Positions 1 to 64,000 of a stretch of 64,000 nucleotides of DNA are shown piece after piece. The notes below the pieces were generated by a model, which was not told where the DNA came from, ran no database searches, and saw only the letters and a list, made by a program, of their open reading frames with translations. Positions within the stretch are counted from its first letter, which is position 1, and every line of letters starts with the position of its first letter. The stretch lies in IMG/VR virus record IMGVR_UViG_3300024346_000007; one strand, 5' to 3'. The translations under genes and the position numbers were made by a program. This stretch comes from a virus.

Positions 1-1314
1 TAATAGGCTTTTAGATATCTTTTGAGTTTGTTCTAAAGACATTCCAAGTTTATTAGCTTCTACTACTGCTTTAGCTATTAGTTCTGGATTGTTTTTATAG
101 GCTGTTGATATCTCTGCGTTTAGTTTTGATATCTCTGCAAACACTTTCTTGTATGATATTACAGTAGTGTTTTGCTTCATAGCCGTATTAAGTATCTTTT
201 CTGCAGACTGTCCTGATATCAAAGATAGCTTCTGTATGCCAGCAGCTTCTTCTTTGGACATCTTCAGCTGCTTTGTTAACAAGATTTCATTTTGAATCCT
301 TTCATTGGTGAACAGTGCGTTTGTTCCCAATGTTTCTTGTAACTCAAGCATTGCATTAGCTTGATTCTTTACTGATAGGTACGCCGAGCTTAAAGATCCT
401 ACTAATTTATTTCCTTCGTAAGAAGTTTCTCTAAAGGCATCCAGCATTCCTACAGCAGAGGTCTTAGATAAAGCTGTATTATTAGCTATATCTGTAACTA
501 TCTTATCATAATCAAATGCTAGTTTTACTAAAGCTTTAAATGCTGTTACTAATGCTACTACTCCAAGGGCAGCTAAGAATAGTGGATTTGTTATTATTGT
601 TTTTAATTGAGTTCCTAAATTAGTCATACCAGCCCCGAATCCTTTTTGGAATTCTTTGGACAGCACTTTAAAGTCCATGAAGTCTTTTAAGAATGGTATT
701 CCAGACATAGACCCAAATATCTTAGATAATGCAGTAGCTTTTATACTACTTTCTTGTACTTTTTTATTAAATGTATCTACTTTACCTGCCGCTCCTGTTA
801 ATATATTGTTTATTGTATTTCTTGCTTCTACCTGCTGCATTAAAACTGCTAGCTCCTTTTCTTCGTTAGTTACTGTAGCTCTAATAGCAGCGCTACTGCT
901 TTCCATATCTTTTAAAATGCTTTTATAATATTCTTCTTGAGTACCTAATAAACTTAAAGCTTGAGTTTGACTTCCTAGTTGATTTGTATAGGACTGCAAT
1001 ATATTATCATATATAATACTTGCGCTATTTTGAGTACTTAAGTTTTTAGTATTATTTTCTAATATTCTTTCCGTAATTTTATCCGCACTCAAATATTCTC
1101 TACCTAATTTAGATACTACATCTAAAGCATCAGTTAAAGAATTTCTTACATCTGTAGTATTGTTATATGCTGATCTTAAGTTGCTATTTACTTTTTTAAA
1201 CTCTTTATCAAGTTCTCTGCTTATGTCAGTAGTTATTAGCAACTCTCTATTTACAGCACTTATATTATTTGCTGCATCTTCTCTAAACTGTTCAAACGGA
1301 TCTTGAGGGGCCAT
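1..1314 (-). CDS. Tape measure protein, 5' part (runs off the window edge; missing from the ORF track)
   Basis: ATG at 1314 opens a frame with no stop through position 1 (MAPQDPFEQFREDAANN...IAKAVVEANKLGMSLEQTQKISKSLL). Helical, Ala/Leu/Lys-rich, with a hydrophobic stretch (LFLAALGVVALVTAF). Directly follows the tail chaperone genes and has the late motif at 1329-1336. Confidence 0.8.
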   Translation of the reverse strand, partial: MAPQDPFEQFREDAANNISAVNRELLITTDISRELDKEFKKVNSNLRSAYNNTTDVRNSLTDALDVVSKLGREYLSADKITERILENNTKNLSTQNSASIIYDNILQSYTNQLGSQTQALSLLGTQEEYYKSILKDMESSSAAIRATVTNEEKELAVLMQQVEARNTINNILTGAAGKVDTFNKKVQESSIKATALSKIFGSMSGIPFLKDFMDFKVLSKEFQKGFGAGMTNLGTQLKTIITNPLFLAALGVVALVTAFKALVKLAFDYDKIVTDIANNTALSKTSAVGMLDAFRETSYEGNKLVGSLSSAYLSVKNQANAMLELQETLGTNALFTNERIQNEILLTKQLKMSKEEAAGIQKLSLISGQSAEKILNTAMKQNTTVISYKKVFAEISKLNAEISTAYKNNPELIAKAVVEANKLGMSLEQTQKISKSLL

Positions 1315-1345
1315 CTATACGCTTTATATATAAATATGAAAGCCG

Positions 1346-1627
1346 CTATTTTTTAGCGGCTCTCGGAGACTTATAGTCCGGGGTTTGTTCTTTTCTCTTG
1401 GCTAAATCTTCCATACTCATGGTAGTTCCCTTACTATTAGCCTTTTCCATCTCATCATTATGCTTTTTAATAATGTCAGACAGCTTCTTTATGTTAATTA
1501 ATCTATATGCTATAGGCATATGATATGCCATTGCATAGTTTATAGCACCTTGGCTATTCATAGATAGCCACAATAGTTCGTCAAATAGTTGATTCCTATA
1601 CGCCGAGTTCAGGCCAAAAAAAGTCAA
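1346..1627 (-). CDS. Tail assembly chaperone C-terminal extension (gpT/T4 gp51-like), probably reached by frameshift
   Basis: The overlap region has only a TTG start. It overlaps the upstream gene at a U7 run and sits just before the tape measure gene. Contains an AYHMPIAYR motif. Confidence 0.65.
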   Translation of the reverse strand: MTFFGLNSAYRNQLFDELLWLSMNSQGAINYAMAYHMPIAYRLINIKKLSDIIKKHNDEMEKANSKGTTMSMEDLAKRKEQTPDYKSPRAAKK

Positions 1628-2360
1628 CCGTCATCGGTATGCTTAGGCCCTCCACTACCTCTCCATTCTTCCTAGTGAAATCAAACTTCATTATGATGTC
1701 TGGTGTGGAAGTTACCATATGCTTTCTTAGATCTTGTGAGTCTCTCATAGGCATTGCCTTGATGAAGTCTCTTACTACTTTCTTATCTCTATCTCCATTA
1801 ATAGCCACGATAGAATGTGCTAAACGTACAGTAATCTCAGCAGACATGTTCTTGTTTATCTTCTGCAACCCTTTGATCTCGGCTTCAATAGCTGATTCAT
1901 CTTTATGGGTGAGGATCTTATAAGTGACTAGCTGCTTTGACATAGGCAGTTGATAATCAAACTCATTCTGTCCTTTCTTTATAGAATCCCAATCAAGTTC
2001 TTTCTCTTTCAACTCAGAAAGATCAACAGTTACCTCTTCTGATTGATTTGAAGTAGGGTCTGTGTACTTGAATGCATACTTGCTGCCATATGCGAGGATC
2101 CTAGCTCCTATCATGATGGCATTCTTATCTCCGACTAGGAGTTCATTATAGTCGATCTTTGAGGCTATAATAGCCTGTAGGAACTTATCTATAACCGTAC
2201 CCTGTTGAATGAAGTTCCTATTGGTTAGGATGTCTTCATGCATTGCTGTCGGGAGGTAGAGATCAATTTGTCCTGAACTGAGTGGGCTTGATTCTGGATA
2301 GAGTAGACCTTTAGATGGAAGGTCTAGAGGCTGTGTTGGAACATTTAGTAATTCTGACAT
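1596..2360 (-). CDS. Tail/baseplate hub assembly chaperone (T4 gp26-like)
   Basis: Motifs LPSKGLLYP, EDILTN, LLVGDKNAIMIGARILAYG and a C-terminal DFFWP. The real start is probably ATG 2360 (MSELLN), just after the late motif at 2379-2386. Confidence 0.7.
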   Translation of the reverse strand: MSELLNVPTQPLDLPSKGLLYPESSPLSSGQIDLYLPTAMHEDILTNRNFIQQGTVIDKFLQAIIASKIDYNELLVGDKNAIMIGARILAYGSKYAFKYTDPTSNQSEEVTVDLSELKEKELDWDSIKKGQNEFDYQLPMSKQLVTYKILTHKDESAIEAEIKGLQKINKNMSAEITVRLAHSIVAINGDRDKKVVRDFIKAMPMRDSQDLRKHMVTSTPDIIMKFDFTRKNGEVVEGLSIPMTVDFFWPELGV

Positions 2361-2406
2361 AAAACTATATTTTGTATATATAAATATATTGATTTGGGTT
2401 TTTATG

Positions 2407-2445
2407 AAAAGAAAAACCACACCCGGTCTAAGAGATGTGGCTTTC
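2407..2445 (-). terminator. Probable intrinsic terminator
   Basis: Minus strand GCCACATCTC-TTAGACC-GGGTGTGGT followed by TTTTCTTTT, downstream of the stop at 2476. Confidence 0.55.
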
Positions 2446-2475
2446 TATGTGAGGCGCCCTGAGGTAGCAGGAAGT

Positions 2476-3237
2476 TTACTTGACCAGTTTTGTTATATCT
2501 GTGCCATCTATATCTTTAACACCGTGTTTTAAAACTAAAGTTTTATATATGCCGGGAATTGCTTTTTTATAATCTGTATCGGCGCCTCCAAAGATAGGAT
2601 AATATTCCTGTGTAGTAAATTGTCCTGGGTTACCATCCATTTTTGATCTGTTTACCATCATAAATGGCTCTCTAGTCTTTAATAAGAAGTTTTGCATGGC
2701 TTTTAATTCAAGAGGGGATAATCCAAGATCAGAAGCATCGTCTCCCCTTCTTATAACTTGCATTTCATATTGAATGCTTTTTATTAAAGCATCTTGGCTA
2801 CTAAAATCATTCAGGCTACTATTTGGATTGGCTTTTAAATAGGCATCTAACTTTTGTCTACCTAAAGTAGGAACTCCTTTATCTAATTCAGGGCTGCCAG
2901 CTTCTTTACCTAAGGATTTTAAATACTCATTCCAATCCTTTTTTTGCTGAACAGTAAGGGGTACATATCCAGAAGGTTTTGGAATATTTGCATCTATCTT
3001 TATATCTTCTGTACCCGAAGTATATGATTTTATAACAGAAACTAGTTCTGCTGTGTTGTCTGCAGCTTTAATATCTTGTGCTAGTGCCTTCGCTTTATCA
3101 GCTGAGATATTAGTTGGGATAGATTTCGCTAGGCTGCTAGCGGTTTGTTGTGCTTTTGCAGGTGCCATAGAAGCTAAAGTAATTAAAGCAGTAGCTATAA
3201 TCTCTTTAAATCCCTCGTCTAACTGTTCAGTATCTAC
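2476..3237 (-). CDS. Hypothetical protein, probable -1 frameshift extension of the 3234-3899 gene
   Basis: The frame is open upstream of ATG 3168 through VDTEQLDEGFKEIIATALITLASMAPAKAQQ to the A9G run. There is no ATG/GTG/TTG in that extension. Confidence 0.65.
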   Translation of the reverse strand, partial: VDTEQLDEGFKEIIATALITLASMAPAKAQQTASSLAKSIPTNISADKAKALAQDIKAADNTAELVSVIKSYTSGTEDIKIDANIPKPSGYVPLTVQQKKDWNEYLKSLGKEAGSPELDKGVPTLGRQKLDAYLKANPNSSLNDFSSQDALIKSIQYEMQVIRRGDDASDLGLSPLELKAMQNFLLKTREPFMMVNRSKMDGNPGQFTTQEYYPIFGGADTDYKKAIPGIYKTLVLKHGVKDIDGTDITKLVK

Positions 3238-3899
3238 TTTTTTTTTACCCAGCCTTCTTTCAAAGAATGCTTTAGCATTACTCTTGCAAGTTTTTCCTCG
3301 TCAAGTTCTTTTTCTTTGCTTTGCATTTGCTGTTTCATAGCAATTACCTTTTCAATAGGCATCTTCTTCATCATCTTACCTACAGCATCTTTATCCTTTA
3401 CTATCTTTCCAAGATGCTTCTCAATAGCTTTTAGATGGCCTTGTGCGTCTTTCTCTTTAGCAGCTTGGTCTTTCTCTTCTAACATGGTTTCATGTCCTGT
3501 AAGGGCTTCTAATGCAGCCTTAGCAGATTCCATTTGCTTCATTGCCTTAGCAGCAAGCTTTTGTTTCTTAGGATCTTTAGATCCTTCTGACATTGCTTTT
3601 AATTTCTCTACGATTTCTGCTACTTGTCCGGCTATTTCTGTACCGGTTGGTTGTTGTTCCATATCTGGTTGTACCATTTCTTCTTCGTTTTCTTTTTCTT
3701 TAAGTGTCGACACTTCTTCTGGCTTTATTATTTGTATTGCTTTCTTATTTTTTAACTCTTGTCTAGCCTGTTCTTTATCTTTAATGTCTGTAATACCTGA
3801 GTATTCTCCTGTACTAGAAACATATATTGTTTTCTTTTCGTTTAACTCTTCGTTAATTATCTTCTTAATAAGTGCGTCAAGCTTTTGAGTTTGCTTCAT
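3234..3899 (-). CDS. Putative internal head/core protein (Lys/Glu-rich, multiple [LI]xE sites)
   Basis: N-terminus LIKKIINEELNE; charged coiled coil; late motif upstream; ends GTA AAA AAA AAG TAG. Confidence 0.6.
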   Translation of the reverse strand: MKQTQKLDALIKKIINEELNEKKTIYVSSTGEYSGITDIKDKEQARQELKNKKAIQIIKPEEVSTLKEKENEEEMVQPDMEQQPTGTEIAGQVAEIVEKLKAMSEGSKDPKKQKLAAKAMKQMESAKAALEALTGHETMLEEKDQAAKEKDAQGHLKAIEKHLGKIVKDKDAVGKMMKKMPIEKVIAMKQQMQSKEKELDEEKLARVMLKHSLKEGWVKKK

Positions 3900-3952
3900 T
3901 TTTATTACAATTTGTGTATATAAATATCAAAAATACGGTATAAATATATAAA

Positions 3953-4546
3953 TTAAAAACCTTCTTCTATAAATATCTTCTCTAACCTCTTAGGTAACTT
4001 GGTATAATTCATATTAAACTTGTCTGGCATAGCTGCTATAATCTTTTTATTGCTGTATGGACTGTTTTTAGGAGTACACCAACGCCTAGAAATAAGCATA
4101 TAGTTATAAAACATGACATAACTGTTGGCTTTTTTTCTATAACTTAGGATATCTACTGGTAGGTCAAACTTTTTTATGATATCTACGCTTCTTTTTTCAT
4201 TATCCAGTTCTAAGTCTCTACAGTTTGCTATATGTTCTTCTATATCTGGTACTTCTTTACCTCCTAACCAAGCATCTAACTCAGGCATACTATAATTTAC
4301 AGACTTCCATAGGGGTATATTATCTACCCATTGGGTCAAATGTCCGTATTCATGCGCTAATATCTCTACAGCATCCTTACGTTTCATGGAACATACCAGA
4401 GTTGGCACTGATTCGTCAAAATACCCTGAAGCTTTTATAGAATCTGATATCTTTACGTACGTGGTGTTCCTCAAATCACACTTAACATGATAATGTTCAC
4501 ACTCAGATTTAACGTGTGCTATAAATCTAGATGTGTTTATATTCAT
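3953..4546 (-). CDS. Zincin-like HExxH metallopeptidase-domain protein
   Basis: ILAHEYGHLTQW followed by a downstream ELDNE. Confidence 0.6.
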   Translation of the reverse strand: MNINTSRFIAHVKSECEHYHVKCDLRNTTYVKISDSIKASGYFDESVPTLVCSMKRKDAVEILAHEYGHLTQWVDNIPLWKSVNYSMPELDAWLGGKEVPDIEEHIANCRDLELDNEKRSVDIIKKFDLPVDILSYRKKANSYVMFYNYMLISRRWCTPKNSPYSNKKIIAAMPDKFNMNYTKLPKRLEKIFIEEGF

Positions 4547-4555
4547 GTTATATAA

Positions 4556-4592
4556 TTAAAAAACCCGCCATGTATAAATATGACGGGCTTTT
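4556..4592 (-). terminator. Intrinsic terminator after the tail tube gene, with the late motif in its loop
   Basis: GCCCGTCAT-ATTTATAC-ATGGCGGGT followed by TTTTT. Confidence 0.75.
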
Positions 4593-4610
4593 CTTTATTG
4601 ATTTTGAGTA

Positions 4611-5099
4611 CTAGAAGTTCAGGATCATTCCTGAGTTTCCAAGTGTCATTTCGATAGTTGTATAAGCGTCAGCTGACCAATCCCAGTCTCCAAAAGAACT
4701 TACATTCTTAATGAAGGCCTTCTTAATCACCCACTCATTAACTACGTTACCAACAGGATCTACTGCGTTGAAAGTAATATCCTTCCAGTAGAAATCTCCA
4801 TATCCAGCCCTACCAGTTACGGTTTCGTATCCTAAACGAGCCCATTCCATTACGGCTTGTGCACCTGAAGGGGTTACTGGGTTATAAAGACTAAGGGTAA
4901 CGTCATTCCACCTACGTTTAGCGCGGAATTTTACATAAGAGTTAATATGATCTATGATCACCTCACCGTCATCGTATCCTATACCGCCTACTTTTTTGAT
5001 CAAGTATGAAGGGATACCATCGATATACATGATAAACCTGTGTTGCAGCATGGGCTCGAACAAGGTACCCAACATCTCATCTGTACTAAGTAATGCCAT
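4611..5099 (-). CDS. Tail tube protein (T4 gp19-like)
   Basis: 162 aa directly after the sheath gene. FEPMLQHRFIMYIDGIP, WNDVTLSLYNP, AQAVMEWARL, DPVGNVVNEW are typical tube-protein features. Confidence 0.85.
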   Translation of the reverse strand: MALLSTDEMLGTLFEPMLQHRFIMYIDGIPSYLIKKVGGIGYDDGEVIIDHINSYVKFRAKRRWNDVTLSLYNPVTPSGAQAVMEWARLGYETVTGRAGYGDFYWKDITFNAVDPVGNVVNEWVIKKAFIKNVSSFGDWDWSADAYTTIEMTLGNSGMILNF

Positions 5100-5132
5100 T
5101 TTATGTTATTTTATTCTATTATAAATATTTGA

Positions 5133-7379
5133 TTATTCAAAACTTACTCCAGTACCTGTGATGTTGAATTCCAACAAGATGAATTCGATAGACTTAACAG
5201 GAGACACGTAGATTTTACCTACAAGCTGGTTACGATCAATTACATCGTTAGTATTAAGTGAATCACTTAGATCAATCCTGAAGGCATACAGACCTTGACG
5301 AGACTGTACGTTCTCCATGTATGGAGTGATAGCAGAGATCAACTTGTTTCTAGTAGCTGCAGTGTTGTTCTCGAACACGTAGTTAAGAGCTACACCACTG
5401 ATGTATTCACGAAGATTGATTAACAACCTACGTACATTGATGCGGTTAAGAGCTGTGTCTCTAACTTGTAGAGTTTTCTGACCCCAGATTACTACTCCAG
5501 TGTTCTGGAATTTAGCGATCGGGTTAACTCTACCGTTGTAAAGAGCATCTCTATCAGCCTTTGTTAGACGGATACGAGTGTCAATTGCATTACCAAGACC
5601 ACCACGATTCAAACCTGCAGGTGCAAACCATTCAGCAGCTACCTTATCATTGTAAGCGTAGGCTTGTGGAACTACAACTGTTGGTGGAACGTATATGTCT
5701 TTAGAAGTTCCTATGCTACGAACCTTAACCCAAGGGAAGTAAGCAGCGCTATAGCTAGAATCAAGACCAGCTGCAGTAGTTATTGCTGTTACTACAGAAG
5801 CATTAAGACTAGTTAGATCACGAAGATATACACAATCTGTGCGCTCTTCTGCTGTGCTTTGAGCTACTGCTGTTACTGATGAGTGATACTCTTCAAGTAC
5901 ACCAGGTACCGCTATAAGATCGAAATTGTAAAGTTCTTTGTTAGCTATGATGTTCAAAGCTTTGATGTAAGCAACAGATCCAGGAGATGTGCTGTTAGTC
6001 AAATCATATCCGAACAAGTTACCTTGAGTTATGTCAGCTCCTGATTTCTTAATTACTGTGTAGTTTACACCATCTGTACCACCTTGGAAAGGAAGAACAA
6101 ACTTGTTATCGCCTGCTGGCTTAGTAAACGCCACGTTAAGACCAGCACCAGCGTTAGTTGGTATTGGGTTTAAGTAGTTATAGTTATCAGAGTTTGCATA
6201 GTTAAATCCTGAGAAGGTTGCACTAGATGCTGTACTTTGAACCATTGCAGCTGCTGGTAAGTTTCTTCCAGTAAAGCCGGCTATAGTTTCGTACAAAGCA
6301 GCGTGTCCGTTTGGATACAACTGAGGATGTATTGATTTTCCAGATACTCCACCAGCTACCTCTACACGAATGTAGTTAGATACGTTAGCGAAATCTCCAA
6401 ATTCTAATACATTTAAAGACAATTCATTAAACTGCTGGTACTTATCACCAATCATCTTAGAGATGTAGTTAGCAGCATCTGGGTTTAATGAAAGATTGTT
6501 GTACTGTTCGATGATAGAAGGCACTCTATCTGAGTCATTCCATGCACGAACTATGATGCTAAAGCTAGAGTAATCTTTTGAAGTAGCTCCTGCTGTTATA
6601 TTAGTTACGCATACTTTAACGTCTTTGTTGGTTTTGAAGCCATCAGACCTGTGGTGGAACCTAAATAAAGGAACACCGCTGTCAGAATATACCCATGGAG
6701 TTATTGCATGGTCGTAGCCGCTTGAGTTAGAACTAGAGAACTCACATTTACCTGCAAGGTATTCTAGTTTTCCACCAATGTCATCTGCAGAAGCTAATGC
6801 GCCACTTCCAGTAATAAAGTTACTGAAAAGTAAATAAGGGAATACTGAACTAGTTGCATAGTTCTCATCTGATCCTAACACCTTTGAAATAAAGATAGCA
6901 GATGTTGGATTAAGTGATGCACTAAAAGAAGCAGTTCCTAATACACCGCTGCCAGTACTTGCATGCATTTTAGCACCAAAAGCACTAAAAGTTCCTGTGA
7001 TAGATCCAGATATACCTACTGTAGGTGTATCATTTTTTGTAGGATACAATACTGAAAGGATGTATGATCCACTTGTGATGGCCACCAAAGTCCTAGAAGA
7101 ATTGTATACAAATCCACCATTACCAAGTACACGAGTTACTTTAACGGTGTTTCCTGCTTGCAAATAGTTGTAAGCAGTTTGTGGTAGATATGATACATTA
7201 GGATCTGACCCAAATAAAGCTGTGTACTGGCTGTAGCTAGACACATCAGTAGGAACGAATGCAGCACCTTTTTCAGTAGGTCCTACAAGGGCTAAACCCG
7301 TCTCATTCGTGCCTTGAGTATAATAACTCTGGTCATTTTCGTAGGAGTAAACTCCAGCAGAAAGAATTTGTTCTGTCAT
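5133..7379 (-). CDS. Contractile tail sheath protein (T4 gp18-like)
   Basis: N-terminal SAGVYSYENDQS...LVGPTEKG. C-terminal WFAPAGLNRG, RVNPIAKF, IWGQKTLQ, ALNRINVRRLL, PVKSIEFILLEF. Confidence 0.95.
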   Translation of the reverse strand: MTEQILSAGVYSYENDQSYYTQGTNETGLALVGPTEKGAAFVPTDVSSYSQYTALFGSDPNVSYLPQTAYNYLQAGNTVKVTRVLGNGGFVYNSSRTLVAITSGSYILSVLYPTKNDTPTVGISGSITGTFSAFGAKMHASTGSGVLGTASFSASLNPTSAIFISKVLGSDENYATSSVFPYLLFSNFITGSGALASADDIGGKLEYLAGKCEFSSSNSSGYDHAITPWVYSDSGVPLFRFHHRSDGFKTNKDVKVCVTNITAGATSKDYSSFSIIVRAWNDSDRVPSIIEQYNNLSLNPDAANYISKMIGDKYQQFNELSLNVLEFGDFANVSNYIRVEVAGGVSGKSIHPQLYPNGHAALYETIAGFTGRNLPAAAMVQSTASSATFSGFNYANSDNYNYLNPIPTNAGAGLNVAFTKPAGDNKFVLPFQGGTDGVNYTVIKKSGADITQGNLFGYDLTNSTSPGSVAYIKALNIIANKELYNFDLIAVPGVLEEYHSSVTAVAQSTAEERTDCVYLRDLTSLNASVVTAITTAAGLDSSYSAAYFPWVKVRSIGTSKDIYVPPTVVVPQAYAYNDKVAAEWFAPAGLNRGGLGNAIDTRIRLTKADRDALYNGRVNPIAKFQNTGVVIWGQKTLQVRDTALNRINVRRLLINLREYISGVALNYVFENNTAATRNKLISAITPYMENVQSRQGLYAFRIDLSDSLNTNDVIDRNQLVGKIYVSPVKSIEFILLEFNITGTGVSFE

Positions 7380-7459
7380 TTTCTATAAAATTTGAAAAAT
7401 ATTATTGTTGATACGTTAATAAATATCACTATTTTTCAGCAAAAATGACGAAACCTATT

Positions 7460-7729
7460 TTATAATAACTCTATTTTTCCCGATTCTATGTCTATTTGAC
7501 CTTCTCCGTACTTTTCTAGTAGTTGGCTGGTTATTTCTGTCTCCTGCATTCTCAAAGTATTGTAATCTGAAAGCAGTCCTTCCTTGTCTTTAAGTAGTTC
7601 TACTTCTTTCTGTTTTAGTAGATTTAACTTGATTTCTATGTCCCCAATGGAGTTTAGGGTACTTCCAAATTTTTTATTAAGATCTTTCAGACTATTAATT
7701 TCTTGCGCCGTAAGCGTTTTTTCTGCCAT
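7460..7729 (-). CDS. Small coiled-coil hypothetical protein
   Basis: 89 aa in the co-oriented operon; ends KYGEGQIDIESG. Confidence 0.65.
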   Translation of the reverse strand: MAEKTLTAQEINSLKDLNKKFGSTLNSIGDIEIKLNLLKQKEVELLKDKEGLLSDYNTLRMQETEITSQLLEKYGEGQIDIESGKIELL

Positions 7730-7739
7730 AACTTTAATT

Positions 7740-7973
7740 TTATATTTCCCATTTACCTAAAGGACAAGCCTCACTACCTGGTAAAGGGGAAAAGATTTTC
7801 TTTTTAAGGGGACATCCACATTTACCACAGTAGTGGTAAGCTAATATTTCACTAAGTTTATTTTCCTCACATCCATTACAAATGGAGATTCTATTCTCAG
7901 CTTTTTTTTTATCTTCTTCGTTTGGATTCGCAGCGATAATCCAAGCTGAAGCTATTTCTAGTAATTTATTCAC
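7740..7973 (-). CDS. Small Cys-rich (metal-binding) protein
   Basis: CNGC...CGKCGC...CPLGKW. Confidence 0.65.
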   Translation of the reverse strand: MNKLLEIASAWIIAANPNEEDKKKAENRISICNGCEENKLSEILAYHYCGKCGCPLKKKIFSPLPGSEACPLGKWEI

Positions 7974-8433
7974 CTTCTGGTTTAGATATTAGTTTAAAAA
8001 ATACTTTAGGTATGTCTTTAGTTAATACACCTTCCAATTCTGGTAGACTGAACTCTCTGTATTCTACGTCTACGGTTTCCTCTAATAGATTTTGATACTC
8101 TTTTTGGAAATTATCGTATACAGGGTTTATTTCAGCGGATACTAGCTTTCCTTCCTCATCCAATACCTGATTAATATACATCGGTATAGAAATCCCGCCA
8201 TTATCATCAGCAGTGCCATGAGTCTTTATTAACTCTTCTCTGAACTTCCCAATCTTTTCTTTTTCTTTTGTTACTTTATCGGCTAGATCGCTTATCCAAT
8301 ACTTCAAAGTGAGCTTAAGTTCCTTGCTTAGTATACCTTCAGCTAATAATTTACCTGTTTGAGGATCAGTATATCCATTTAGCTCTACGTCTAAAGCTAA
8401 GATCTCATAGATCTTTAACGTAACTTTTTTCAT
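7966..8433 (-). CDS. Hypothetical protein (possible fibre assembly chaperone)
   Basis: 155 aa ORF overlapping the next gene; function inferred only from context. Confidence 0.55.
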   Translation of the reverse strand: MKKVTLKIYEILALDVELNGYTDPQTGKLLAEGILSKELKLTLKYWISDLADKVTKEKEKIGKFREELIKTHGTADDNGGISIPMYINQVLDEEGKLVSAEINPVYDNFQKEYQNLLEETVDVEYREFSLPELEGVLTKDIPKVFFKLISKPEGE

Positions 8434-8436
8434 ATA

Positions 8437-8700
8437 TTATTTAATGTTTTTAGAAGAACTCCTATTAGCTGAGGTCTTAGCTGTTGGTTTAGCTGGTTCT
8501 TTAGCTTTTGCCTTTTTAGCAACCTTTTTTACCTTAGGCTCCACTACTTCTACAGGAGCGGCGGGGTTTTCTAGATCTGAGTTGAAGTTTGGATTAACTA
8601 AAGGTTCTGGTACTTCCTCTACTGCTTTCTTAGAACTGTTAGAAATAATAGCCATTGCTACGATTAAGGCGGCGACTAATACGATAATTACTAAATTCAT
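8437..8700 (-). CDS. Small membrane-anchored protein with Lys/Ala-rich tail
   Basis: N-terminal hydrophobic helix MNLVIIVLVAALIVAMAII and a basic C-terminus. Confidence 0.6.
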   Translation of the reverse strand: MNLVIIVLVAALIVAMAIISNSSKKAVEEVPEPLVNPNFNSDLENPAAPVEVVEPKVKKVAKKAKAKEPAKPTAKTSANRSSSKNIK

Positions 8701-8767
8701 AAATAATTTTTTTGTTCTATAATAAATATATACAAATATACAATTTTATATTAATAATATATATTTT

Positions 8768-9097
8768 TTATGGGGTTATTAAAGTCAGGTTTAGTAAACC
8801 AGTTACAACTATAAAAGCTGCGTCATTTATATCACTACCCATATTTCCCCAATTTTCATAGTCGGTACCGGCTACCTCTAAGGTATCTTTCAATAATATC
8901 TCTGTAATTGTATTGGTCACTGTTGCAGTTTGTTCATCAGGCAGTGATACCTCTTCTTGAACCTCTGTAACAGATATTAAATAATACTTGAATATGGCCT
9001 TATCCCTTAAGTTATCATACGATATATTCATATCAAAATAGTTAGCAATCCTATTCTGTCCTTTTACGGGGAATGTATACGGTTGTATTTGTCTCAT
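8768..9097 (-). CDS. Hypothetical protein (acidic, likely virion-associated)
   Basis: 109 aa ORF with the late motif at 9112-9119. Confidence 0.55.
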   Translation of the reverse strand: MRQIQPYTFPVKGQNRIANYFDMNISYDNLRDKAIFKYYLISVTEVQEEVSLPDEQTATVTNTITEILLKDTLEVAGTDYENWGNMGSDINDAAFIVVTGLLNLTLITP

Positions 9098-9120
9098 GTT
9101 TTGTCTTTATATATAAATAC

Positions 9121-9837
9121 TTAGGCTATCGTAAATTCTTCATAAGCCTTATTCCATTCGTTATCTGATTCTTTGGGCTCCCATCCAGATATCCAAGGGC
9201 CTCCTAAAGTATAATGAAGTATCCCAGCATCTTTTTTTAGGGATTCTTCGTTAACATCTACTAAATGATTCCATTTATTATCCAATTCTCCAATCTCCTC
9301 ATCTTTCAGCCACTTAAAAGCATGTAAATCTCTTCCTGGCCAAGTGTTTATATTCTCTACTGTTAGACTCTGGTGTGCTGGGTGATCACAGTTTATCAAC
9401 ATAACAGAAGACCAGTTCTTTCTATTATAATACACAGATGCTTGGTCTACCATTTTTACTTCTGATTGACCTACTTTTTGTTGATGCTTGACTACCATTG
9501 CAGCGTATTGCGGATCAGCCTGTTCAAATAGCTCATTTATATCTTTTAAAGCAACTATATCACAATCTAAGAATAATGCCCACCCTTTAGTTAGAAAGGG
9601 AATAGCAAATCTAGATATAGAAAACTCTGTGGTCTGTGGGGCTTGAGATATGGGACAGTACATTTGACTGCCTCTCCATTCTATAGGTCTATCTAATACA
9701 TCTTTTATCTCAGCTAGCTTTAAAGAGTGTATTTCTATTTTATTAGGATCAGCTAATCTACTATTAATTGAATGTTCAGCTACATCATAAGCTAATACTT
9801 CTCTTGGGTCCCAACCTATATATACTTTATTCTTCAT
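9121..9837 (-). CDS. GT-A fold glycosyltransferase (GT8/CDI-like)
   Basis: VYIGWDPRE, TEFSISRF, FLDCD (DxD), KNWSSVML, WNHLV, LHYTLGGPW. Confidence 0.8.
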   Translation of the reverse strand: MKNKVYIGWDPREVLAYDVAEHSINSRLADPNKIEIHSLKLAEIKDVLDRPIEWRGSQMYCPISQAPQTTEFSISRFAIPFLTKGWALFLDCDIVALKDINELFEQADPQYAAMVVKHQQKVGQSEVKMVDQASVYYNRKNWSSVMLINCDHPAHQSLTVENINTWPGRDLHAFKWLKDEEIGELDNKWNHLVDVNEESLKKDAGILHYTLGGPWISGWEPKESDNEWNKAYEEFTIA

Positions 9838-11158
9838 TTTCTTTCATTGTTTTAGGACCTACTACCACATGCAGTTCTGGTCCTGTCATGTATATTTTTC
9901 CTACTGTGAAATAGTGTTGTAGTACTGTGTTCCACCAATCCATACCTTGTTGTATTAGATGAGTATTTCTACCATCAGCATATGTTTTTGAAGCTGGTCC
10001 TGTATGAATGACGAGATACCCAACTTGTTTGATGCACCGCCTCAAATCTCCTAATACATCTGGTAGTAGTTCCGGTTCTATATGTTCTAGCACATCTGTG
10101 CATATTACTATATCTGCTGGACGTGCCGACTCCTCTTTGCCGATTACTCCTGGGTCGTACTCCCATATAGGAAAAGGTAATGCTTTTCCCAAGTACCCTT
10201 TACCACATCCATAATCTAAAACTAATTTAGTGTTCAACGCCTCAGTTAACTTAATTACTAAATCAGCATATTTGCCACCACCTATACCATATACAGCATT
10301 GTCTTTATGTAATTGTTTATTTAAGTCTGCGTATTCTGGAGTTATTACTTGTGGCTTTTGGAAACCTATCACATTTTTATACTTCTCTTTCTTTTCTTCC
10401 GGAGTATGGTTCTTATACATTTCTTGTGTTAGCCCTTCTCCATATAGCGTAGCTTTAACTGCAGGTAATTGATCTAGCTCGTGCAGCACTTGTTTAGATG
10501 CTTCTAGCATTCCTGGGGTTGTTATGAATGTTTTATTGTTACACTCTACTTCACAATGTTTTTGATTACCATTTGGATGAGCACCAGCATGTCTATTATC
10601 ATTTTCTATACTCCCGTCTAGTCCAAATATATGTAGGTTTCTATATCCTAAAAAAGCTGCATTTGTTATGCATCTTAACCCAACATCGCATCCTCCTGTT
10701 ACTGCCCATTCTCCTGGGGGCATCATAGCTATCCCTTCTTCTGTCGAATCAAATACATGCCAGAGCTTTACATTATACCCTTCTAAATGTTCAAAGTATT
10801 TTGGATGACATGCGCTTGCTATTAGATATTGTACATCTTTATGCGGCTGTCCTAGTAATTCTATTTTGTGTGATCTTGGATCTACCTCTACGTGATAGTT
10901 AGGAATTATGCCTCTTTCTATTAAGAATTTGTGCGCCCCAGAACAGGACATCACAACTTTAAACTTTTTAATCTCTTCCCATGTGTGATTTAAAGAGGGG
11001 CCAAAACCTACAATTGCAATAGGCTCTTCTATTCTTTCTTCATTAAACTCTACCCTATCTTTTACTTTAGATATAGCATATCTTATTTGTTCATCCCTTT
11101 TCCATATAGGGATAACATATTTTACATCTTGCTTTTCGTTAATATCAAGCTTTTTCAT
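9827..11158 (-). CDS. Maf/MptE-like (MAF_flag10-type) domain fused to a class I SAM methyltransferase
   Basis: N-terminal IAIVGFGPSL...GIIPNYHVEVDPR...LGYRNLHIFGLD. C-terminal VLDYGCGKG and CTDVLEHIEP. Confidence 0.7.
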   Translation of the reverse strand: MKKLDINEKQDVKYVIPIWKRDEQIRYAISKVKDRVEFNEERIEEPIAIVGFGPSLNHTWEEIKKFKVVMSCSGAHKFLIERGIIPNYHVEVDPRSHKIELLGQPHKDVQYLIASACHPKYFEHLEGYNVKLWHVFDSTEEGIAMMPPGEWAVTGGCDVGLRCITNAAFLGYRNLHIFGLDGSIENDNRHAGAHPNGNQKHCEVECNNKTFITTPGMLEASKQVLHELDQLPAVKATLYGEGLTQEMYKNHTPEEKKEKYKNVIGFQKPQVITPEYADLNKQLHKDNAVYGIGGGKYADLVIKLTEALNTKLVLDYGCGKGYLGKALPFPIWEYDPGVIGKEESARPADIVICTDVLEHIEPELLPDVLGDLRRCIKQVGYLVIHTGPASKTYADGRNTHLIQQGMDWWNTVLQHYFTVGKIYMTGPELHVVVGPKTMKENEE

Positions 11159-11174
11159 AACAATTTTATATACG

Positions 11175-11205
11175 CAAAGATATTATCTTTAGTTGATTCT
11201 AGCAA
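11175..11205 (-). promoter_or_regulatory. Bacteroidetes primary-sigma promoter (-7 TATCTTTG, -33 TTG)
   Basis: Minus strand TTG-N20-TATCTTTG, 16 nt upstream of ATG 11158; matches the TAnnTTTG consensus. Confidence 0.65.
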
Positions 11206-12520
11206 CTCTAAAAAAAGAACCTCTAGCAATAACTAAAGTATTAGCAGCAGCTGATGATCTAGCTACAGGGTATATAGCTCCTGTATTTTGTGCATCTATT
11301 ATTCCATTAACCCTTATAAAGTGAAGACCTGTGGCACCGACAATAGATGACCATACTGCTACGTTTGAATCGCCTGTATCGAAATCACCTACTACCAGTG
11401 TAGAGAATGTTGAAGCACCTGTTTGATTGACAGATAAAGACCCGATCCACTGCCCTGCTACCCTGTTTGCTGTAGGCCATACCAGTCCAAAAGAATTACC
11501 AGTAGCGGCAGATACGGAATACATTAGTTGTGCTTCAAATGTATATATAACACCAGCACTAACAGAAGTAGTTAAACCCGATATTCCTGCTAAAGTAGCT
11601 GTATTAAGAGTGTTTGCTGTACTGACATAAACAGTTGGATTTACTGAGTTGGCCCCCCCTGGTATTGCACTTATCCTATTAGATAAGGCATTAATAGCAT
11701 TTTGCAATCCTACTTGAGGTGCGCCTCCAGGAGCTAATGCCGAAACAGTTGCAACAGTAGTACTTACTGCAGAGATTGCGTTTGATAGTAAGTTTATAGT
11801 AGGACTTGATATACTTTCACTTACGATTAAAGATCCTGAAAAAATACCACTTCCATTAACATCTAACGTAGCGTTTAAAGATCCAGATTTCATTATACCC
11901 ATTCTGCTTCCAGATATCTTTACATCTGGAGACCCTGAAGCATTTGAAAACAGATAAAGAGATTGGGAGGCTACTCCTGGTTGATAATATGCTGTATTAT
12001 TCCCTATATATAAATCCCCGCCTGTATTATACAAATATGCGTCTTTTGATGTTCCATAGCTGAACCCCTTAATGGTACTACTGCCATTAATACCCATATC
12101 TATAAAGTTACTAGCTTCGGTTCCTATATCCGAATAGGCTACGATATCCGTGGAAGCAGATATTCCGCTATTTAAATTCTGTACATATAATTCTACGTAC
12201 CCATTTTTATTTCCTATAAACCCGCCTGCGCTATTTACATCTGTTATATTATCTATATCAACAGTAAGACTTCCAGATATAACAACGTTCTGTGTTTTAT
12301 CTATATATAATACGTCCTTACTGCCAGAAGATATTACGAATATTTGATTAGCAGCGCCTACATCAGATATTTCCATTAGTCCTCCGGTACTTCCAGATAC
12401 TACTAATATAGCAGATCCGCTTCCTTTAACGTGAAGCACGTTAGAAGATCCAGACATTGCTGTGCTTCCGGTAACCTCTAATCTTCCTAAACTGCCTGTA
12501 TCTGTGTAAAATATTGCCAT
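11189..12520 (-). CDS. Tail fibre/spike-like virion protein
   Basis: Ser/Gly-rich. Has one copy of the repeat QNxxSGxxASxDIVAxxDxGxExxxxIDMGIN, found three times in the 24811-29214 fibre. Confidence 0.65.
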   Translation of the reverse strand: MAIFYTDTGSLGRLEVTGSTAMSGSSNVLHVKGSGSAILVVSGSTGGLMEISDVGAANQIFVISSGSKDVLYIDKTQNVVISGSLTVDIDNITDVNSAGGFIGNKNGYVELYVQNLNSGISASTDIVAYSDIGTEASNFIDMGINGSSTIKGFSYGTSKDAYLYNTGGDLYIGNNTAYYQPGVASQSLYLFSNASGSPDVKISGSRMGIMKSGSLNATLDVNGSGIFSGSLIVSESISSPTINLLSNAISAVSTTVATVSALAPGGAPQVGLQNAINALSNRISAIPGGANSVNPTVYVSTANTLNTATLAGISGLTTSVSAGVIYTFEAQLMYSVSAATGNSFGLVWPTANRVAGQWIGSLSVNQTGASTFSTLVVGDFDTGDSNVAVWSSIVGATGLHFIRVNGIIDAQNTGAIYPVARSSAAANTLVIARGSFFRVARIN

Positions 12521-12540
12521 ATACTATAAATATCTTATTT

Positions 12541-12741
12541 TTAATTACTAGGCGGTGCCACGTATGGATAAGGCAATGGCCACCCTTCTGGGGTTACATA
12601 GGGGCTGTCTTCGCTTACTATAGGCATTGTCATTATAGACGTACTTGGTGCATATGACATAGTATACAACAAGTACAATATTATCATTGCTACAAATATA
12701 CGAATAACACTTTTACTATTAATTGTTATTGTGTGTTTCAT
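12541..12741 (-). CDS. Small membrane protein
   Basis: Hydrophobic segment IFVAMIILYLLYTM; fills the gap in the operon. Confidence 0.5.
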   Translation of the reverse strand: MKHTITINSKSVIRIFVAMIILYLLYTMSYAPSTSIMTMPIVSEDSPYVTPEGWPLPYPYVAPPSN

Positions 12742-12750
12742 TATTTTATA

Positions 12751-13665
12751 TTAGAAAGTTCCATAATAAGAATTTATTATACCTGTCAACGCCGCTCTAT
12801 AGTCATATGTAGTAGTACTCTGAGGATAATGGATTACCTCTTGTATGTTTCCACTCCAAGGAAACGATGGAGGGCCACTACCTCCAAAAAATCCTAAGAA
12901 GACTGTGCCTAAATCCCCTGTTCCAGAAATTGCAGTTCCTGCAACAGCTGTGGCTCCGTTTGTTGCATTATTCACATAAACTTCTACGTTAGCAGATGTT
13001 CTTTGCGCGTAAGCAATGAACTGAGAGGTTCCTGGATTTGTTGGTCCCAAGTCTGTGCCAGTGCCTCCCACTGTGTTAAATCCTATAGATTCTATATTTG
13101 TAGAGTTTCTTCTAATATTCTGGCTTACGTTAAGTCCTGTGTAGGTCGTTCTTACCATTAGTCTTGTAGTAGTATCTGCTACTTGTCCAACAGCATAAGT
13201 TGACCAGAGTCCACTAGCGTCAGTTATTTTTGATGTTAATGTAAATAGACCGGCTAAACCATTATAAAAAACTGCTGGTCTACCATTCAAAACTCTTAAA
13301 CTTCCAGAAGATACTATGTAAGGTTCTTGGATTGTTGTGCCCCCAGGAACTTCAGCATTGTCTGTATTATCTACTTGATTATACCATATGTTTACATAGC
13401 CGGTACCGCTTCCAACAAAAGTTAATAATGATCCAGTATCAATCAATCCATCTGCTTGGAATCCTATGTCTTGAGTGGTGTTATCGCTATCTCTTCTCAC
13501 TCTCATACAGAAAGTAGCAGATTCTGAAAGCTTCCTTACGCTAAACGCAGCTGAGGATCCTGTATATATGTCTAATGGAGCCGGTATTGTATACGATACT
13601 CTTATAATGGATCTAAACACTCCATCGCGCACTCTAAAAAAACTATTATTAAATCTTAGTGCCAT
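12751..13665 (-). CDS. ConA/LamG-like (arabinofuranosidase-B-like fold) virion protein
   Basis: AAFSVRKL...MRVRRDSDNTTQDIGF...WYNQ...NGRPAV...GNIQEVIHY...INSYYG pattern. Confidence 0.6.
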   Translation of the reverse strand: MALRFNNSFFRVRDGVFRSIIRVSYTIPAPLDIYTGSSAAFSVRKLSESATFCMRVRRDSDNTTQDIGFQADGLIDTGSLLTFVGSGTGYVNIWYNQVDNTDNAEVPGGTTIQEPYIVSSGSLRVLNGRPAVFYNGLAGLFTLTSKITDASGLWSTYAVGQVADTTTRLMVRTTYTGLNVSQNIRRNSTNIESIGFNTVGGTGTDLGPTNPGTSQFIAYAQRTSANVEVYVNNATNGATAVAGTAISGTGDLGTVFLGFFGGSGPPSFPWSGNIQEVIHYPQSTTTYDYRAALTGIINSYYGTF

Positions 13666-13667
13666 AA

Positions 13668-16600
13668 TTAGGCTGTTTCTCCATGTTTAACTGCCACCCA
13701 ACTAGTACTTCCTGCTAATGCTGTATTACTATTTGCATTTATCACGAAAGATCCTGCTATTTTACTTTCTAAAGTCCATGATCTAGCATCCTCTCCTGTT
13801 ATAGCCACTGAGTAGTTTGCATCTGTAAACGCTGCTGCGAAAGTAACTGTGGCTTTCTTAGGGTTACCAGTGAAAGAACTGTTAGCTACCGATCCTGCTT
13901 TTGTGGCTAGTCCTCCACCAGACCCACCAGTTGCACTGATAGATGCTGTTGTATTGGTTACAGTAGCTGTTATATTGGTAGCAAACTCTAGATAGGTAAT
14001 ACCTGTGCCTTGTATAACACCGCCGTCAGCTACTGTCAAAGATATAGTAGAACCTGAAGATCCTGATGATCCAGTAGATCCTGAGGAACCAGATGATCCA
14101 GTAGATCCGGTAGACCCTGAAGATCCTGTTGAACCTGAGCTGCCTGAAGAACCTCTGCTACCTGAACTACCGCTTGATCCGCTAGTTCCTGAAGAACCAT
14201 TTTGACCAGATGATCCAGAGCTGCCTGCACTTCCTGATGTACCTGTTGATCCAGCGCTACCAGAAGTACCAGAAGAGCCGTTCTGTCCTGAGCTACCTGA
14301 TGATCCACTACTTCCTGAAGTTCCTGAAGAACCGTTTTGACCGCTAGAGCCAGATGTTCCGGAGGAACCATTCTGTCCTGAGCTACCTGAAGTTCCAGAA
14401 GACCCGTTCTGGCCACTTGACCCACTAGTACCAGAACTACCGTTTTGACCACTAGAGCCAGATGTTCCGGAGGAACCGTTTTGTCCAGAAGAACCGCTGC
14501 TTCCAGATGTACCGGTAGAACCTGATGAACCTGTTGAACCGGAACTTCCGCTTGATCCTCTACTACCTGAACTACCGCTTGATCCTGATGTACCAGTTGA
14601 TCCTGAGGAGCCTGATGTGCCTGAGGAACCATTCTGTCCTGAAGAGCCTGAAGAACCACTAGAACCAGTAGATCCTGAAGTTCCAGTAAAGCCAGATGTA
14701 CCAGAACTACCATTTTGACCACTAGATCCACTGCTTCCGGATGAGCCACTTGTACCAGTAGAACCAGATGTTCCAGAAGAACCGTTTTGTCCCGATGATC
14801 CACTAGAACCAGAAGTACCCGTAGAACCGGATGTACCAGAAGAACCGTTTTGACCACTAGATCCAGAGCTACCGCTAGTACCTGTACTTCCAGATGTGCC
14901 TGAACTACCATTTTGACCACTGGATCCAGATGATCCTGCACTACCACTAGTTCCTGTACTGCCTGAAGTACCTGAAGATCCATTCTGTCCTGAGCTACCA
15001 GATGATCCACTTGACCCACTAGTACCTGTAGAACCTGAGGTTCCTGAGCTACCGTTTTGTCCAGATGATCCGCTTGATCCTGAAGATCCTGAACTACCAT
15101 TTTGTCCTGAGCTGCCTGAGGAACCAGACGTACCAGAAGAACCTGCTGCACCTGCTGTATTATAAAAGAACTGTCCAGTAGCTGAGTCAACTACTACGAA
15201 TCGAGTTAATCCTGAATTTAAAGCTAAGTCTTTTACAGCTATAGAGCCAGTAATCTTTACACTACCTGTAAACTCATGATTATCTAATAAAGAATCTCCG
15301 AATACATTAGACCCACTAGAGTATAAAACTGATGAGCTTATAGTCTGAACTACTATAGTCTGGGCTGTTAAGGTTCCTCTTACTGTAAAGTTATCTGCAG
15401 AAGATGCTGTAAGAGCGTTTATAGCCCAACTAGCAGTCCCTGATAAAGATCCTGTAATAGATCCTAATACGTTTATGCTGCCTGTTACAACAACAGATCC
15501 TGTTATTATAGCAGACCCTGTTAATAATAATGTATCTACATTTGAAGAAAATAGTGTAGTTCCACTAGCACCAGATACACTTAAGGAACCTGTTATAATT
15601 GTACTACCTGACACACTTACTGCACCATTATTTACAACTAGGATAGCTGAAGCTGTGGCTGCATTATTAGAAGCATCTGCTACTAACACTCTTCCTATAG
15701 CTGGGTTACTTATTGTATTAAAGCCTGTACCAGATGATCCACTAGTGCCACCAGTTCCAGAGGAACCAGATGTGCCTGTTGAACCGCTAGAACCAGAAGT
15801 ACCTGTACTACCTGAAGATCCAGACGTACCTGTAGAGCCGCTAGAGCCTGAGGTACCGGAGCTTCCAGAAGAACCACTGCTTCCAGCTGTGCCAGAGCTT
15901 CCTGACGTGCCTGTAGAGCCGCTAGAGCCTGAGGTACCGCTTGTACCTGATGATCCAGTACTTCCAGAGGTTCCAGTGCTGCCTGAAGTACCTGAGGAAC
16001 CGTTTGCACCGCTAGACCCTGAAGAGCCAGATGATCCAGTAGATCCTGAAGTTCCAGTAGAGCCAGAGCTACCTGATGTTCCGGAACTACCACTAGTTCC
16101 TGTAGAGCCCGATGTACCTGTTGATCCAGATGTACCAGTTGAACCGCTGCTACCTGAGGAACCATTTTGACCAGAGGATCCACTACTTCCAGATGTACCT
16201 GTTGAACCACTAGATCCTGAGGTACCTGTGCTACCTGAAGAACCTGTTGAGCCAGATGAACCAGAAGTACCTGTAGAGCCTGATGTTCCACTAGTTCCTG
16301 TAGAACCACTACTACCAGTTGACCCACTTGATCCAGAAGAGCCTCTGGTTCCTGATGACCCAGAAGAGCCGGAAGTTCCCGATGTTCCTGTAGAACCGGA
16401 AGTACCGCTTGTTCCAGATGTGCCAGATGTAGCTGCTGTATATGAAGTTCCGTTTATTACTAAAGATCCAGATATTGATACTGAACCAGTAAATTCGTGA
16501 GTGTTTTGTACTACCGTACCAAAATGAGTAGATCCAGTTACGAATTCTACAGAAGCAGTAATAGTTTGAACTATTAAAGTTTGAGCTGTTAGGGTTCCCC

Positions 16601-19600
16601 TTACAGTAAAGTTATCTGCTGAAGATGCAGTAAACGCATTTAAAGCCCAACTTGCAGTACCTTGTAAAGATCCTGTAATAGACGGGGATATAATAGAAGA
16701 GGCGCTAACCTGTGCTACATTGTATATGTTATTTCCTCCTAGTCCTAAGTTACCAGACATTTGTCTAGTACCATTTACTAGAAGATACTGAGTGTGGTCG
16801 TCAGCACCTAACCCTAATAGGTTTCCGTGAGTGGCAGAGGCGTTAACTCCAGCAGCTCTAAAACCAATAATAGGTCTAATATCTTGTATCTCTATTATAT
16901 TAGCTGAACCTGATCTTACATAGATAGAGGCTAGAGATACGACACCATCACTAAAATATGTTGGAGGAGTAGGCAATGCTGCACCTTCAGCTTCTACTAA
17001 TGAATTGTACTGTGTTTGTCCTACAACTAAGAAGTATTCTTCATCAACACCATCCCCTACAAGATATAAAGTATGTTTAGTGTAAGCTGATGAGGATAGA
17101 GGAACTAAAACGTCACTTCCAGAATCAAAGGTATTAGAAGTTACAGTTGTGGTTTGAGATCTATTCCACCCTGATCCGCTTCTATAGTATTGTGTAAAGT
17201 TTATAGATCCTGTACCAGCTGGAGTGAAGTTATTTTCTGAGAAGAAGTAGCTACCTTGTGTTACGTCTAATTTAAAAGGAGTAACATTTTCAGATACTAT
17301 AGATCCATCAGCAAATACAGGTCCTAGGGCGTCTCTATTAAACTTAGATAGTTTATTAGACATGTGAGCCCCATCATATGGACTCTGATCAATAAATTCT
17401 ACCCCAGTAGCATTTGTTACTACTCTTCCTAATATAATGTTTTGTGTACTATTAGGAGCAGAACCTGCTGCTGATAATATACCACTCTCATCAAGATAGA
17501 TGTAATTATTTGTATTTGGAGATAGAGTTAATGTGCTATTAACCCAATCTACTCTTTGGTATACATCAGGGTTTATTGAATTTTCTAAGTAGCCAAATCC
17601 AGCTGCAGTGTTAATTGTTAAACTACCAGAAATAGTAATTTGACCCCCTTCCATTACACCCATTGAACTACCCTTAAAGATAAGGGTTGTAGCGTCTGTA
17701 TGAGTACCATCTGCAAATGTTACAGATAATTTTCTTGTGATATCATTTTCACCGTCAGCATCATCTAAGAAGTTCCAATAGAAATCTTCACTTGCATTAT
17801 TAATTTTAGAATGATCTGATACTCCTTGGTATCTACCTCTTGTAGTTGCATTTAATATATTAAAATCATAAGTAGTAGAGTCGTGTATCATTGATCCCAC
17901 TACTCTAAAGTTAGGACCTATTCCTACATTAGGTACTACATATCCATAATCCCAATCTTGAATATCAATAGCAGCTCCTTCTAATTGAGCTCCATTTTCT
18001 AATTTAACTGCTGTTGAATCAGTTGTACCGTCTCCAAGGAACTTAGATGTATATAAACTTAGGCTAGAGCTAGGACCTGTTACAAAGTTACCTATAGTAG
18101 CACTTGCTGAAGGGAATAGGTAGTAGTTTTCTACAGTAGTAGATACAGAACCCCCATTACTAGAGGAAATATAAGTTCCATAAGTAAAAGTACCGTTTAT
18201 ATCAACATATTCTCCATAGAATTGAGTGTCAGTAGTGTTTGCTAAAACAGTTATACCTCTATCACAATCGTAAATTGATATTTTATGTACCTGAGCAAAA
18301 TCACCAATATCATCAACATATATTGCTGAGTATCCTGATCCTGCATTTGCTAAGCTCAAAAATGATACTTCATTATTGATGCCCATCTTAATGATGTGCT
18401 GGGTAGAACTGCTTGGGAATATCTGTGTAGTTTGAATGTTACTACCAACAATACTTACATATGGTCTACCAGTTAAGTCAATTGTATTTTCTGTGTATTG
18501 GCCAGGACCAACTTCAATTACATAGCGATTATTCTCGTTTGACCCACTAATCCAAGCTACAGATGCACTGATTGAGGTGAAATCTCCTCCTTTTTTAGCT
18601 ACAAACAATCTTCTTGGATCTTGTCCTACTTCATATAAAGGCGCATCTGTGGGGATAATGGTTTTTAAGAAGTTATCTGTACCTTGTACTTTACCTGTAG
18701 ATCCTGTATGTTCTATTAATACGTCTGTTGTACAGTTTTCAAAGTTAAGTGCAATTGCATCTATACTTGGTGCTGATCCGGTTTGTGGAGCCCATATACC
18801 ATTTATCCACCTTTGGAAGTTAACACCTGTTAAACGAAGCTGTCCCCCGTTATATACTTTAAATCCAGTACCTCTAGCAGTTCCTGTCGATCTTGTTAGC
18901 AAACATCCATTAACAATGAATGTACAACCAGGAGCGTCTGCTAAAGCAAATATTTGGTTGTTGTCACTTCCTGCTACACCACCATTTGTAGAAGTGACGT
19001 TTCTCAATTGCATCCTACCAATACCTCCGCTTGAACCAGAAGTTACATGGAATCCTACATCAAATGATTTTAATAAGCCTGCGTCTGTGTATCCTCCGTA
19101 TTTAACGTTAGAACATTGTAATATACAGTTTCCACTACTTCCGCTACCAATTACTTTAGCGTTTGTATAGTTAGTTCCAAAGCGAACGTTCTCTACGTAA
19201 GCAATTGCATTTCTTTGAGGGGTTGTAGCAGAAGAGTACACTACCGCAGAAGATCCTGTAAAAGTAGTTCCTTGAATCTGCATGTCTATGACCATAGATT
19301 GGTCACTCATTACAAAGATACTTGAACTAGGGTTAGAGGCAGAAACTACAGTTGATATAGAACTGTCTCCTTTAATTGCTACCCAAGAAGGAACAGTAAT
19401 AGTATCTTCTATGTATATTCCAGGAGCTACACTTACTGTGTAAGTATTGTTCTCAGAAGCATCTGTGATGCTAGATATGGCAGTCTTAATAGCGTTATAC
19501 CTAACTCCTCTACTTCCAGAAAGTCCTACGTTGACTATATTTTTTGTGAAAGTAAGATCATTGATAGTACTATACTCTACTGTACTACTAGCTGTGTTGT

Positions 19601-20822
19601 ACGTAAGTACATTTATGCTAGATGTATTATAAGTAGGAGTTGATAGTTTTAAAGACCCTGTTATATTAATAGATCCTACTAATTGATAAGATCCGGTAAG
19701 TTGTTTAGAATTAGTCCAAACACTTCCGCTTTTAACGAGCAGATCACCGTATGATGATGTAGTTGTCGTGTCTATTAAATCGTGGAGCTCGCCTAATTCG
19801 TAACCGTTATCGATTTTTATGTATATTGATCCTAAAGTAGCATTTACTCTCTCAACAAAACCTAAGATAACAGTGTGATTAGGAGCAATTGGTCTAGTTT
19901 GAGTATATTGTCCTGCAGAACCGCTTAGATATATAGCTCTACCAGCTATTAATCCAGATGTATTTATTTTTCTTAAAGATCCTTCTGTTTGTATCCATCC
20001 TTCAGCTCCAGCTGATATTGGTTCTGCTACAAATCCTAAAGTATTAGCTGATCCTTGTTCAGCAACTGCTGAAGCTAATTTAACAGCTACTCTGTTGCCT
20101 TGTGATCCTGAAATATATACTACTTGTCCTTTTGTTAAAGGATTTCCTGTACTGTTGTAAGCGTATTGGTATAGATCTTCACCTATATTTGCAATAACAT
20201 TTCCTCCAGCTAATCCAAGTTGTAGAGTACCTTCTCCAGAATCATACTTTAATCTTCCCACAGCATCCACTACAGATGCCGTAGTATCAAATTGTATATA
20301 ATCTACATCTGTTAATCCTCCAGATATAATCATATTAACAGCATAAGAAGCTGTTAGAGAGGTTGTTGCAAAGCTAGAAGATACTGCATATGATGATGTT
20401 ATAGCATTTAGAGCCCAACTTGCGGTTCCAAATAGGCTACCAGTTATGCTTGGTGCGTTTAAACTACCAGTTATAGCTACTGATCCGGATACATCTAAGG
20501 TGGCGCTTAAGGGCCCTTCCTTGCCTATACCTACTAAAGATTGAGATACATATAGTGCTTGTTTACCATACTGGCCAATTCTGACAGTATTATCTGAGAA
20601 GGCTTCTATTACGGGTAATCCAGCGGCTGTATTGACGGAAAATAGAGATCCTGATAGAGAATCATCGACTGAGAAGAGACGGCCTGAAGTGCCGTCAACA
20701 GTAAATACATTAGATCCTGAAGCATTGATTGCTAAAGATCCTGAAATAGCTGAAGAGCCTGTTATATTAGCCCCTCCTTGGTCTACTATGACCCCGTTTT
20801 TTATCCGAAATTCTTGTGGCAT
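13668..20822 (-). CDS. Giant tail fibre/appendage (2384 aa) with beta-helix (pectin lyase-like) domains and two Gly-Ser/Thr repeat tracts
   Basis: Two pectinesterase-like starts (YNAIKTAISSI...VSVAPGIYIE; VAKKGGDFTSISASV...IEVGPGQYTE), two HEFTGS modules and (G-S/T-S/T)n tracts. Confidence 0.8.
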   Translation of the reverse strand: MPQEFRIKNGVIVDQGGANITGSSAISGSLAINASGSNVFTVDGTSGRLFSVDDSLSGSLFSVNTAAGLPVIEAFSDNTVRIGQYGKQALYVSQSLVGIGKEGPLSATLDVSGSVAITGSLNAPSITGSLFGTASWALNAITSSYAVSSSFATTSLTASYAVNMIISGGLTDVDYIQFDTTASVVDAVGRLKYDSGEGTLQLGLAGGNVIANIGEDLYQYAYNSTGNPLTKGQVVYISGSQGNRVAVKLASAVAEQGSANTLGFVAEPISAGAEGWIQTEGSLRKINTSGLIAGRAIYLSGSAGQYTQTRPIAPNHTVILGFVERVNATLGSIYIKIDNGYELGELHDLIDTTTTSSYGDLLVKSGSVWTNSKQLTGSYQLVGSINITGSLKLSTPTYNTSSINVLTYNTASSTVEYSTINDLTFTKNIVNVGLSGSRGVRYNAIKTAISSITDASENNTYTVSVAPGIYIEDTITVPSWVAIKGDSSISTVVSASNPSSSIFVMSDQSMVIDMQIQGTTFTGSSAVVYSSATTPQRNAIAYVENVRFGTNYTNAKVIGSGSSGNCILQCSNVKYGGYTDAGLLKSFDVGFHVTSGSSGGIGRMQLRNVTSTNGGVAGSDNNQIFALADAPGCTFIVNGCLLTRSTGTARGTGFKVYNGGQLRLTGVNFQRWINGIWAPQTGSAPSIDAIALNFENCTTDVLIEHTGSTGKVQGTDNFLKTIIPTDAPLYEVGQDPRRLFVAKKGGDFTSISASVAWISGSNENNRYVIEVGPGQYTENTIDLTGRPYVSIVGSNIQTTQIFPSSSTQHIIKMGINNEVSFLSLANAGSGYSAIYVDDIGDFAQVHKISIYDCDRGITVLANTTDTQFYGEYVDINGTFTYGTYISSSNGGSVSTTVENYYLFPSASATIGNFVTGPSSSLSLYTSKFLGDGTTDSTAVKLENGAQLEGAAIDIQDWDYGYVVPNVGIGPNFRVVGSMIHDSTTYDFNILNATTRGRYQGVSDHSKINNASEDFYWNFLDDADGENDITRKLSVTFADGTHTDATTLIFKGSSMGVMEGGQITISGSLTINTAAGFGYLENSINPDVYQRVDWVNSTLTLSPNTNNYIYLDESGILSAAGSAPNSTQNIILGRVVTNATGVEFIDQSPYDGAHMSNKLSKFNRDALGPVFADGSIVSENVTPFKLDVTQGSYFFSENNFTPAGTGSINFTQYYRSGSGWNRSQTTTVTSNTFDSGSDVLVPLSSSAYTKHTLYLVGDGVDEEYFLVVGQTQYNSLVEAEGAALPTPPTYFSDGVVSLASIYVRSGSANIIEIQDIRPIIGFRAAGVNASATHGNLLGLGADDHTQYLLVNGTRQMSGNLGLGGNNIYNVAQVSASSIISPSITGSLQGTASWALNAFTASSADNFTVRGTLTAQTLIVQTITASVEFVTGSTHFGTVVQNTHEFTGSVSISGSLVINGTSYTAATSGTSGTSGTSGSTGTSGTSGSSGSSGTRGSSGSSGSTGSSGSTGTSGTSGSTGTSGSSGSTGSSGSTGTSGSSGSTGTSGSSGSSGQNGSSGSSGSTGTSGSTGTSGSTGTSGSSGTSGSSGSTGTSGSTGSSGSSGSSGANGSSGTSGSTGTSGSTGSSGTSGTSGSSGSTGTSGSSGTAGSSGSSGSSGTSGSSGSTGTSGSSGSTGTSGSSGSTGTSGSSGTGGTSGSSGTGFNTISNPAIGRVLVADASNNAATASAILVVNNGAVSVSGSTIITGSLSVSGASGTTLFSSNVDTLLLTGSAIITGSVVVTGSINVLGSITGSLSGTASWAINALTASSADNFTVRGTLTAQTIVVQTISSSVLYSSGSNVFGDSLLDNHEFTGSVKITGSIAVKDLALNSGLTRFVVVDSATGQFFYNTAGAAGSSGTSGSSGSSGQNGSSGSSGSSGSSGQNGSSGTSGSTGTSGSSGSSGSSGQNGSSGTSGSTGTSGSAGSSGSSGQNGSSGTSGSTGTSGSSGSSGQNGSSGTSGSTGTSGSSGSSGQNGSSGTSGSTGTSGSSGSSGSSGQNGSSGTSGFTGTSGSTGSSGSSGSSGQNGSSGTSGSSGSTGTSGSSGSSGSRGSSGSSGSTGSSGSTGTSGSSGSSGQNGSSGTSGSSGQNGSSGTSGSSGQNGSSGTSGSSGQNGSSGTSGSSGQNGSSGTSGSSGSSGSSGQNGSSGTSGSAGSTGTSGSAGSSGSSGQNGSSGTSGSSGSSGSRGSSGSSGSTGSSGSTGSTGSSGSSGSTGSSGSSGSTISLTVADGGVIQGTGITYLEFATNITATVTNTTASISATGGSGGGLATKAGSVANSSFTGNPKKATVTFAAAFTDANYSVAITGEDARSWTLESKIAGSFVINANSNTALAGSTSWVAVKHGETA
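14046..15150 (-). repeat. Coding (GSS/GTS/GQN)n repeat tract
   Basis: 9-nt periodicity; recurring GSSGQNGSSGTS units; boundaries approximate. Confidence 0.9.
15726..16430 (-). repeat. Coding (GSS/GTS/GST)n repeat tract
   Basis: Gly every third residue; boundaries approximate. Confidence 0.9.
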
Positions 20823-20871
20823 ATGTATTTACTGTTTTCACTATCCGACAGTCCTATATAAATATAGAGAT

Positions 20872-21132
20872 CTATGGTAATACAATAGGACTAGTCCACT
20901 CTTCTGTGGCTAATATTATCAATATTTCATCGTATGTGTAGGGCCCTTGTTTTGTAGTTAACCCATCTACTGATGATGGGATTGTTTCTGAGTCCCACTT
21001 TACAAATGTCTTGGTTTGATCTACAGACTTTCTTACGGTATCTATAGAAGTCTCTAGTACTTGAGTAAAGTCAACGTTTGGTAGTTCTGATACGTTGAAG
21101 ATCATGAATTCTCTGTGTTCGTAGTTATGCAT
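20872..21132 (-). CDS. Small virion-associated protein, paralog of 37274-37612
   Basis: VDFTQVLETSIDTVRKSVDQTKTFVKW...YTYDEILIILATEEWTSPI versus IDYNQVIEYSPESLRYSIDTTQTFVKY...YNHEDILTLLSTEAWTSPI. Confidence 0.7.
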   Translation of the reverse strand: MHNYEHREFMIFNVSELPNVDFTQVLETSIDTVRKSVDQTKTFVKWDSETIPSSVDGLTTKQGPYTYDEILIILATEEWTSPIVLP

Positions 21133-21135
21133 AAT

Positions 21136-21810
21136 TTATAGATTAAAGCGTGATTTTTGTGCGTTATAGTTTTGGAGGATTTCTTGTATAGTTAGCTCTC
21201 TGTTATACAAAATAAAAGACCCAGCTTGCATATTAGTAGCTGTATTTATGCTATCACTTCTGTTAGCTATAGTAAATCTATTATGTGTATTCCAAGAAGA
21301 AACTCCTGTGGCAACTAATGTTATCATTTCCCACGAGCCAGTCGTATTGATATTACTAACAGTAGCCCAAGTACTTACAGATGACCCTGCAAGTACTCCA
21401 TTTTTATATAGTTTTATACCAGTATTCCCTGTACCGCCCCAATATTGAAAAGTAGCACCGAGAGATCTTCTTACCCCCCACCCTTGAACTAAAGTTCCCT
21501 CCTCTGCATTATAAGAAATGTAAGTTTCGTAACTGCTTATATATGAGGTCAAATACATCCATATATTTGCAGTAATAGTAGTGTAGTTTTTTAAGGCTGC
21601 GTCTGTTCTTACAGCATAATCATCTACACCATCAAATACAATGCTATTATTTGAAAAAGTAGGTCCATTAACTAGGGATCCACTATTCCCATTTCCACTA
21701 ACATCATTCCAAACAGTAGATCCACTCATATAGCTATTCCTATCAGCAGCATCTAATGCTAATACTAATCCTGAAGTTACAATACGGCCAAAAGCATACT
21801 GAGTACTCAT
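21136..21810 (-). CDS. LamG/concanavalin A-like lectin domain protein
   Basis: GLVLALDAA...WNDVSGNGN...FDGVDDY...YNRELT..EILQNYNAQKSRF. Confidence 0.8.
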   Translation of the reverse strand: MSTQYAFGRIVTSGLVLALDAADRNSYMSGSTVWNDVSGNGNSGSLVNGPTFSNNSIVFDGVDDYAVRTDAALKNYTTITANIWMYLTSYISSYETYISYNAEEGTLVQGWGVRRSLGATFQYWGGTGNTGIKLYKNGVLAGSSVSTWATVSNINTTGSWEMITLVATGVSSWNTHNRFTIANRSDSINTATNMQAGSFILYNRELTIQEILQNYNAQKSRFNL

Positions 21811-22562
21811 TTGTCTTCATTTAATCGTTTCCATATATAGCCCTTGTGAGTCTTTCTTTCACCGCTTAAGCATCTAAATACCCCTGAAGCAGTTGCTCCT
21901 GTTTGACGGATGGCTTCTTTTATAGATTCGTAAGTTGCTATTATTTGTCCATCTAAACTAAGTAATTGTATATTCACTTTAGCTTTATTAGCCAAACTCA
22001 TCTTTACCTTTGTTTCCTCAGAAGTTGGCCTACCTTTATGAAATTCGCTTATCATTCTTTTCTGGTCTTCTGAGATCTTTTTTCCTTTATTTCTTTCAGA
22101 CACTTTTTTAATGTGGTCCAAACTAAGTTTTCTTCCTTTTAACCCTTTTGAGATATTTTTAGCGTGATCTTCTGTTTTTTTCTTACCAATATGAGCCTCA
22201 CTCATTTTTTTTCTTGTTTCTTCAGACGCTTTCTTCCCTGTTATAGCCTTCCTATGATTTTCTATTTGGGTATGTGTTTTTTTATACCCAGCAGTACCCT
22301 CTCCACCATCAGTTAAATTATACCCATTAGGACGTTTTGTATTAAGCTTTTCTATCCAAAATATTTCTCTAATTGATAGTTCTTCTGGTTTTATATTTTC
22401 TTCTAGTATTTCTTTAATAAAACTTTCCTTTCCATACTTTTGTATAGCTTTATTTATTATCACTCCTGATCCTAAGTAATACTTACTTTTGTTAACAGGT
22501 TTACTCATTTTACCAACATACATCTTATTATTTATCATATTGGTTATACAATATATGTACAT
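21807..22562 (-). mobile_element. Free-standing GIY-YIG homing endonuclease (Seg-like) with NUMOD3-type repeats and a C-terminal NUMOD1/HTH
   Basis: MYIYCITNMINNKMYVG, AIQKYGKESF, REIFWI, GYNLTDGGEG, repeated SEETRKKMS, and YESIKEAIRQTG...HKGYIWK. Confidence 0.9.
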
Positions 22563-22594
22563 ATTTTATCTTTTATATAAATATGTAGATTTTG

Positions 22595-22624
22595 TATTTT
22601 ACCGTTTGCGTATTGTGTTGCCAT
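22595..22624 (-). pseudogene. Orphaned 5' remnant of a LamG gene (MATQYANGKI)
   Basis: 7/10 aa identical to the start of the LamG gene on the other side of the endonuclease (MSTQYAFGRI). Confidence 0.6.
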
Positions 22625-22628
22625 AACT

Positions 22629-23345
22629 TTATAGATTGAATCTTGATTTTAATGCGTTGTAGTTTTGGAGGACTTCTTGTGCTGAGAGAGCTCGGTTATA
22701 TATCCGTGTATTATATATTTTTCCATTTGTCCAGCCTCTAAATGAACCTCCAAATTTTAAAACACCTGTGCCTCCGATATTAACAGGTGTATCTATTGCA
22801 ATATCAAAAGTAGATGTAAATACCCCAGTTGTAATTAACCTGCCATTAATATATATCTTTATTTCATCTGTAATAGTATCACAAGTTCCGACAGCATGTA
22901 CATTTATACCAAAAGCACTCATAGTCGCTAAAGCTCCTCTTTGAACTCTGTCTGTACCTGTTACTCCAAAAAATATAGCTGAGGGTCCAGCGCTTAGTAC
23001 GTATTGTTCATAAAAGTCTGCATAGTTATTTTGCTTAAATACAATAGGGGCGTAGTTTGCTCCGTAAGAGGTAACGTTAAAAAAAGAAGATACAGTAATT
23101 GAACTAGTAGGATTTAAAATTGTACTTCCACTATTAATTAATACGTAATCATCAAGACCATCAAACACAATACTTCCTAAATTATTAGAACTAAAAGTAG
23201 GTCCATTCACTAAACTGCCAGTAAAGTTATTTGCAGTTAAGTCTCTCCATGTAGTACCACTCCCAGGATATGAATTTCTATCACTAGCATCTAATGCTAA
23301 TACTAATCCATCATCAATCATATTTGGTCCACCTGATACTCCCAT
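22629..23345 (-). CDS. LamG/ConA-like lectin domain protein
   Basis: GLVLALDAS...FDGLDDY...IYNRALSAQEVLQNYNALKSRF. Confidence 0.8.
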   Translation of the reverse strand: MGVSGGPNMIDDGLVLALDASDRNSYPGSGTTWRDLTANNFTGSLVNGPTFSSNNLGSIVFDGLDDYVLINSGSTILNPTSSITVSSFFNVTSYGANYAPIVFKQNNYADFYEQYVLSAGPSAIFFGVTGTDRVQRGALATMSAFGINVHAVGTCDTITDEIKIYINGRLITTGVFTSTFDIAIDTPVNIGGTGVLKFGGSFRGWTNGKIYNTRIYNRALSAQEVLQNYNALKSRFNL

Positions 23346-23347
23346 AG

Positions 23348-24034
23348 TTATAAGCCGAAGCGTGATTTTTGTGCGTTATAGTTTTGTAGGACTTCTGTTG
23401 CTGATAAGGCTCGGTTGTATAGTAATCCTCCGGCTATATTTCCTTTAAAAATTCTACCTGATCCCGTATTGTCTCTAGCTAAAGATAAAGCAGCTAATGT
23501 TGTTGATGCATGACTTACGCTATTTGTAGCTGATCTTAGTCCTAATTGATTTACCAAATACGCTATTGCAAAAGTAGAAACAACGGTAATAGCAATCATG
23601 CTCCAAGATTCTGGTATTACTAATCCTGAATTCCATCCATACGTAGTAACTGTATCATTCCAATGGTATCCTATACCTTGTTGTCCAGATGGATCAACAT
23701 TCATTCCAGTTACATTACCTCCTGTACCGCCTCTTGAGTGCATCAATCCTGTATAACTTACTTGAAGACCATTTCTTTTTATCCATAGCAAAAAAGTAGC
23801 TTGAGTTAATATTATAGATCCAGCAACTGCTACGTAATCATCGACTCCATCAAAAACAATGCTTCCTCCATTAGTAGTATCAAAAGTAGGCCCATTAGAT
23901 AGAGTTCCTGTCTTTCCATTCCCACTAACATCATTCCAAACACTAGACCCACTCACATAACTATTCCTGTCTCCGGCATCTAATGATAATACCAACCCAC
24001 TAGTAACAATCCTCGGTCCATTTCCAAATGCCAT
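23348..24034 (-). CDS. LamG/ConA-like lectin domain protein
   Basis: GLVLSLDAG...FDGVDDY...YNRALSATEVLQNYNAQKSRF. Confidence 0.8.
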   Translation of the reverse strand: MAFGNGPRIVTSGLVLSLDAGDRNSYVSGSSVWNDVSGNGKTGTLSNGPTFDTTNGGSIVFDGVDDYVAVAGSIILTQATFLLWIKRNGLQVSYTGLMHSRGGTGGNVTGMNVDPSGQQGIGYHWNDTVTTYGWNSGLVIPESWSMIAITVVSTFAIAYLVNQLGLRSATNSVSHASTTLAALSLARDNTGSGRIFKGNIAGGLLYNRALSATEVLQNYNAQKSRFGL

Positions 24035-24046
24035 ACTTTTTATTTT

Positions 24047-24811
24047 TTATAGTCCGAATCTTGATTTTTGTGCGTTGTAGTTTTGTAACATCTCTGCGTC
24101 TGTTAAACCTCTATTATATACCTTAATATTATAAAGTCTCCCTGGATAAGAGGGGCTTCTGTCGTTATAAAAACTACCTAATGTGACAGGTAGTGATCCA
24201 AATGATAATGTGTTGGTGGTATTTACCCCAGAGTTTACTTTTTCCACTGTGTTTTCAAATACTTGTCTTCTAGGAAATTCAGAGGTTCTACATCTAAAAG
24301 TCATAATAGTTATTTTATTTAGTATATTAGATCCATATGAAACTCTTTGAGTAGGTAGACAACACCCAGCTACATCGTAATATACTACGCTATCTGACCA
24401 TGGAGTATGTCCGCTTATAGTTCTTGTTCCTGCAGCATCTGTCCAATGAAACAATGTACATGCTTTTGCTACAGTTGGCTGTATTATGACTTCTACTGTG
24501 TGCTCTTGATCCAGATTAAAAGCATTTGATGCTGGCCCTTCCATATAATCATCTATGCCATCAAAAGAAAAGTATCCTCCACTATTCCAAGACACAGAGT
24601 TGTTTAGCGTAAAATTTCTACTACCCCCACTTAAATCAGTCCAAGTAGTTCCGCTACCAGGGTAACTTAATACATTACCAGCATCTAAATTTAATACTAA
24701 TCCTTCTGTTACAATAGTAGATAATGATGACATACTAAGTCCACCACTATTATTTCTATTAATAAGTGATATATTACCTGAGTTATTTCTATTTAAAAAC
24801 GTTATTGGCAT
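24047..24811 (-). CDS. LamG/ConA-like lectin domain protein
   Basis: GLVLNLDAG...FDGIDDY...YNRGLTDAEMLQNYNAQKSRF. Likely start ATG 24811, a TAATG overlap with the fibre stop codon. Confidence 0.8.
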   Translation of the reverse strand: MPITFLNRNNSGNISLINRNNSGGLSMSSLSTIVTEGLVLNLDAGNVLSYPGSGTTWTDLSGGSRNFTLNNSVSWNSGGYFSFDGIDDYMEGPASNAFNLDQEHTVEVIIQPTVAKACTLFHWTDAAGTRTISGHTPWSDSVVYYDVAGCCLPTQRVSYGSNILNKITIMTFRCRTSEFPRRQVFENTVEKVNSGVNTTNTLSFGSLPVTLGSFYNDRSPSYPGRLYNIKVYNRGLTDAEMLQNYNAQKSRFGL

Positions 24812-27800
24812 TATAATAAGTTTGCTAATGCTTTTACTGTCCAACCTCCAGAAGAAGATGCATTAAGTAGAACATTACCGTTAGATAGTCCAACACTCAT
24901 GTACACTAGTGATGTATTTCCTATATCAGTAGTTGTCACTTCGGTATATCTTACTGTACTTCCACTCCATATTGACATTATTTGTCCTGATCTGGCATTT
25001 GAAGCAGACATTATATAATAATTGTAAAATGCTGATTTGAATGATCCTGTAGGGATTATAGATACGGCTGTTGTTCCTGCTGCTGTTGTAGAGGAAGTTG
25101 AATTGAATTCGGCTATGCCTATATCAAATGAAGAGTTTGCGTATGATGCTGTTGCAGCATATGATGCGCTTATCGCATTTAGTGAGTATGATGATGTTAT
25201 TGCGTTTTCTGCCCAGCTTGCAGTGCCGAATAGAGAACCTGTGAATGAAGCTGCAGTCACACTACTACTAAACGTGGCTGCACCTGTGGTATTGGCAATA
25301 TTAAGAACAACTGCTGCTGCTGAATGATTATAAAATTGCAAATCTGTATTAGACCCTATAGCCGAACTACCAACATACCAATTACTTGTCCCAGATGTTT
25401 GTAATATTATTCCATTTGCATCTCCCCCTGCTGCTCTGTTTAATGTCAACCCACCACTAAACCTACCCGTACCATTAACTTGTAGTTGTTCTCCAGTGTC
25501 ACCAGTTTGATTTATTAATAACCTGTTATTAGCAGTAAGAGTCATTGCTTGGGTGAAGGTGATAGCATTGCCTATCGTGCCGATTGGGGCAGTTAACCAT
25601 TGGTGTGCATTTTGAACTATTTGATAATTACCTGCTGAACCATTTGAGCTATATTTCCAACCTGAATTATAATATCCATTGTTAACTAAAATAGTTGCTC
25701 CACCATCTGGTAAACCATAAAATGAACCTAACCCACTTTGATAAACTTTTTGACCATTATCCCACGCACTCGGTGTAACACCTAAGCCGAGATTACCAGT
25801 AGAGGTAATGCGCACCTTTTCAGTATTATTTGTATAGATTGTAAAATCGTGATTAGTTTCAGTACCTATTAAAGCACTAGCTGCTATTTGTAGCTTTGCA
25901 ATTACAGTACCATTAGTAGTTTGAATTTGTGGATTTGTACCATCTTTAACTGTAATACCCGGTATTGACCCACTTTGAACTACTTCTAATTTTGATGATG
26001 GGTTTGTAGTACCTATACCAATATTTCCTGTTGAATGTTGGAATGTTAAAAAGAAAGAAGCTAAAGCATCAGAATACCAGTTCATGGATGTTGTATCAAC
26101 AGCCATTTCCATTCTTTTGGCTCCAGCATTATCAAGAAAATGCATATTAGCTCCGTTAGTGTCAGAAGCTCTAGATTTAAGATAACCCAAATGATTAATA
26201 CTAATAAATTCTTTACCACCAGATCCTTTAAATATAAAAGCGTCTCCTGAAGTTGATACTATATTTAGTAAAGCATTTGGAGTTGTAGTACCTATACCAA
26301 TATTACTTGATGATTGGTACATTACACTGCTACTTAAACTAGTTGCTCCACTCCATAGTGGTATATAGTTTGTAGCACCTCCTAATACATTTGAAGCAGT
26401 AGCAACAGACATTGATCCTGTCTGATTAGACAATACAACACTGCTGTTATTTACAGATAAACTCCCTGATATAGTTACGCTACCAGTAAATTCGTGTGTA
26501 TTTGATATTATACTACCGAAATGAGTAGACCCAGTCACAAATTCTACGCTAGACGTGATAGTTTGTACTATAAGAGTCTGTGCTGTTATTGTATTTGATA
26601 CTGTCAGTGAGCCAGTGATGAACGCACTGCCAGACATACTCACCGCTCCGTTATTAACGGTTAGGATAGCTGATGCTGTGGCTGCATTTAAAGTACCGTC
26701 AGATATTAAGACTCTGCCTATAGCAGCATTGCTTATAGTATTAAACCCTGTACCGCTACTTCCTGAAGTTCCTGATGTTCCAGAAGATCCGGCTGAGCCA
26801 GAAGTACCAGAAGAGCCGGATGTACCTGTACTACCTGAGGAACCAGACGTTCCGCTAGATCCTGCACTTCCAGAAGTACCTGAGCTGCCACTAGTGCCTG
26901 AGCTTCCTGCTGAACCTGATGTACCAGTAGATCCACTAGATCCTGAGCTTCCACTTGTACCTGTGCTACCTGATGATCCCGATGTGCCACTTGACCCACT
27001 AGATCCTGAAGTACCGGTAGATCCAGAAGAACCGGATGTTCCGCTTGTACCAGATGATCCAGAGGTACCTGTGCTACCGGAACTTCCACTAGTTCCAGAT
27101 GTTCCTGCACTTCCAGAAGACCCTGAGGTTCCAGAAGAGCCAGATGTACCTGTTGACCCAGAAGATCCTGAAGTTCCTGTTGAACCACTGCTGCCAGAAG
27201 TGCCTGAAGAGCCACTACTACCAGAGCTGCCGCTAGTACCTGTTGATCCAGATGAACCAGATGTACCAGAACTACCACTAGTACCTGTAGAACCAGATGA
27301 ACCAGAGGTTCCGGAAGTGCCTGAAGATCCTGCTGTACCAGATGTACCACTAGTTCCTGATGTGGCTGCAGTGTATGATGTACCGTTGATTACTAAGGAT
27401 CCAGATATTGATAAAGATCCAGTAAATTCATGTGTATTTTGGATGATGGTTCCAAAATGAGTAGACCCTGTTACAAACTCTACAGAAGATGTAATAGTTT
27501 GAACTACTATAGTCTGTGCTGTAAGCGTGCCTCTAACAAGGAAATTGTCTGCTGAAGATGCTGTAACAGCGTGTGATGCGCTTATTACACTGTTTTGTCC
27601 ATAAGGTCCGTAAACATTAGAGGCTGTTATATAAGAAGCAGTTAAAGCGTTCTCTGCCCAACTAGAAGTCCCTTGTAGCGAACCTGTGAATCCGTTTGTA
27701 GCTGATAGAGATCCGGTTAAGGAGTGTACGTCATTTGGTCTTAGTGTTAACTTAGCTCCTAATTCACCGTCAAAGTCTTCTCTAGTCCAGAAAATTAAAC

Positions 27801-29214
27801 TACCGCTAGTAGCACTACCTATGTAGTGGTTTCTACCCGTAGAAAATTGATATGAATCACTAGGCCCACCAACACCAAACGATGGATCAAATATGTGATT
27901 ACTACTGTTGATACCCATATCAACGTAGTTATCAGTTTCAGTTCCTATATCATTTGTAGCTACTATATCAGCAGATGCATATGATCCAGTACCTAAGTTT
28001 ATTATGTTTAACTGTAAATAACTTTCATTTATTATACCCTTTCCTATTATTAAGTTAGAAAAAGAACCTGACGGGCCTACTCCTGTAATTACCAAAGGTT
28101 CTACTAATAATGATTCTGGATTTGATGGGTTATTATCACTAGCGTTAATTCCTACGGTACCGTCTGCAGTTATGTACACACGAGCGTTGGCTACTGCTGA
28201 TCCCGTACCATTAAATATAATAACCCTTTTGCCTTCAGCAGCATTTCCTATCAATAGGTCTTCTGCAATAGAGTATAAATAAGCATCATTTTGACTGCCT
28301 ATTCCATCTTCTATATTATAGCCGTCTCCATTGATACCCATATTAACATAGTAGCTTTCTTCATCACCTATGTTACTGGTTGCTACTATGTCAGAAGATC
28401 CGGTAACTCCAGAATTAATATTTTTTATATTAATCTGGGAGTAATTATTTACATCCCCTTGTGCATATATTAAGTTATATGAACTAGTAGTTGCTGCGAA
28501 TACTCTTAGAGACGATGGATTATCATAATCTATAGTATCTGTATTAAATCCTATGGTACCCTGTTCGTGTATAAACACTCTAGCGTTAACAAAGGCATCA
28601 AAGCCTCCGTTAAATATTATTACCCTTTTACCAGCAGAAGCATTACCTAGATATAGATCATTACCAGTAGAGTACATATATGCATCTCCTGCAGAACCTA
28701 CGAAGTCTGGGGATGTGTATCCGCTACTGTTGATACCCATGTCAATATATCTGACAGTCTCGTTCCCATTATCTGCAGTAGCTACTATGTCAGAAGAAGC
28801 AAAAGCCCCTGCACTGTAGTTTTGTACATTTACTTGTACATAGTTATTAAGCCTACCATGTGCAGATATAAGATTGTAAGTATTTACACCATCTCCGTTT
28901 ACAAATAGTATATCTGGATTTGTTGGATTTACAGGAACTGTAGTTTTCCTTATAGATGTAAAAGATCCAGATTGGTATATTGAACTGGTTACTATATTAT
29001 TAGGACCTGAGAATACAGGTATATGGTATATAGATCCGGAAACATTTGCAGAATTGGCCCCTATTTCTATTACACTATCTCCTCCGCTACCGCTAACCTT
29101 CATAAACAGCTTACCATCAGCTGTGTTCATTGCTACTTCACCAAATTCTATTTGGGATATAGTAGGCTTAGCGCCAGATATAGCGCTCCTTCGGAGTTTG
29201 AGTATTTGGGCCAT
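24811..29214 (-). CDS. Tail fibre protein (1467 aa) with a Gly-Ser/Thr tract
   Basis: Fibre-type N-terminus ILKLRRS...KPT...GEVAMNTADGKLF, three DIVAT..IDMGIN repeats, GNIGIGTT repeats and a GSS/GTS tract. Confidence 0.8.
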   Translation of the reverse strand: MAQILKLRRSAISGAKPTISQIEFGEVAMNTADGKLFMKVSGSGGDSVIEIGANSANVSGSIYHIPVFSGPNNIVTSSIYQSGSFTSIRKTTVPVNPTNPDILFVNGDGVNTYNLISAHGRLNNYVQVNVQNYSAGAFASSDIVATADNGNETVRYIDMGINSSGYTSPDFVGSAGDAYMYSTGNDLYLGNASAGKRVIIFNGGFDAFVNARVFIHEQGTIGFNTDTIDYDNPSSLRVFAATTSSYNLIYAQGDVNNYSQINIKNINSGVTGSSDIVATSNIGDEESYYVNMGINGDGYNIEDGIGSQNDAYLYSIAEDLLIGNAAEGKRVIIFNGTGSAVANARVYITADGTVGINASDNNPSNPESLLVEPLVITGVGPSGSFSNLIIGKGIINESYLQLNIINLGTGSYASADIVATNDIGTETDNYVDMGINSSNHIFDPSFGVGGPSDSYQFSTGRNHYIGSATSGSLIFWTREDFDGELGAKLTLRPNDVHSLTGSLSATNGFTGSLQGTSSWAENALTASYITASNVYGPYGQNSVISASHAVTASSADNFLVRGTLTAQTIVVQTITSSVEFVTGSTHFGTIIQNTHEFTGSLSISGSLVINGTSYTAATSGTSGTSGTAGSSGTSGTSGSSGSTGTSGSSGTSGSSGSTGTSGSSGSSGSSGTSGSSGSTGTSGSSGSTGTSGSSGTSGSSGSAGTSGTSGSSGSTGTSGSSGTSGTSGSSGSTGTSGSSGSSGTSGSSGSTGTSGSSGSSGSTGTSGSAGSSGTSGSSGTSGSAGSSGTSGSSGSTGTSGSSGTSGSAGSSGTSGTSGSSGTGFNTISNAAIGRVLISDGTLNAATASAILTVNNGAVSMSGSAFITGSLTVSNTITAQTLIVQTITSSVEFVTGSTHFGSIISNTHEFTGSVTISGSLSVNNSSVVLSNQTGSMSVATASNVLGGATNYIPLWSGATSLSSSVMYQSSSNIGIGTTTPNALLNIVSTSGDAFIFKGSGGKEFISINHLGYLKSRASDTNGANMHFLDNAGAKRMEMAVDTTSMNWYSDALASFFLTFQHSTGNIGIGTTNPSSKLEVVQSGSIPGITVKDGTNPQIQTTNGTVIAKLQIAASALIGTETNHDFTIYTNNTEKVRITSTGNLGLGVTPSAWDNGQKVYQSGLGSFYGLPDGGATILVNNGYYNSGWKYSSNGSAGNYQIVQNAHQWLTAPIGTIGNAITFTQAMTLTANNRLLINQTGDTGEQLQVNGTGRFSGGLTLNRAAGGDANGIILQTSGTSNWYVGSSAIGSNTDLQFYNHSAAAVVLNIANTTGAATFSSSVTAASFTGSLFGTASWAENAITSSYSLNAISASYAATASYANSSFDIGIAEFNSTSSTTAAGTTAVSIIPTGSFKSAFYNYYIMSASNARSGQIMSIWSGSTVRYTEVTTTDIGNTSLVYMSVGLSNGNVLLNASSSGGWTVKALANLL
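26750..27362 (-). repeat. Coding (GSS/GTS/GST)n repeat tract
   Basis: Gly every third residue; boundaries approximate. Confidence 0.9.
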
Positions 29215-29278
29215 ATGTATGAGTCTCTAAGTGTATTTACACGCAGCTTTCGCTGGCCTATATAGGCGTATATAAATA
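29212..29278 (-). promoter_or_regulatory. Late motif plus structured 5' leader with tandem hairpins
   Basis: TATTTATA followed by GCC-TATATA-GGC, CAGC-GAAA-GCTG, GTG-TAAATA-CAC and CA-TACATA-TG, the last overlapping the ATG. Confidence 0.55.
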
Positions 29279-29308
29279 TGAATAAAAACTCTATATTTCA
29301 GGATAGAC

Positions 29309-31390
29309 CTACAGTAGATTGGATATTTTTGAGATTACATCCTCTGCAGTGATTGTTTTGGTGCATTCGAACTGCCGATCTGTTCCTTTATGCTTAGGAC
29401 ACCAGTTCCAATCTCCTGGATCTAGCTTCTCTTTATTAAAACAGAATCTACAAACAGACTCTTTTGGTGATATCCTTACTGTTGGAGTAAAATCTGACTC
29501 AGGCTTGGTTATCCCTGATATTAGACATGTGTTAGTTCCTAAAGCCCAAGCCAACCAGCTTAGTCCGCTACTTATTCCAATGAACATTTCTGATGTTAAT
29601 ACCTCACTTATTACTGATTCTAAGCTGCTATCTAGTAGATGTGTCACTCCTTTAGGATATTTATTTCCCATGTAGCCATCTTCTTCTTTAGATACCATTA
29701 CAACCTCATACTTGTTCTCCAGTAGGTAGTCTACTAACTTCTGCCACCCCGTCTCATTGTTCCAATACTTACATTGTGCTGTAGAATGCATAGCAATAGT
29801 AACTTTTCTTTCTTTTGATCCTATTTTAGGTAGCTTTATCTTTGGCTTTACCTCTTTAAACTCTAATCCCAATATATCTGAGGCTGTCTTTTGTAGTGAT
29901 TGGTCTCTAAAGTTTTCAGGAACCTTTCTAAAATCAAAAGACCCGTCTGGGGTGTAGAACCAGCCTAAAGTATACATGGCATATATATTATTCACCACTT
30001 CCCCAGGTTTAACAAACTCAATCTCTGGATACTCTGGCTTGAAGAAATGATTCCAAAAAGTAGAACAAACTACCTTACAGTTGTGTTTTTTTCTAAACTC
30101 TTCTACATATGGAAACCAAGCTAGAGTATCACCTAGTGCTTTTGAGTCTAAAGCTATATACACTCTCTTACCGGTATAGTCTGGCTTAAACTCATATGAA
30201 CTTAGGCCATCGTCTACAAATATACTCCAATCTACAAAATATGAGATTGATGCCTTTACCCAATGATCCTTTTTTATATTGGATTTATGGACTATTTGTC
30301 CAGTTTTTTTGTTTATAAACTGGACATTGTACTCCCTGTCGGGTCCTCCTAATATCTCAAAAAAAGCACCATCTATAAAATTCATATTGAACACAGGACT
30401 AAGAGGCTTAGATTTTACTCCTATAATTTTAGTATTATTGTAGCTATCTATTAATTGTTTTTTAAAACTCATTGTGTAATGTTTTAACAGTTCTTTTGTT
30501 CTATTTTCCCATGATAGATCTTTAGCTTGCATTCTTGCAGTATTTGAATAATACAAATACCTAGTGGGGTTGGCAAATACTTCCTCTATTGCTTTAACTG
30601 TTTGGTCTACATCTCTACCCACCACTATCATACCATCCAGACTATTACCATCTTCATACGTACCCACTACTGGCAAACCTGATGCCATTGCCTCCAGTAG
30701 AGTTAGATTCGGGTGTCCAGCTTCTAAAGTGGATAAGTGTAAGAAGCAACTATGCTCTTTATATAAGTCTTTCAATTGATCCTCTGTTAGATCATATAGA
30801 ATTGTTAGCTTCTCATAGTCAGAAGGGTATTTTTCAAAGTATCTCTTGTTGTTACTGGGCCCAGCTATGGTTATAGGTAGGTTTAACCTCTTAGCAGCTT
30901 CTATGGCATACCCAAAACCCTTCCTATCCTCCGCTTGATCGTGTATAAACCCATTATTTGCTACGCATAATAGCTTTGGTTCGCTAGTTCCACTAGGAGT
31001 GAAGTAGTCTATGTTTACTCCATGAGAAAAATACTCCGGTATGTTTCCAAAATAACCGACCAAGAATTTAGCGGGGACGAATGCTTTTTTGGCATTTTTG
31101 ATTGCAAGCATGTTTTCTTTGAACACTGCTGAATCTTTCCCATATAGATACGCATGGTGGTCATGCATTGTAAAGTAATATGGAATACCTCTCTCATGTG
31201 CAATGTTTGCTAGATTAGCAACATGAATATGCACCACATCACAGTCTTTTACATCATCTAAGTATTCTATTGTAGAATTATGCCCTAGTTTTAACAAGGC
31301 ATTATGAGTTTCCCATATTATTTTTTCCACAGCTCCCCAACCATTAGGAGGGATTGGTATTAATCCTGGAGTGACGTTTATTATCTTCAT
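29309..31390 (-). CDS. GT4-like glycosyltransferase fused to an Aah/TibC (BAHT)-family protein O-heptosyltransferase domain
   Basis: N-terminal IPPNGWGAVE...LTLLEAMASGLPVV (GT4). C-terminal LGDTLAWFPY, HSTAQCKYWNN..GW, FIGISSGLSWLAWA and the four-Cys motif CRFCFN...WCPKHKGTDRQFECTKTI. Confidence 0.85.
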   Translation of the reverse strand: MKIINVTPGLIPIPPNGWGAVEKIIWETHNALLKLGHNSTIEYLDDVKDCDVVHIHVANLANIAHERGIPYYFTMHDHHAYLYGKDSAVFKENMLAIKNAKKAFVPAKFLVGYFGNIPEYFSHGVNIDYFTPSGTSEPKLLCVANNGFIHDQAEDRKGFGYAIEAAKRLNLPITIAGPSNNKRYFEKYPSDYEKLTILYDLTEDQLKDLYKEHSCFLHLSTLEAGHPNLTLLEAMASGLPVVGTYEDGNSLDGMIVVGRDVDQTVKAIEEVFANPTRYLYYSNTARMQAKDLSWENRTKELLKHYTMSFKKQLIDSYNNTKIIGVKSKPLSPVFNMNFIDGAFFEILGGPDREYNVQFINKKTGQIVHKSNIKKDHWVKASISYFVDWSIFVDDGLSSYEFKPDYTGKRVYIALDSKALGDTLAWFPYVEEFRKKHNCKVVCSTFWNHFFKPEYPEIEFVKPGEVVNNIYAMYTLGWFYTPDGSFDFRKVPENFRDQSLQKTASDILGLEFKEVKPKIKLPKIGSKERKVTIAMHSTAQCKYWNNETGWQKLVDYLLENKYEVVMVSKEEDGYMGNKYPKGVTHLLDSSLESVISEVLTSEMFIGISSGLSWLAWALGTNTCLISGITKPESDFTPTVRISPKESVCRFCFNKEKLDPGDWNWCPKHKGTDRQFECTKTITAEDVISKISNLL

Positions 31391-32310
31391 CTTTTCTTAG
31401 CGTATATAAATCCTACAGTATCTTCTTTGGTAGAGTTTCTGTACTCAACAAAGTAATTATTGTTTATTAGAGTGCTTTCTATATCTTTTGGATTATTATG
31501 AAACTCTATAAACATTTGATCTATTTTATCAAATTCATTTGCTGTTAACTTTTCTATTACATCAAACTCAGCCCCTTCTATATCTAATTTTAACAGATTT
31601 ATTCTATTTTCTATTTTAAGTATACTATTAATTGTCACAGACTCCACCAATACAGATTGTTTATTTTCATAGTTTGTATACTTGCTTATAGCACTTCCTA
31701 CTGATGCGCCTATGCATATATCAAAACTTACAGGCTGTTCTGTATCGTTTAATACTTTGTTTAAGAGTATGATTCCGGGATCAAAACCATAGTTTTTTTC
31801 TAAATAAAAAAAAGGCATTGGATCAGGTTCTATGCTGTAAATTCTTTTTGATCCATGTTTTTTGCAATATAAAGTAAAGAATCCTACATTAGCTCCAGCA
31901 TCTATAACCGTTCCAGAAGTATCTATGTTCTTACACAGATCTCCATAAAAAAAATCTACGTAAGAAGGGCCAGTAACATCAAATTCTGGAGTTGCGTACA
32001 TTGTGCCTGTTTCGTAAACACTGTCGTTTACTAGTATCTTCTCTACTTGTAAGAGTCTGTTTTCTTCATTATACAGTTTTACATTAAAGCCGTAAAAACT
32101 TTTACTGTTTATTATAGTGTCATTTATCTTTTCATTAAAAGGAACTACCCACCCATCAAATGATTTGTTTAATTGTACATCCCATATAAAATAAACACAG
32201 TCTATGAGTAAGTCTGAGATTACTATTTTCCCTTTAATTTCAGTTTCTTGTAGATACTTTACAAGAATTGTAAAAGTTTCTTTTTTAAAATTGACATTTA
32301 AGAACTTCAC
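31387..32310 (-). CDS. FkbM-family methyltransferase
   Basis: VIDAGANVGFF, IYSIEPD, LLKLDIEGAEFDV, MFIEFH. Confidence 0.85.
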   Translation of the reverse strand: MKFLNVNFKKETFTILVKYLQETEIKGKIVISDLLIDCVYFIWDVQLNKSFDGWVVPFNEKINDTIINSKSFYGFNVKLYNEENRLLQVEKILVNDSVYETGTMYATPEFDVTGPSYVDFFYGDLCKNIDTSGTVIDAGANVGFFTLYCKKHGSKRIYSIEPDPMPFFYLEKNYGFDPGIILLNKVLNDTEQPVSFDICIGASVGSAISKYTNYENKQSVLVESVTINSILKIENRINLLKLDIEGAEFDVIEKLTANEFDKIDQMFIEFHNNPKDIESTLINNNYFVEYRNSTKEDTVGFIYAKKR

Positions 32311-33137
32311 TTGGATTGTAAATTTAAAATATAGTTTGTTGCTTCTTCCATTTGATCCTTTTCTTTAAACCCATGATATAATAAAATATCTTTGGAGTCA
32401 TGTATATATTCCCAATCGGATCCAAACGCATCGTAGTTATTTCCTCCGTGTTGATTGGTCACTTTGTACTCTTCTACCTTTTTTACAGTCTCTAATCTAT
32501 GAGTATTTACAAAAGCGAACCCAAGATTATTAGTAGCCCCTCTTTTCCAGAGACATATATTAAAAGAGGTCTCGTCTGCATAAGGGTAATATAAGGCTTG
32601 TCTATCTAAGAGATACTTGTTATTACAAAAAGAGGTATATTCTTCAAAAAAATCTCTACAACTTTCATTAAAAGAATAGAAACAAGACCATAGATATCTT
32701 TGGCTTCTTTGTTGAACGTTACAATAATTCATCAAAGCTTTTTCATCGTATATAATTTTACCTCCAGGGCCATCCCACCACATAAAAGGGTATTCAAATG
32801 GACCATACGATGCTAAAGGGTAGTTATTTGAATGGGATACTTTATTAAATTCAAAGTTAGATGAAAATAAAACATCAGTATCTGTAAAAGCATACTCTTG
32901 ATTTGGAAAAAGATCCATAGTATAGAGAGAAAGTTCTGCCTTATAATAATGAAATCTTGGGTATGTAGGATTTACAGGTATCTGTATTTTATATAATTTT
33001 TTAAAATTAAAATCACTTTTGAACCCTACAGTATAGTATACAATTTGATCATTATCTCCTAACTTATTTGTTAAAGATTTAATGCAACATATCGCTTGAT
33101 GTTCACACCCTTTATCACTGTATAGTATTAGTATCAT
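32307..33137 (-). CDS. Putative GT-A nucleotide-diphospho-sugar transferase
   Basis: YYKAEL...FTDTDVLF (DxD)...ADETSFNICLW...LYHGFK. Likely start ATG 33137, 1 nt after the upstream stop. Confidence 0.6.
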   Translation of the reverse strand: MILILYSDKGCEHQAICCIKSLTNKLGDNDQIVYYTVGFKSDFNFKKLYKIQIPVNPTYPRFHYYKAELSLYTMDLFPNQEYAFTDTDVLFSSNFEFNKVSHSNNYPLASYGPFEYPFMWWDGPGGKIIYDEKALMNYCNVQQRSQRYLWSCFYSFNESCRDFFEEYTSFCNNKYLLDRQALYYPYADETSFNICLWKRGATNNLGFAFVNTHRLETVKKVEEYKVTNQHGGNNYDAFGSDWEYIHDSKDILLYHGFKEKDQMEEATNYILNLQSK

Positions 33138-33138
33138 A

Positions 33139-35700
33139 TTAATATGGTTTAAAAGTATACCACTGTTTCCAGTAAGGTTCATTTTTAGTTTCGTATAAAC
33201 TAAGATTGTTTTTGTTTATAAACTCGTTCACTGCTTTTCTAACTCCAAACTTTCCTGCATACTCTTGCTTGTCTCCTAATACCAACCAAATATCTCCATC
33301 ATCTGGTATATAATCATCTCCACAAAACAATCCACCTTTCTTTATCTTAGGCCACCAAGCCTTTAAATCTCTAACAACCCCTTCGTAAGAATGATCAGCA
33401 TCTATGTATATGAAATCAAAATGCTCATCTGGGAATAAGCTAGCTGCTTGCACGCTATCCATTCTTAGTATATGCGCTCTTTCTTGCCAAGGTTTTACAG
33501 ATTCACATGTTTTTACCAAACAATCATAATGATATGCATCATCTTGGCCATTCATGTCTATATAATCACTTAGATGTCTCCATGTATCAACCATGTATAG
33601 AGTACCCTTATGCCATCTTTCCAATATTAACTTTGAGTAGTCTCCTCTCAAAACACCAATTTCAACTCCCTTTCCTTCAGGAAATAAGTTGTTTACTATT
33701 ACTGCCAAATCTCTTTTATCTGGAGCTGGGGTTTTATCTAGGTAGTCTTTAAGTTTTATATTATCTAATGATTGTTTTACTTTTTCTTTTGTTGCAAATA
33801 TGAAGCCTCCTATAGAGTGCATATTTCTTACTGTCAGATTATACCCTGCTTTTTCTAATGTGTTTATCAGATTTTTAACGTCTACATCGTATGATTTTCC
33901 TGCTATTAGATGATATTCTACTAAGATATTATCTACTTTTTTAAAATCTTCTTCATCTAGAGAAGAGAATAAATCATATTCTCCAGTTTCAATATCGACT
34001 TTTAATAGATTTATTTTTTCTAAGTTGTATTCTTTTAGAAAAGTTTTAAGAGTTATAGATGATACAGTATAGGAGTTGTTTAAGTTTCCGTATTTAGCGG
34101 CTGAGGATATAGTTGAATTTTCTTCATCTACAAAAAACTCAAGATCTCCATCTATGTTTGACATAGCTTTGCTAATTATCTGTACTTCTGGTGAGTTTCC
34201 ATATGTATCGTTTAGAACTTTTAATGCTTTTAAATTTGGTTCTAAAGCATATATTTTTTTATAATTTGATACGCTTTTTACGTACTCTATCCAAATTCCT
34301 ATGTTGGCTCCTACGTCTACTATAGTATCAAAGTTCTTTTCTTTTAAATAATTGTCATATATTTTATCTATAAAAAATTCTACGTAATTTATATAGGTGG
34401 GTTCCTCTATGTTTTTAATTATCAACTTAGGTTTATCTACAAAGATTTCCTTTATTCTTATACTTTTACTAAATATAAGCGCACCTTTTTGATAGAACTC
34501 TACTAAAAGTCCTCCAAAAGTAGGATCCTTTTCAAAATCTAAATAACTTTTTGGAGAAGGTATAATCCAATACTCCATATCTTTATAAAAAAAATCATAT
34601 TTAGCAGCCCATATTACAGCATGGGAGTCTATATCTTTTATTGAAACTATAATACCTTCATAGGTTTCCTCAGATTTTAAATACACTTTATTATCTGCAC
34701 TATCATAATTTACATAGAAAGAAGCCATAGTATTTATTTTTAATGATTTTAATATGCCATTAATATTACTTTCCTTACTTTTAAAATCTAAGTATTTAAT
34801 ACTATCAAAGGTATCAAAATAATTCAAATATACATCAAGATTATAGATAAAAGATGGTATTTTCCAACTGATAGCTTCTCTTATTACTAGCGGCATGGTC
34901 TCTTTATCAGTGGCAAATCCCCTAGACGTGAACAGAAATAAATCAGCAGCCTCATAAAACTTATCAACATCACTTCTTTCTCCCCACCACTTGCAGTTTG
35001 GAGGAAAATTCTTCATTAAAGGCTCCCAATACGGTTTAAAATTGTCCGCCTGATTCCCAATAAAGTGAAATTGAATAGGGTAGTTTTCAAGCATCCTAGC
35101 ATATTCTATGACCTCTGCTTGATTCTTTCTAGGAGTGAATAGGCCCACCGTAATAACATGCTTTTTATTTGGATTTAACCCTAATTCAATCAATAGATCT
35201 TCCCTAGTTTTGGTCCTGGTTTTGTATTCTATAGGATATTCTACTAGTTCACATGGTATGTTAATAGCCTTGTATGCCTCTACTTGATACTGGCTAACCA
35301 TCATGAACTTATCTGGGAAGTGTTTTTTATTTTTAACCTCGTAACTAGAGTCGTGAGATGTCTCAATTATTCTATAAGTACGATCACCTGCATATAGTTT
35401 TTCAGCTATTTCATATCCCATAAACATCTCTGGGATCTCCTGAAGATGTATCAGATCAGGCTTTATGGTATTGATATGCGAGAACAACTTAGTCTTATCC
35501 TCACCTAAGGTTATCAACTTATCTCCTAATACCTCTAGGATTCTATTACGCTGTACTACAAGGACTCCGCCTGTTACGTTATCCCATTCGATACAATATA
35601 CGTCAAAGTCCTCTAAAACGGCTGTAATCTGTTTATAGAGGTATTGTGGCATCCCTCCGGTAGAGAGATGTGGAGCTATAAATAATAACTTTTGTTTCAT
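33139..35700 (-). CDS. Multidomain GT4 glycosyltransferase + FkbM methyltransferase + Methyltransf_24-like domain
   Basis: APHLSTGGMPQY, VGLFTPRKNQ, ETMPLVIREA; IVDVGANIG, LKVDIETGE; GVEIGVLRG, FIYIDADHSYE, GGLFCGDDY. Confidence 0.85.
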   Translation of the reverse strand: MKQKLLFIAPHLSTGGMPQYLYKQITAVLEDFDVYCIEWDNVTGGVLVVQRNRILEVLGDKLITLGEDKTKLFSHINTIKPDLIHLQEIPEMFMGYEIAEKLYAGDRTYRIIETSHDSSYEVKNKKHFPDKFMMVSQYQVEAYKAINIPCELVEYPIEYKTRTKTREDLLIELGLNPNKKHVITVGLFTPRKNQAEVIEYARMLENYPIQFHFIGNQADNFKPYWEPLMKNFPPNCKWWGERSDVDKFYEAADLFLFTSRGFATDKETMPLVIREAISWKIPSFIYNLDVYLNYFDTFDSIKYLDFKSKESNINGILKSLKINTMASFYVNYDSADNKVYLKSEETYEGIIVSIKDIDSHAVIWAAKYDFFYKDMEYWIIPSPKSYLDFEKDPTFGGLLVEFYQKGALIFSKSIRIKEIFVDKPKLIIKNIEEPTYINYVEFFIDKIYDNYLKEKNFDTIVDVGANIGIWIEYVKSVSNYKKIYALEPNLKALKVLNDTYGNSPEVQIISKAMSNIDGDLEFFVDEENSTISSAAKYGNLNNSYTVSSITLKTFLKEYNLEKINLLKVDIETGEYDLFSSLDEEDFKKVDNILVEYHLIAGKSYDVDVKNLINTLEKAGYNLTVRNMHSIGGFIFATKEKVKQSLDNIKLKDYLDKTPAPDKRDLAVIVNNLFPEGKGVEIGVLRGDYSKLILERWHKGTLYMVDTWRHLSDYIDMNGQDDAYHYDCLVKTCESVKPWQERAHILRMDSVQAASLFPDEHFDFIYIDADHSYEGVVRDLKAWWPKIKKGGLFCGDDYIPDDGDIWLVLGDKQEYAGKFGVRKAVNEFINKNNLSLYETKNEPYWKQWYTFKPY

Positions 35701-35718
35701 TAAAACCTATTTTAAGTG

Positions 35719-35726
35719 CAAAGATA
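35719..35726 (-). promoter_or_regulatory. Bacteroidetes -7 promoter element TATCTTTG
   Basis: TATCTTTGCAC 18 nt upstream of ATG 35700. No clear -33 element and no late motif in this gap. Confidence 0.6.
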
Positions 35727-35743
35727 TGTAATTTATTTTATTA

Positions 35744-37075
35744 TTAACATAGACCGCTTCCACAAGTTAAAGCTCTATTAGTATTAGCATTAATAGTAAC
35801 AGAAGAAACGCAACTAGATCCAACACTAGCAGGACATGTAGCAGTAGTAGAGACACCGGTAGCGTACACAATAGTTTCGTCTGCCCCATCTGCAATACAG
35901 TAGTATATTGTAGTTCCCGGAGTAACCGTAGCTGTGTATTTAACAGTACAAGTAGATGTTAATCCTGATCCTCTTCTAGTCCAAGTACCGGCGTTTCCAG
36001 TTGGAGAAGTCCATATAGCCACAGCATCTAGTGGCGGATCTGTTGAAACAAATTTACCATATATGTTAATTGTGTATGTTAGTATTGTTGGCGTAGGGGT
36101 AGGAGTAGGGGTAGCTGTTGGTGTAGGTGTAGCAGTAGCTGGTAAAGGAGTAGGTGTAGGAGTAGGGGTAGCTGTTGCTGGTAAAGGTGTTGGTGTAGGA
36201 GTTGAAGCAGCACATATTGTAAGGTTTTGAACACCAACATTAGTAGTATATGTAAAGCCATATCTATTACCTCCAGCAAAGATAGTAAACCATCCACCTC
36301 CAGAAGTAAATTGTGTTGCTCTAGTAACATCGGTATACAGTATAGATCCATTTACAAAACTACTACCAGCAGTATAAACATTTTTAGGGAATGGTATAGA
36401 CTCAGCATAGAAACAAGCTGTTCCAAAATCACTCCATCCATTCCAAGTTCCAGTTCCATTATATCCAATGGTCCAAAGAACAGAGGCTACAGTAGGAGTA
36501 GGAGTAGGAGTAGCTGTTGCTGGTAAAGGAGTAGGAGTAGGTGTAGGTGTAGCAGTAGCTGGTAAAGGAGTAGGAGTAGGAGTAGCTGTTGCTGGTAAAG
36601 GAGTAGGAGTAGCTGTAGCTGGTAGTGGAGTAGGTGTAGCTGTAGCTGGTAAAGGAGTAGGTGTAGGCGTAGCAGTAGCTGGTAGTGGAGTAGGTGTAGG
36701 AGTAGGAGTAGCAGTAGCTGGTAGTGGTGTAGGCGTAGGCGTAGCTGTTGCTGGTAGTGGAGTAGGAGTAGCTGTTGCTGGTAAAGGAGTAGGAGTAGGT
36801 GTAGGTGTAGCAGTAGCTGGTAAAGGAGTAGGAGTAGCTGTTGCTGGTAGTGGAGTAGGTGTAGGCGTTGTTGGACAAACACAAGTATGACAATACCCGT
36901 ACCATTCACTGATAGCGTCTGGGTTAGTAGATACTGGCAAATATGGGCTGCATATATTCAGGGTGACATATCCACCATTAGTAGCAGTATCCAAAGAAAA
37001 TGGAGATTGCGCAGGTATTCCGAGTTCTACTCGTATATCATTCATCGACAATGTTCCACTTAATGGTAGTGCCAT
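35744..37075 (-). CDS. Pro/Thr-rich mucin-like virion protein
   Basis: N-terminus [19 protein letters not shown], two (TPTPLPATA)n tracts and Cys-containing globular segments. Confidence 0.75.
36490..36870 (-). repeat. Tandem TP/LPATA coding repeats
   Basis: Recurring plus-strand GTAGGAGTAGG/GTAGCTGTTGCTGGTAAAGG units; a second shorter tract lies at about 36090-36200. Confidence 0.9.
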
Positions 37076-37084
37076 ACTTTTTAC

Positions 37085-37261
37085 TTATATAGCCTCTGTT
37101 TTGTACTTTCTTTCTGTAGGATCTGCTGCTTCTAATTCAGCTGCTTTAGCTATTGCTTCTTGATCAGTATCGTATACATACTCTGGGTCTTCTGGGGTCA
37201 ATCTTGACACCCATATTTGATCTAGACCTGGTATAAACTGCATTATTACTTGATATCTCAT
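37085..37261 (-). CDS. Small hypothetical protein (58 aa, below the ORF-track cutoff)
   Basis: MRYQVIMQFIPGLDQIWVSRLTPEDPEYVYDTDQEAIAKAAELEAADPTERKYKTEAI fills the gap between neighbouring genes. Confidence 0.65.
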   Translation of the reverse strand: MRYQVIMQFIPGLDQIWVSRLTPEDPEYVYDTDQEAIAKAAELEAADPTERKYKTEAI

Positions 37262-37273
37262 AGTTTTATGTTT

Positions 37274-37612
37274 TTAAAGTTCGATTATAGGGGATGTCCA
37301 GGCCTCTGTGCTTAGTAGAGTTAGGATGTCTTCGTGGTTATATTCTTGGTAACTAGAGGAGTATATGGATGGTCTACCGTATATTCCAGCTTGTACTGTA
37401 TAGCTTCCAGTTTGGCCAGTTTCAGCATTATAATATGATTGAGTATAGCTTGCTGTTATTTCGTTTATCTCATACTTTACAAAGGTTTGTGTAGTATCTA
37501 TGCTATATCTAAGGCTTTCAGGGGAATATTCTATTACTTGGTTATAGTCAATAGATCCCGTAATTGTTGTCGGTATTACTAGCCATCTTCTATTTGGGAA
37601 TACTTCACTCAT
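37274..37612 (-). CDS. Small virion-associated protein, paralog of 20872-21132
   Basis: Shared motifs TFVK and WTSPI; follows a LamG cluster as its paralog does. Confidence 0.7.
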   Translation of the reverse strand: MSEVFPNRRWLVIPTTITGSIDYNQVIEYSPESLRYSIDTTQTFVKYEINEITASYTQSYYNAETGQTGSYTVQAGIYGRPSIYSSSYQEYNHEDILTLLSTEAWTSPIIEL

Positions 37613-37623
37613 ATATATAAATA

Positions 37624-38835
37624 TTAAGTTAAACTAAAGCGAGTTTTGTAGTGATTGTAGTTTTGAGTTATTTCTGCTTGGGTAAGTGTTCTACTGTATA
37701 TTTTACCGACATATATGTTTCCGTCCATAAGATATGCCGGAGCCCATGGATATCTACCCACTTCAAAATTATTCCCTGTTCCTGTATACGCTGTTTGTGT
37801 TGATGTTACATCGTATACTCCGTTTACGTAGATTGTTTTTGAAGCTGTGGATTGGTTATATACCCAGTGTATTAAATAATACTTTCCAGCAGATAAAGTA
37901 ATAGTTCCTATTAGATCATTGTTATAAAAACCAAAATATGCTTTAGCTGTTCTTTCCCCTAAATGCAATCCATTAGAATTACTTGCAACCCCGTGTCCAA
38001 AAATAGCGTTATCAACACTGCCAGCTTTACTAACAGTATCAAATTTTACTACAGCTTCCATAGTCCACGAGCTACTATTTAAACTAGCATCAGTTACTCC
38101 ATTGGTTGATACATAATCATCAGTACCATCAAATACAATTTGTGCATTAGAATCAAAGGATACGCTAGTTAAATCTAAAGTCGCTGCTGGATTAGCTAAA
38201 TTTATCAAGCCTTGAGTAACTGATCTTGTACCATTTATAAATTGGGATATAGTAGTGCTATTTAGATCTTCTTTGAAAGGGCCAGCCCAATATATAGTAA
38301 TGGGAACATTTATAGTAGCTCCAGAAGGATTAATAGCCCAATACTTACCGTCAGTTCTTGTTACTGTATCATACCAAAGAACCTTAGCTCTAAACCACCC
38401 ATCTCCCATACTTTCGTATTGATCACTACTCTGCCAACCAGCAATGTTTGAATAGTTAGTAAATATAGGACTACTAAACATCGGGCCTACGGGTTTAAAA
38501 AAAATAGTATGCCCAGTATATCTGTTGGCTATACCTCCACCTCCGGTAGTTACTACTCCAATTCCTGGATTGTTACCATTGGTTAGGTAGGATACCCCTG
38601 TACTAGTTGTAGGGGTTATTACTTCTTTCCATATAGAGGCTCCTTTATAAGAATCGGATGTTTGAGTTAAGGTTATACTAACATCTCCACCTACGTTATT
38701 ATATATACTTATACCAGCATTTGCTATTAGATTATCAGTAGGTCTTCCTTTATAGCTATTTATTTTATCACCAGTATCATACGCAAATATGAGATTATTT
38801 GTTGTTACTTTACTGTATCCTTGTTGTCCTCCCAT
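37624..38835 (-). CDS. LamG-domain protein with an inserted domain
   Basis: LIFAYDTGD...FDGTDDY...IYSRTLTQAEITQNYNHYKTRF. Confidence 0.75.
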   Translation of the reverse strand: MGGQQGYSKVTTNNLIFAYDTGDKINSYKGRPTDNLIANAGISIYNNVGGDVSITLTQTSDSYKGASIWKEVITPTTSTGVSYLTNGNNPGIGVVTTGGGGIANRYTGHTIFFKPVGPMFSSPIFTNYSNIAGWQSSDQYESMGDGWFRAKVLWYDTVTRTDGKYWAINPSGATINVPITIYWAGPFKEDLNSTTISQFINGTRSVTQGLINLANPAATLDLTSVSFDSNAQIVFDGTDDYVSTNGVTDASLNSSSWTMEAVVKFDTVSKAGSVDNAIFGHGVASNSNGLHLGERTAKAYFGFYNNDLIGTITLSAGKYYLIHWVYNQSTASKTIYVNGVYDVTSTQTAYTGTGNNFEVGRYPWAPAYLMDGNIYVGKIYSRTLTQAEITQNYNHYKTRFSLT

Positions 38836-38836
38836 A

Positions 38837-40348
38837 TTAACTTAAATTAAAACGTGATTTATATGCGCGGTAGTTATTTGCTATTTCTGATTGGGTTAGA
38901 GCTCTGTTATATACTTTAACTACAGATATTTGTCCTCCCCATCTTTCACCATCTCCAACCCCATGAGCTCCTATTCTTAAGAATTCCCAATTTGTTATAT
39001 CAGAACAGACTGTATTGACCGTTTGAGATACTCCATTAACGGAATATATGATGGATCCTCCATTATAAGAAGCAACAACATGGTTCCATTGGTTTGCAGG
39101 TACAGTTAATGATCCTCCTCCACATGGCCAAAAGCCTAAAGTGTTATTAGGGTATATATATAAAGCATCATCTGAATTGAGGTTGCTTTGGACTATAGCT
39201 CTATATCCGCCATTATTTCTAGTATCATATACAATAGCTTCTATAGTCACATTTGATATGGTTTGTGCTGAGAAGGAAGTATTTATATAGTCATTTGTTG
39301 CATCAAATGTTATTTGGCTATTGGAATCAAAAGATACATTAGTAACGTCTATTGTTTTTCCAGTTACACTTAAATCCAATAAAGAATTTGTTACAGATCT
39401 AGTACCAGCTACAAATGTAGTTCTATGGGAATTTTGTTCTACTTGTATATTTGATATATCAACATCCATATTTGCAGCAGATGGAAACCAATATGAAATT
39501 AAAGCATTATGTGTTGCAGTAAATGTGTAGCTATTTCTTACCCACTCTCCCAAGGCTCCCCAAGTAGCATTCATACTATAATAACTATACCCTTCAGGGC
39601 CACTATAGTTATAATTTTGAAATTGTATATAGTTTCCTACTGCAGCAGCGTTGGCTGCCCTAGCCCAAAAGGATACCGTTGTGGTTGTTGATGGAGTTGT
39701 TGTAGCATCTACTCCATAAGCCATTCCATCAGTTACACCATCTGGTCTATGCCAATGTAATCTTACACAATCAGTTACAATTGCAGTATAGGGATCTTTA
39801 AATCCATTTGAAATTATTTCTTTAACTAACCCCGAATTAGGTACATGGGGAGGGCCCCACCACATAGTAGGAAAACTTGTAGAATTTATAGAAACTCTTG
39901 TATCAGTAGCTATGCTATCGTACACTTTAAAGGTTCCAGTAGATGTACTTATATACCCTTGAGAACCATCTTGGGAACCATTATATTCATGTAAACTAAA
40001 TTGAGTGTCAGATATTTTTTTAACAAAATAATTTGTTCCATTAGTAACACCGCCTCCAGTAGTCTGAGGTGTAACAGCGTCATATGTTCTTAAAGGGTGC
40101 GTTCCTGCTGTTGTTACGACATTGCTACTTACACTAGAGATTGTTCCTATACTAAAATAATTACCTCCGTTATATTGATTAACATTAAAAGTTCCCCAAC
40201 CATTTCCTATTTTAGGAATAGCATTAGTTTCTGGTGTTGGGAGAAGATTAGTAGTCGGCTCTCCTATATAGGAATTCCTTATATCTGCTACATCATAAGC
40301 AAATATTAGTGAGTCATTAACTGTATTAGGTCCTGATGATGATGGCAT
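38837..40348 (-). CDS. LamG-domain protein with inserted carbohydrate-binding-like domains
   Basis: LIFAYDVAD...FDATNDY...VYNRALTQSEIANNYRAYKSRF. Confidence 0.75.
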   Translation of the reverse strand: MPSSSGPNTVNDSLIFAYDVADIRNSYIGEPTTNLLPTPETNAIPKIGNGWGTFNVNQYNGGNYFSIGTISSVSSNVVTTAGTHPLRTYDAVTPQTTGGGVTNGTNYFVKKISDTQFSLHEYNGSQDGSQGYISTSTGTFKVYDSIATDTRVSINSTSFPTMWWGPPHVPNSGLVKEIISNGFKDPYTAIVTDCVRLHWHRPDGVTDGMAYGVDATTTPSTTTTVSFWARAANAAAVGNYIQFQNYNYSGPEGYSYYSMNATWGALGEWVRNSYTFTATHNALISYWFPSAANMDVDISNIQVEQNSHRTTFVAGTRSVTNSLLDLSVTGKTIDVTNVSFDSNSQITFDATNDYINTSFSAQTISNVTIEAIVYDTRNNGGYRAIVQSNLNSDDALYIYPNNTLGFWPCGGGSLTVPANQWNHVVASYNGGSIIYSVNGVSQTVNTVCSDITNWEFLRIGAHGVGDGERWGGQISVVKVYNRALTQSEIANNYRAYKSRFNLS

Positions 40349-40349
40349 G

Positions 40350-41045
40350 TTATATGAATCGTGTTTTAGTTGCGTTGTAGTTTTGCAATATCTCTTTACT
40401 TGTTAAGACTCGATTATATATGTGGCAGGCTGCTGTGTATCCGCTTGTAAATATTGTATTACTAATACTACCTAAACACCAACCATTTGATGATGATCTT
40501 AAAATTGTTCTTCCTGCAACTGATGTTGTTGTATTTTCAAAAACACCATTTACATACACTTGAAGTGATACACCAGCAGTCCAAACACCTGTAATATAAT
40601 ACCATTTATTAAGTGCTAATACTGATGTTGAGTCAACGCTTATTCCAACTGTTGATGGAGAGGTTGGAACGACTCCAATAATTGCATATCCAGTGTCTCT
40701 TACTGCATTAAATAAACTCCATCCATTACCAAACCCATCTCTTCCTCTTGATAAAATATATTTAATTTCAGAATAATTATCATTTTTAAACCAAACAGAA
40801 AATGTATAATTATCAGTTGCACTTCCAAAATAGGTAGTTGTAACAACATCGTCACTTCCATCAGTAAAAATAGAACCCCAATTACCAGAATTAAACGTAG
40901 GTCCGTTTGTTAGAGTTCCTAAATTACTATTGCCACTAATATCATACCATGTAGTACCGCTTCCTGGGTAGGACTTCTTATCGGCAGCATCTAATAATAA
41001 TACTAACCCATTTCTAACGATAGTAGGTCCATATATTTCAGCCAT
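40350..41045 (-). CDS. LamG/ConA-like lectin domain protein
   Basis: GLVLLLDAA...WYDISGN...IYNRVLTSKEILQNYNATKTRF. Confidence 0.8.
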   Translation of the reverse strand: MAEIYGPTIVRNGLVLLLDAADKKSYPGSGTTWYDISGNSNLGTLTNGPTFNSGNWGSIFTDGSDDVVTTTYFGSATDNYTFSVWFKNDNYSEIKYILSRGRDGFGNGWSLFNAVRDTGYAIIGVVPTSPSTVGISVDSTSVLALNKWYYITGVWTAGVSLQVYVNGVFENTTTSVAGRTILRSSSNGWCLGSISNTIFTSGYTAACHIYNRVLTSKEILQNYNATKTRFI

Positions 41046-41050
41046 ATAAC

Positions 41051-44000
41051 TTATTTATTTGTCAAATAGTCAATTTGTTTTTGTAAATCTTCTATTTGTT
41101 TTTGTTGTTCTTTTATACCTTCTATCAACAAAGGTATTATTTTTTCATACTTAACTGCTTTATACCCACTCTCTCTTGTAGTAACTACCTCTGGTAGTAC
41201 TTTTTCAAGTTCTTGAGCTATTACCCCTACGTCATGTCCTTGGTTTCCGTGATATTCTGGGTTGGTAAGCCAGTCAAACTCAACTCCCCTTATTTCATTT
41301 ATCTTTCCTATAGCATTTGCTATTTCTGTTACATTAATCTTAAACCTTTTGTCAGATGTGCTATAAGCAACTATATCATTTGTTGCATCTATCCTTCCTC
41401 TGGTAGTGGATGGTACAATATTTCCCACAGCTAATGAACCTGTGTATATTAAAACGTTACTTCCAGACACTCTTAGTGTAGATCCTGCTGAACTATACTG
41501 TCCTAAAGTAACAGTGTAGTCTGAGAATGCTTCTATTGCAGGTAGACCTGCTATTGTATTGGCAGAGAATATAGAGTCAGATAGGTCATCTGTGATCTCA
41601 AATAATCTACCGTTATTTCCATCTACTGAGAATAGAGAAGATGATGCTAAACTTCCTGACCCTATTATGTTTACTACGTTTGTAGAGCCTGATACTTGGA
41701 GTTTTGCTGTTGGTGTTGTGGTGCCTATACCTATGTCACCACCTTGAGTCATTACGAATCTGTTGGTAGATACTGATTCGTTACCTGTAAATAAAACTAC
41801 AAAATCGACAGCATTACACTCATGGTTAACTTTTAATCCAATAGTAGTGCCTGCTGTGCTCCCAGCTCTATAGACGTGTAAATCTGCTTGCGGACTTGTA
41901 GTACCTATGCCAACATTACCTGATGGTTCTATTAATAATCTTACGTTACCTCCGGCACTTCCATTTTCATTACCTATGACAAATTTACCTGAGTTTCCCC
42001 ACCCACCTTGTCCTACTACCCAAGAAGTATTAGTAGTACTTCCAGCAGTGTCAGAATAAAATCCCATAGCAGCCTCACCATTTGTTGAGGTTGGGCTTAT
42101 TCTTACTGATCCATAAGATAAAGTTCCAGCTACATGAAGTAAAGATTGAGGACTTGTAGTACCTATACCTACGTAGCCAGCAGAGGTGATACGCACTTTT
42201 TGTGAAGGATCTGCTGCATCACTGTTGGTATAAAAATCAAGGTAACCTGCACTATTCCCATCAGTGGCATTCTCTTTTGCCCCAACAATTGAACCAAATG
42301 GTCTGTAAGATCCTGCGGTATTATATCTGCCTCCTAAATGTAACGCTCCTCCCTTTCCTGAGCCAAATGTTCTATTGTCTAAGAATATAGGCCCATTTGT
42401 TGTTGAAGCATCATAAGATACAGCAAACTTTGACAGATAAGGTGTAGTTGTTTCACCTATTAATAAACTACCACCATTAGTTTGCATGGAAATGTTTTTC
42501 CATGCAACTCCTTGATGTACGGCATTAATCTGGGCAGCATCATTTGTTGTATCGTATCCTAATACTAATGCTTTACTAGGAGTTACTGTATTTGATACCC
42601 ATAAACCATATGTAGCTTCACTATTTTGTGTTAAAGAAGGACCTACAATATGTAATTTAACTGCTGGTGATGTAGTACCTATGCCCATCTTTCCATCAGA
42701 AGCTATATAAACAGTGCCCGGAACTCCATTAGCACCGTTAAAGTATATAGGCTTAGCTGCGTATTCACCTATGTAGAAAGTACTATCTGTTTCTAATATT
42801 AGATCATTAGTACCATAGATGCTTGCGTATCCTGATAATCTGTGTACATTTAAAGCATTTGATGCTGACGCTCCACTAATGTGTAGTTTAGCGTTTGGCG
42901 TCGTGATACCAATACCGACATTATTGCCGTTATTATATATCATAGCAGTGGTATTTTCTAAAGCATTACCTGCTGCATTATATCTTGGTACATAGTACGC
43001 TGTACCTGTTATAGTAGGGCTTACACCTGATGATCCGGATGTACCAGATGATCCATTCTGACCAGATGAGCCTGAAGAACCATTTTGGCCACTAGAACCA
43101 GAAGAACCTGAAGAGCCAGAAGTGCCAGTTGAACCGCTAGAGCCTGATGACCCATTCTGACCAGATGAGCCTGAAGAACCTGTGCTACCACTTGATCCAG
43201 TAGAACCTGAAGATCCAGAAGTGCCAGTTGAGCCAGAAGATCCTGAGGAGCCAGTAGAGCCTGAAGAGCCTCTTGATCCGCTTGAACCAGATGATCCAGA
43301 AGAACCTGAAGAGCCACTAGTGCCAGAAGATCCTGCAGCACCAGAAATATTATAATATAGTTGACCAGTTGTTGGATCTATTACTACAAACTGAGTTAGG
43401 CCTGCGTTAAGAGCTAGATTTTTTATAGAAACAGAGCCAGTAACTTTAACACTGCCTGTAAATTCATGGCTGTCAGATAAATTATCACCAAATATATTAG
43501 AACCACTAGAGTATATTACAGAGGAGCTTATAGTCTGTACTATTAAAGTGTTTGCTTGAATATTACCAGTTGCAAGAATGCTTCCTGTTAGTAATAACAC
43601 CCCATTATTAAAGCTCATACTGACTGATGCTGTAGCAGCATTTGTGCTATTATCAGCTAGTAGTATTCTACCTATAGCAGGAGTATGTATTGTATTGAAA
43701 CCAGTACCAGATGATCCAGATGTACCAGATGTGCCAGTACTTCCTGAGGTTCCTGAAGAACCAGACGTTCCTGTAGATCCGCTAGAACCTGAAGTTCCGG
43801 TAGATCCAGAAGAACCAGAAGTTCCTGTTGAACCTGAGCTACCTGAAGATCCTCTAGATCCAGAAGAACCAGATGATCCTGATGTACCTGATGTACCTGT
43901 AGAACCCGAAGTTCCGCTAGTTCCAGATGAACCGTTTTGTCCAGAGGATCCAGATGTCCCTGATGATCCTGAAGTTCCAGTAGAGCCTGAAGATCCGGAG

Positions 44001-46987
44001 GTACCAGTAGACCCAGATGATCCCGAAGTTCCACTTGTGCCGGAAGAACCATTTTGACCGGATGATCCAGATGAACCGTTTTGACCAGAAGAACCAGATG
44101 AACCAGTTGAACCAGAGCTACCAGAAGTGCCAGTTGAGCCAGATGATCCTGAGGTACCTGAAGTTCCTGATGAACCGGAAGTGCCACTAGTACCAGATGA
44201 ACCGTTTTGTCCAGATGATCCTGAGGTACCGCTAGATCCAGATGAACCTGAACTACCTGAAGTACCCGAAGATCCAGAGGTACCTGTACTACCTGAAGTT
44301 CCAGATGTACCGCTAGTACCTGAGCTACCGCTTGTACCTGAACTTCCAGAGGAGCCAGATGTACCAGAAGAACCAGAAGTACCCGAAGTTCCTGAAGAAC
44401 CTGATGTACCAAAAGTTTGTCCACTAGTACCTGCTGAACCAGATGTGCCTGCTGAACCAGAGGTTCCAGTAGAACCTGACGTACCTGCAGATCCAGAAGT
44501 ACCTGAAGTGCCAGAAGATCCAGATGTGCCTGAAGTTCCGCTGCTTCCTGATGATCCTGAGGTGCCAGTACTACCTGAGGATCCTGAAGACCCTCTAGTG
44601 CCAGAGGAGCCAGATGTACCAGAAGAACCAGAAGTACCTGATGAGCCTGAGCTACCAGATGAACCAGAAGTGCCAGAGGAACCGGATGTTCCAGATGATC
44701 CTGAGGAGCCAGCTCCTGTTACGTAACTTTTAATACCGTATATTCTTAGACTTTCTACGTACCATGTGCCTGCACCTGCTGTAGCAGTAACAGATACTGT
44801 TATTGCTTGACTTGTAGTTGCTAGTTCACTATATTTTAATACAGCTCCCATAGCAAATTGATCCCCAGCACCTGTAGCATCCCCTCTTAAAACTATTGAT
44901 CTTTTTACTACACCACCATATGAAAGATTAAATGTAGCTGTTGAGTTTGTATTTGCTTGAGTTAAATAGTCAATCTCAGCTTCAGCCATAATAAAATCAT
45001 ATGTATTGGCTGAGATTGTAAATGTTTTAGCGCTTGCATTTGTTGCTGTTCCCGTTGTTTCGATTTCATCTCTATATATTAGAGCAGAAGCCGATGGTAT
45101 AGTTACTGGGTCATATGAAAAACTAGTACCAGAAGTTCCAGATGATCCATTCTGACCAGAGGAGCCGGAAGAGCCGCTTGATCCAGAAGTACCGCTTGAC
45201 CCAGAAGAACCTCTAGATCCTGAAGAGCCAGATGATCCACTAGTACCTGAACTACCTGTTTCTCCTGAGGAGCCGGATGACCCTGTTTGACCAGATGATC
45301 CACTAGTACCTGTGGTTCCTGAGGTGCCGGTAGATCCAGATGATCCAGTAGTTCCAGAAGTTCCGCTAGTACCTGTAGACCCAGATGTACCAGAAGATCC
45401 TGTTACCCCACTAGTACCTGATGATCCACCTGTGCCAGAAGTACCAGTTGATCCAGATGTGCCAGATGTACCAGTTGATCCAGAAGAGCCGCTAGTTCCG
45501 GTGGAGCCGCTAGAACCAGATGTACCAGAAGAACCTGATGAGCCTGAACTTCCTGTAGAACCTGATGAGCCGCTAGTACCTGTAGAACCTGATGTTCCAG
45601 CAGTGCCAGATGATCCAGAGGAACCATTTTGACCAGATGATCCAGAGGTTCCGGATGATCCAGAAGATCCATCTCCACCACTAGCACCTGCTAGGTTAAC
45701 TTGCCAAGAACAATAATTTCCACTTCCGACAGTTACATTTGGAATACTATATACTAACACTCCTGTAGATGGGTTATATGATACTACACTTGCTTCTTGG
45801 TAATTATTAACATCATAAGACATTAAGAAAGTCTGTGCAGTAGAATAAGACAATCCTAACTCTACAGTAATAGATCCACTTTGTCCTAAAGTTGCACAAG
45901 TAGTGGAGGTAGTTAAGTATCTATCTCCAGATCTTCCAGCTGATCCAGATGTTCCACTAGTGCCAGATGTACCTGTTGATCCAGATGTTCCACTAGTGCC
46001 AGAAGTACCAGTAGAACCTGCAGTGCCAGATGTTCCCGTAGAACCAGATGAACCAGAAGTTCCGCTTGTTCCGGTAGATCCAGATGTACCTGAGCTGCCA
46101 CTAGTTCCAGAAGAGCCAGATGAGCCGCTAGTTCCAGAAGATCCTGAGGAGCCTGAGCTACCACTAGTACCTGTTGATCCAGATGAACCAGTACTTCCTG
46201 AACTACCTGAGGTTCCAGTTGAACCGGATGAACCAGTAGATCCAGAAGAGCCAGTAGATCCAGACGTACCTGTTGAACCGCTAGAGCCTGTTGATCCAGA
46301 TGTGCCACCACTTCCAGAAGAACCAGAAGTGCCTGATGTGCCACCACTTCCAGAAGAGCCTGAGGTTCCGGATGAACCAGATGTGCCGTCACTTCCAGTA
46401 GATCCGGAGGTTCCACTAGTTCCAGATGTTCCGCTAGCCCCACTGGATGAGTATTTGAACTCTCCAGTAATGGGATCTACTACAACAAATAAATCAGCAC
46501 TGCTTGTATATTGTAAGTGTGGATCATATATTGATCCTGATATATATAAAGATCCTGTAAATTCATGTGTATCATCTATGGTATCTCCAAATTTAGTAGA
46601 TCCAGATGCATATATTATTGACGAAGATTGATAAGTAACTATCAACATATCAATAGAAGCAGTACCACGTAGTACTAAATCTCCATATATAGACTGACTA
46701 CCATAAAAAATATTAGACCCCGTGGTAGCTAAAGATTCAGATTTTGCTACAAATACAGGATCTACTTCATCAAAATGAGATGCAGATATTGCATAACTTG
46801 CACTTATAGCCCATGATGCTGTTTGAGATACTCCTTCAAAAGACCCTGAGAAGGTTCCATTAAAAGAGCCTGTAAATGATCCTGTAAAAGAAGAGCTAAC
46901 AGAGTTAGCTACGATTGTATTGTATACCGTAACATTGTTATATGTAGCATTCCCATCCTGAGGGGTTATCTGGAGCCAAGTAGCCAT
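41051..46987 (-). CDS. Long tail fibre (1978 aa) with four Gly-Ser/Thr tracts and a C-terminal intramolecular chaperone (peptidase S74)
   Basis: GNVGIGTTSP repeats. C-terminal YSTSDKRFKIN...IRGVEFDW...GVIAQELEKVLPEVV...VKYEKIIPLLIEGIKE. Confidence 0.9.
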   Translation of the reverse strand: MATWLQITPQDGNATYNNVTVYNTIVANSVSSSFTGSFTGSFNGTFSGSFEGVSQTASWAISASYAISASHFDEVDPVFVAKSESLATTGSNIFYGSQSIYGDLVLRGTASIDMLIVTYQSSSIIYASGSTKFGDTIDDTHEFTGSLYISGSIYDPHLQYTSSADLFVVVDPITGEFKYSSSGASGTSGTSGTSGSTGSDGTSGSSGTSGSSGSGGTSGTSGSSGSGGTSGSTGSSGSTGTSGSTGSSGSTGSSGSTGTSGSSGSTGSSGSTGTSGSSGSSGSSGTSGSSGSSGTSGSSGTSGSTGTSGTSGSSGSTGTSGTAGSTGTSGTSGTSGSTGTSGTSGTSGSAGRSGDRYLTTSTTCATLGQSGSITVELGLSYSTAQTFLMSYDVNNYQEASVVSYNPSTGVLVYSIPNVTVGSGNYCSWQVNLAGASGGDGSSGSSGTSGSSGQNGSSGSSGTAGTSGSTGTSGSSGSTGSSGSSGSSGTSGSSGSTGTSGSSGSTGTSGTSGSTGTSGTGGSSGTSGVTGSSGTSGSTGTSGTSGTTGSSGSTGTSGTTGTSGSSGQTGSSGSSGETGSSGTSGSSGSSGSRGSSGSSGTSGSSGSSGSSGQNGSSGTSGTSFSYDPVTIPSASALIYRDEIETTGTATNASAKTFTISANTYDFIMAEAEIDYLTQANTNSTATFNLSYGGVVKRSIVLRGDATGAGDQFAMGAVLKYSELATTSQAITVSVTATAGAGTWYVESLRIYGIKSYVTGAGSSGSSGTSGSSGTSGSSGSSGSSGTSGSSGTSGSSGTRGSSGSSGSTGTSGSSGSSGTSGTSGSSGTSGTSGSAGTSGSTGTSGSAGTSGSAGTSGQTFGTSGSSGTSGTSGSSGTSGSSGSSGTSGSSGTSGTSGTSGSTGTSGSSGTSGSSGSSGSSGTSGSSGQNGSSGTSGTSGSSGTSGTSGSSGSTGTSGSSGSTGSSGSSGQNGSSGSSGQNGSSGTSGTSGSSGSTGTSGSSGSTGTSGSSGTSGSSGQNGSSGTSGTSGSTGTSGTSGSSGSSGSRGSSGSSGSTGTSGSSGSTGTSGSSGSTGTSGSSGTSGSTGTSGTSGSSGTGFNTIHTPAIGRILLADNSTNAATASVSMSFNNGVLLLTGSILATGNIQANTLIVQTISSSVIYSSGSNIFGDNLSDSHEFTGSVKVTGSVSIKNLALNAGLTQFVVIDPTTGQLYYNISGAAGSSGTSGSSGSSGSSGSSGSRGSSGSTGSSGSSGSTGTSGSSGSTGSSGSTGSSGSSGQNGSSGSSGSTGTSGSSGSSGSSGQNGSSGSSGQNGSSGTSGSSGVSPTITGTAYYVPRYNAAGNALENTTAMIYNNGNNVGIGITTPNAKLHISGASASNALNVHRLSGYASIYGTNDLILETDSTFYIGEYAAKPIYFNGANGVPGTVYIASDGKMGIGTTSPAVKLHIVGPSLTQNSEATYGLWVSNTVTPSKALVLGYDTTNDAAQINAVHQGVAWKNISMQTNGGSLLIGETTTPYLSKFAVSYDASTTNGPIFLDNRTFGSGKGGALHLGGRYNTAGSYRPFGSIVGAKENATDGNSAGYLDFYTNSDAADPSQKVRITSAGYVGIGTTSPQSLLHVAGTLSYGSVRISPTSTNGEAAMGFYSDTAGSTTNTSWVVGQGGWGNSGKFVIGNENGSAGGNVRLLIEPSGNVGIGTTSPQADLHVYRAGSTAGTTIGLKVNHECNAVDFVVLFTGNESVSTNRFVMTQGGDIGIGTTTPTAKLQVSGSTNVVNIIGSGSLASSSLFSVDGNNGRLFEITDDLSDSIFSANTIAGLPAIEAFSDYTVTLGQYSSAGSTLRVSGSNVLIYTGSLAVGNIVPSTTRGRIDATNDIVAYSTSDKRFKINVTEIANAIGKINEIRGVEFDWLTNPEYHGNQGHDVGVIAQELEKVLPEVVTTRESGYKAVKYEKIIPLLIEGIKEQQKQIEDLQKQIDYLTNK
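43025..46440 (-). repeat. Four coding (GSS/GTS)n tracts (~43025-43335, 43700-44710, 45125-45670, 45930-46440)
   Basis: Gly-X-Y periodicity interrupted by globular domains; boundaries approximate. Confidence 0.85.
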
Positions 46988-47038
46988 TTATACTTTTTAT
47001 TTTTGTAATCTCTCTTAGATATAAATATCCAGTAACTT

Positions 47039-47272
47039 CTAAAAAGAGTTATCTCCTAGATCAATAACTTCGTTACTTCCTGTATCGGCAAATGTTCCAA
47101 GGCCTGCTATGTATATAGAACCAGAATAAATGGAGGTTGGTCCTACTTCTTGAGACCCGCTTATCACTATTGCAGGCTTTGCAGAAGAGGTCTGTATAAA
47201 AGTTGTCATGCCAGAGAAAGTAAAATCTCCAGTCATATTTTTATTAAGTTGCTTTGATCTAATTAATGCCAT
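47039..47272 (-). CDS. Small hypothetical virion protein
   Basis: 77 aa in the operon; MALIRSKQL...IDLG pattern. Confidence 0.6.
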   Translation of the reverse strand: MALIRSKQLNKNMTGDFTFSGMTTFIQTSSAKPAIVISGSQEVGPTSIYSGSIYIAGLGTFADTGSNEVIDLGDNSF

Positions 47273-47274
47273 AG

Positions 47275-48531
47275 TTATTCAAATTTACCTACTGCTATTA
47301 TTTCATCTACGCTATCAAATGTATACCCTAATGTTGCCGTATTTACTGTTAATAAAGTACTAGCTCCTATTTCACCAAACGATATTATATGCGTTGCGTC
47401 TACAAATACTCCGTTTACAAAGAACTTGAAATCATTTATAGATGTAGCTGGTAATTGTGATGATACTGGTGGTTGCAGTATTGATGTATTAAGGAATGTT
47501 GCAGTATTTGCAGTTGTTGATGCAGGGTCTGCCTTATATGTCTTAGATGCATTTAGATATGTTATTGTAGCTGCATCTATTACATTTATCTGTGTTATAT
47601 TTGTCACGTTCACTCCTTCTGGTATGTAAGATGTTTTAGCAACAGATGGTGTAGTTCCTGTAGAATACCTTATATCCTCTACATTTTGTCCTGATGCCTC
47701 TAGTGTGAATAGTATTTGTGTTTTAGATCTGTACTTGAATGCATTAGAGGCCAAGAATCGATCTATATTGTTTGGGGTGAGGTATCCGTTCATTACGAGA
47801 GTAAAGGTGCTTATAAAGCGCCTATCGCTTCCCTCAGCTATCTCATTTGTAATAGGGAAGTTGTCAATTCTAGCTTTGAATAAAAACTTTCCAGGCTCTC
47901 CCCAATAAGCATCTGATCTAAACCCTATCGCCTCTATAATTTTATTGAGATCTTCGTAAAAAGATACGTATATATTACAAGTATATGTTAGTGTATAATA
48001 GTCAGGGACTACTACATTATAGAATTCTCTTACAGGAGCTCTATTAGTAAGGACTGCGAAGTTATCGTATTGATTTTTTTTAGTATACCTCTTCTCGTAG
48101 TTCTGATATATGTTTACTTTGTTGCCATCAAGCTTAGTTGTGAGGGACCTATTACGCTCTAAGTTGTCCCTTTTAACAGTTATTATAGGAAGTATAATTT
48201 TACCTTCCTTATCTCTGTACACTCCGTCCTTTTGTGCTGTTTTCCATCTCTCAGCATCAGCAAATATTATAGGAATGTTTTGCTTAGACCCTTCGTTTAT
48301 TACGTAAGGCTTTATGACTTCATCAAAATAATACAATATAGCACTATCTATATCTTGAAGACCTACAGATATGTTTTTTATCTCTTCTCCACGTAAAGAA
48401 TTATCATCTCCTCTTTTGTAATCTTGTATAGAGGGCTTACTTGAAGTTTCTATATAAGGATCTATCTGAGAATTTAATATTTCAGCCTCTGTTTTTGGTC
48501 TATTTTTTATGACACGCTTTTGTAGTGGCAT
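47275..48531 (-). CDS. Tail completion/sheath stabiliser (T4 gp15-like) with C-terminal extension
   Basis: IDSAILYYF, IPIIFADAERW, ILPIITVKR, PDYYTLTY; position after the neck genes. Confidence 0.6.
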   Translation of the reverse strand: MPLQKRVIKNRPKTEAEILNSQIDPYIETSSKPSIQDYKRGDDNSLRGEEIKNISVGLQDIDSAILYYFDEVIKPYVINEGSKQNIPIIFADAERWKTAQKDGVYRDKEGKIILPIITVKRDNLERNRSLTTKLDGNKVNIYQNYEKRYTKKNQYDNFAVLTNRAPVREFYNVVVPDYYTLTYTCNIYVSFYEDLNKIIEAIGFRSDAYWGEPGKFLFKARIDNFPITNEIAEGSDRRFISTFTLVMNGYLTPNNIDRFLASNAFKYRSKTQILFTLEASGQNVEDIRYSTGTTPSVAKTSYIPEGVNVTNITQINVIDAATITYLNASKTYKADPASTTANTATFLNTSILQPPVSSQLPATSINDFKFFVNGVFVDATHIISFGEIGASTLLTVNTATLGYTFDSVDEIIAVGKFE

Positions 48532-48532
48532 T

Positions 48533-49021
48533 TTATGTAGTTTTAATGAGGTTTAGTTTATTAACTCCAGTAAGATGCGCCTTACATATCATAGACCATG
48601 ACTCACCATACTTCTCTAGATCTGATTCTAAAGAATATTCTGGGTTCTTACCCATCACTCTTTGGTTTTCTACTACAAGATCTACTTCATAGTAAGATTC
48701 TTGCCAACATATAATGTCTCCAGCCTCAGTAACTAAATTTAAATCTATTAAATCATCTCTTAAAAATCTAAACTCTGCTGTTTGTGCTCTAGATTTACCA
48801 AAGGTTTGGTCTTCAGACACCTGTTGATCTACTAAGTATAGACAAGCTATTAATATAGGCTGGTTATACATCTTGTTTTTAGACTCTCCGTATATATTAT
48901 ACTTAGTCTCCGGTAGAGATATCTTATAATACAGCACCTCCTCAGCAATAATCCTATTTACGATTTGTCTGCTGTGATGTCTGAAAAAGGATCTTGCTCT
49001 TATTCCGCCGTATAGTGCCAT
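48533..49021 (-). CDS. Neck/head-closure protein (T4 gp14-like)
   Basis: YNIYGES, FLRDDL, GDIICWQESYYEV; synteny. Confidence 0.6.
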   Translation of the reverse strand: MALYGGIRARSFFRHHSRQIVNRIIAEEVLYYKISLPETKYNIYGESKNKMYNQPILIACLYLVDQQVSEDQTFGKSRAQTAEFRFLRDDLIDLNLVTEAGDIICWQESYYEVDLVVENQRVMGKNPEYSLESDLEKYGESWSMICKAHLTGVNKLNLIKTT

Positions 49022-49410
49022 TAATCTAGTTGTATTAAAGTGTCTAGCTTGGGTTTAGCCGCAACTATGCCAACAATATTATCAATATCTTGTTTTTTAT
49101 CAGAACCCACCATAGCTTTTTTAATATACTCTAGATGTTTTTTAGGATCTTTATTGGTAATAAATTTAACCTCCACTGTACTATATTCATAGTCTGTGAG
49201 AGTTCTGTTAATTTTATCCAATCTTTCATCTCCTCTCAAGTCTACAATAGTAACACTCTTTATACCTCTTACTCTTTCTACGGCCTGTACTCTATTAAAC
49301 TTTTTTTTAAACTTAATAAGGAATACACAAGAGTACGTATGAAAAGTTTTCTTTATAGACTCTTTTCTTTCAAATCTATCTTCTATTAATATATCTATTA
49401 ACTTTACCAT
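49021..49410 (-). CDS. Hypothetical protein with a capsid-targeting-like N-terminus
   Basis: Starts MVKLIDILIE. Confidence 0.6.
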   Translation of the reverse strand: MVKLIDILIEDRFERKESIKKTFHTYSCVFLIKFKKKFNRVQAVERVRGIKSVTIVDLRGDERLDKINRTLTDYEYSTVEVKFITNKDPKKHLEYIKKAMVGSDKKQDIDNIVGIVAAKPKLDTLIQLD

Positions 49411-50633
49411 TATGCTATGTAAATTGGCATTGGAAAATTGATAAAAGTATCACGCATCATAGCAGCTTCTTGAGATTTTTTCTCCATCTGTTTTTGACGT
49501 GACGTATCATCTAAAGTTCCTCTAAGTTGATCAATTAAAGCACCTTTTTCAGCAGTGGCTTGATCTATTAAAGTCTGTCCGTTTATAGTAACTTCTGCTC
49601 CAGGTACTGGTATTTGGCTATACACCCCTCTTATATTTCCTAAAGTCTCTTTAGTTATAGCTAGAGCATAATCAAATATCCATTTTTTGAATATGTCATT
49701 GATTTGACTGTATACAATTGTGTGGAACGGAACATTACTTATGTTTGTGATTATATTAGCACTTCCAGGTCCTATACCTACAGTAGTTACACTTGTAGCA
49801 GACGATCCAGATATAGCTACTCCACCTCTGATCAAAGAACCCATTTCAGACTTCTTAACATATGTGAAATATAACCTCCTATCAAAAGTTGGTATTGGGA
49901 ATATCCTCAATTGATTGTTGTGTATCTCAAATGTATAAGCTGATTTTCTTATTTGATCATTGAATTCAATAGCTTGTATTTTAAGTACATCAAAATATAC
50001 AGGCATCAACATAAAGTTAATACCAGGAGACATTTGACCAAAGCCAAAAGTTTCCATCAATGATTGCAATCCTGTACCAGTTCCTGCATATGGATCAAAG
50101 TACCTTGTAATAGCTGGTGGTGCTTCGTAAAATATCCTTTTTATATCTATCTGATCTCCAGATTGAGCTGCGCCAGAAGAACTAGCCCATGCGTTTAAAT
50201 CGTAATACTGACGTCCTGAATATAAATCTATTGATCCTGTATAATAAGGTACATTTCCTCCACTTCCTACTTCACTGCCGTAATCAGCAGCTATTCTCAT
50301 TATATTTGTAAAGTTAGGCTGGATTAATGCATTATTTAAAGAACTACCAGTGGGGCTTCCCTCCATCGATAAGTAATTCTCTCTTATCTTATACTCATAT
50401 AGTTCTTTACCATATGCAGATATTGCATCTTCCAATGCAGCGTAGAAGTTGATATCTTGTAATTCTATCTCCATGATAGGATATCCCAGTCTTCTAGATG
50501 CAAATTTTACAAATTTTGGACCGTCTGCCTGAAATTGAGGATCAGCATCATAATATCCAAAAGGAGTATTACCAGATACTGGCAATAATGCTATAGATGC
50601 GTCGTAATATTGTATTTCTACTTGTCCTGCCAT
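49410..50633 (-). CDS. Neck/head-tail adaptor protein (T4 gp13-like)
   Basis: RRLGYPIMEIEL, WIFDYALAITKETLGNIRG, VTINGQTL, PMPIYIA. Confidence 0.75.
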   Translation of the reverse strand: MAGQVEIQYYDASIALLPVSGNTPFGYYDADPQFQADGPKFVKFASRRLGYPIMEIELQDINFYAALEDAISAYGKELYEYKIRENYLSMEGSPTGSSLNNALIQPNFTNIMRIAADYGSEVGSGGNVPYYTGSIDLYSGRQYYDLNAWASSSGAAQSGDQIDIKRIFYEAPPAITRYFDPYAGTGTGLQSLMETFGFGQMSPGINFMLMPVYFDVLKIQAIEFNDQIRKSAYTFEIHNNQLRIFPIPTFDRRLYFTYVKKSEMGSLIRGGVAISGSSATSVTTVGIGPGSANIITNISNVPFHTIVYSQINDIFKKWIFDYALAITKETLGNIRGVYSQIPVPGAEVTINGQTLIDQATAEKGALIDQLRGTLDDTSRQKQMEKKSQEAAMMRDTFINFPMPIYIA

Positions 50634-50661
50634 TTATAATTCTTTATAAATATAAATATCG

Positions 50662-51351
50662 CTAACTCCTGTATTGTTCAAATATAGCCAGCATAGGTTC
50701 TACTATTGGGTGCCTATGATTGGTTTGCAGGGTTATTGTGCTAAATCCTGGGATATCTTTCATATGCTTACATATAAAATCAAACCCTGAGTCTTTCTTA
50801 TTCTTAAGATCTATCTGTGCACTGTCTCCACATATAATAATCTTGGATCCTATACACAAACGTCCCATAATAAGCTCCAGTTGATTCTCAGAACAGTTTT
50901 GTGCTTCGTCTATTATGACTATGCAGTTACTGAAGTTGAACCCTCTAAGAAATCCTACTGGGATGATCTCTATCTCTCCTTCTAATACTAACTTTTCTAT
51001 CTTTTCTTTACCAGTAAGCCTATACATGTTATCATATACAGGTGCGGTAAATGGTGCCATCTTCTCATCTTTTGTACCTGGCAAGAATCCAATCTGTTCT
51101 CCGGCTGTAATAGCGGGCCTAGCTATTATAATCTTCTCAACTTCTTTCTTAAATAGCATATCTAGTGCTATTTGTGCCGCTAATAACGATTTACCACTAC
51201 CTGCCTTTCCTCTGATAACTGCAATATCGCTGTTTATTATTTTCTCTTTTGCAATCTTCTGTTCATCGTTTAATGATAACTGAAATTTGATTGGGTTTTT
51301 AGGGACTCTCTTCTGCTGAAACACGGGATCTTTGTGATGGTTTGATGACAT
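50662..51351 (-). CDS. phoH: PhoH-like ATPase
   Basis: GKAGSGKS, IIIARP, IGFLPG, FLRGFNF, IIDEAQN, GDSAQIDL, RHPIV. Confidence 0.93.
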   Translation of the reverse strand: MSSNHHKDPVFQQKRVPKNPIKFQLSLNDEQKIAKEKIINSDIAVIRGKAGSGKSLLAAQIALDMLFKKEVEKIIIARPAITAGEQIGFLPGTKDEKMAPFTAPVYDNMYRLTGKEKIEKLVLEGEIEIIPVGFLRGFNFSNCIVIIDEAQNCSENQLELIMGRLCIGSKIIICGDSAQIDLKNKKDSGFDFICKHMKDIPGFSTITLQTNHRHPIVEPMLAIFEQYRS

Positions 51352-51383
51352 AAACTAGTTTTATATAAATAGATTATAATAAT

Positions 51384-51410
51384 AAAAAAGCCGGGATAAA
51401 CCCGGCTCTT
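51384..51410 (-). terminator. Intrinsic terminator after the major capsid gene
   Basis: AGCCGGG-TTTAT-CCCGGCT followed by a U tract. Confidence 0.85.
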
Positions 51411-51431
51411 TCATTTTATTTCCTCATCTGA

Positions 51432-53060
51432 TTAGATAGAGGCTAGATCAGCTACTGCTATCTTTCCGAAGAATTCAGCACGCAACATTTTCTTAGCATA
51501 CCTAGTCATCAGACCTTTCCTTGGTGTGAAAGTTTCTGGATCGTAGAGTAAAGGAGTCATGATCAATGGAATATAAGGAGCGAACACAGCACCTGTTTCA
51601 AGGAACTGGCTGCCTTTATAAGCCAAAAGAACAGTGTTTTCATTCATGTATGGGTTAACATACACTTTGTAACGGCTATTCAATTGACCAGCTTTGTGTG
51701 AACCCATTGCAAACTCTTCTCTGCTACCATCGGTATCAGCGGCATAGCCAGGGATAGATTCGATGATTGTAGCGATAGAAGGTCCGCACATGATAACGTT
51801 AGCTTGTCCACGAAGAGTCTTCTTGTGAATAGTACGAGCTACGCTTTGGATCTTTGTACCCAATGTAGCAAACCAGCCACCTTGTGTATTGTAGAATCCA
51901 GTTGAAGGAGCAGTCCAAGTTCCAGTTGCTTTATTGTAGAACGTATTGTTCGCAGCAGACCAGAATTCGGTAGTGTTTGCATTTTGGATCAACATGTCGA
52001 TGATCTCAAGATCGATTTCAAGAGAAATGTACTCAGAAAGAGTTGAAGTCAATTCAGCTTCAGCATCCAAAGATTGGTATGCGTTCAAATCTTGACTAAA
52101 TTCCGGAGTCCACTTAGCTTTTAATTTCCTTGTTTTAGCAACAACTGCCTCAGAACGCATTTCTACGTTGATTTCAGGGATTGCATTAGATCCAGTTAAT
52201 GGGCTAGATGCTGCATCTTCGAAGTCACCACGGCTGTTATCAGCAGGTTGCTTTTGATAGAATACTGCTCCAGAACCAGATCCAAGGTTTACTTGACCTG
52301 CAGAACCAGATACAACGAAAGAAAGAGTGCCGTTAGAAGCGTATGAAGTAAACTCAGCAAGCAAGTTGCTTTCGTTAACACCGCTACCAGTTACAACAAA
52401 TCCACGAACACCGTTAGTATCCATACCAGAAAGCGCAACAGTTGCAGTTGTGATAGACAACTTACGTAGTTGACCAGCAGCTGCAGAAGCACTGTAAAGA
52501 GAATTGAAGTTAACGTCAGCTGCAGATGCAGTTGTGATTACATAGTTAGCAGAAGCAGAAGCTTCGTTAATTGAGTAACCGAAACGACCAGCACCATAAA
52601 GACCACCAGAAGGATCAACATCTTTAACGTTGGTTGTACCATACATGCTATCACCAGAAGTAAATCTGTTAGCTTGTGCTGTACCTGGTACGTTAGTACC
52701 ATACTTGAATTCAAGGAAGAATACAAGACCAGCAGGGAGGGTCATTGGTTGTACACTAACAAATTCTTTAGCAGAAATGTCAGCGAAGATCTTACGCACG
52801 AGCGGAAGAGCTACACCAGCCCATTGTTCACCAGAACCAACGGTAAAAGAACCACCAGTACCAGTTTGAGATTGTTCAACCATAAGCTGTTTAGCTTGGT
52901 TTTCGAGGATGATAGCCATACGCTCTTTGCCGTATGGTTGCTTTGAAAGGTCATTACCTTCCAAAAGACCAGTTTCACCCCACTTCTTAACTAACCTTTG
53001 GGCTTCCGTCATTTGGGAAGCGTAAGGATTAGAACTTTCTAAGAGAGATTGTACGTTCAT
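51432..53060 (-). CDS. Major capsid protein (T4 gp23-like)
   Basis: ILENQA, LPLVRK, VSVQPMTLPAGLVFFL, AKTRKLKAKWTPEFSQDL, IDLEII, FAPYIPL, FTPRKGLMTRYA. Confidence 0.97.
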   Translation of the reverse strand: MNVQSLLESSNPYASQMTEAQRLVKKWGETGLLEGNDLSKQPYGKERMAIILENQAKQLMVEQSQTGTGGSFTVGSGEQWAGVALPLVRKIFADISAKEFVSVQPMTLPAGLVFFLEFKYGTNVPGTAQANRFTSGDSMYGTTNVKDVDPSGGLYGAGRFGYSINEASASANYVITTASAADVNFNSLYSASAAAGQLRKLSITTATVALSGMDTNGVRGFVVTGSGVNESNLLAEFTSYASNGTLSFVVSGSAGQVNLGSGSGAVFYQKQPADNSRGDFEDAASSPLTGSNAIPEINVEMRSEAVVAKTRKLKAKWTPEFSQDLNAYQSLDAEAELTSTLSEYISLEIDLEIIDMLIQNANTTEFWSAANNTFYNKATGTWTAPSTGFYNTQGGWFATLGTKIQSVARTIHKKTLRGQANVIMCGPSIATIIESIPGYAADTDGSREEFAMGSHKAGQLNSRYKVYVNPYMNENTVLLAYKGSQFLETGAVFAPYIPLIMTPLLYDPETFTPRKGLMTRYAKKMLRAEFFGKIAVADLASI

Positions 53061-53087
53061 TTTCTAATTTTTATTTTTGTTTTTAAA

Positions 53088-54170
53088 TTACTTGATTATA
53101 CCAGCAAGTTTCTGCCATCTTGATACTTGTTTATCAACATCGCCAACTACGCTTTCGTTTATAACACGTTTTGTTGAAGTACCAGCTGCGCTAGAAGCGA
53201 AACCGATAGATTCTTTAAGACCGGATTTAACATTATCGTTTTTAACGCTGAATGCTTGATCCAAAGATTCGTGAACGATCTTTGATTCATTAACAGTTTC
53301 AGCTTTGTCAAAAGCACTGATAACTTTAATCTTTTGTTGTTCTGACAAGTTGTACTTGCGAAGAATTTTATTCAGATAAAGAAGTTTAGCGTTGATCAAA
53401 TTGGTTTCATTAACCTTTTGAGTTAACTCAGCAGCTTGACGTCTAATTTCTTGAAGTTCTTCTGATTCTTTTGGTTCATCTTCTTTCTTTTCTTTAGCAG
53501 CTTTAGCTTGCTTCATTTTTTCAAGAAGACTCATCATCTCTTCTTCAAGAGTTGCAACTTCGTCTTTTTCTTCTTCTTTTTCTTCTTTTTCCTCATCATC
53601 ATCACCAGCAAGTTCAGCTAAAAGAGCTTGGATATCTATTTCTTCATCCATATCTTCTTTAGCTTCTTCTTCTTCGGCATCGTCTTTGTCCTCAGCTTCG
53701 TAAACTTCACCATCTTCTTCAGATTCTTTAGCCTCGTAAGCTTCATCTTCTTCTTCTTCAGGAGCTTCCATTACTTTATCATCTTTACCCATTTCGTCAG
53801 CTTCTAATTCTGCTAATAGTTCATCAAGATTGAATCCTTCGTCAGCTTCGTCTTCTTCAGATGATTTTTTCATTTCTTTTTCTTCTTCTTCTTCTCCTGC
53901 TTCATACTCATCACTTTCACCTGCTTCGTGTTCTTTAGATCCATCTTCTTCAGGTTCAGCAACTTTTTTCTTTTTCTCAAATAAAGCAGCTTCATCTTCC
54001 TCTTCGTATTCTTCTTCGAGGTCATCAGCTTCTTCTTCAAGACGTGCAGTAAGCATAGATTTGATTTTAGAATCAAAAGCTTCGTTTAAACTAGCCTTGG
54101 CATTCTCAATAGCCATTTTTTTGATAGCATCCGCATCTGCGATTGCTTCTTTGAGCAAATTTGTGTTCAT
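53088..54170 (-). CDS. Prohead core scaffold protein (T4 gp22-like)
   Basis: Very acidic coiled coil between the protease and capsid genes; NLINAKLLYLNK; ends RWQKLAGI. Confidence 0.85.
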   Translation of the reverse strand: MNTNLLKEAIADADAIKKMAIENAKASLNEAFDSKIKSMLTARLEEEADDLEEEYEEEDEAALFEKKKKVAEPEEDGSKEHEAGESDEYEAGEEEEEKEMKKSSEEDEADEGFNLDELLAELEADEMGKDDKVMEAPEEEEDEAYEAKESEEDGEVYEAEDKDDAEEEEAKEDMDEEIDIQALLAELAGDDDEEKEEKEEEKDEVATLEEEMMSLLEKMKQAKAAKEKKEDEPKESEELQEIRRQAAELTQKVNETNLINAKLLYLNKILRKYNLSEQQKIKVISAFDKAETVNESKIVHESLDQAFSVKNDNVKSGLKESIGFASSAAGTSTKRVINESVVGDVDKQVSRWQKLAGIIK

Positions 54171-54323
54171 TTTCCTTAAAATTTGTTTTTTGGATTTACG
54201 CCTATTAGAGGTGCAATAGATTTTTTATATTTCAACTCTTTATAGAAAAGAGTATTAGGCGAATATTTCTATAATAAATATATAGAAATTATAAAAACCA
54301 ATCTTTTTATAAATATTTTTTAA

Positions 54324-54932
54324 TTAGCAGTGGCAAACACCGGTATTATTGCAAATTAAATCTTTAACTATCTTATCTATACTATCGTATGACTTTTTAG
54401 TTGCTTCATATCCTTCTCTGAGGCTTAGGTTGGCCCCTTGGGTTGATTCAAAGGACACTAAATCAAAGGTAAGAAGATTAAAATCATCATTAACAGTAAC
54501 GGTACCATCATGTGATTCTTGTACACTTCCCATACCTCTTGAACTAATACCTACTGGAATGCCTCTACGAAGCAATCCTGCGGCTATTCTGCCTGCTGGG
54601 AACTCATCTCCGTCTAGTATTTCAATATCTCCACATACATCATCTCCTTTCCAGTATATCTTCTTGATATTATGTGATACGTTCTTTAGATTCACTACGT
54701 TAGAATCACTGTGGTCTAGTTCTCCTAAAGCACGGTTAGCTTTTACCATAGTATCATTGTACTTATCTATCTCTCTCCTCAATACATCTGAAGGATATAC
54801 CCTGCCATTCCTATTTTTAGCATTAGAACGTTGTATAATCACTCCTGTGATCATCATAGGCTTACCAGGTTCGTATGCTTCTAATAGCTGATTCGGTAAT
54901 TGTATCTGATGGTATTCTGTAAGTACTTGCAT
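54324..54932 (-). CDS. Prohead protease (T4 gp21-like)
   Basis: NRNGRVYP, ALGELDH, VSHNI, GISSRGMGS, FDLVS. Confidence 0.95.
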   Translation of the reverse strand: MQVLTEYHQIQLPNQLLEAYEPGKPMMITGVIIQRSNAKNRNGRVYPSDVLRREIDKYNDTMVKANRALGELDHSDSNVVNLKNVSHNIKKIYWKGDDVCGDIEILDGDEFPAGRIAAGLLRRGIPVGISSRGMGSVQESHDGTVTVNDDFNLLTFDLVSFESTQGANLSLREGYEATKKSYDSIDKIVKDLICNNTGVCHC

Positions 54933-54943
54933 GTTGTATATAA

Positions 54944-57799
54944 TTATATTCCTTTTATTTTTTTGAAAATCATTTCATCTGTAACATTTTTTTCATCATT
55001 AGGGTCCTTATTGTCATCAGATATTCCTTTAGCTTGCCTAAACACAGATATTAAACCTTCTGCATTTTTTGCACTTCCCTTTGCTTTTATAGCATCTTTA
55101 AGCTGCGGTGTTATATTAGCAACCAATCTATCTAACTGGTCAGCTCCTTGACCTTTAGTTGCCACTGGCCCTTGTTCAGCTACTCTACCGCCTCTAGCAG
55201 TCAAAGAGTCTGGATTGTATGGCTGTGTAAGCTGTGATCCTAATGGAGAGTCAGAAGCATAGTCTAATTGATCTAGATCTGATACTTGATACCCTTCTGG
55301 TGCATATGAATTGAATATTGCTATTGCATCTACGCCCATTGCTTGTAGTTCATGTACTAGTTTAGATACTATAGCATGTTTAGCACTGCCGTTAGCGTGT
55401 GTGTAAGGATTATCACTGTCTTGAAAACCCCAATCATACTTCTTTAGATACTCTTCAAGACGCTTTTTTTTTACATCTTTACCTTGATATCCCCAATACT
55501 GGCTTACTTCGGCTTCTTTGATTGCCTCACGAATACGCTTACGAATATATGATTCCATTGCCTCGTTAGCAGGGCTAGGAAATACTTTATCTAGTACTTT
55601 ATTAAGAGGATCCATTGTATCTTGTATCTTTGTAACCTTCTTATCTGGGGCTTCGTATGTACCTGTAACGTTTCCGTTTTTAGTTCCAACAAACATTGCT
55701 TTTCCAGCACTAGTCAATTCTACTATTAGTTCATTTTTATCTTTATTGAACATAGCACTTTTTACAGTATCTGATACGTTTAATGTTTTGTCTGCGTCTG
55801 TAGGGTCTTGTATTATAAAAGAGACTCTAGAAGTTTCTATTTTTTTCTTATCTTCTTTAGATAAGTCTTCATCTATGTCCACTCTTTTCGCTTTCATTTC
55901 TGCTTTTTGATAAACAGAATATCCAGGTCCCATTTTTTTAGCTATTTCCATAGCTTCTACTCTATCATCGGTTCCAAGAGGCCCACCATCAGCATCTCTC
56001 AATAATCTACCGTTTGGATACTTCTCCGTATCATTTTTATCTACTATATAATATTTGTACGTTAGATCAGATGGGTTTATAGTTGCCATTTTAACTCCCA
56101 TATTAACAGGTACGCTTATAAACCTACCCATTTGCTTAACAGTTTTCATTTCTGGCTTTTCTGCCTTTACTTTATCTTGAGTAGCTTTTTCTTTACCGGG
56201 TTCAGATCTAAAAGTAGTTAGTACTTTTGTAAGATCACTTTTTTGACCTACTGGGCTTTTGCTTTTTAATACTATGCTTCCTTTTCTAACTGGGCCAACA
56301 GACATCTTTTGGTTAAATTGAAGAGGTACTCCAACTTCAATATCTTCAAAAGCTATATCTTTATTGTCAGGATCAGACTTAACAAATTTAAGTATCTGAC
56401 CTACACTCATGTCTGCTACATTTTCTTTTCCGCCATCTATTGTTAGCCCTACTTTATACTTAGGACCTTCATCAGCTTTAGCTATAGTTGGCTCATCTAC
56501 TGGTTTATCTTTAGAAGCTTTTGGCTCTTCCTTATAATCTTCAATAGATTTAAATCCGCTTTCTAAACCTTTTGCAGATTTAAAGTTTCTAACTTGAGTA
56601 TCTGTGAGACTTATAATATACTCCCCTGTAGCTGTTTCTCCTTTATCATCAATATTCTTTTTAGCTACTTTACTGTTAATTAAAGTACCATCTAGTTTGC
56701 TTCCTGGAATGGTTTTAATTAGATACTTCTTCCTTGCTTCTTCCTCGTTTAAAAAAGAACTTTCTTTAAGGCTTTTCATATTATCGTATATTAATTTTAT
56801 CATTTTATATAGGTCACCTTTATTATCTTTGTCTAATCTATTTTTTATTATATACTCTATAGCAGCATCTCTTTCTGATTCTTTTTCTATAGAATCAAAC
56901 AACTTATTCAGAAATATTTTTATAGAGTTTCCTACTTCTTCTTTTGCTTTTTTCTTTTCTGCGTCTGGTATTGATGTTGTTTTTGATAGATCATAATTGT
57001 TTTTTATCTTATTTAATATTCTATCATTGTCTAATACAAACCCAGAGGCAGCTGCTTTATCTTCTTTAGAAAAATTATCTGCTACATCCGTTGTTTTAGA
57101 AGCTTGGGGCTCCGGTATTTCCTCATCTGCTGGTTCTTCCATGTCAGCTTCATCATAAAGAAAACTAAGATCTACGTCTAGAGGCTCTTCTTCATCACCA
57201 GTTGATGTAGCAGGTGTTGATTTTACCCTCTTAAGTTTTTGCTTTTCTCTATCAGTTAAAAAACTATTAAAAGTAAATAAGTCCATAGGCCTTTTACTTA
57301 AACCTTCAGAAATATCTTTTATAGGAACTAGTACTAGCTTTATCTTATCTTTTTGTTCATTAGTTAATCCTTTAACTACATCCTCTTTTAGATATATGTA
57401 ATAAGTATGGTCCGCACCAGTCCTTCTTCCAAATCTAGCCTTTGGTATAGTTATATAGTATATGTCTATGTAATGATTAGGTTCTGAGCTGGTAGGTGAT
57501 ACTAAGGTCGATACTTTAGGATTTACATTTTGTTTTAGATCTTTAAAATCTTGCTCTGAAATAGACCTATATATAGTGTATATTTTTTGACGTACCCCTT
57601 TAGTAAGGTTGTTAAATCTTATTTCGTGTACCGATCCTGCCTTATATGAAGATTTTAACCCTTCTGGGTTTATATTTAATCCGTATGTTTTTGAAGCTTT
57701 TTTAGGAGGCTCCATTTCATCCCTCGTCCGTCTCTTCCTTTTTATAGGATCTTCTTCGGCTTCGTTAAAGAAATCATATATTTCAGACTGTAGGCCCAT
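54944..57799 (-). CDS. Large Lys/Glu-rich putative internal head protein (951 aa)
   Basis: Lies between the portal and protease genes; multiple [LIF]xE sites (FFNE, LKE, FLNE, IRE, IKE). Confidence 0.6.
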   Translation of the reverse strand: MGLQSEIYDFFNEAEEDPIKRKRRTRDEMEPPKKASKTYGLNINPEGLKSSYKAGSVHEIRFNNLTKGVRQKIYTIYRSISEQDFKDLKQNVNPKVSTLVSPTSSEPNHYIDIYYITIPKARFGRRTGADHTYYIYLKEDVVKGLTNEQKDKIKLVLVPIKDISEGLSKRPMDLFTFNSFLTDREKQKLKRVKSTPATSTGDEEEPLDVDLSFLYDEADMEEPADEEIPEPQASKTTDVADNFSKEDKAAASGFVLDNDRILNKIKNNYDLSKTTSIPDAEKKKAKEEVGNSIKIFLNKLFDSIEKESERDAAIEYIIKNRLDKDNKGDLYKMIKLIYDNMKSLKESSFLNEEEARKKYLIKTIPGSKLDGTLINSKVAKKNIDDKGETATGEYIISLTDTQVRNFKSAKGLESGFKSIEDYKEEPKASKDKPVDEPTIAKADEGPKYKVGLTIDGGKENVADMSVGQILKFVKSDPDNKDIAFEDIEVGVPLQFNQKMSVGPVRKGSIVLKSKSPVGQKSDLTKVLTTFRSEPGKEKATQDKVKAEKPEMKTVKQMGRFISVPVNMGVKMATINPSDLTYKYYIVDKNDTEKYPNGRLLRDADGGPLGTDDRVEAMEIAKKMGPGYSVYQKAEMKAKRVDIDEDLSKEDKKKIETSRVSFIIQDPTDADKTLNVSDTVKSAMFNKDKNELIVELTSAGKAMFVGTKNGNVTGTYEAPDKKVTKIQDTMDPLNKVLDKVFPSPANEAMESYIRKRIREAIKEAEVSQYWGYQGKDVKKKRLEEYLKKYDWGFQDSDNPYTHANGSAKHAIVSKLVHELQAMGVDAIAIFNSYAPEGYQVSDLDQLDYASDSPLGSQLTQPYNPDSLTARGGRVAEQGPVATKGQGADQLDRLVANITPQLKDAIKAKGSAKNAEGLISVFRQAKGISDDNKDPNDEKNVTDEMIFKKIKGI

Positions 57800-57800
57800 C

Positions 57801-58355
57801 CTATTTGTCCTTTTTAGGAGCTTTTTTCTTAGGGGCGTTCTTCATTTGATTTTCCTTATCTTTAAAATTATTCTTTTTAATTTCAATAGGAAGATCATTA
57901 CGATTCTTTTTCTTCGCTTTGTACTCGATCATATCAAGACGAGTATAATAGTTTGGATCCTCAGCAAGATGGTCTAAAGCGATTTCTTTTGCTTTATCAA
58001 TGTCGTCAGTATGCTCAAGCTCATGCTTCCATCCTTTCGTAAACTCATAATAGTTTACATCATCAGCTGTTAGCTTATCTCCTTTACCACCTTTAAGTTT
58101 TTGCTTTTTACCTTCGGTAAGAGATTCCTGTAGTGCTTTAAACGCACTAAAGAAATTATAGCCAGTCTTTATTTCTGATTTAGCGTTGGGGTCAGATATG
58201 TGTCCTCTTCCTTTCAATTTAGATACAGTATCTTTATATGACATTGTGTTGGTCAACATATCATTGTACGTAGGGTTTCTCCTAACGTGCCAAAGAAATT
58301 CTGATTCAGTCATTTGCTCATTCAATACCTTTTGGTATAATTGCTGTGTTGTCAT
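57801..58355 (-). CDS. Head-region protein with a DUF5661-like domain
   Basis: GWKHELEHTDDIDKAKEIALDHLAEDPNYYTRL. Confidence 0.6.
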   Translation of the reverse strand: MTTQQLYQKVLNEQMTESEFLWHVRRNPTYNDMLTNTMSYKDTVSKLKGRGHISDPNAKSEIKTGYNFFSAFKALQESLTEGKKQKLKGGKGDKLTADDVNYYEFTKGWKHELEHTDDIDKAKEIALDHLAEDPNYYTRLDMIEYKAKKKNRNDLPIEIKKNNFKDKENQMKNAPKKKAPKKDK

Positions 58356-58588
58356 TATAGTTCCTTTTTAAATAGTCTTTTATATTCTAGAGCTAAGTCA
58401 ATATCTTCAGACTCAGCAACTTTTTTCTTCATTAATCCTTTTTTTCTCTTAGCCTTAGTCCCACCTGCACCGCCAAACCCAAATTTAGTAGCCATGCCTT
58501 CTCCTTCTCCTGGATTAGCATGTCCTTGATCTGCTGCTGGAGCTCCTCCGCCTGTAGAAGACATCTCTTTCATATCTTTCTTAGACAT
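58355..58588 (-). CDS. Small head core-like protein
   Basis: KEMSSTGGG start; translationally coupled on both sides. Confidence 0.55.
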   Translation of the reverse strand: MSKKDMKEMSSTGGGAPAADQGHANPGEGEGMATKFGFGGAGGTKAKRKKGLMKKKVAESEDIDLALEYKRLFKKEL

Positions 58589-59423
58589 TTTCCATCTCTT
58601 TTTCTAGTTCATAATAATGAAGTAGGTTTTCTAAGTCTAGATCACAAACTTGCTTGTGTTGTGGTATAGGCTTTATTATGTTTACTACTTCCTGTAGCTT
58701 AACTTTCCTCACTTCATCTGATATTTTAGATGATAGATTGGTTAATTTAGTCTTTAGTTTTGTAAATTCTTCATTTACATATTCTTTAAAAGTATCAGGA
58801 GTTGATATATTATTTATATATTCTTTTAAAAGCTTCTTCTGTTTTGAGTTAAACTGAGTATACTTCTCGTTGAATTTCTGTACCATTAGCTTATACACTA
58901 AAGCTTTGGTGCCTTTATCGTAACCCTCGTATTCTTCCAATACCGGGTCTTTGCTCTTGGTTTTTACACCATCGCAAATGTCTTCCATAATGGAAAACTT
59001 ATATTTCACTTGGTTTTCAGGATCAATATTGTCAGATTGGTACATCTCAAACATCATATATACAGATGCTAAAGTCTTGTAGTTGTCAATCTTAGATTTA
59101 AAGAACTCCTCAATGTCGTAGTTCTCCTTAATCTGAGATATTAGCTTATACTTTTGAGTATTTAGAAGGCTCTTATTAAGCTTCTTATGTGCTTCTATAG
59201 CAGATTCTATGACAATATTGGCTTTTGCTTCGGATAGGTTCTTGTTGTTCAAAAGAGCCTTGTATATCTTATACTCCTTAGCAATAGCGTTATTGTTAAA
59301 GTTGTTTTTCAGAATGTCCACGGCTTTGGATTCCCTGTTATTAAGCGTATCACTAGTGATTTGCCTAACAAGCAATTCAAACAAAAGGCCGGTATTCCGA
59401 AGTTTATTATGTTTAAGCTTCAT
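58581..59423 (-). CDS. Conserved head-region hypothetical protein
   Basis: KHNKLRNTGLLFELLVRQIT; follows the portal gene; late motif upstream. Confidence 0.7.
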   Translation of the reverse strand: MKLKHNKLRNTGLLFELLVRQITSDTLNNRESKAVDILKNNFNNNAIAKEYKIYKALLNNKNLSEAKANIVIESAIEAHKKLNKSLLNTQKYKLISQIKENYDIEEFFKSKIDNYKTLASVYMMFEMYQSDNIDPENQVKYKFSIMEDICDGVKTKSKDPVLEEYEGYDKGTKALVYKLMVQKFNEKYTQFNSKQKKLLKEYINNISTPDTFKEYVNEEFTKLKTKLTNLSSKISDEVRKVKLQEVVNIIKPIPQHKQVCDLDLENLLHYYELEKEMENV

Positions 59424-59449
59424 TGTATATTGATCTTCTATAAATATTA

Positions 59450-61306
59450 CTAAATATCGTGATTAATAAGGTTACTTTCATCTAATAGCCCTGATTCTTG
59501 ATCTTTTTGTTCATATAGAACAATTTTCTTTTTTCTTTTGCCTTCTAGGCCTCTCAGAGCGGACTCTAATGCAAACGGTTTTACTTTATCTACCCTAGTT
59601 TTGTCAAACGGAGTGTCTGGTTTCATACCTTTAGAACCTAGCGGATCCCTACCAAAAGCAGATTTATCGCTTTTAAATATAGATGCTTTCTCTTTAGGTC
59701 TGCCTACTGGGTTTTTTTCAAACTCATCGTATGGATCTGGCACATCTAGATTAGGATCTTCCTTCCCACCATCTGAATATACAGATGCTAAGTCGTGTGG
59801 CGTACCATAAGACTCTCCAGAGATAGAAGGGTCGTTACCTTCATTTTCTATTTGGTTATATCTGAAGGTTCTCTTGACGTCTTCTGCTATAAGATCTCTC
59901 TGTTCGTTAATCTGATCTTCGGACATCTGGAATATCTTATCTCCGACCCAATCAGAAGAGAATAGCTTCTTATCCATGATATTTCCAGCAAGATCAACCT
60001 TCTCTTTAAGGAGGGCTATCTTTTCTTGTTCGTAGATTATCGATGGGTTATTCAATTCAAGGTTAAAATTAAGAAGATCAGCGTCTTCAAAACCTTGAAC
60101 ATATAGATGAATTATCGCTATTTTTTCTAATTCACTGATTATAATCCTCTGTAAACGTTCAACTGTGCGACTAAACCTTACATCTAATGCACTAATAGTT
60201 GATTTACCGTTAAGCTCGTCTGAGTAGTTTAGGAACGATTTAGGCACTTTCATAGAACCTAGCATAAGATCCCTAAGGAACTCAACGTCTTCTATACCAG
60301 CGTACTCTAAGCCTTTTGTAGTGTCTATCTTTGTAGTATTGTCTCCAGGTCTTACAGGGATGTAGAAGTCTTCCATCATGTTCTGTACATTGAACTTCAG
60401 GTTATAGTCTCCTGTTTGTTGATCTACAAATGGAGTTTTCTTCATTCCAGTAATAGTCTGTTGTACAAACGCATTAACTTCATTAGGAGGTATATTACCT
60501 ACGTTAATGTAGAATACACGCTTCTCAGGAGCCCTCATAATCCTATGCAATAGCATAGCATCCATCATAAGGGTATACTGCTTAAAATACTTCCTTGCAG
60601 GCTCTATATAAGATCTACCAAAAGGAAGATAGTTTGTATCAGTTAATAATCTAAAGTGAGCTATCTCAAAGTTCTCAAAAGACTCTTTATTTTTAGTAGC
60701 AGTGGTTCCACCAGCTACAGCAACTGGGTCATATATGAATTTAATATATGATGGGTTATTTGGATCTTGTCCTTCTTCACGAATCATATCATATACTGAT
60801 AAAGGTCTTACCCCATATACTCCAAACTTCTCAGCAATATCTAATTTCAAAAAGAAGTCACCATATTTACACATAGACCTTATCCACATAGGTAGATTAA
60901 ATTCTACATTTAATACCTGATAGAATAGATTGTATAAGATTTTCTGGATATTCTCATTAGAACTTCTGATCTTTAGAACTTCGTTAGTGTCTCCTTTTAG
61001 GGTAGCTTCTTCACATAATATATCCAGTACTGAAGATACTAGACCGTCTGTGTCCATGGCTTCATAGTCTGCGTACAACTGGAGTCTTAGAGTTTGGTAG
61101 TTTAACGTTGGGTTAAACTGCATCCTTTGACCTGCTTTATGTAGCCTTGTGAATCTATCTACTAGAGAGTTTGTCTGCAGCTGTCCGAAAGATTGTATTC
61201 TCTCTACGTCCATTACTCGCAGCTGCTTACCTCCAACATTTCTTACGACAACGTCAGTGGAGAATAAACGTTTGAGCCTGGGAAAAAGCGACTTATCTAC
61301 CGGCAT
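59450..61306 (-). CDS. Portal protein (T4 gp20-like)
   Basis: YEAMD, MCKYGDFF, PFGRSYIE, HRIMRAPEKRVFYINVGNIP, MEDFYIPVR, DVRFSRTVERLQ. Confidence 0.95.
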   Translation of the reverse strand: MPVDKSLFPRLKRLFSTDVVVRNVGGKQLRVMDVERIQSFGQLQTNSLVDRFTRLHKAGQRMQFNPTLNYQTLRLQLYADYEAMDTDGLVSSVLDILCEEATLKGDTNEVLKIRSSNENIQKILYNLFYQVLNVEFNLPMWIRSMCKYGDFFLKLDIAEKFGVYGVRPLSVYDMIREEGQDPNNPSYIKFIYDPVAVAGGTTATKNKESFENFEIAHFRLLTDTNYLPFGRSYIEPARKYFKQYTLMMDAMLLHRIMRAPEKRVFYINVGNIPPNEVNAFVQQTITGMKKTPFVDQQTGDYNLKFNVQNMMEDFYIPVRPGDNTTKIDTTKGLEYAGIEDVEFLRDLMLGSMKVPKSFLNYSDELNGKSTISALDVRFSRTVERLQRIIISELEKIAIIHLYVQGFEDADLLNFNLELNNPSIIYEQEKIALLKEKVDLAGNIMDKKLFSSDWVGDKIFQMSEDQINEQRDLIAEDVKRTFRYNQIENEGNDPSISGESYGTPHDLASVYSDGGKEDPNLDVPDPYDEFEKNPVGRPKEKASIFKSDKSAFGRDPLGSKGMKPDTPFDKTRVDKVKPFALESALRGLEGKRKKKIVLYEQKDQESGLLDESNLINHDI

Positions 61307-61353
61307 AATTATTAGTAATTTATCATTTTAATATATATAAATATCGAGTATTA

Positions 61354-62934
61354 TTATAATAGCCAGGTAATATCTTCCTGTTGACCATTTACATTCATGT
61401 TATATGGGTTCACAAATTGGTTCTGGTTAGGTGCATTATTTTTACCCACTCCTGACACTCTTGATATATTGTTTAGTAAAGCCCTTTGCATATCTATTCC
61501 TTTATTTTTATAATGAATAGCACTATCCCTAAGGAACATCCCTATAGCATAGGCCATTACACAGTCATCATGGTATCCAGATTGAGCTTGTGGCTTACTG
61601 TTTTTCCATATAAAGGTAGACATTTCTGAGACTAATCTTCTAGAATTAACAGATATACTGTGATCTCTTATGTATTGTTTGAAAGATAGTAGAACTTCCG
61701 GTCTTGTTTTTGTGGATGTTGTAAATCCAGGAGTCATTTTACTGGTATCGTAGTTGTACATCTGGGTGATGTACTGCGATACATTTAGAGTATCCCCTTT
61801 AGGAGAATAGTATATATTATTATAATTCAATTCTAGAACATCTGTTATCGTAGCATGTCCTAAACCTGTGTTTTCTACGATTAAAAGGGCACTGTTGTAT
61901 TCAGTGGCTATGGCTACAGCAAACTTAGATAGGCTTTTGGTGTCCATATCTCCTCTATACTCAGCTATTTGAGATCCGCTAAACACATCTATGACTTGTA
62001 TTACAGAAGAGTCAGAACCGTCTCCTTTAGCCGTATCTATGATCAGCATATAATTACCATCTGGTTTAGGGTATTCCCATATCCAATAATCTTTGTGAGG
62101 GCCTCTTTGTTCTATAGGATCTTTTGTTCTTTCTGTGTAGTATTCTAAGTCTTCTGCTTCAAAATAGGTATCTCCAGAAGATATAAAATTACAGTCGCAC
62201 TCTTGTGCAGCCATTCTTTTACCTAATTCCTTATCTTGATCTTCTCTCCATTTTTGATTTCTGCTTGGGTGTACACTCCACGGTAGCCTAACAGGGAGGA
62301 AATTATTATCTTCTGATTCTGCGCCTACCCATTGTTGGTGGAACCACTGTCCGACTCCATTTGGAGTAGATAATACAATAGCCCTACCACCAGTTGCAAG
62401 GGTTTGCTGTGCTGATCCCCATAAATCCTCAGCATTTTCAATGAAGGCTGCCTCATCTAATACTAGCACATTAGCAGTATAACCCCTGGCACTCTCAGAG
62501 GCTCCAGAAGCTGCTTTAATCTTTGATCCATTGTTTAGGATAAGAGTTAATTTATTGTCTTCTACTGAAGGTATTTTAATCCAACTTGGTAGATTATCAT
62601 AAGCAAATCTTACTTTATCTACTATATTTCTAGCTTTTTCTTGTGTAGGAGCCAGTGCTAAGATAGATTGATCTTTCTTAAAGGTCATTAGCCACAGAGC
62701 GTATGCAGCAGTAAGAGTAGTAATACCAAGCTGTCTTGATTTGAGGATAAGAGTTCTATCGTGCTTGTTAAGTAGGAATAATAACTTTTCTTGGAATACA
62801 TATGGATTGAATAACATTCGACCTTCACTGGTCTGTATATATACAAATTTCTTTAGAAAATATACGGGGTCAGCAGCACATTTTAAGTACTCTTCCCTGA
62901 TTATTTCTTTTATGGATTTTTCTTGATCCGACAT
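61354..62934 (-). CDS. terL: Terminase large subunit (T4 gp17-like)
   Basis: ILKSRQLGITT (Walker A), LVLDEAAF (Walker B), LSTPNG, nuclease DTAKGDGSDSS and HDDCVMA. Confidence 0.95.
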   Translation of the reverse strand: MSDQEKSIKEIIREEYLKCAADPVYFLKKFVYIQTSEGRMLFNPYVFQEKLLFLLNKHDRTLILKSRQLGITTLTAAYALWLMTFKKDQSILALAPTQEKARNIVDKVRFAYDNLPSWIKIPSVEDNKLTLILNNGSKIKAASGASESARGYTANVLVLDEAAFIENAEDLWGSAQQTLATGGRAIVLSTPNGVGQWFHQQWVGAESEDNNFLPVRLPWSVHPSRNQKWREDQDKELGKRMAAQECDCNFISSGDTYFEAEDLEYYTERTKDPIEQRGPHKDYWIWEYPKPDGNYMLIIDTAKGDGSDSSVIQVIDVFSGSQIAEYRGDMDTKSLSKFAVAIATEYNSALLIVENTGLGHATITDVLELNYNNIYYSPKGDTLNVSQYITQMYNYDTSKMTPGFTTSTKTRPEVLLSFKQYIRDHSISVNSRRLVSEMSTFIWKNSKPQAQSGYHDDCVMAYAIGMFLRDSAIHYKNKGIDMQRALLNNISRVSGVGKNNAPNQNQFVNPYNMNVNGQQEDITWLL

Positions 62935-62935
62935 C

Positions 62936-63364
62936 TTATTTCACAACAGCAAATCCTAAAGCTAGTAATACCAATCCTAAAGATAGTTTTTTAGCTAGCT
63001 TTTGCTTTTTTAAATCAGTTTTTAAATTAGATATATTAGAAGCATATACTTTCTCTTTATCCTCTTGTATTTTTATAATACCCTTATACTTGTCTATCTG
63101 CTCGTCTTTGTTTACTATTATATAATCTTTATAAGTATTTATAGATTTTAAAATATCTATATTATCTAATAATATACGCCTCTCAATTTTGATAGCATCT
63201 AAATATACTAAATCTTTTGCTACCTTCTTGGCTATATCTTTATGCAGCTTTACGGTATCGTTATTTGGTACCTGTTGTATCTTTATATCTATCTGAGAAA
63301 AACTGCTCAAGCTGATTAATGTCATAGCTGTCAACAGACTGAATTTGTATTTCATATGTTTCAT
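62936..63364 (-). CDS. Secreted coiled-coil protein with a C-terminal TM helix (possible spanin-like partner)
   Basis: Signal peptide ...LISLSSFS|Q; C-terminal LSLGLVLLALGFAVVK; overlaps the upstream gene by up to 104 nt. Confidence 0.55.
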   Translation of the reverse strand: MKHMKYKFSLLTAMTLISLSSFSQIDIKIQQVPNNDTVKLHKDIAKKVAKDLVYLDAIKIERRILLDNIDILKSINTYKDYIIVNKDEQIDKYKGIIKIQEDKEKVYASNISNLKTDLKKQKLAKKLSLGLVLLALGFAVVK

Positions 63365-63596
63365 ATATTTTTCTGACTTTACCTTGATTATCTCTTATTT
63401 TATCTTCGGCTAACTGCACCTTATGTTCAAGAGTATCTATTTTTAGTTGAGATATTTTAATAGAATCTTGTTTAATTTGTATTTCTACATTTAAGCTATC
63501 TATAGCTTGTTCATATTTAGAATCATCGTAAGATCCTGGGTATAGAAGTGCGATAGCTATTATTACTATAATGCCTGTTATAATGTACTGTTTCAT
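63261..63596 (-). CDS. N-terminally anchored coiled-coil protein (i-spanin-like)
   Basis: MKQYIITGIIVIIAIALLY followed by heptad repeats. Confidence 0.55.
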   Translation of the reverse strand: MKQYIITGIIVIIAIALLYPGSYDDSKYEQAIDSLNVEIQIKQDSIKISQLKIDTLEHKVQLAEDKIRDNQGKVRKIYETYEIQIQSVDSYDINQLEQFFSDRYKDTTGTK

Positions 63597-63597
63597 T

Positions 63598-64000
63598 TTA
63601 TTTCATTGAATCTTCCCAAAATCTAAATGCTATATTTCCACGAAGATAGGCATCTTTTTCCATATTCAAAAGATGTTTATCATTTTCTGCATACTTTGGG
63701 TCGGATAATGCATTAATGTTGTTTTGATCAAACATTCCAGAAAGGTTCTGGTTATGGTGTATCAGTTCGTGTGCATAGCTTCTCAAAACATCTTTTATGT
63801 GTCTGCCTGCTACAAATAATGTCACAGATCTCTGTGTTGGGTCGTAATAAGCAGTTTTTCCAAAAGGATCATTAGCATTTTCAGTAGTTGCTGCTATGGT
63901 TACTTTTGGATAGGGCATTATAGTTATGCCTGAATTTTGTATATACTCAGCCAAATTAAGCAAGTATGGAACAATATTTTGTCCAGATACCTGTACGTCT
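63598..64000 (-). CDS. HExxH zincin-like protein, 5'-truncated by the window edge
   Basis: KTAYYDP...RHIKDVLRSYAHELIHH...MEKDAY. The frame stays open upstream of TTG 63963 to the window end. Confidence 0.65.
   Translation of the reverse strand, partial: DVQVSGQNIVPYLLNLAEYIQNSGITIMPYPKVTIAATTENANDPFGKTAYYDPTQRSVTLFVAGRHIKDVLRSYAHELIHHNQNLSGMFDQNNINALSDPKYAENDKHLLNMEKDAYLRGNIAFRFWEDSMK

Follow-up and report, generated by a model that had tools for sequence, protein, structure and literature searches.

How a 253-codon reading frame (ORF-B) that lies in the −1 frame behind a phage late gene (ORF-A) comes to be expressed is the question raised by this locus, which is located in a 64,000-nt stretch of viral DNA (IMG/VR record IMGVR_UViG_3300024346_000007; hereafter, the window). 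Every gene of the window is carried by the minus strand, and a search of the window for tRNA genes found none. As we argue below, ORF-A and ORF-B very probably constitute one late transcription unit that is decoded in two ways by programmed −1 recoding at a run of nine A's (A9). Standard decoding would yield the 221-aa ORF-A protein, ending at the TAG after GTA AAA AAA AAG, and what is presumably a minority of decoding events would slip into the −1 frame at these nine A's and thereby add 253 residues, giving a 474-aa fusion. The features of the locus are collected in Table 1.

Table 1. Features of the ORF-A/ORF-B locus and its surroundings (positions are those of the window)
Feature	Position	Strand	Remarks
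Tail sheath	7379..5133	-	phrog_23, E = 5e-70
Tail tube	5099..4611	-	
197-aa protein with HEYGH motif	4546..3953	-	
Late-promoter-like motif ATATTTATATACAC	3914..3927	-	14 nt upstream of the ORF-A start
ORF-A, 221 aa, standard-decoding product	3899..3234	-	
A9 homopolymer (slip site)	3246..3238	-	exactly A9 in 12 relatives
In-phase heptamer A_AAA_AAG	3243..3237	-	
0-frame TAG stop directly 3' of the heptamer	3236..3234	-	immediate TAG/TAA at all 12 A9 shift sites
Predicted junction peptide of the ORF-A–ORF-B fusion			...EGWVKKKVDTEQLDE...
ORF-B frame (−1), 253 codons + stop	3237..2476	-	accessible via shift only
Start-less extension, 23 codons (VDTEQLDEGFKEIIATALITLAS) ahead of the first ATG	3169..3237	-	
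L-D-E motif ([LI]-x-E type)	3214..3222	-	in 27/28 family members, 4–5 residues before the uncharged stretch
Signal-peptide-like segment, 15-residue uncharged stretch (IIATALITLASMAPA)	3151..3201	-	A27, A29 invariant
A-K-A motif, next residue Q	3159..3151	-	
ORF-B C-terminal globular domain, residues ~85–253	2479..2985	-	confident model, no known-fold match
Intrinsic-terminator-like hairpin + T-run	2412..2445	-	directly 3' of the ORF-B stop
gp26-like hub protein	2360..1596	-	PF12322
93-aa frame overlapping the gp26-like gene		-	joined at a T7 run
Tape measure gene	from 1314	-	

Anatomy of the slip site

The 3' end of ORF-A reads GGC TGG GTA AAA AAA AAG TAG. A first-pass annotation of this DNA had described the gene that starts at 3899 as ending GTA AAA AAA AAG TAG, with nine A's at 3238–3246, and the letters match exactly. 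The −1 frame stays open over 3300–2476, bounded by an upstream TGA (3303..3301) and a closing stop (2478..2476), and its translation across the site reads ...GKKKVDTEQLDEGFKEIIATALITLASMAPAKAQQ.... The only canonical start in this frame ahead of the conserved domain is the ATG at 3168, and, as had been stated earlier, no ATG, GTG or TTG is found between the upstream TGA and this position. A shift at the last Lys codon joins 221 residues to 253, which reproduces the previously given fusion length of ~474 aa (221 + 253 = 474).

The occurrence of an A9 run is not in itself unusual for this DNA: 3 are seen on the coding strand of the window, as compared to the ~3.2 expected from base composition. 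The significance of the site therefore lies in the conservation of the whole arrangement in relatives, and not in the run itself. Furthermore, since two further in-frame A9 runs are tolerated, an A9 is by itself not diagnostic in the window; of the control runs, the one at 7902 has no conserved counterpart in 7 relatives and the one at 55464 is conserved in 3.

ORF-A and ORF-B are located between the tail tube gene and the gp26-like hub gene, ~50 kb from the head module, a position that does not bear out the earlier description of ORF-A as a 'head protein'. The late-promoter-like motif (ATATTTATATAYAC) is present in 6 copies in the window (0.28 expected), each of which precedes a late or structural gene, the genes for the portal and the tape measure included. 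In one relative (L025), a hairpin equivalent to the terminator-like one behind ORF-B directly follows ORF-A.

Conservation among relatives

The homologous locus was taken from 14 further contigs (IMG/VR, JGI, ENA, Logan), 12 of which have exactly A9, an immediate 0-frame stop and ORF-B in the −1 frame. These 12 are independent metagenomic assemblies with ORF-B identities of 41–83% (41% for L012). In all of them the A9 run is followed by [G/C]TA[G/A], so that the 0 frame reads AAG TAG/TAA or AAC TAA/TAG and the −1 frame reads K-K-K-V/L and continues into ORF-B; the heptamer is in phase in 12/12, as A_AAA_AAC in three of them and otherwise as A_AAA_AAG. Taking the relatives as a whole, 12 have a run of A9, and A10 is found at 3 sites.

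The codon ahead of the Lys codons is GTA, ATA, TCA or TTA (V, I, S or L): because the amino acid varies and the third base is always A, it is the run length of nine that is conserved, not the heptamer alone. AAA accounts for 76% of the Lys codons of ORF-B, and thus unbroken AAA runs in all of the genomes are not expected by drift. The immediate 0-frame stop is kept despite both synonymous and non-synonymous changes in the −1 frame.

The same picture emerges from 128 ORF-A protein clusters. In 49 of these the protein ends immediately behind the K-run, 8 belong to the A10 type and one is a fused protein, while 44 end in EGWIK or EGWTK without a K-run and 26 end otherwise. Shift-type clusters therefore number 57 of 128 as compared to a single fused one, which argues against an assembly error. 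A systematic assembly error is excluded by an exhaustive ORF-B search of 1.84 billion representatives, in which no other protein of more than ~310 aa was found to span the ORF-B N-terminal region. The central claim of the first-pass annotation, i.e. that ORF-A is extended by the −1 frame (253 aa) through a recoding site, is borne out by these counts and by the conservation in 12 relatives: the combination of run and −1 frame that it had proposed to look for in homologs was found down to 41% identity, and the single A10 ORF that it had named as counter-evidence is a rare exception (1/58 shift-type or fused clusters).

Variant architectures

Two of the relatives have acquired a module of ~115 aa at the site. 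In L011, two A9 runs are located around the inserted module, which is in frame with ORF-A, and it is the second run (TTA AAA AAA AAG TAA) that needs the shift; in L006, the module lies between two A10 runs and is in frame with ORF-B, and it is the first run that needs the shift. Either way, exactly one net −1 shift is needed per genome.

In L023 and L024 the run is A10 and the two frames form a natural in-frame fusion of 466 aa (P0209), from which it follows that an ORF-A–ORF-B fusion is a viable protein. With this in-frame A10 allele found in three contigs that come from no fewer than two samples, the length of the tract varies also at the DNA level. L002 has no run: ORF-A is 30 codons longer, and ORF-B has an ATG of its own and a 110-aa leader, indicating that covalent fusion is not obligatory for ORF-B function. 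In L025, the sole EGWIK/EGWTK-type locus examined, ORF-A ends in EGWIK and there is no ORF-B behind it.

The ORF-A protein

ORF-A is a Lys/Glu-rich, helical protein with a conserved 21-aa N-terminal leader, a hypervariable middle and a conserved C-terminus (...SLKEGWVKKK), its total length varying from 205 to 734 aa. The leader (residues 1–21) is the most conserved part, with M1, I11, E17, E18 and E21 being invariant, and contains two [LI]xE motifs, I-N-E at 15–17 and L-N-E at 19–21; the protein as a whole has 7 such motifs as compared to 4.4 expected (p = 0.12). The predicted model is of low confidence (pLDDT 65) and too poor for a fold search.

Neither ORF-A nor ORF-B could be assigned to a family in Pfam or PHROGs, comparison of both with PDB sequence profiles returned nothing meaningful, and a language-model atlas search yielded no usable lead. 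When 50,697 cultured phage genomes were searched at the DNA and protein levels with the locus, ORF-A, ORF-B and the remote relative P0044, there was no match; P0047 matched these genomes only via its unrelated C-terminal part.

ORF-B: extension, signal-like segment and globular domain

In five loci, including that of the window, the ORF-B frame contains no start codon before the Met inside the signal-like segment. Over the 29 codons after the run, the variable columns are distributed as 14/7/20 by codon position, and, as judged by this pattern of variation, the start-less extension evolves as coding sequence. BLAST comparison of the natural fusion with the stand-alone proteins P0041 and P0044 detects homology from the first or second residue after the K-run, and no conserved start codon was found in the ORF-B family. 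Given that there is no earlier start, that the variation is of the coding type and that the extension is homologous to the N-termini of stand-alone relatives, we reject independent initiation at 3168. Initiation at this ATG with an unconserved extension had been put forward in the first pass as an observation that would speak against recoding; the extension is conserved.

The order of elements in ORF-B is a short acidic stretch with [LI]-x-E, then (A)G-x-K-D/E, an uncharged stretch of ~15 residues, and A-x-A, mostly followed by Q. The signal-like anatomy described earlier is thus recovered at the motif level, with [LI]-x-E placed 4–5 residues before the constant uncharged stretch. In the window the segment has a mean Kyte-Doolittle value of 2.2 over its best 12 residues and ends in P-A-K-A; A27 and A29 are invariant in 24 sequences, and remote relatives have AEA, AQA, VQA or AKA at the A-K-A position. 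The segment has the h-region and c-region of a signal peptide, i.e. a hydrophobic stretch and AxA at −3/−1, but not its N-terminal placement with a positive n-region, since it lies ~234 residues into the fusion. In the stand-alone relatives, which begin MKxxxLLKE..., it is found behind a leader of 12–35, mostly acidic, residues. The signal-like segment would become N-terminal only after a putative cut at the [LI]xE motif.

The predicted ORF-B model has a pLDDT of 81 overall and above 90 in the C-terminal domain. Searches of the PDB (Foldseek, VIA-align), BFVD and the ESM Atlas with this model gave no convincing match, the best VIA-align hit (Z = 6) being on the low-confidence helical N-terminus only. 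The domain recurs in large proteins, one of which (P0055) combines it with a phage tail lysozyme domain and with matches to virion-structural PHROGs; in the partner regions of the remote ORF-B-domain proteins, Pfam detected nothing save PF18013 in P0055. The cryptic signal-like segment and the globular domain of ORF-B may have a role at the cell envelope.

Mechanism of recoding

The sequence data establish that the site exists and is conserved, that the extension is coding sequence, and that the locus has a modular history. ORF-B is a mobile cargo module, which in other phages stands alone as a gene behind a short leader, and which in this clade has landed out of frame behind ORF-A, where it is very probably expressed solely by recoding.

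The shift could occur by two routes. In the ribosomal one, Lys-tRNAs would slip on A_AAA_AAG with the stop codon in the A site. This heptamer is a dnaX-type site and the most shift-prone one in bacteria (PMC5009743), and here it conforms to X_XXY_YYZ in phase with the 0 frame. In the transcriptional one, RNA polymerase would insert one extra A at the A9/T9 tract. Runs of nine A or T give rise to RNA polymerase slippage (PMC5009743), and the homopolymer of at least ~9 found here is conserved in length beyond the heptamer. While the conserved adjacent stop favours a ribosomal event, conservation of the run's ninth to seventh A's, which are upstream of the heptamer, favours polymerase slippage. 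We consider frameshifting and slippage about equally probable, and both may contribute.

As for stimulatory elements, a search for a conserved RNA structure downstream gave none: folding of the window sequence yields z = −0.74, the alignment consensus has an energy of −2 kcal/mol, and the only stem in this consensus begins ~30 nt past the run. An SD-like AGG/GGG is present upstream at the ORF-A ends and is absent at the L006b, L011b and L012 sites. The conserved adjacent stop codon could itself act as a frameshift stimulator.

Proposed packaging, cleavage and export

The first-pass annotation went beyond recoding and proposed a fate for the fusion. According to this proposal, ORF-A resides inside the head as a core-like protein, its leader brings the fusion into the capsid, and a gp21-like cut after L-D-E unmasks a Sec signal (GFKE, h-region and AKA|Q; the resulting N-termini would be GFKEII... 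or (pyro)QQTASS...) that directs export to the envelope after ejection. The precedent is T4, in which the cleavage by gp21 follows L/I-X-E, and in which a variety of proteins enter the head by means of N-terminal capsid targeting sequences of 10 aa (PMC9026906). At the motif level, and at that level only, the ingredients of such a system are present: a conserved leader ending in L/I-X-E, and a gp21-family protease, the gene of which is found in the head module of the window at 54932..54327 (phrog_207, E = 4e-47). The presence of two [LI]xE motifs in the most conserved part of ORF-A, the MKxxxLLKE... beginning of the stand-alone relatives and the near-invariance of [LI]-x-E (27/28 members) at a fixed distance of 4–5 residues ahead of the 15-residue stretch ending in A-x-A are all consistent with the proposal. 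So is the depletion of [LI]xE in mature ORF-B of the fused clade (1 seen as compared to ~22 expected in 14 related sequences), although these sequences share ancestry and the stand-alone relatives show no such depletion.

Other observations argue against this fate. No homology of ORF-A to any head protein was found, and the gene lies in the tail module with a promoter-like motif and a terminator-like hairpin of its own. [LI]xE is common in Lys/Glu/Leu-rich helices (see above for the counts and p value in ORF-A). We know of no precedent for Sec re-export of an ejected phage protein, and the Q after AxA would fit the Q rule only if the host belongs to the Bacteroidetes. The likeness to the T4 internal proteins and Alt – a short conserved N-terminal leader, [LI]xE, a variable body, a gp21-like protease and a hyperplastic locus – is a motif-level link only, with no homology to IPI-III or Alt and with a tail-module position here. 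We therefore consider this fate of the fusion unlikely. The full scheme would run as follows: the ORF-A–ORF-B protein is packaged and ejected, its Sec signal being masked by an acidic leader (here, by all of ORF-A) until the prohead protease unmasks it at [LI]xE; host Sec then exports the protein to the periplasm, A9 recoding sets the copy number, and the cargo is exchangeable at A-runs. Motif order and spacing agree with this scheme, which we hold to be an outside chance.

Alternative explanations

A tail assembly chaperone pair of the lambda G/GT type was considered as an alternative reading. In such a pair ORF-A would bind the tape measure, the fusion would add a tube-recruiting T domain, and neither would be found in the virion. 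The G/GT shift is widespread among long-tailed phages (PMC5009743), and the locus resembles it in that a −1 shift is placed close to the 3' end of a gene for a helical protein, and in that this gene follows the one for the tube and precedes the one for the tape measure. We dropped this reading on the grounds of gene order and distribution. ORF-A and ORF-B are not adjacent to the tape measure gene: the canonical position is occupied by the gp26-like gene and the 93-aa overlapping frame with its T7 run, which are kept in distant relatives. In distant cultured relatives (sheath 37–39% identical) the tube gene directly precedes the hub-like gene, with Flavobacterium phage immuto and Microcystis phage Mel-JY01 having neither ORF-A nor ORF-B in between, whereas close relatives have extra ORFs at the locus; the locus is thus a plastic insertion site within the tail module, distinct from the canonical position of the chaperones. 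Accordingly, the pair neither lies directly between the tube and tape measure genes nor is conserved in long-tailed relatives. Furthermore, ORF-B is optional: 44 of the 128 ORF-A clusters end without a K-run, L025, which is of that type, has no ORF-B, ORF-B stands alone as a gene elsewhere, and its domain is found in large proteins with tail-lysozyme and virion-structural-protein matches. A chaperone pair is therefore quite improbable.

The variation in tract length raises the possibility that the run acts at the DNA level, A9 and A10 toggling in replication and the fusion being made by an A10 subpopulation only, with no recoding by polymerase or ribosome. Homopolymers of 9–10 nt are mutable in general, the in-frame A10 allele recurs in several contigs, and L006 and L011 differ in run length. 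Nevertheless, 57 shift-type clusters stand against 1 fused cluster, and the conserved immediate 0-frame stop is something that phase variation alone does not need. We thus regard phase variation in place of recoding as very unlikely; the two are not mutually exclusive.

That the A9 is a homopolymer assembly or sequencing error hiding a true 474-aa A10 ORF, or that two unrelated genes are involved and ORF-B starts at ATG 3168, is hardly credible: while homopolymers are error-prone on some platforms and gene callers do predict a 230-aa ORF starting at this ATG, A9 is identical in 12 independent assemblies from different pipelines, fused calls are nearly absent among 15 billion proteins, a start at 3168 would remove the conserved extension and halve the signal-like segment, and the family has no conserved start, with the homology to stand-alone relatives spanning the extension.

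Comparison with known recoding systems

Programmed −1 recoding at the A9 site has parallels in several known systems. As in the A6G/A6C sites of E. coli dnaX and IS elements, the heptamer is in phase (as in dnaX and IS1), the two products share an N-terminus and a stop is close by. Unlike in those systems, no conserved downstream stem-loop or upstream SD-like element was found here, and the likely hosts may not use SD pairing; moreover, the dnaX shift shortens its protein, whereas the ORF-A shift lengthens it. With A9/T9 slippage sites (Thermus thermophilus dnaX, Shigella spa13 and mxiE, Citrobacter tssM, IS elements) the locus shares conservation of the full nine-A length and the restoration of frame by one extra A, here seen as a natural A10 allele. 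It differs from them in that the adjacent stop is conserved although slippage alone needs none, and in that the window has two further in-frame A9 runs.

The lambda gpG/gpGT system is similar in its −1 shift near the end of a gene between tube and tape measure, and dissimilar in the respects set out above: adjacency to the tape measure, conservation in related phages, an ORF-B that can be missing and the separate pair at the canonical position. The locus also resembles the C-terminal extensions of phage late or structural proteins that arise through a frameshift (T3/T7 gene 10; Listeria phages A118, A500 and PSA; Ig-like domains), which likewise place a mobile domain behind a late protein at a low fixed ratio, and which also occur as in-frame, out-of-frame and stand-alone versions side by side among relatives; Fraser and Hendrix have proposed a model for such mobile domain extensions of phage proteins (PMC5009743). 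The module here is not Ig-like, having a signal-peptide-like start and an uncharacterised globular domain. The ORF-A/ORF-B site is thus an addition, with an unusual cargo, to a class already described, that of phage late proteins which receive a mobile module at their C-terminus in a fixed proportion.

Within this class, it is a well-supported case of recoding at a place other than that of the canonical tail chaperones, and it is shared by no fewer than 57 protein clusters of a T4-like, uncultured phage clade. The masked signal-like segment, with its near-invariant [LI]xE and AxA, provides a testable idea of how a phage protein might be routed to the host envelope in a new way. The two-run variants and the in-frame allele are domain shuffling at homopolymer runs in progress, a process that Hendrix reportedly proposed for Ig-like domains. 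At the site, both proteins are split or truncated by current gene callers, and ORF-B is therefore always annotated without its first 23 or more residues.

Gene pair ahead of the tape measure gene and a candidate late promoter

The canonical tail-chaperone position is held not by ORF-A and ORF-B (the 221-aa late gene and the -1 frame behind it) but by the hub-like, gp26-like gene together with a frame that overlaps it. Both frames are kept at the protein level in every relative examined, including L012, the most distant locus, where ORF-B identity is 41%. In the window, the gp26-like product ends in ...DFFWPELGV*, and the overlapping frame, which is +1 (or -2) and reads TFFGLNS.YRN..., lacks an ATG close to where it opens and closes shortly ahead of the tape measure gene. 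A similar small overlapping ORF is also present in the cultured Microcystis phage Mel-JY01.

The motif ATATTTATATAYAC is found six times on the minus strand of the window, as compared to the 0.28 copies expected, and every copy precedes the start of a late gene by 10–25 nt. ATATTTATATAYAC is a candidate for this phage's late promoter.

Coordinates of the features (window positions unless a relative's contig is named)
Feature	Coordinates	Strand	Details
ATATTTATATAYAC copies	1324-1337, 2374-2387, 3914-3927, 29266-29279, 37611-37624, 61331-61344	minus	downstream genes: tape measure, gp26-like, ORF-A, 1467-aa fibre-like gene, 112-aa ORF, portal
gp26-like gene and overlapping frame	1346-2360		T7 run at 1616-1622
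HEYGH (HExxH) protein	3953-4546		197 aa; between tube gene and ORF-A
Third A9 run	7902-7910		in frame in 77-aa Cys-rich ORF; peptide EEDKKKAEN
Second A9 run, GTA AAA AAA AAG	55464-55472		inside 951-aa ORF 57799..54944, head-module gene
Additional ORFs between tube and HEYGH genes	L015 106-1892; L017 825-1628; L021 502-1629
P0043, stand-alone ORF-B relative	L022 4001-4813		270 aa; N-terminus MKKIKSFEEFEKLNEE...

Further A9 runs in the window

The second A9 run, in frame and encoding the peptide DVKKKRLEE, is kept in three relatives (58–66% identity). Slipping by -1 at this run would, in the window, lead to a stop two codons on and a product without the last ~170 residues; in L028 the -1 frame has no such immediate stop. 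The third run was not found in seven relatives, which carry DKEKAE and other peptides there instead, and, because it is not conserved in them, is probably a chance run.

Neighbourhood of ORF-A and relatives of ORF-B

For the HEYGH protein the only matches, all weak, are to families of putative metallopeptidases (DUF6782, E = 0.03), and its gene is kept beside ORF-A even in L025, a lineage without ORF-B. The stretch that follows the tube gene is a hot spot for insertions. In close relatives one to three additional ORFs (139–267 aa) separate the tube and HEYGH genes.

On L022, another T4-like contig, the P0043 gene is flanked by a GT10 glycosyltransferase on one side and GIY-YIG homing endonucleases on the other, with a gp13-like gene and a GH25 lysozyme nearby. 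The remote ORF-B-domain proteins P0047 and P0048 share a similar C-terminal motif of ~20 residues (Y-D/N-L/M-T/S-..-E/D-..-Y-I/L-...-G-.-E-I/L-...), which may be a docking tail common to virion proteins of other phages.

Follow-up and report, generated by a model that had tools for sequence, protein, structure and literature searches.

The 64,000-nucleotide window analysed here, taken from IMG/VR record IMGVR_UViG_3300024346_000007 of an uncultured aquatic T4-like phage, encodes two enzyme sets that, judged from sequence, most likely attach methylated sugars to the phage's own fibres. We think that they probably form two protein O-glycosylation modules, soluble, cytoplasmic and independent of one another, each encoded beside its likely fibre substrate: module A (29309-37075) and module B (9121-12520). 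A preliminary description of this DNA had placed two enzyme operons, A (29309-35700) and B (9121-11158), inside the structural module, and this layout was borne out. All the open reading frames that it named are present where it had placed them, all on the minus strand; neighbouring genes inside each operon overlap or abut, and both operons and the fibres occupy one 38-kb stretch bounded by the neck and sheath genes. The gene annotation of the window shows that the surrounding region is a myovirus structural module:

61354-62934: terminase
59450-61306: portal
51432-53060: major head protein
49410-50633: adaptor
5133-7379: sheath

Domain matches confirmed the gene identities proposed for operon A, apart from the GT-A gene, whose assignment comes from structure:

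33139-35700, minus strand: three-domain enzyme (Glycos_transf_1, aa 171-296; FkbM, aa 462-621; Methyltransf_24, aa 679-797)
32307-33182, minus strand: GT-A fold glycosyltransferase (AlphaFold model and Foldseek)
31387-32310, minus strand: FkbM-family methyltransferase (domain match)
29309-31390, minus strand: fusion of GT4 (aa 153-302) and TibC/Aah-type (TIGR04414 hepto_Aah_TibC, aa 350-691) domains
aa 337-693 of 29309-31390, minus strand: TibC/Aah-type protein O-glycosyltransferase domain

The 32307-33182 protein had no match in Pfam, NCBIfam or PHROG. Its AlphaFold model (pLDDT 81) resembles GT6-type GT-A enzymes (Foldseek E 3e-7), nearest to the GT6 alpha-1,3-Gal/GalNAc transferases, and its DxD motif (D101-x-D103) is invariant, so that the GT-A label holds. 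In six other loci (L013, L023, L030-L033), the GT-A domain precedes the TibC-type domain as the N-terminal part of one fusion protein.

Judged by its sequence and alignment to known structures, the TibC-type domain of 29309-31390 is a true relative of TibC, the adhesin-glycosylating enzyme of E. coli. TibC, acting on TibA, and Aah, acting on AIDA-I, are E. coli bacterial autotransporter heptosyltransferases (BAHT; TIGR04414; PDB 4rap, 4rb4; PMC4358343). The phage protein scores 275.4 bits against TIGR04414 (cut-off 200), and the TibC structures 4rap/4rb4 match it with an E value of 6e-50 over TibC residues 27-384, which extend from inside the N-terminal barrel almost to the C-terminus. The catalytic base D110 of TibC, its beta-phosphate ligands T226 and K230 and its heptose-O4 ligand W305 are all retained (D421, T537, K541 and W612), and Cys-339, 342, 358 and 370 align with Cys-647, 650, 664 and 676, which upholds the four-Cys iron site described earlier. 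Across 35 distinct phage relatives, D110, K230, W305 and all four Cys never vary, and T226 is Thr in 32 of them and Ser in three. One position differs: in TibC, Arg-286 recognises the adenine of ADP-heptose, and its mutation to Ala abolishes or largely diminishes activity; this position is occupied by V593 in the phage enzyme and is Arg in just 11 of the 35 relatives. The heptose of the preliminary description is an extrapolation, because of this replacement and because the closest near-complete relative contains no epimerase or nucleotidyltransferase genes.

These comparisons bear on another reading, in which the enzymes would remodel the host surface (LPS O-chain, core or capsule), for example to block superinfection, and the fibres would not be the substrate. 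Such a role is the published view of the glycosyltransferase clusters, GT8 foremost, that pelagimyophages and cyanomyophages carry in their fibre-containing hypervariable region (PMC7029224). GT4, GT8 and GT9-like proteins are typical lipopolysaccharide enzymes, and the TibC-type domain does weakly match the LPS heptosyltransferase models WaaC and RfaQ. However, these matches reach about 20 bits, far under the cut-offs, against 275 bits on the protein-heptosyltransferase model, and the iron finger, which in TibC binds the protein substrate, is kept. Moreover, flippase, polymerase, ligase and membrane-spanning enzyme are all absent from the window, no enzyme of either operon has a membrane-spanning segment, and the bacterial pairing of the enzyme with collagen repeats (see below) lies away from any lipopolysaccharide cluster. 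We regard host-surface remodelling as improbable, and favour the phage's own fibres as acceptors.

The fibres and the Thr/Pro-rich protein encoded around operon A are:

13668-20822, minus strand: fibre 1, 2384 aa (two Gly-X-Y tracts, 603 aa, 356 Ser/Thr)
24811-29214, minus strand: fibre 2, 1467 aa (single Gly-X-Y tract, 204 aa, 130 Ser/Thr)
41051-46987, minus strand: fibre 3, 1978 aa (five Gly-X-Y tracts, 807 aa, 491 Ser/Thr)
35744-37075, minus strand: Thr/Pro-rich protein, 443 aa (24% Thr, 17% Pro)

All three fibres match PF01391 Collagen. Together they hold 1614 residues of Gly-X-Y tract with 977 Ser/Thr, in agreement with the several hundred first reported. The triplets are nearly all GSS, GTS, GST and GQN, and proline makes up 1.6-1.7%. 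Since Ser is spelled with all six codons and the DNA copies are about 60-65% alike, the tracts are maintained as protein and are no product of recent slippage. A gap of 95 nt separates operon A from the start of fibre 2 downstream, and fibre 3 ends in a Peptidase_S74 intramolecular chaperone domain (aa 1878-1935). The Thr/Pro-rich protein, previously noted as mucin-like, is encoded by the first gene of operon A, uses [11 protein letters not shown]-type repeats as linkers joining globular parts, and is also found in two other loci (L002 and L007). It is a candidate second substrate of operon A.

To study the association of the TibC-type gene with such fibres, we searched for a strict DNA pattern, (GGN WSN WSN)x5, at most 10 kb from the enzyme gene. 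This G-[ST]-[ST] pattern was found at 23 of 48 IMG/VR loci, often in the gene immediately next to the TibC-type gene, and lay farther than 10 kb away in three further records. When sequences were clustered at 70% identity, it occurred at 10/19 TibC-type vs 0/29 Maf-like clusters (Fisher p 1.4e-5), and the pattern-positive label is spread across at least seven deep branches of the enzyme tree. In the window's own capsid clade, among records at least 49% complete, both records with a TibC-type gene carry the pattern and none of the eight records devoid of the gene does; four smaller fragments (21-42% complete) that are closely related to the window contain the pattern and no TibC-type gene. Microcystis phage Mel-JY01 contains an unannotated 1016-aa GXY frame immediately upstream of its fused enzyme. 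In bacterial genomes, the pattern was present in 20 of the 39 most similar relatives and in none of the next 41. On the chromosomes of Methylococcales and other gammaproteobacteria, a stand-alone enzyme is flanked by PF01391 collagen-repeat genes of 126-293 aa, these pairs sitting among housekeeping genes. The pairing recurs in diverged phage lineages and as a minimal bacterial gene pair, and our literature search found no paper describing it. Taken together, the comparative evidence suggests that the TibC/Aah-type operon has the role of a writer whose partners are the Gly-[Ser/Thr]-[Ser/Thr] collagen-like fibres.

Some co-location of fibres and enzymes by chance is expected because fibre genes and accessory enzymes both gather in the plastic region of T4-like genomes. 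Could co-location be the whole explanation, the enzymes modifying another virion protein, a small molecule or DNA, and the tracts being unmodified flexible spacers? Both gene classes are accessory cargo of that region, and the proline-free GSS tracts might be disordered and not triple-helical. In addition, 9/19 TibC-type clusters have no pattern within 10 kb, and in one 176-kb record (G056, 85% complete) that carries the enzyme no such tract is present at any position, so that the link is not obligatory. Nevertheless, the Maf-like control loci, which likewise lie in fibre regions of aquatic myoviruses, gave 0/48, the minimal bacterial pairs stand among housekeeping genes, the association persists from 30% to 66% G+C, and selection on the tracts acts at the protein and not the DNA level. 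We give little credence to co-location alone, and retain the writer-fibre pairing for module A.

Module B comprises the following genes:

9827-11158, minus strand: Maf-type (MptE-like/DUF115; aa 36-190) and class I SAM methyltransferase (aa 297-415) fusion
9121-9837, minus strand: GT8-family glycosyltransferase (29.8 bits, cut-off 24.3)
11189-12520, minus strand: Ser/Ala-rich fibre protein, 443 aa (N-terminal Gly-Ser beta-type repeats, Ala/Ser-rich segment; conserved C-terminal domain, aa 225-443)

The initial assignments of the two enzymes were sound: 9827-11158 matches PF01973 MptE-like with 74 bits (cut-off 34.6) and Methyltransf_23, and the GT8 gene, which overlaps its end by 11 nt, follows the Maf-like gene in 20 of 48 loci. 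Maf flagellin O-glycosyltransferases (PF01973) include the M. magneticum protein (PDB 5mu5) and Aeromonas Maf1 (PMC3426422, PMC4065374). The term Maf-like fits the central catalytic domain of 9827-11158, whose best Foldseek match is 5mu5 (E 1.4e-9; phmmer E 3.7e-6), with weaker similarity to sialyltransferases; it does not extend to the flagellin-binding flanks of real Maf proteins, which are missing. The alignment covers only 5mu5 residues 268-426, the protein has 443 aa vs 632-666 aa (5mu5 chain), and a SAM methyltransferase stands in place of the flanking domains. As with Maf, a cytoplasmic enzyme is encoded beside a Ser/Thr/Ala-rich filament protein, but the partner is a phage fibre, and flagellar and nonulosonic-acid synthesis genes are absent nearby.

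The preliminary description had joined both operons into one system acting on the three GSS fibres and the Thr/Pro-rich protein. The genes do share the stretch from neck to sheath, the Maf-like operon is 2.5 kb from fibre 1, and Maf enzymes modify flagellin Ser/Thr (PMC3426422, PMC4065374). However, a search of 48 Maf-like loci found no G-[ST]-[ST] tract within 10 kb of the enzyme gene, the 48 TibC-type loci are likewise free of Maf-like genes over that distance, and the closest near-complete relative, G007 (80% complete), carries module A and lacks PF01973. Upstream of the Maf-like gene stands a conserved partner of its own, a member of the family of 11189-12520, which directly precedes it in 25 of 40 informative loci. 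Since the Maf-like operon lacks the GSS link and has this fibre partner, a single system is unlikely, and we favour two modules with two likely substrates; from gene order, we propose the 11189-12520 protein as substrate of module B.

In the mechanism that we propose, the TibC/Aah-type GT-B domain would place the first sugar onto the hydroxyl groups of Ser and Thr in the proline-free G-[ST]-[ST] tracts of the three fibres, and possibly in the Thr/Pro-rich protein. Extension of the glycan would fall to the fused GT4, the GT6-like GT-A enzyme and the second GT4, and its methylation to the two FkbM domains and the Methyltransf_24 domain. In module B, the Maf-type/methyltransferase fusion and GT8 would decorate the Ser/Ala-rich fibre encoded just upstream. 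No sugar-nucleotide synthesis family matched the window's open reading frames scanned (all but a few small head-module ones), as had been noted, and donors would be supplied by the host, with heptose as the precedent. If so, dense glycans would stabilise and shield a collagen helix devoid of proline, which is the purpose that we favour. Stabilisation of a collagen helix by glycans is known chemistry for the Thr-glycosylated cuticle collagen of worms and for BclA of Bacillus. Bacillus anthracis BclA bears rhamnose-anthrose glycans on GXT repeats, and Mimivirus has glycosylated collagen-like surface fibrils; as proposed here, both have an exterior Gly-X-Y protein with a densely O-glycosylated repeat, enzymes encoded nearby and some methylated sugars. 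They differ in using other transferase families and repeats that are proline-rich (GPT) or use hydroxylysine, whereas the phage repeats have 1.6-1.7% proline and a TibC-type lead enzyme.

TibC-TibA and Aah-AIDA-I likewise combine a cytoplasmic enzyme with a highly repetitive Ser-rich surface fibre whose gene is adjacent, and their repeat substrate is hyper-modified before assembly or export, as we propose for the phage fibre. Apart from Arg-286, the catalytic Asp, Thr/Lys phosphate ligands, Trp sugar ligand and iron finger are common to TibC and the phage enzyme. The partner is a virion Gly-X-Y fibre instead of a beta-helical autotransporter passenger, known TibC/Aah family members all acting on beta-helices and not on collagen-like tracts (PMC4358343). 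Moreover, the phage enzyme is fused to GT4 and encoded among extending glycosyltransferases and methyltransferases, so that an oligosaccharide is expected over a single heptose. Virion glycosylation was described by Freeman et al. (2023; cited in PMC12619734) for mycobacteriophages of the Che8, Corndog and Myrna type. There too, as cited, glycosyltransferases and methyltransferases encoded within or next to the structural genes O-glycosylate the phage's own virion proteins, which is what we propose here. In that account, modification falls on the C-terminal ends of capsid and tail-tube subunits from actinobacteriophages, through enzymes of other families, whereas here long fibre repeat tracts would be modified, with TibC-type and Maf-type lead enzymes.

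Further genes lie among the fibres:

40350-41045, 38837-40348 and 37624-38835, minus strand: three concanavalin-A-like (Laminin_G_3) proteins (domain matches)
24047-24844 and 21136-21810, minus strand, between fibres 1 and 2: virion structural proteins (PHROG phrog_24074/8510)
23348-24034 and 22629-23345, minus strand, between fibres 1 and 2: lectin-like Laminin_G_3 proteins
21807-22562, minus strand, between fibres 1 and 2: GIY-YIG homing endonuclease

The homing endonuclease is an intruder outside the glycosylation system. The Laminin_G_3 proteins of 37624-41045 are likely fibre-associated or receptor-binding parts, and recur next to the TibC-type gene in 7-8 other loci.

All real genes of the window lie on the minus strand, and PHROG matches identify the structural module of a contractile-tailed phage.

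Structural genes of the window
61354-62934 (-), terminase large subunit (PHROG)
59450-61306 (-), portal (PHROG)
51432-53060 (-), major head protein (PHROG)
49410-50633 (-), head-tail adaptor (PHROG)
47275-48531 (-), gp15-like, weak match
5133-7379 (-), tail sheath (PHROG)
1596-2420 (-), T4 baseplate protein

Judged by the capsid protein, the closest cultured phages are Flavobacterium phage vB_FspM_immuto (54% identity) and Microcystis phage Mel-JY01 (52%). The capsid and sheath genes are about 44 kb apart in the window versus about 5 kb in Mel-JY01, and the extra DNA is where the fibres and the candidate glycosylation enzymes sit. PHROG gave no function for 11189-12520, 12751-13665, 32307-33182 or 35744-37075, and a tRNA scan for host clues found none. 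The interval between portal and capsid encodes a 951-aa head-module protein (54944-57799, minus strand) without a Pfam or PHROG match.

The larger of the two enzyme operons, operon A, opens with a Thr/Pro-rich protein, and its enzyme genes overlap by 4, 4 and 44 nt.

Genes of operon A, in transcription order
35744-37075 (-), Thr/Pro-rich protein, first gene of the operon
33139-35700 (-), GT4, FkbM and Methyltransf_24 domains (domain matches), first enzyme gene
32307-33182 (-), GT-A fold enzyme without family match (predicted structure), second enzyme gene
31387-32310 (-), FkbM (domain match), third enzyme gene
29309-31390 (-), GT4 fused to a TibC/Aah-type domain (TIGR04414), fourth enzyme gene

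A preliminary description of this DNA had proposed that operon A and a second operon, B, form a single O-glycosylation system, with a heptosyltransferase and Maf-like enzymes, coating Ser/Thr-repeat fibres with methylated glycans, and the enzyme identities it named were borne out by domain matches and by a GT-A fold model for 32307-33182. The search that it suggested of 29309-31390 against TIGR04414, an equivalog model, gave 275.4 bits for a cut-off of 200 and covered model positions 25-373 of 374. Residues 337-690 of the protein align with residues 27-384 of TibC, the E. coli reference enzyme (phmmer, E 6e-50), and the residues whose roles are described in the eLife TibC paper (PMC4358343) correspond as follows.

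Functional residues of TibC and their counterparts in the window
Asp-110, catalytic base: D421
Thr-226, beta-phosphate ligand: T537
Lys-230, beta-phosphate ligand: K541
Trp-305, heptose O4 ligand: W612
Cys-339, Cys-342, Cys-358 and Cys-370, iron ligands: C647, C650, C664 and C676
Pro-300, stereoselectivity: Ser-607, also Ser in Aah
Arg-286, hydrogen bond to adenine N1 and basis of ADP-sugar specificity: Val-593

The four-Cys iron site is thus conserved, as had been claimed. Across 35 distinct phage relatives the catalytic Asp, the Lys, the Trp and the four iron Cys are invariant and the Thr-226 position is Thr in 32, but the Arg-286 position is Arg in just 11. Judged by its sequence, the domain is a genuine member of the TibC/Aah family; since Arg-286 is replaced by Val, membership does not imply an ADP-heptose donor, and its donor need not be ADP-heptose. 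No autotransporter family was matched among the window ORFs scanned against Pfam, and the neighbours of the TibC-type gene are collagen-repeat fibres.

The model of 32307-33182 (pLDDT 81), built from an alignment of nine phage homologues, resembles GT-A enzymes of the GT6 type, namely bovine alpha-1,3-galactosyltransferase (1g8o), the ABO enzymes and BoGT6a (Foldseek E 3e-7 to 1e-6, TM about 0.5). Its DxD motif (D101-x-D103) is invariant in 9 sequences, and the modelled protein combines a predicted GT-A fold with this motif. At six other loci the same GT-A domain lies in one polypeptide with the TibC-type domain, indicating that the two enzymes act together. No membrane-spanning segment was found in any enzyme of operon A or B, and none of 50,697 phage records matched operon A in a megablast search.

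The fibre genes around operon A encode long collagen-like tracts, and all three products match Pfam Collagen (PF01391).

Collagen-like fibres of the window
13668-20822 (-), fibre 1: 603 uninterrupted Gly-X-Y residues, 356 Ser/Thr inside the tracts, PF01391 E 2.5e-80
24811-29214 (-), fibre 2: 204 uninterrupted Gly-X-Y residues, 130 Ser/Thr inside the tracts, PF01391 E 1.8e-27
41051-46987 (-), fibre 3: 807 uninterrupted Gly-X-Y residues, 491 Ser/Thr inside the tracts, PF01391 E 4.8e-103

The tracts run for 33-123 triplets, nearly all of them GSS, GTS, GST or GQN. Proline makes up 1.6-1.7%, and the X and Y positions of the tracts largely lack proline and other known helix-stabilising residues. 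Every Ser, Thr and Gly codon is used and the DNA copies are just 60-65% alike, which indicates that the Gly-X-Y periodicity is preserved at protein level. At its C-terminus fibre 3 carries a Peptidase_S74 chaperone domain, which is typical of trimeric phage fibres; no recognised trimerisation domain was found in fibres 1 and 2. The fibre genes are interspersed with five domains of the concanavalin-A-like type (Laminin_G_3; 22629-24034 and 37624-41045, minus strand), and these proteins could be receptor-binding tips or binders of fibre glycans. The same Laminin_G_3 set adjoins the TibC-type gene at seven other loci (L005, L006, L008, L010, L011, L013 and L024).

We then asked how regularly TibC-type genes and such tracts occur together. 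Among 48 IMG/VR loci carrying relatives of the TibC-type domain (37-80% identity), 30 show an ORF containing 30 or more Gly-X-Y residues within 10 kb; it is often the enzyme gene's immediate neighbour and can reach 3333 aa. As a proxy for the G-[ST]-[ST] tract we used a strict DNA pattern, (GGN WSN WSN)x5; it was present within 10 kb of the gene at 23 of the 48 loci, and three more records have it farther off. As a control we took 48 loci chosen by the Maf-like gene of operon B, likewise from fibre regions of aquatic myoviruses, and none had an S/T-type tract within 10 kb. Counted as 70%-identity clusters, the pattern is found in 10/19 TibC-type versus 0/29 Maf-like clusters (Fisher p 1.4e-5), and loci with the pattern occupy at least seven deep branches of the enzyme tree, a quick tree rather than a careful maximum-likelihood one. 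The co-occurrence with GSS-repeat fibres expected for both enzymes is thus recurrent, though not universal, for the TibC-type gene and absent for the Maf-like gene.

The closest locus (L002, 80% identity) has the gene order of the window: fibre, Thr/Pro-rich protein, three-domain enzyme, GT-A, FkbM, GT4-TibC-type and fibre. In Mel-JY01 (PP395634.1), an open frame of 1016 aa that is not annotated (2-3049, plus strand) contains 40% Ser/Thr, 25% Gly and 606 Gly-X-Y residues; it lies two genes upstream of a fused TibC-type enzyme of 1226 aa and continues beyond the beginning of the linear record. What that record annotates instead are 'hypothetical proteins' rich in Pro, encoded on the other strand (1-651 and 739-2298); they look like shadows of the collagen-like gene.

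The pattern is present in 6 of the 50 records of the window's capsid clade, all six close kin of the window. Two of these, 51% and 80% complete, also have a TibC-type gene; the other four are fragments of 21-42%, and one or more of them end within a fibre gene. All eight enzyme-less records that are at least 49% complete also lack the pattern. A genuine exception to the pairing is IMGVR_UViG_3300034013_000869 (175,660 bp, 85% complete), in which a TibC-type gene is partnered by FkbM and GT4 and no G-[ST]-[ST] tract occurs in the whole record. Two huge phages also carry the enzyme. The 735-kb uncultured phage LR756501.1 has a TibC-type gene at 3116-5212 (minus strand) and, about 5 kb away, encodes a 699-aa protein with a 105-residue Gly-X-Y tract; LR756504.1 has the enzyme and no tract within 10 kb.

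A profile built from 16 phage TibC-type domains was searched against one-per-species prokaryote genomes and found at least 538 relatives there, of which the best 80 were kept; a single-protein search of the same kind of genome contigs had found nothing. Within these best 80, the DNA pattern occurs within 10 kb in 20 of the 39 most similar relatives and in none of the next 41, which belong to Burkholderia, Lentisphaeria and Selenomonadales and are presumably classical adhesin-modifying enzymes. Two contigs, one of 2.7 Mb from Methylococcales and one of 308 kb from a gammaproteobacterium, carry a stand-alone enzyme of 371-373 aa with flanking collagen-repeat genes (126-293 aa); around them lie lgt, thymidylate synthase, pyrophosphatase and alkaline phosphatase genes as well as those for a LysR regulator and a histidine kinase. 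These pairs are not phage DNA and range from 30% to 66% G+C, so that neither composition nor a plastic fibre region explains them. Both the Maf-locus control and the bacterial pairs speak against chance co-location in a plastic region, and we regard it as improbable. Units of a stand-alone enzyme with one or two such small Gly-Ser/Thr collagen-repeat genes include L170 (9974-12041), L184 (8506-11875, with a DUF6502 gene between the enzyme and the collagen-repeat genes), L157, L158, L183 and L194; they are found in chromosomes of Methylococcales, other Gammaproteobacteria and Arenicellales, and the pairs lie among housekeeping genes. In bacterial relatives the Arg-286 position (window residue 593) is Arg in 10 of 22 enzymes beside collagen-like genes versus 48 of 58 others, and position Pro-300/Ser-294 (window residue 607) is Gly in 19 of 22 versus Ser in 46 of 58. 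These two alignment columns hint that the collagen-associated branch may use a different donor.

Operon B lies beside a fibre of another kind.

Operon B and its neighbouring fibre
11189-12520 (-), Ser/Ala-rich fibre
9827-11158 (-), MptE-like/DUF115 domain (PF01973) with a SAM methyltransferase in the C-terminal half (Pfam)
9121-9837 (-), GT8 (domain match)

The proposed search of 9827-11158 against PF01973 gave 74 bits for a Pfam cut-off of 34.6. The best match is the Magnetospirillum Maf protein 5mu5, by both sequence (E 3.7e-6) and fold (E 1.4e-9, model pLDDT 89), followed structurally by archaeal MptE kinases, methyltransferases and sialyltransferases. The Maf-like label thus stands for the catalytic domain and not for the rest: just residues 268-426 of the 666 of 5mu5 align, the flanking N- and C-terminal Maf domains being absent, and the window has no flagellin, flagellar or nonulosonic-acid gene. 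The neighbours are instead the Ser/Ala-rich fibre, GT8, gp15-like and NUDIX genes. Relatives of the Maf-like/methyltransferase fusion were collected from 48 IMG/VR loci (44-81% identity), and none has a TibC-type gene or S/T-type collagen tract nearby. At 25 of the 40 loci with upstream DNA, the gene ending just before the Maf-like gene belongs to the 11189-12520 family (iterated search, E 1e-19 to 1e-102), and GT8 follows in 20/48. These partners have 173-1286 aa with 12-21% Ser and 13-31% Ala; they share the last ~200 residues of the window protein, and the preceding Ala/Ser-rich segment has many repeats in the longer relatives. The 11189-12520 fibre is therefore the likeliest substrate of the Maf-like enzyme, rather than the collagen-like fibres. 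The closest near-complete relative (G007, 80% complete) has operon A and lacks PF01973; the closest Maf-like records (L108 and L147) are fragments of 17-26% without a TibC-type or capsid gene, hence uninformative. With distinct partners and distinct distributions, operons A and B are separate modules co-residing in one phage. The single system first proposed for both is at odds with this distribution, and we consider it unlikely.

As the preliminary description had stated, the scanned ORFs of the window hold no sugar-nucleotide synthesis gene. We searched G007, two further close relatives (G001 and G051) and Mel-JY01: G007 has no PF01973, PF01370 or PF01467, and the only finds were an epimerase cluster in G051 and a weak cytidylyltransferase-like match in Mel-JY01. 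With none in the scanned window ORFs or in G007, the donors would come from the host.

Taken together, fibre glycosylation by two modules is the reading we hold to be fairly probable; what we observed directly is which domains are present, which residues are conserved and how the genes are linked, and we infer the acceptor, the sugar and the purpose of both modules. Late in infection, fibre polypeptides would be synthesised in the host cytoplasm, the compartment in which TibC/Aah and Maf enzymes modify their natural substrates before export (PMC4358343, PMC4065374). The TibC-type domain would initiate a glycan at Ser/Thr residues in the Gly-X-Y tracts, three further transferase domains would extend it and three methyltransferase domains would cap it, while the Maf-like/methyltransferase and GT8 enzymes would decorate the Ser/Ala-rich fibre in parallel. 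For clusters of this sort in pelagimyophages, the published interpretation is modification of the host O-chain (PMC7029224); it suits the GT8 better than the TibC-type enzyme, and we think that this reading, with the fibres not a substrate, has little chance of being right here. DNA glycosylation was discarded as a target, nothing in the window pointing to it and the lead enzyme belonging to a protein-modifying family.

Collagen-like fibres that carry glycans are known from Bacillus spores and from Mimivirus. Phage-encoded virion glycosylation is known from mycobacteriophages (Freeman et al. 2023, cited in PMC12619734), and TibC/Aah enzymes are known only with autotransporters (PMC4358343). 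Our literature searches turned up no publication describing a TibC-type enzyme in a phage or a TibC-collagen pairing, and nothing relevant on TibC or heptosyltransferase with phage, collagen-like with heptosyltransferase, or Mel-JY01. More tentatively, a distinct TibC/Aah branch might be a dedicated collagen O-glycosyltransferase common to many aquatic phages and free-living Gammaproteobacteria, whose dense glycans replace hydroxyproline and let proline-free Gly-Ser/Thr triple helices fold and hold; with a second, Maf-type writer for a second fibre class in the same phage, the virion would bear two orthogonal glycan codes.

If the fibres are glycosylated, phage-encoded virion glycosylation would reach beyond actinobacteriophages and take in large aquatic myoviruses with Gram-negative or cyanobacterial hosts, the TibC/Aah family would gain a substrate class besides autotransporter adhesins, and the stability of proline-free collagen-like helices would be explained. 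Glycosyltransferase clusters that lie in fibre regions of T4-like phages, marine or freshwater, are usually taken for host O-antigen modifiers; that view would then need revising, and the modification would be relevant to host recognition, particle stability and the sticking of virions to organic matter. The bacterial enzyme-collagen units, of two to three genes, offer a very simple test bed. Finally, a GIY-YIG/NUMOD homing endonuclease gene (21807-22562, minus strand) is inserted amid the fibre-associated structural genes.
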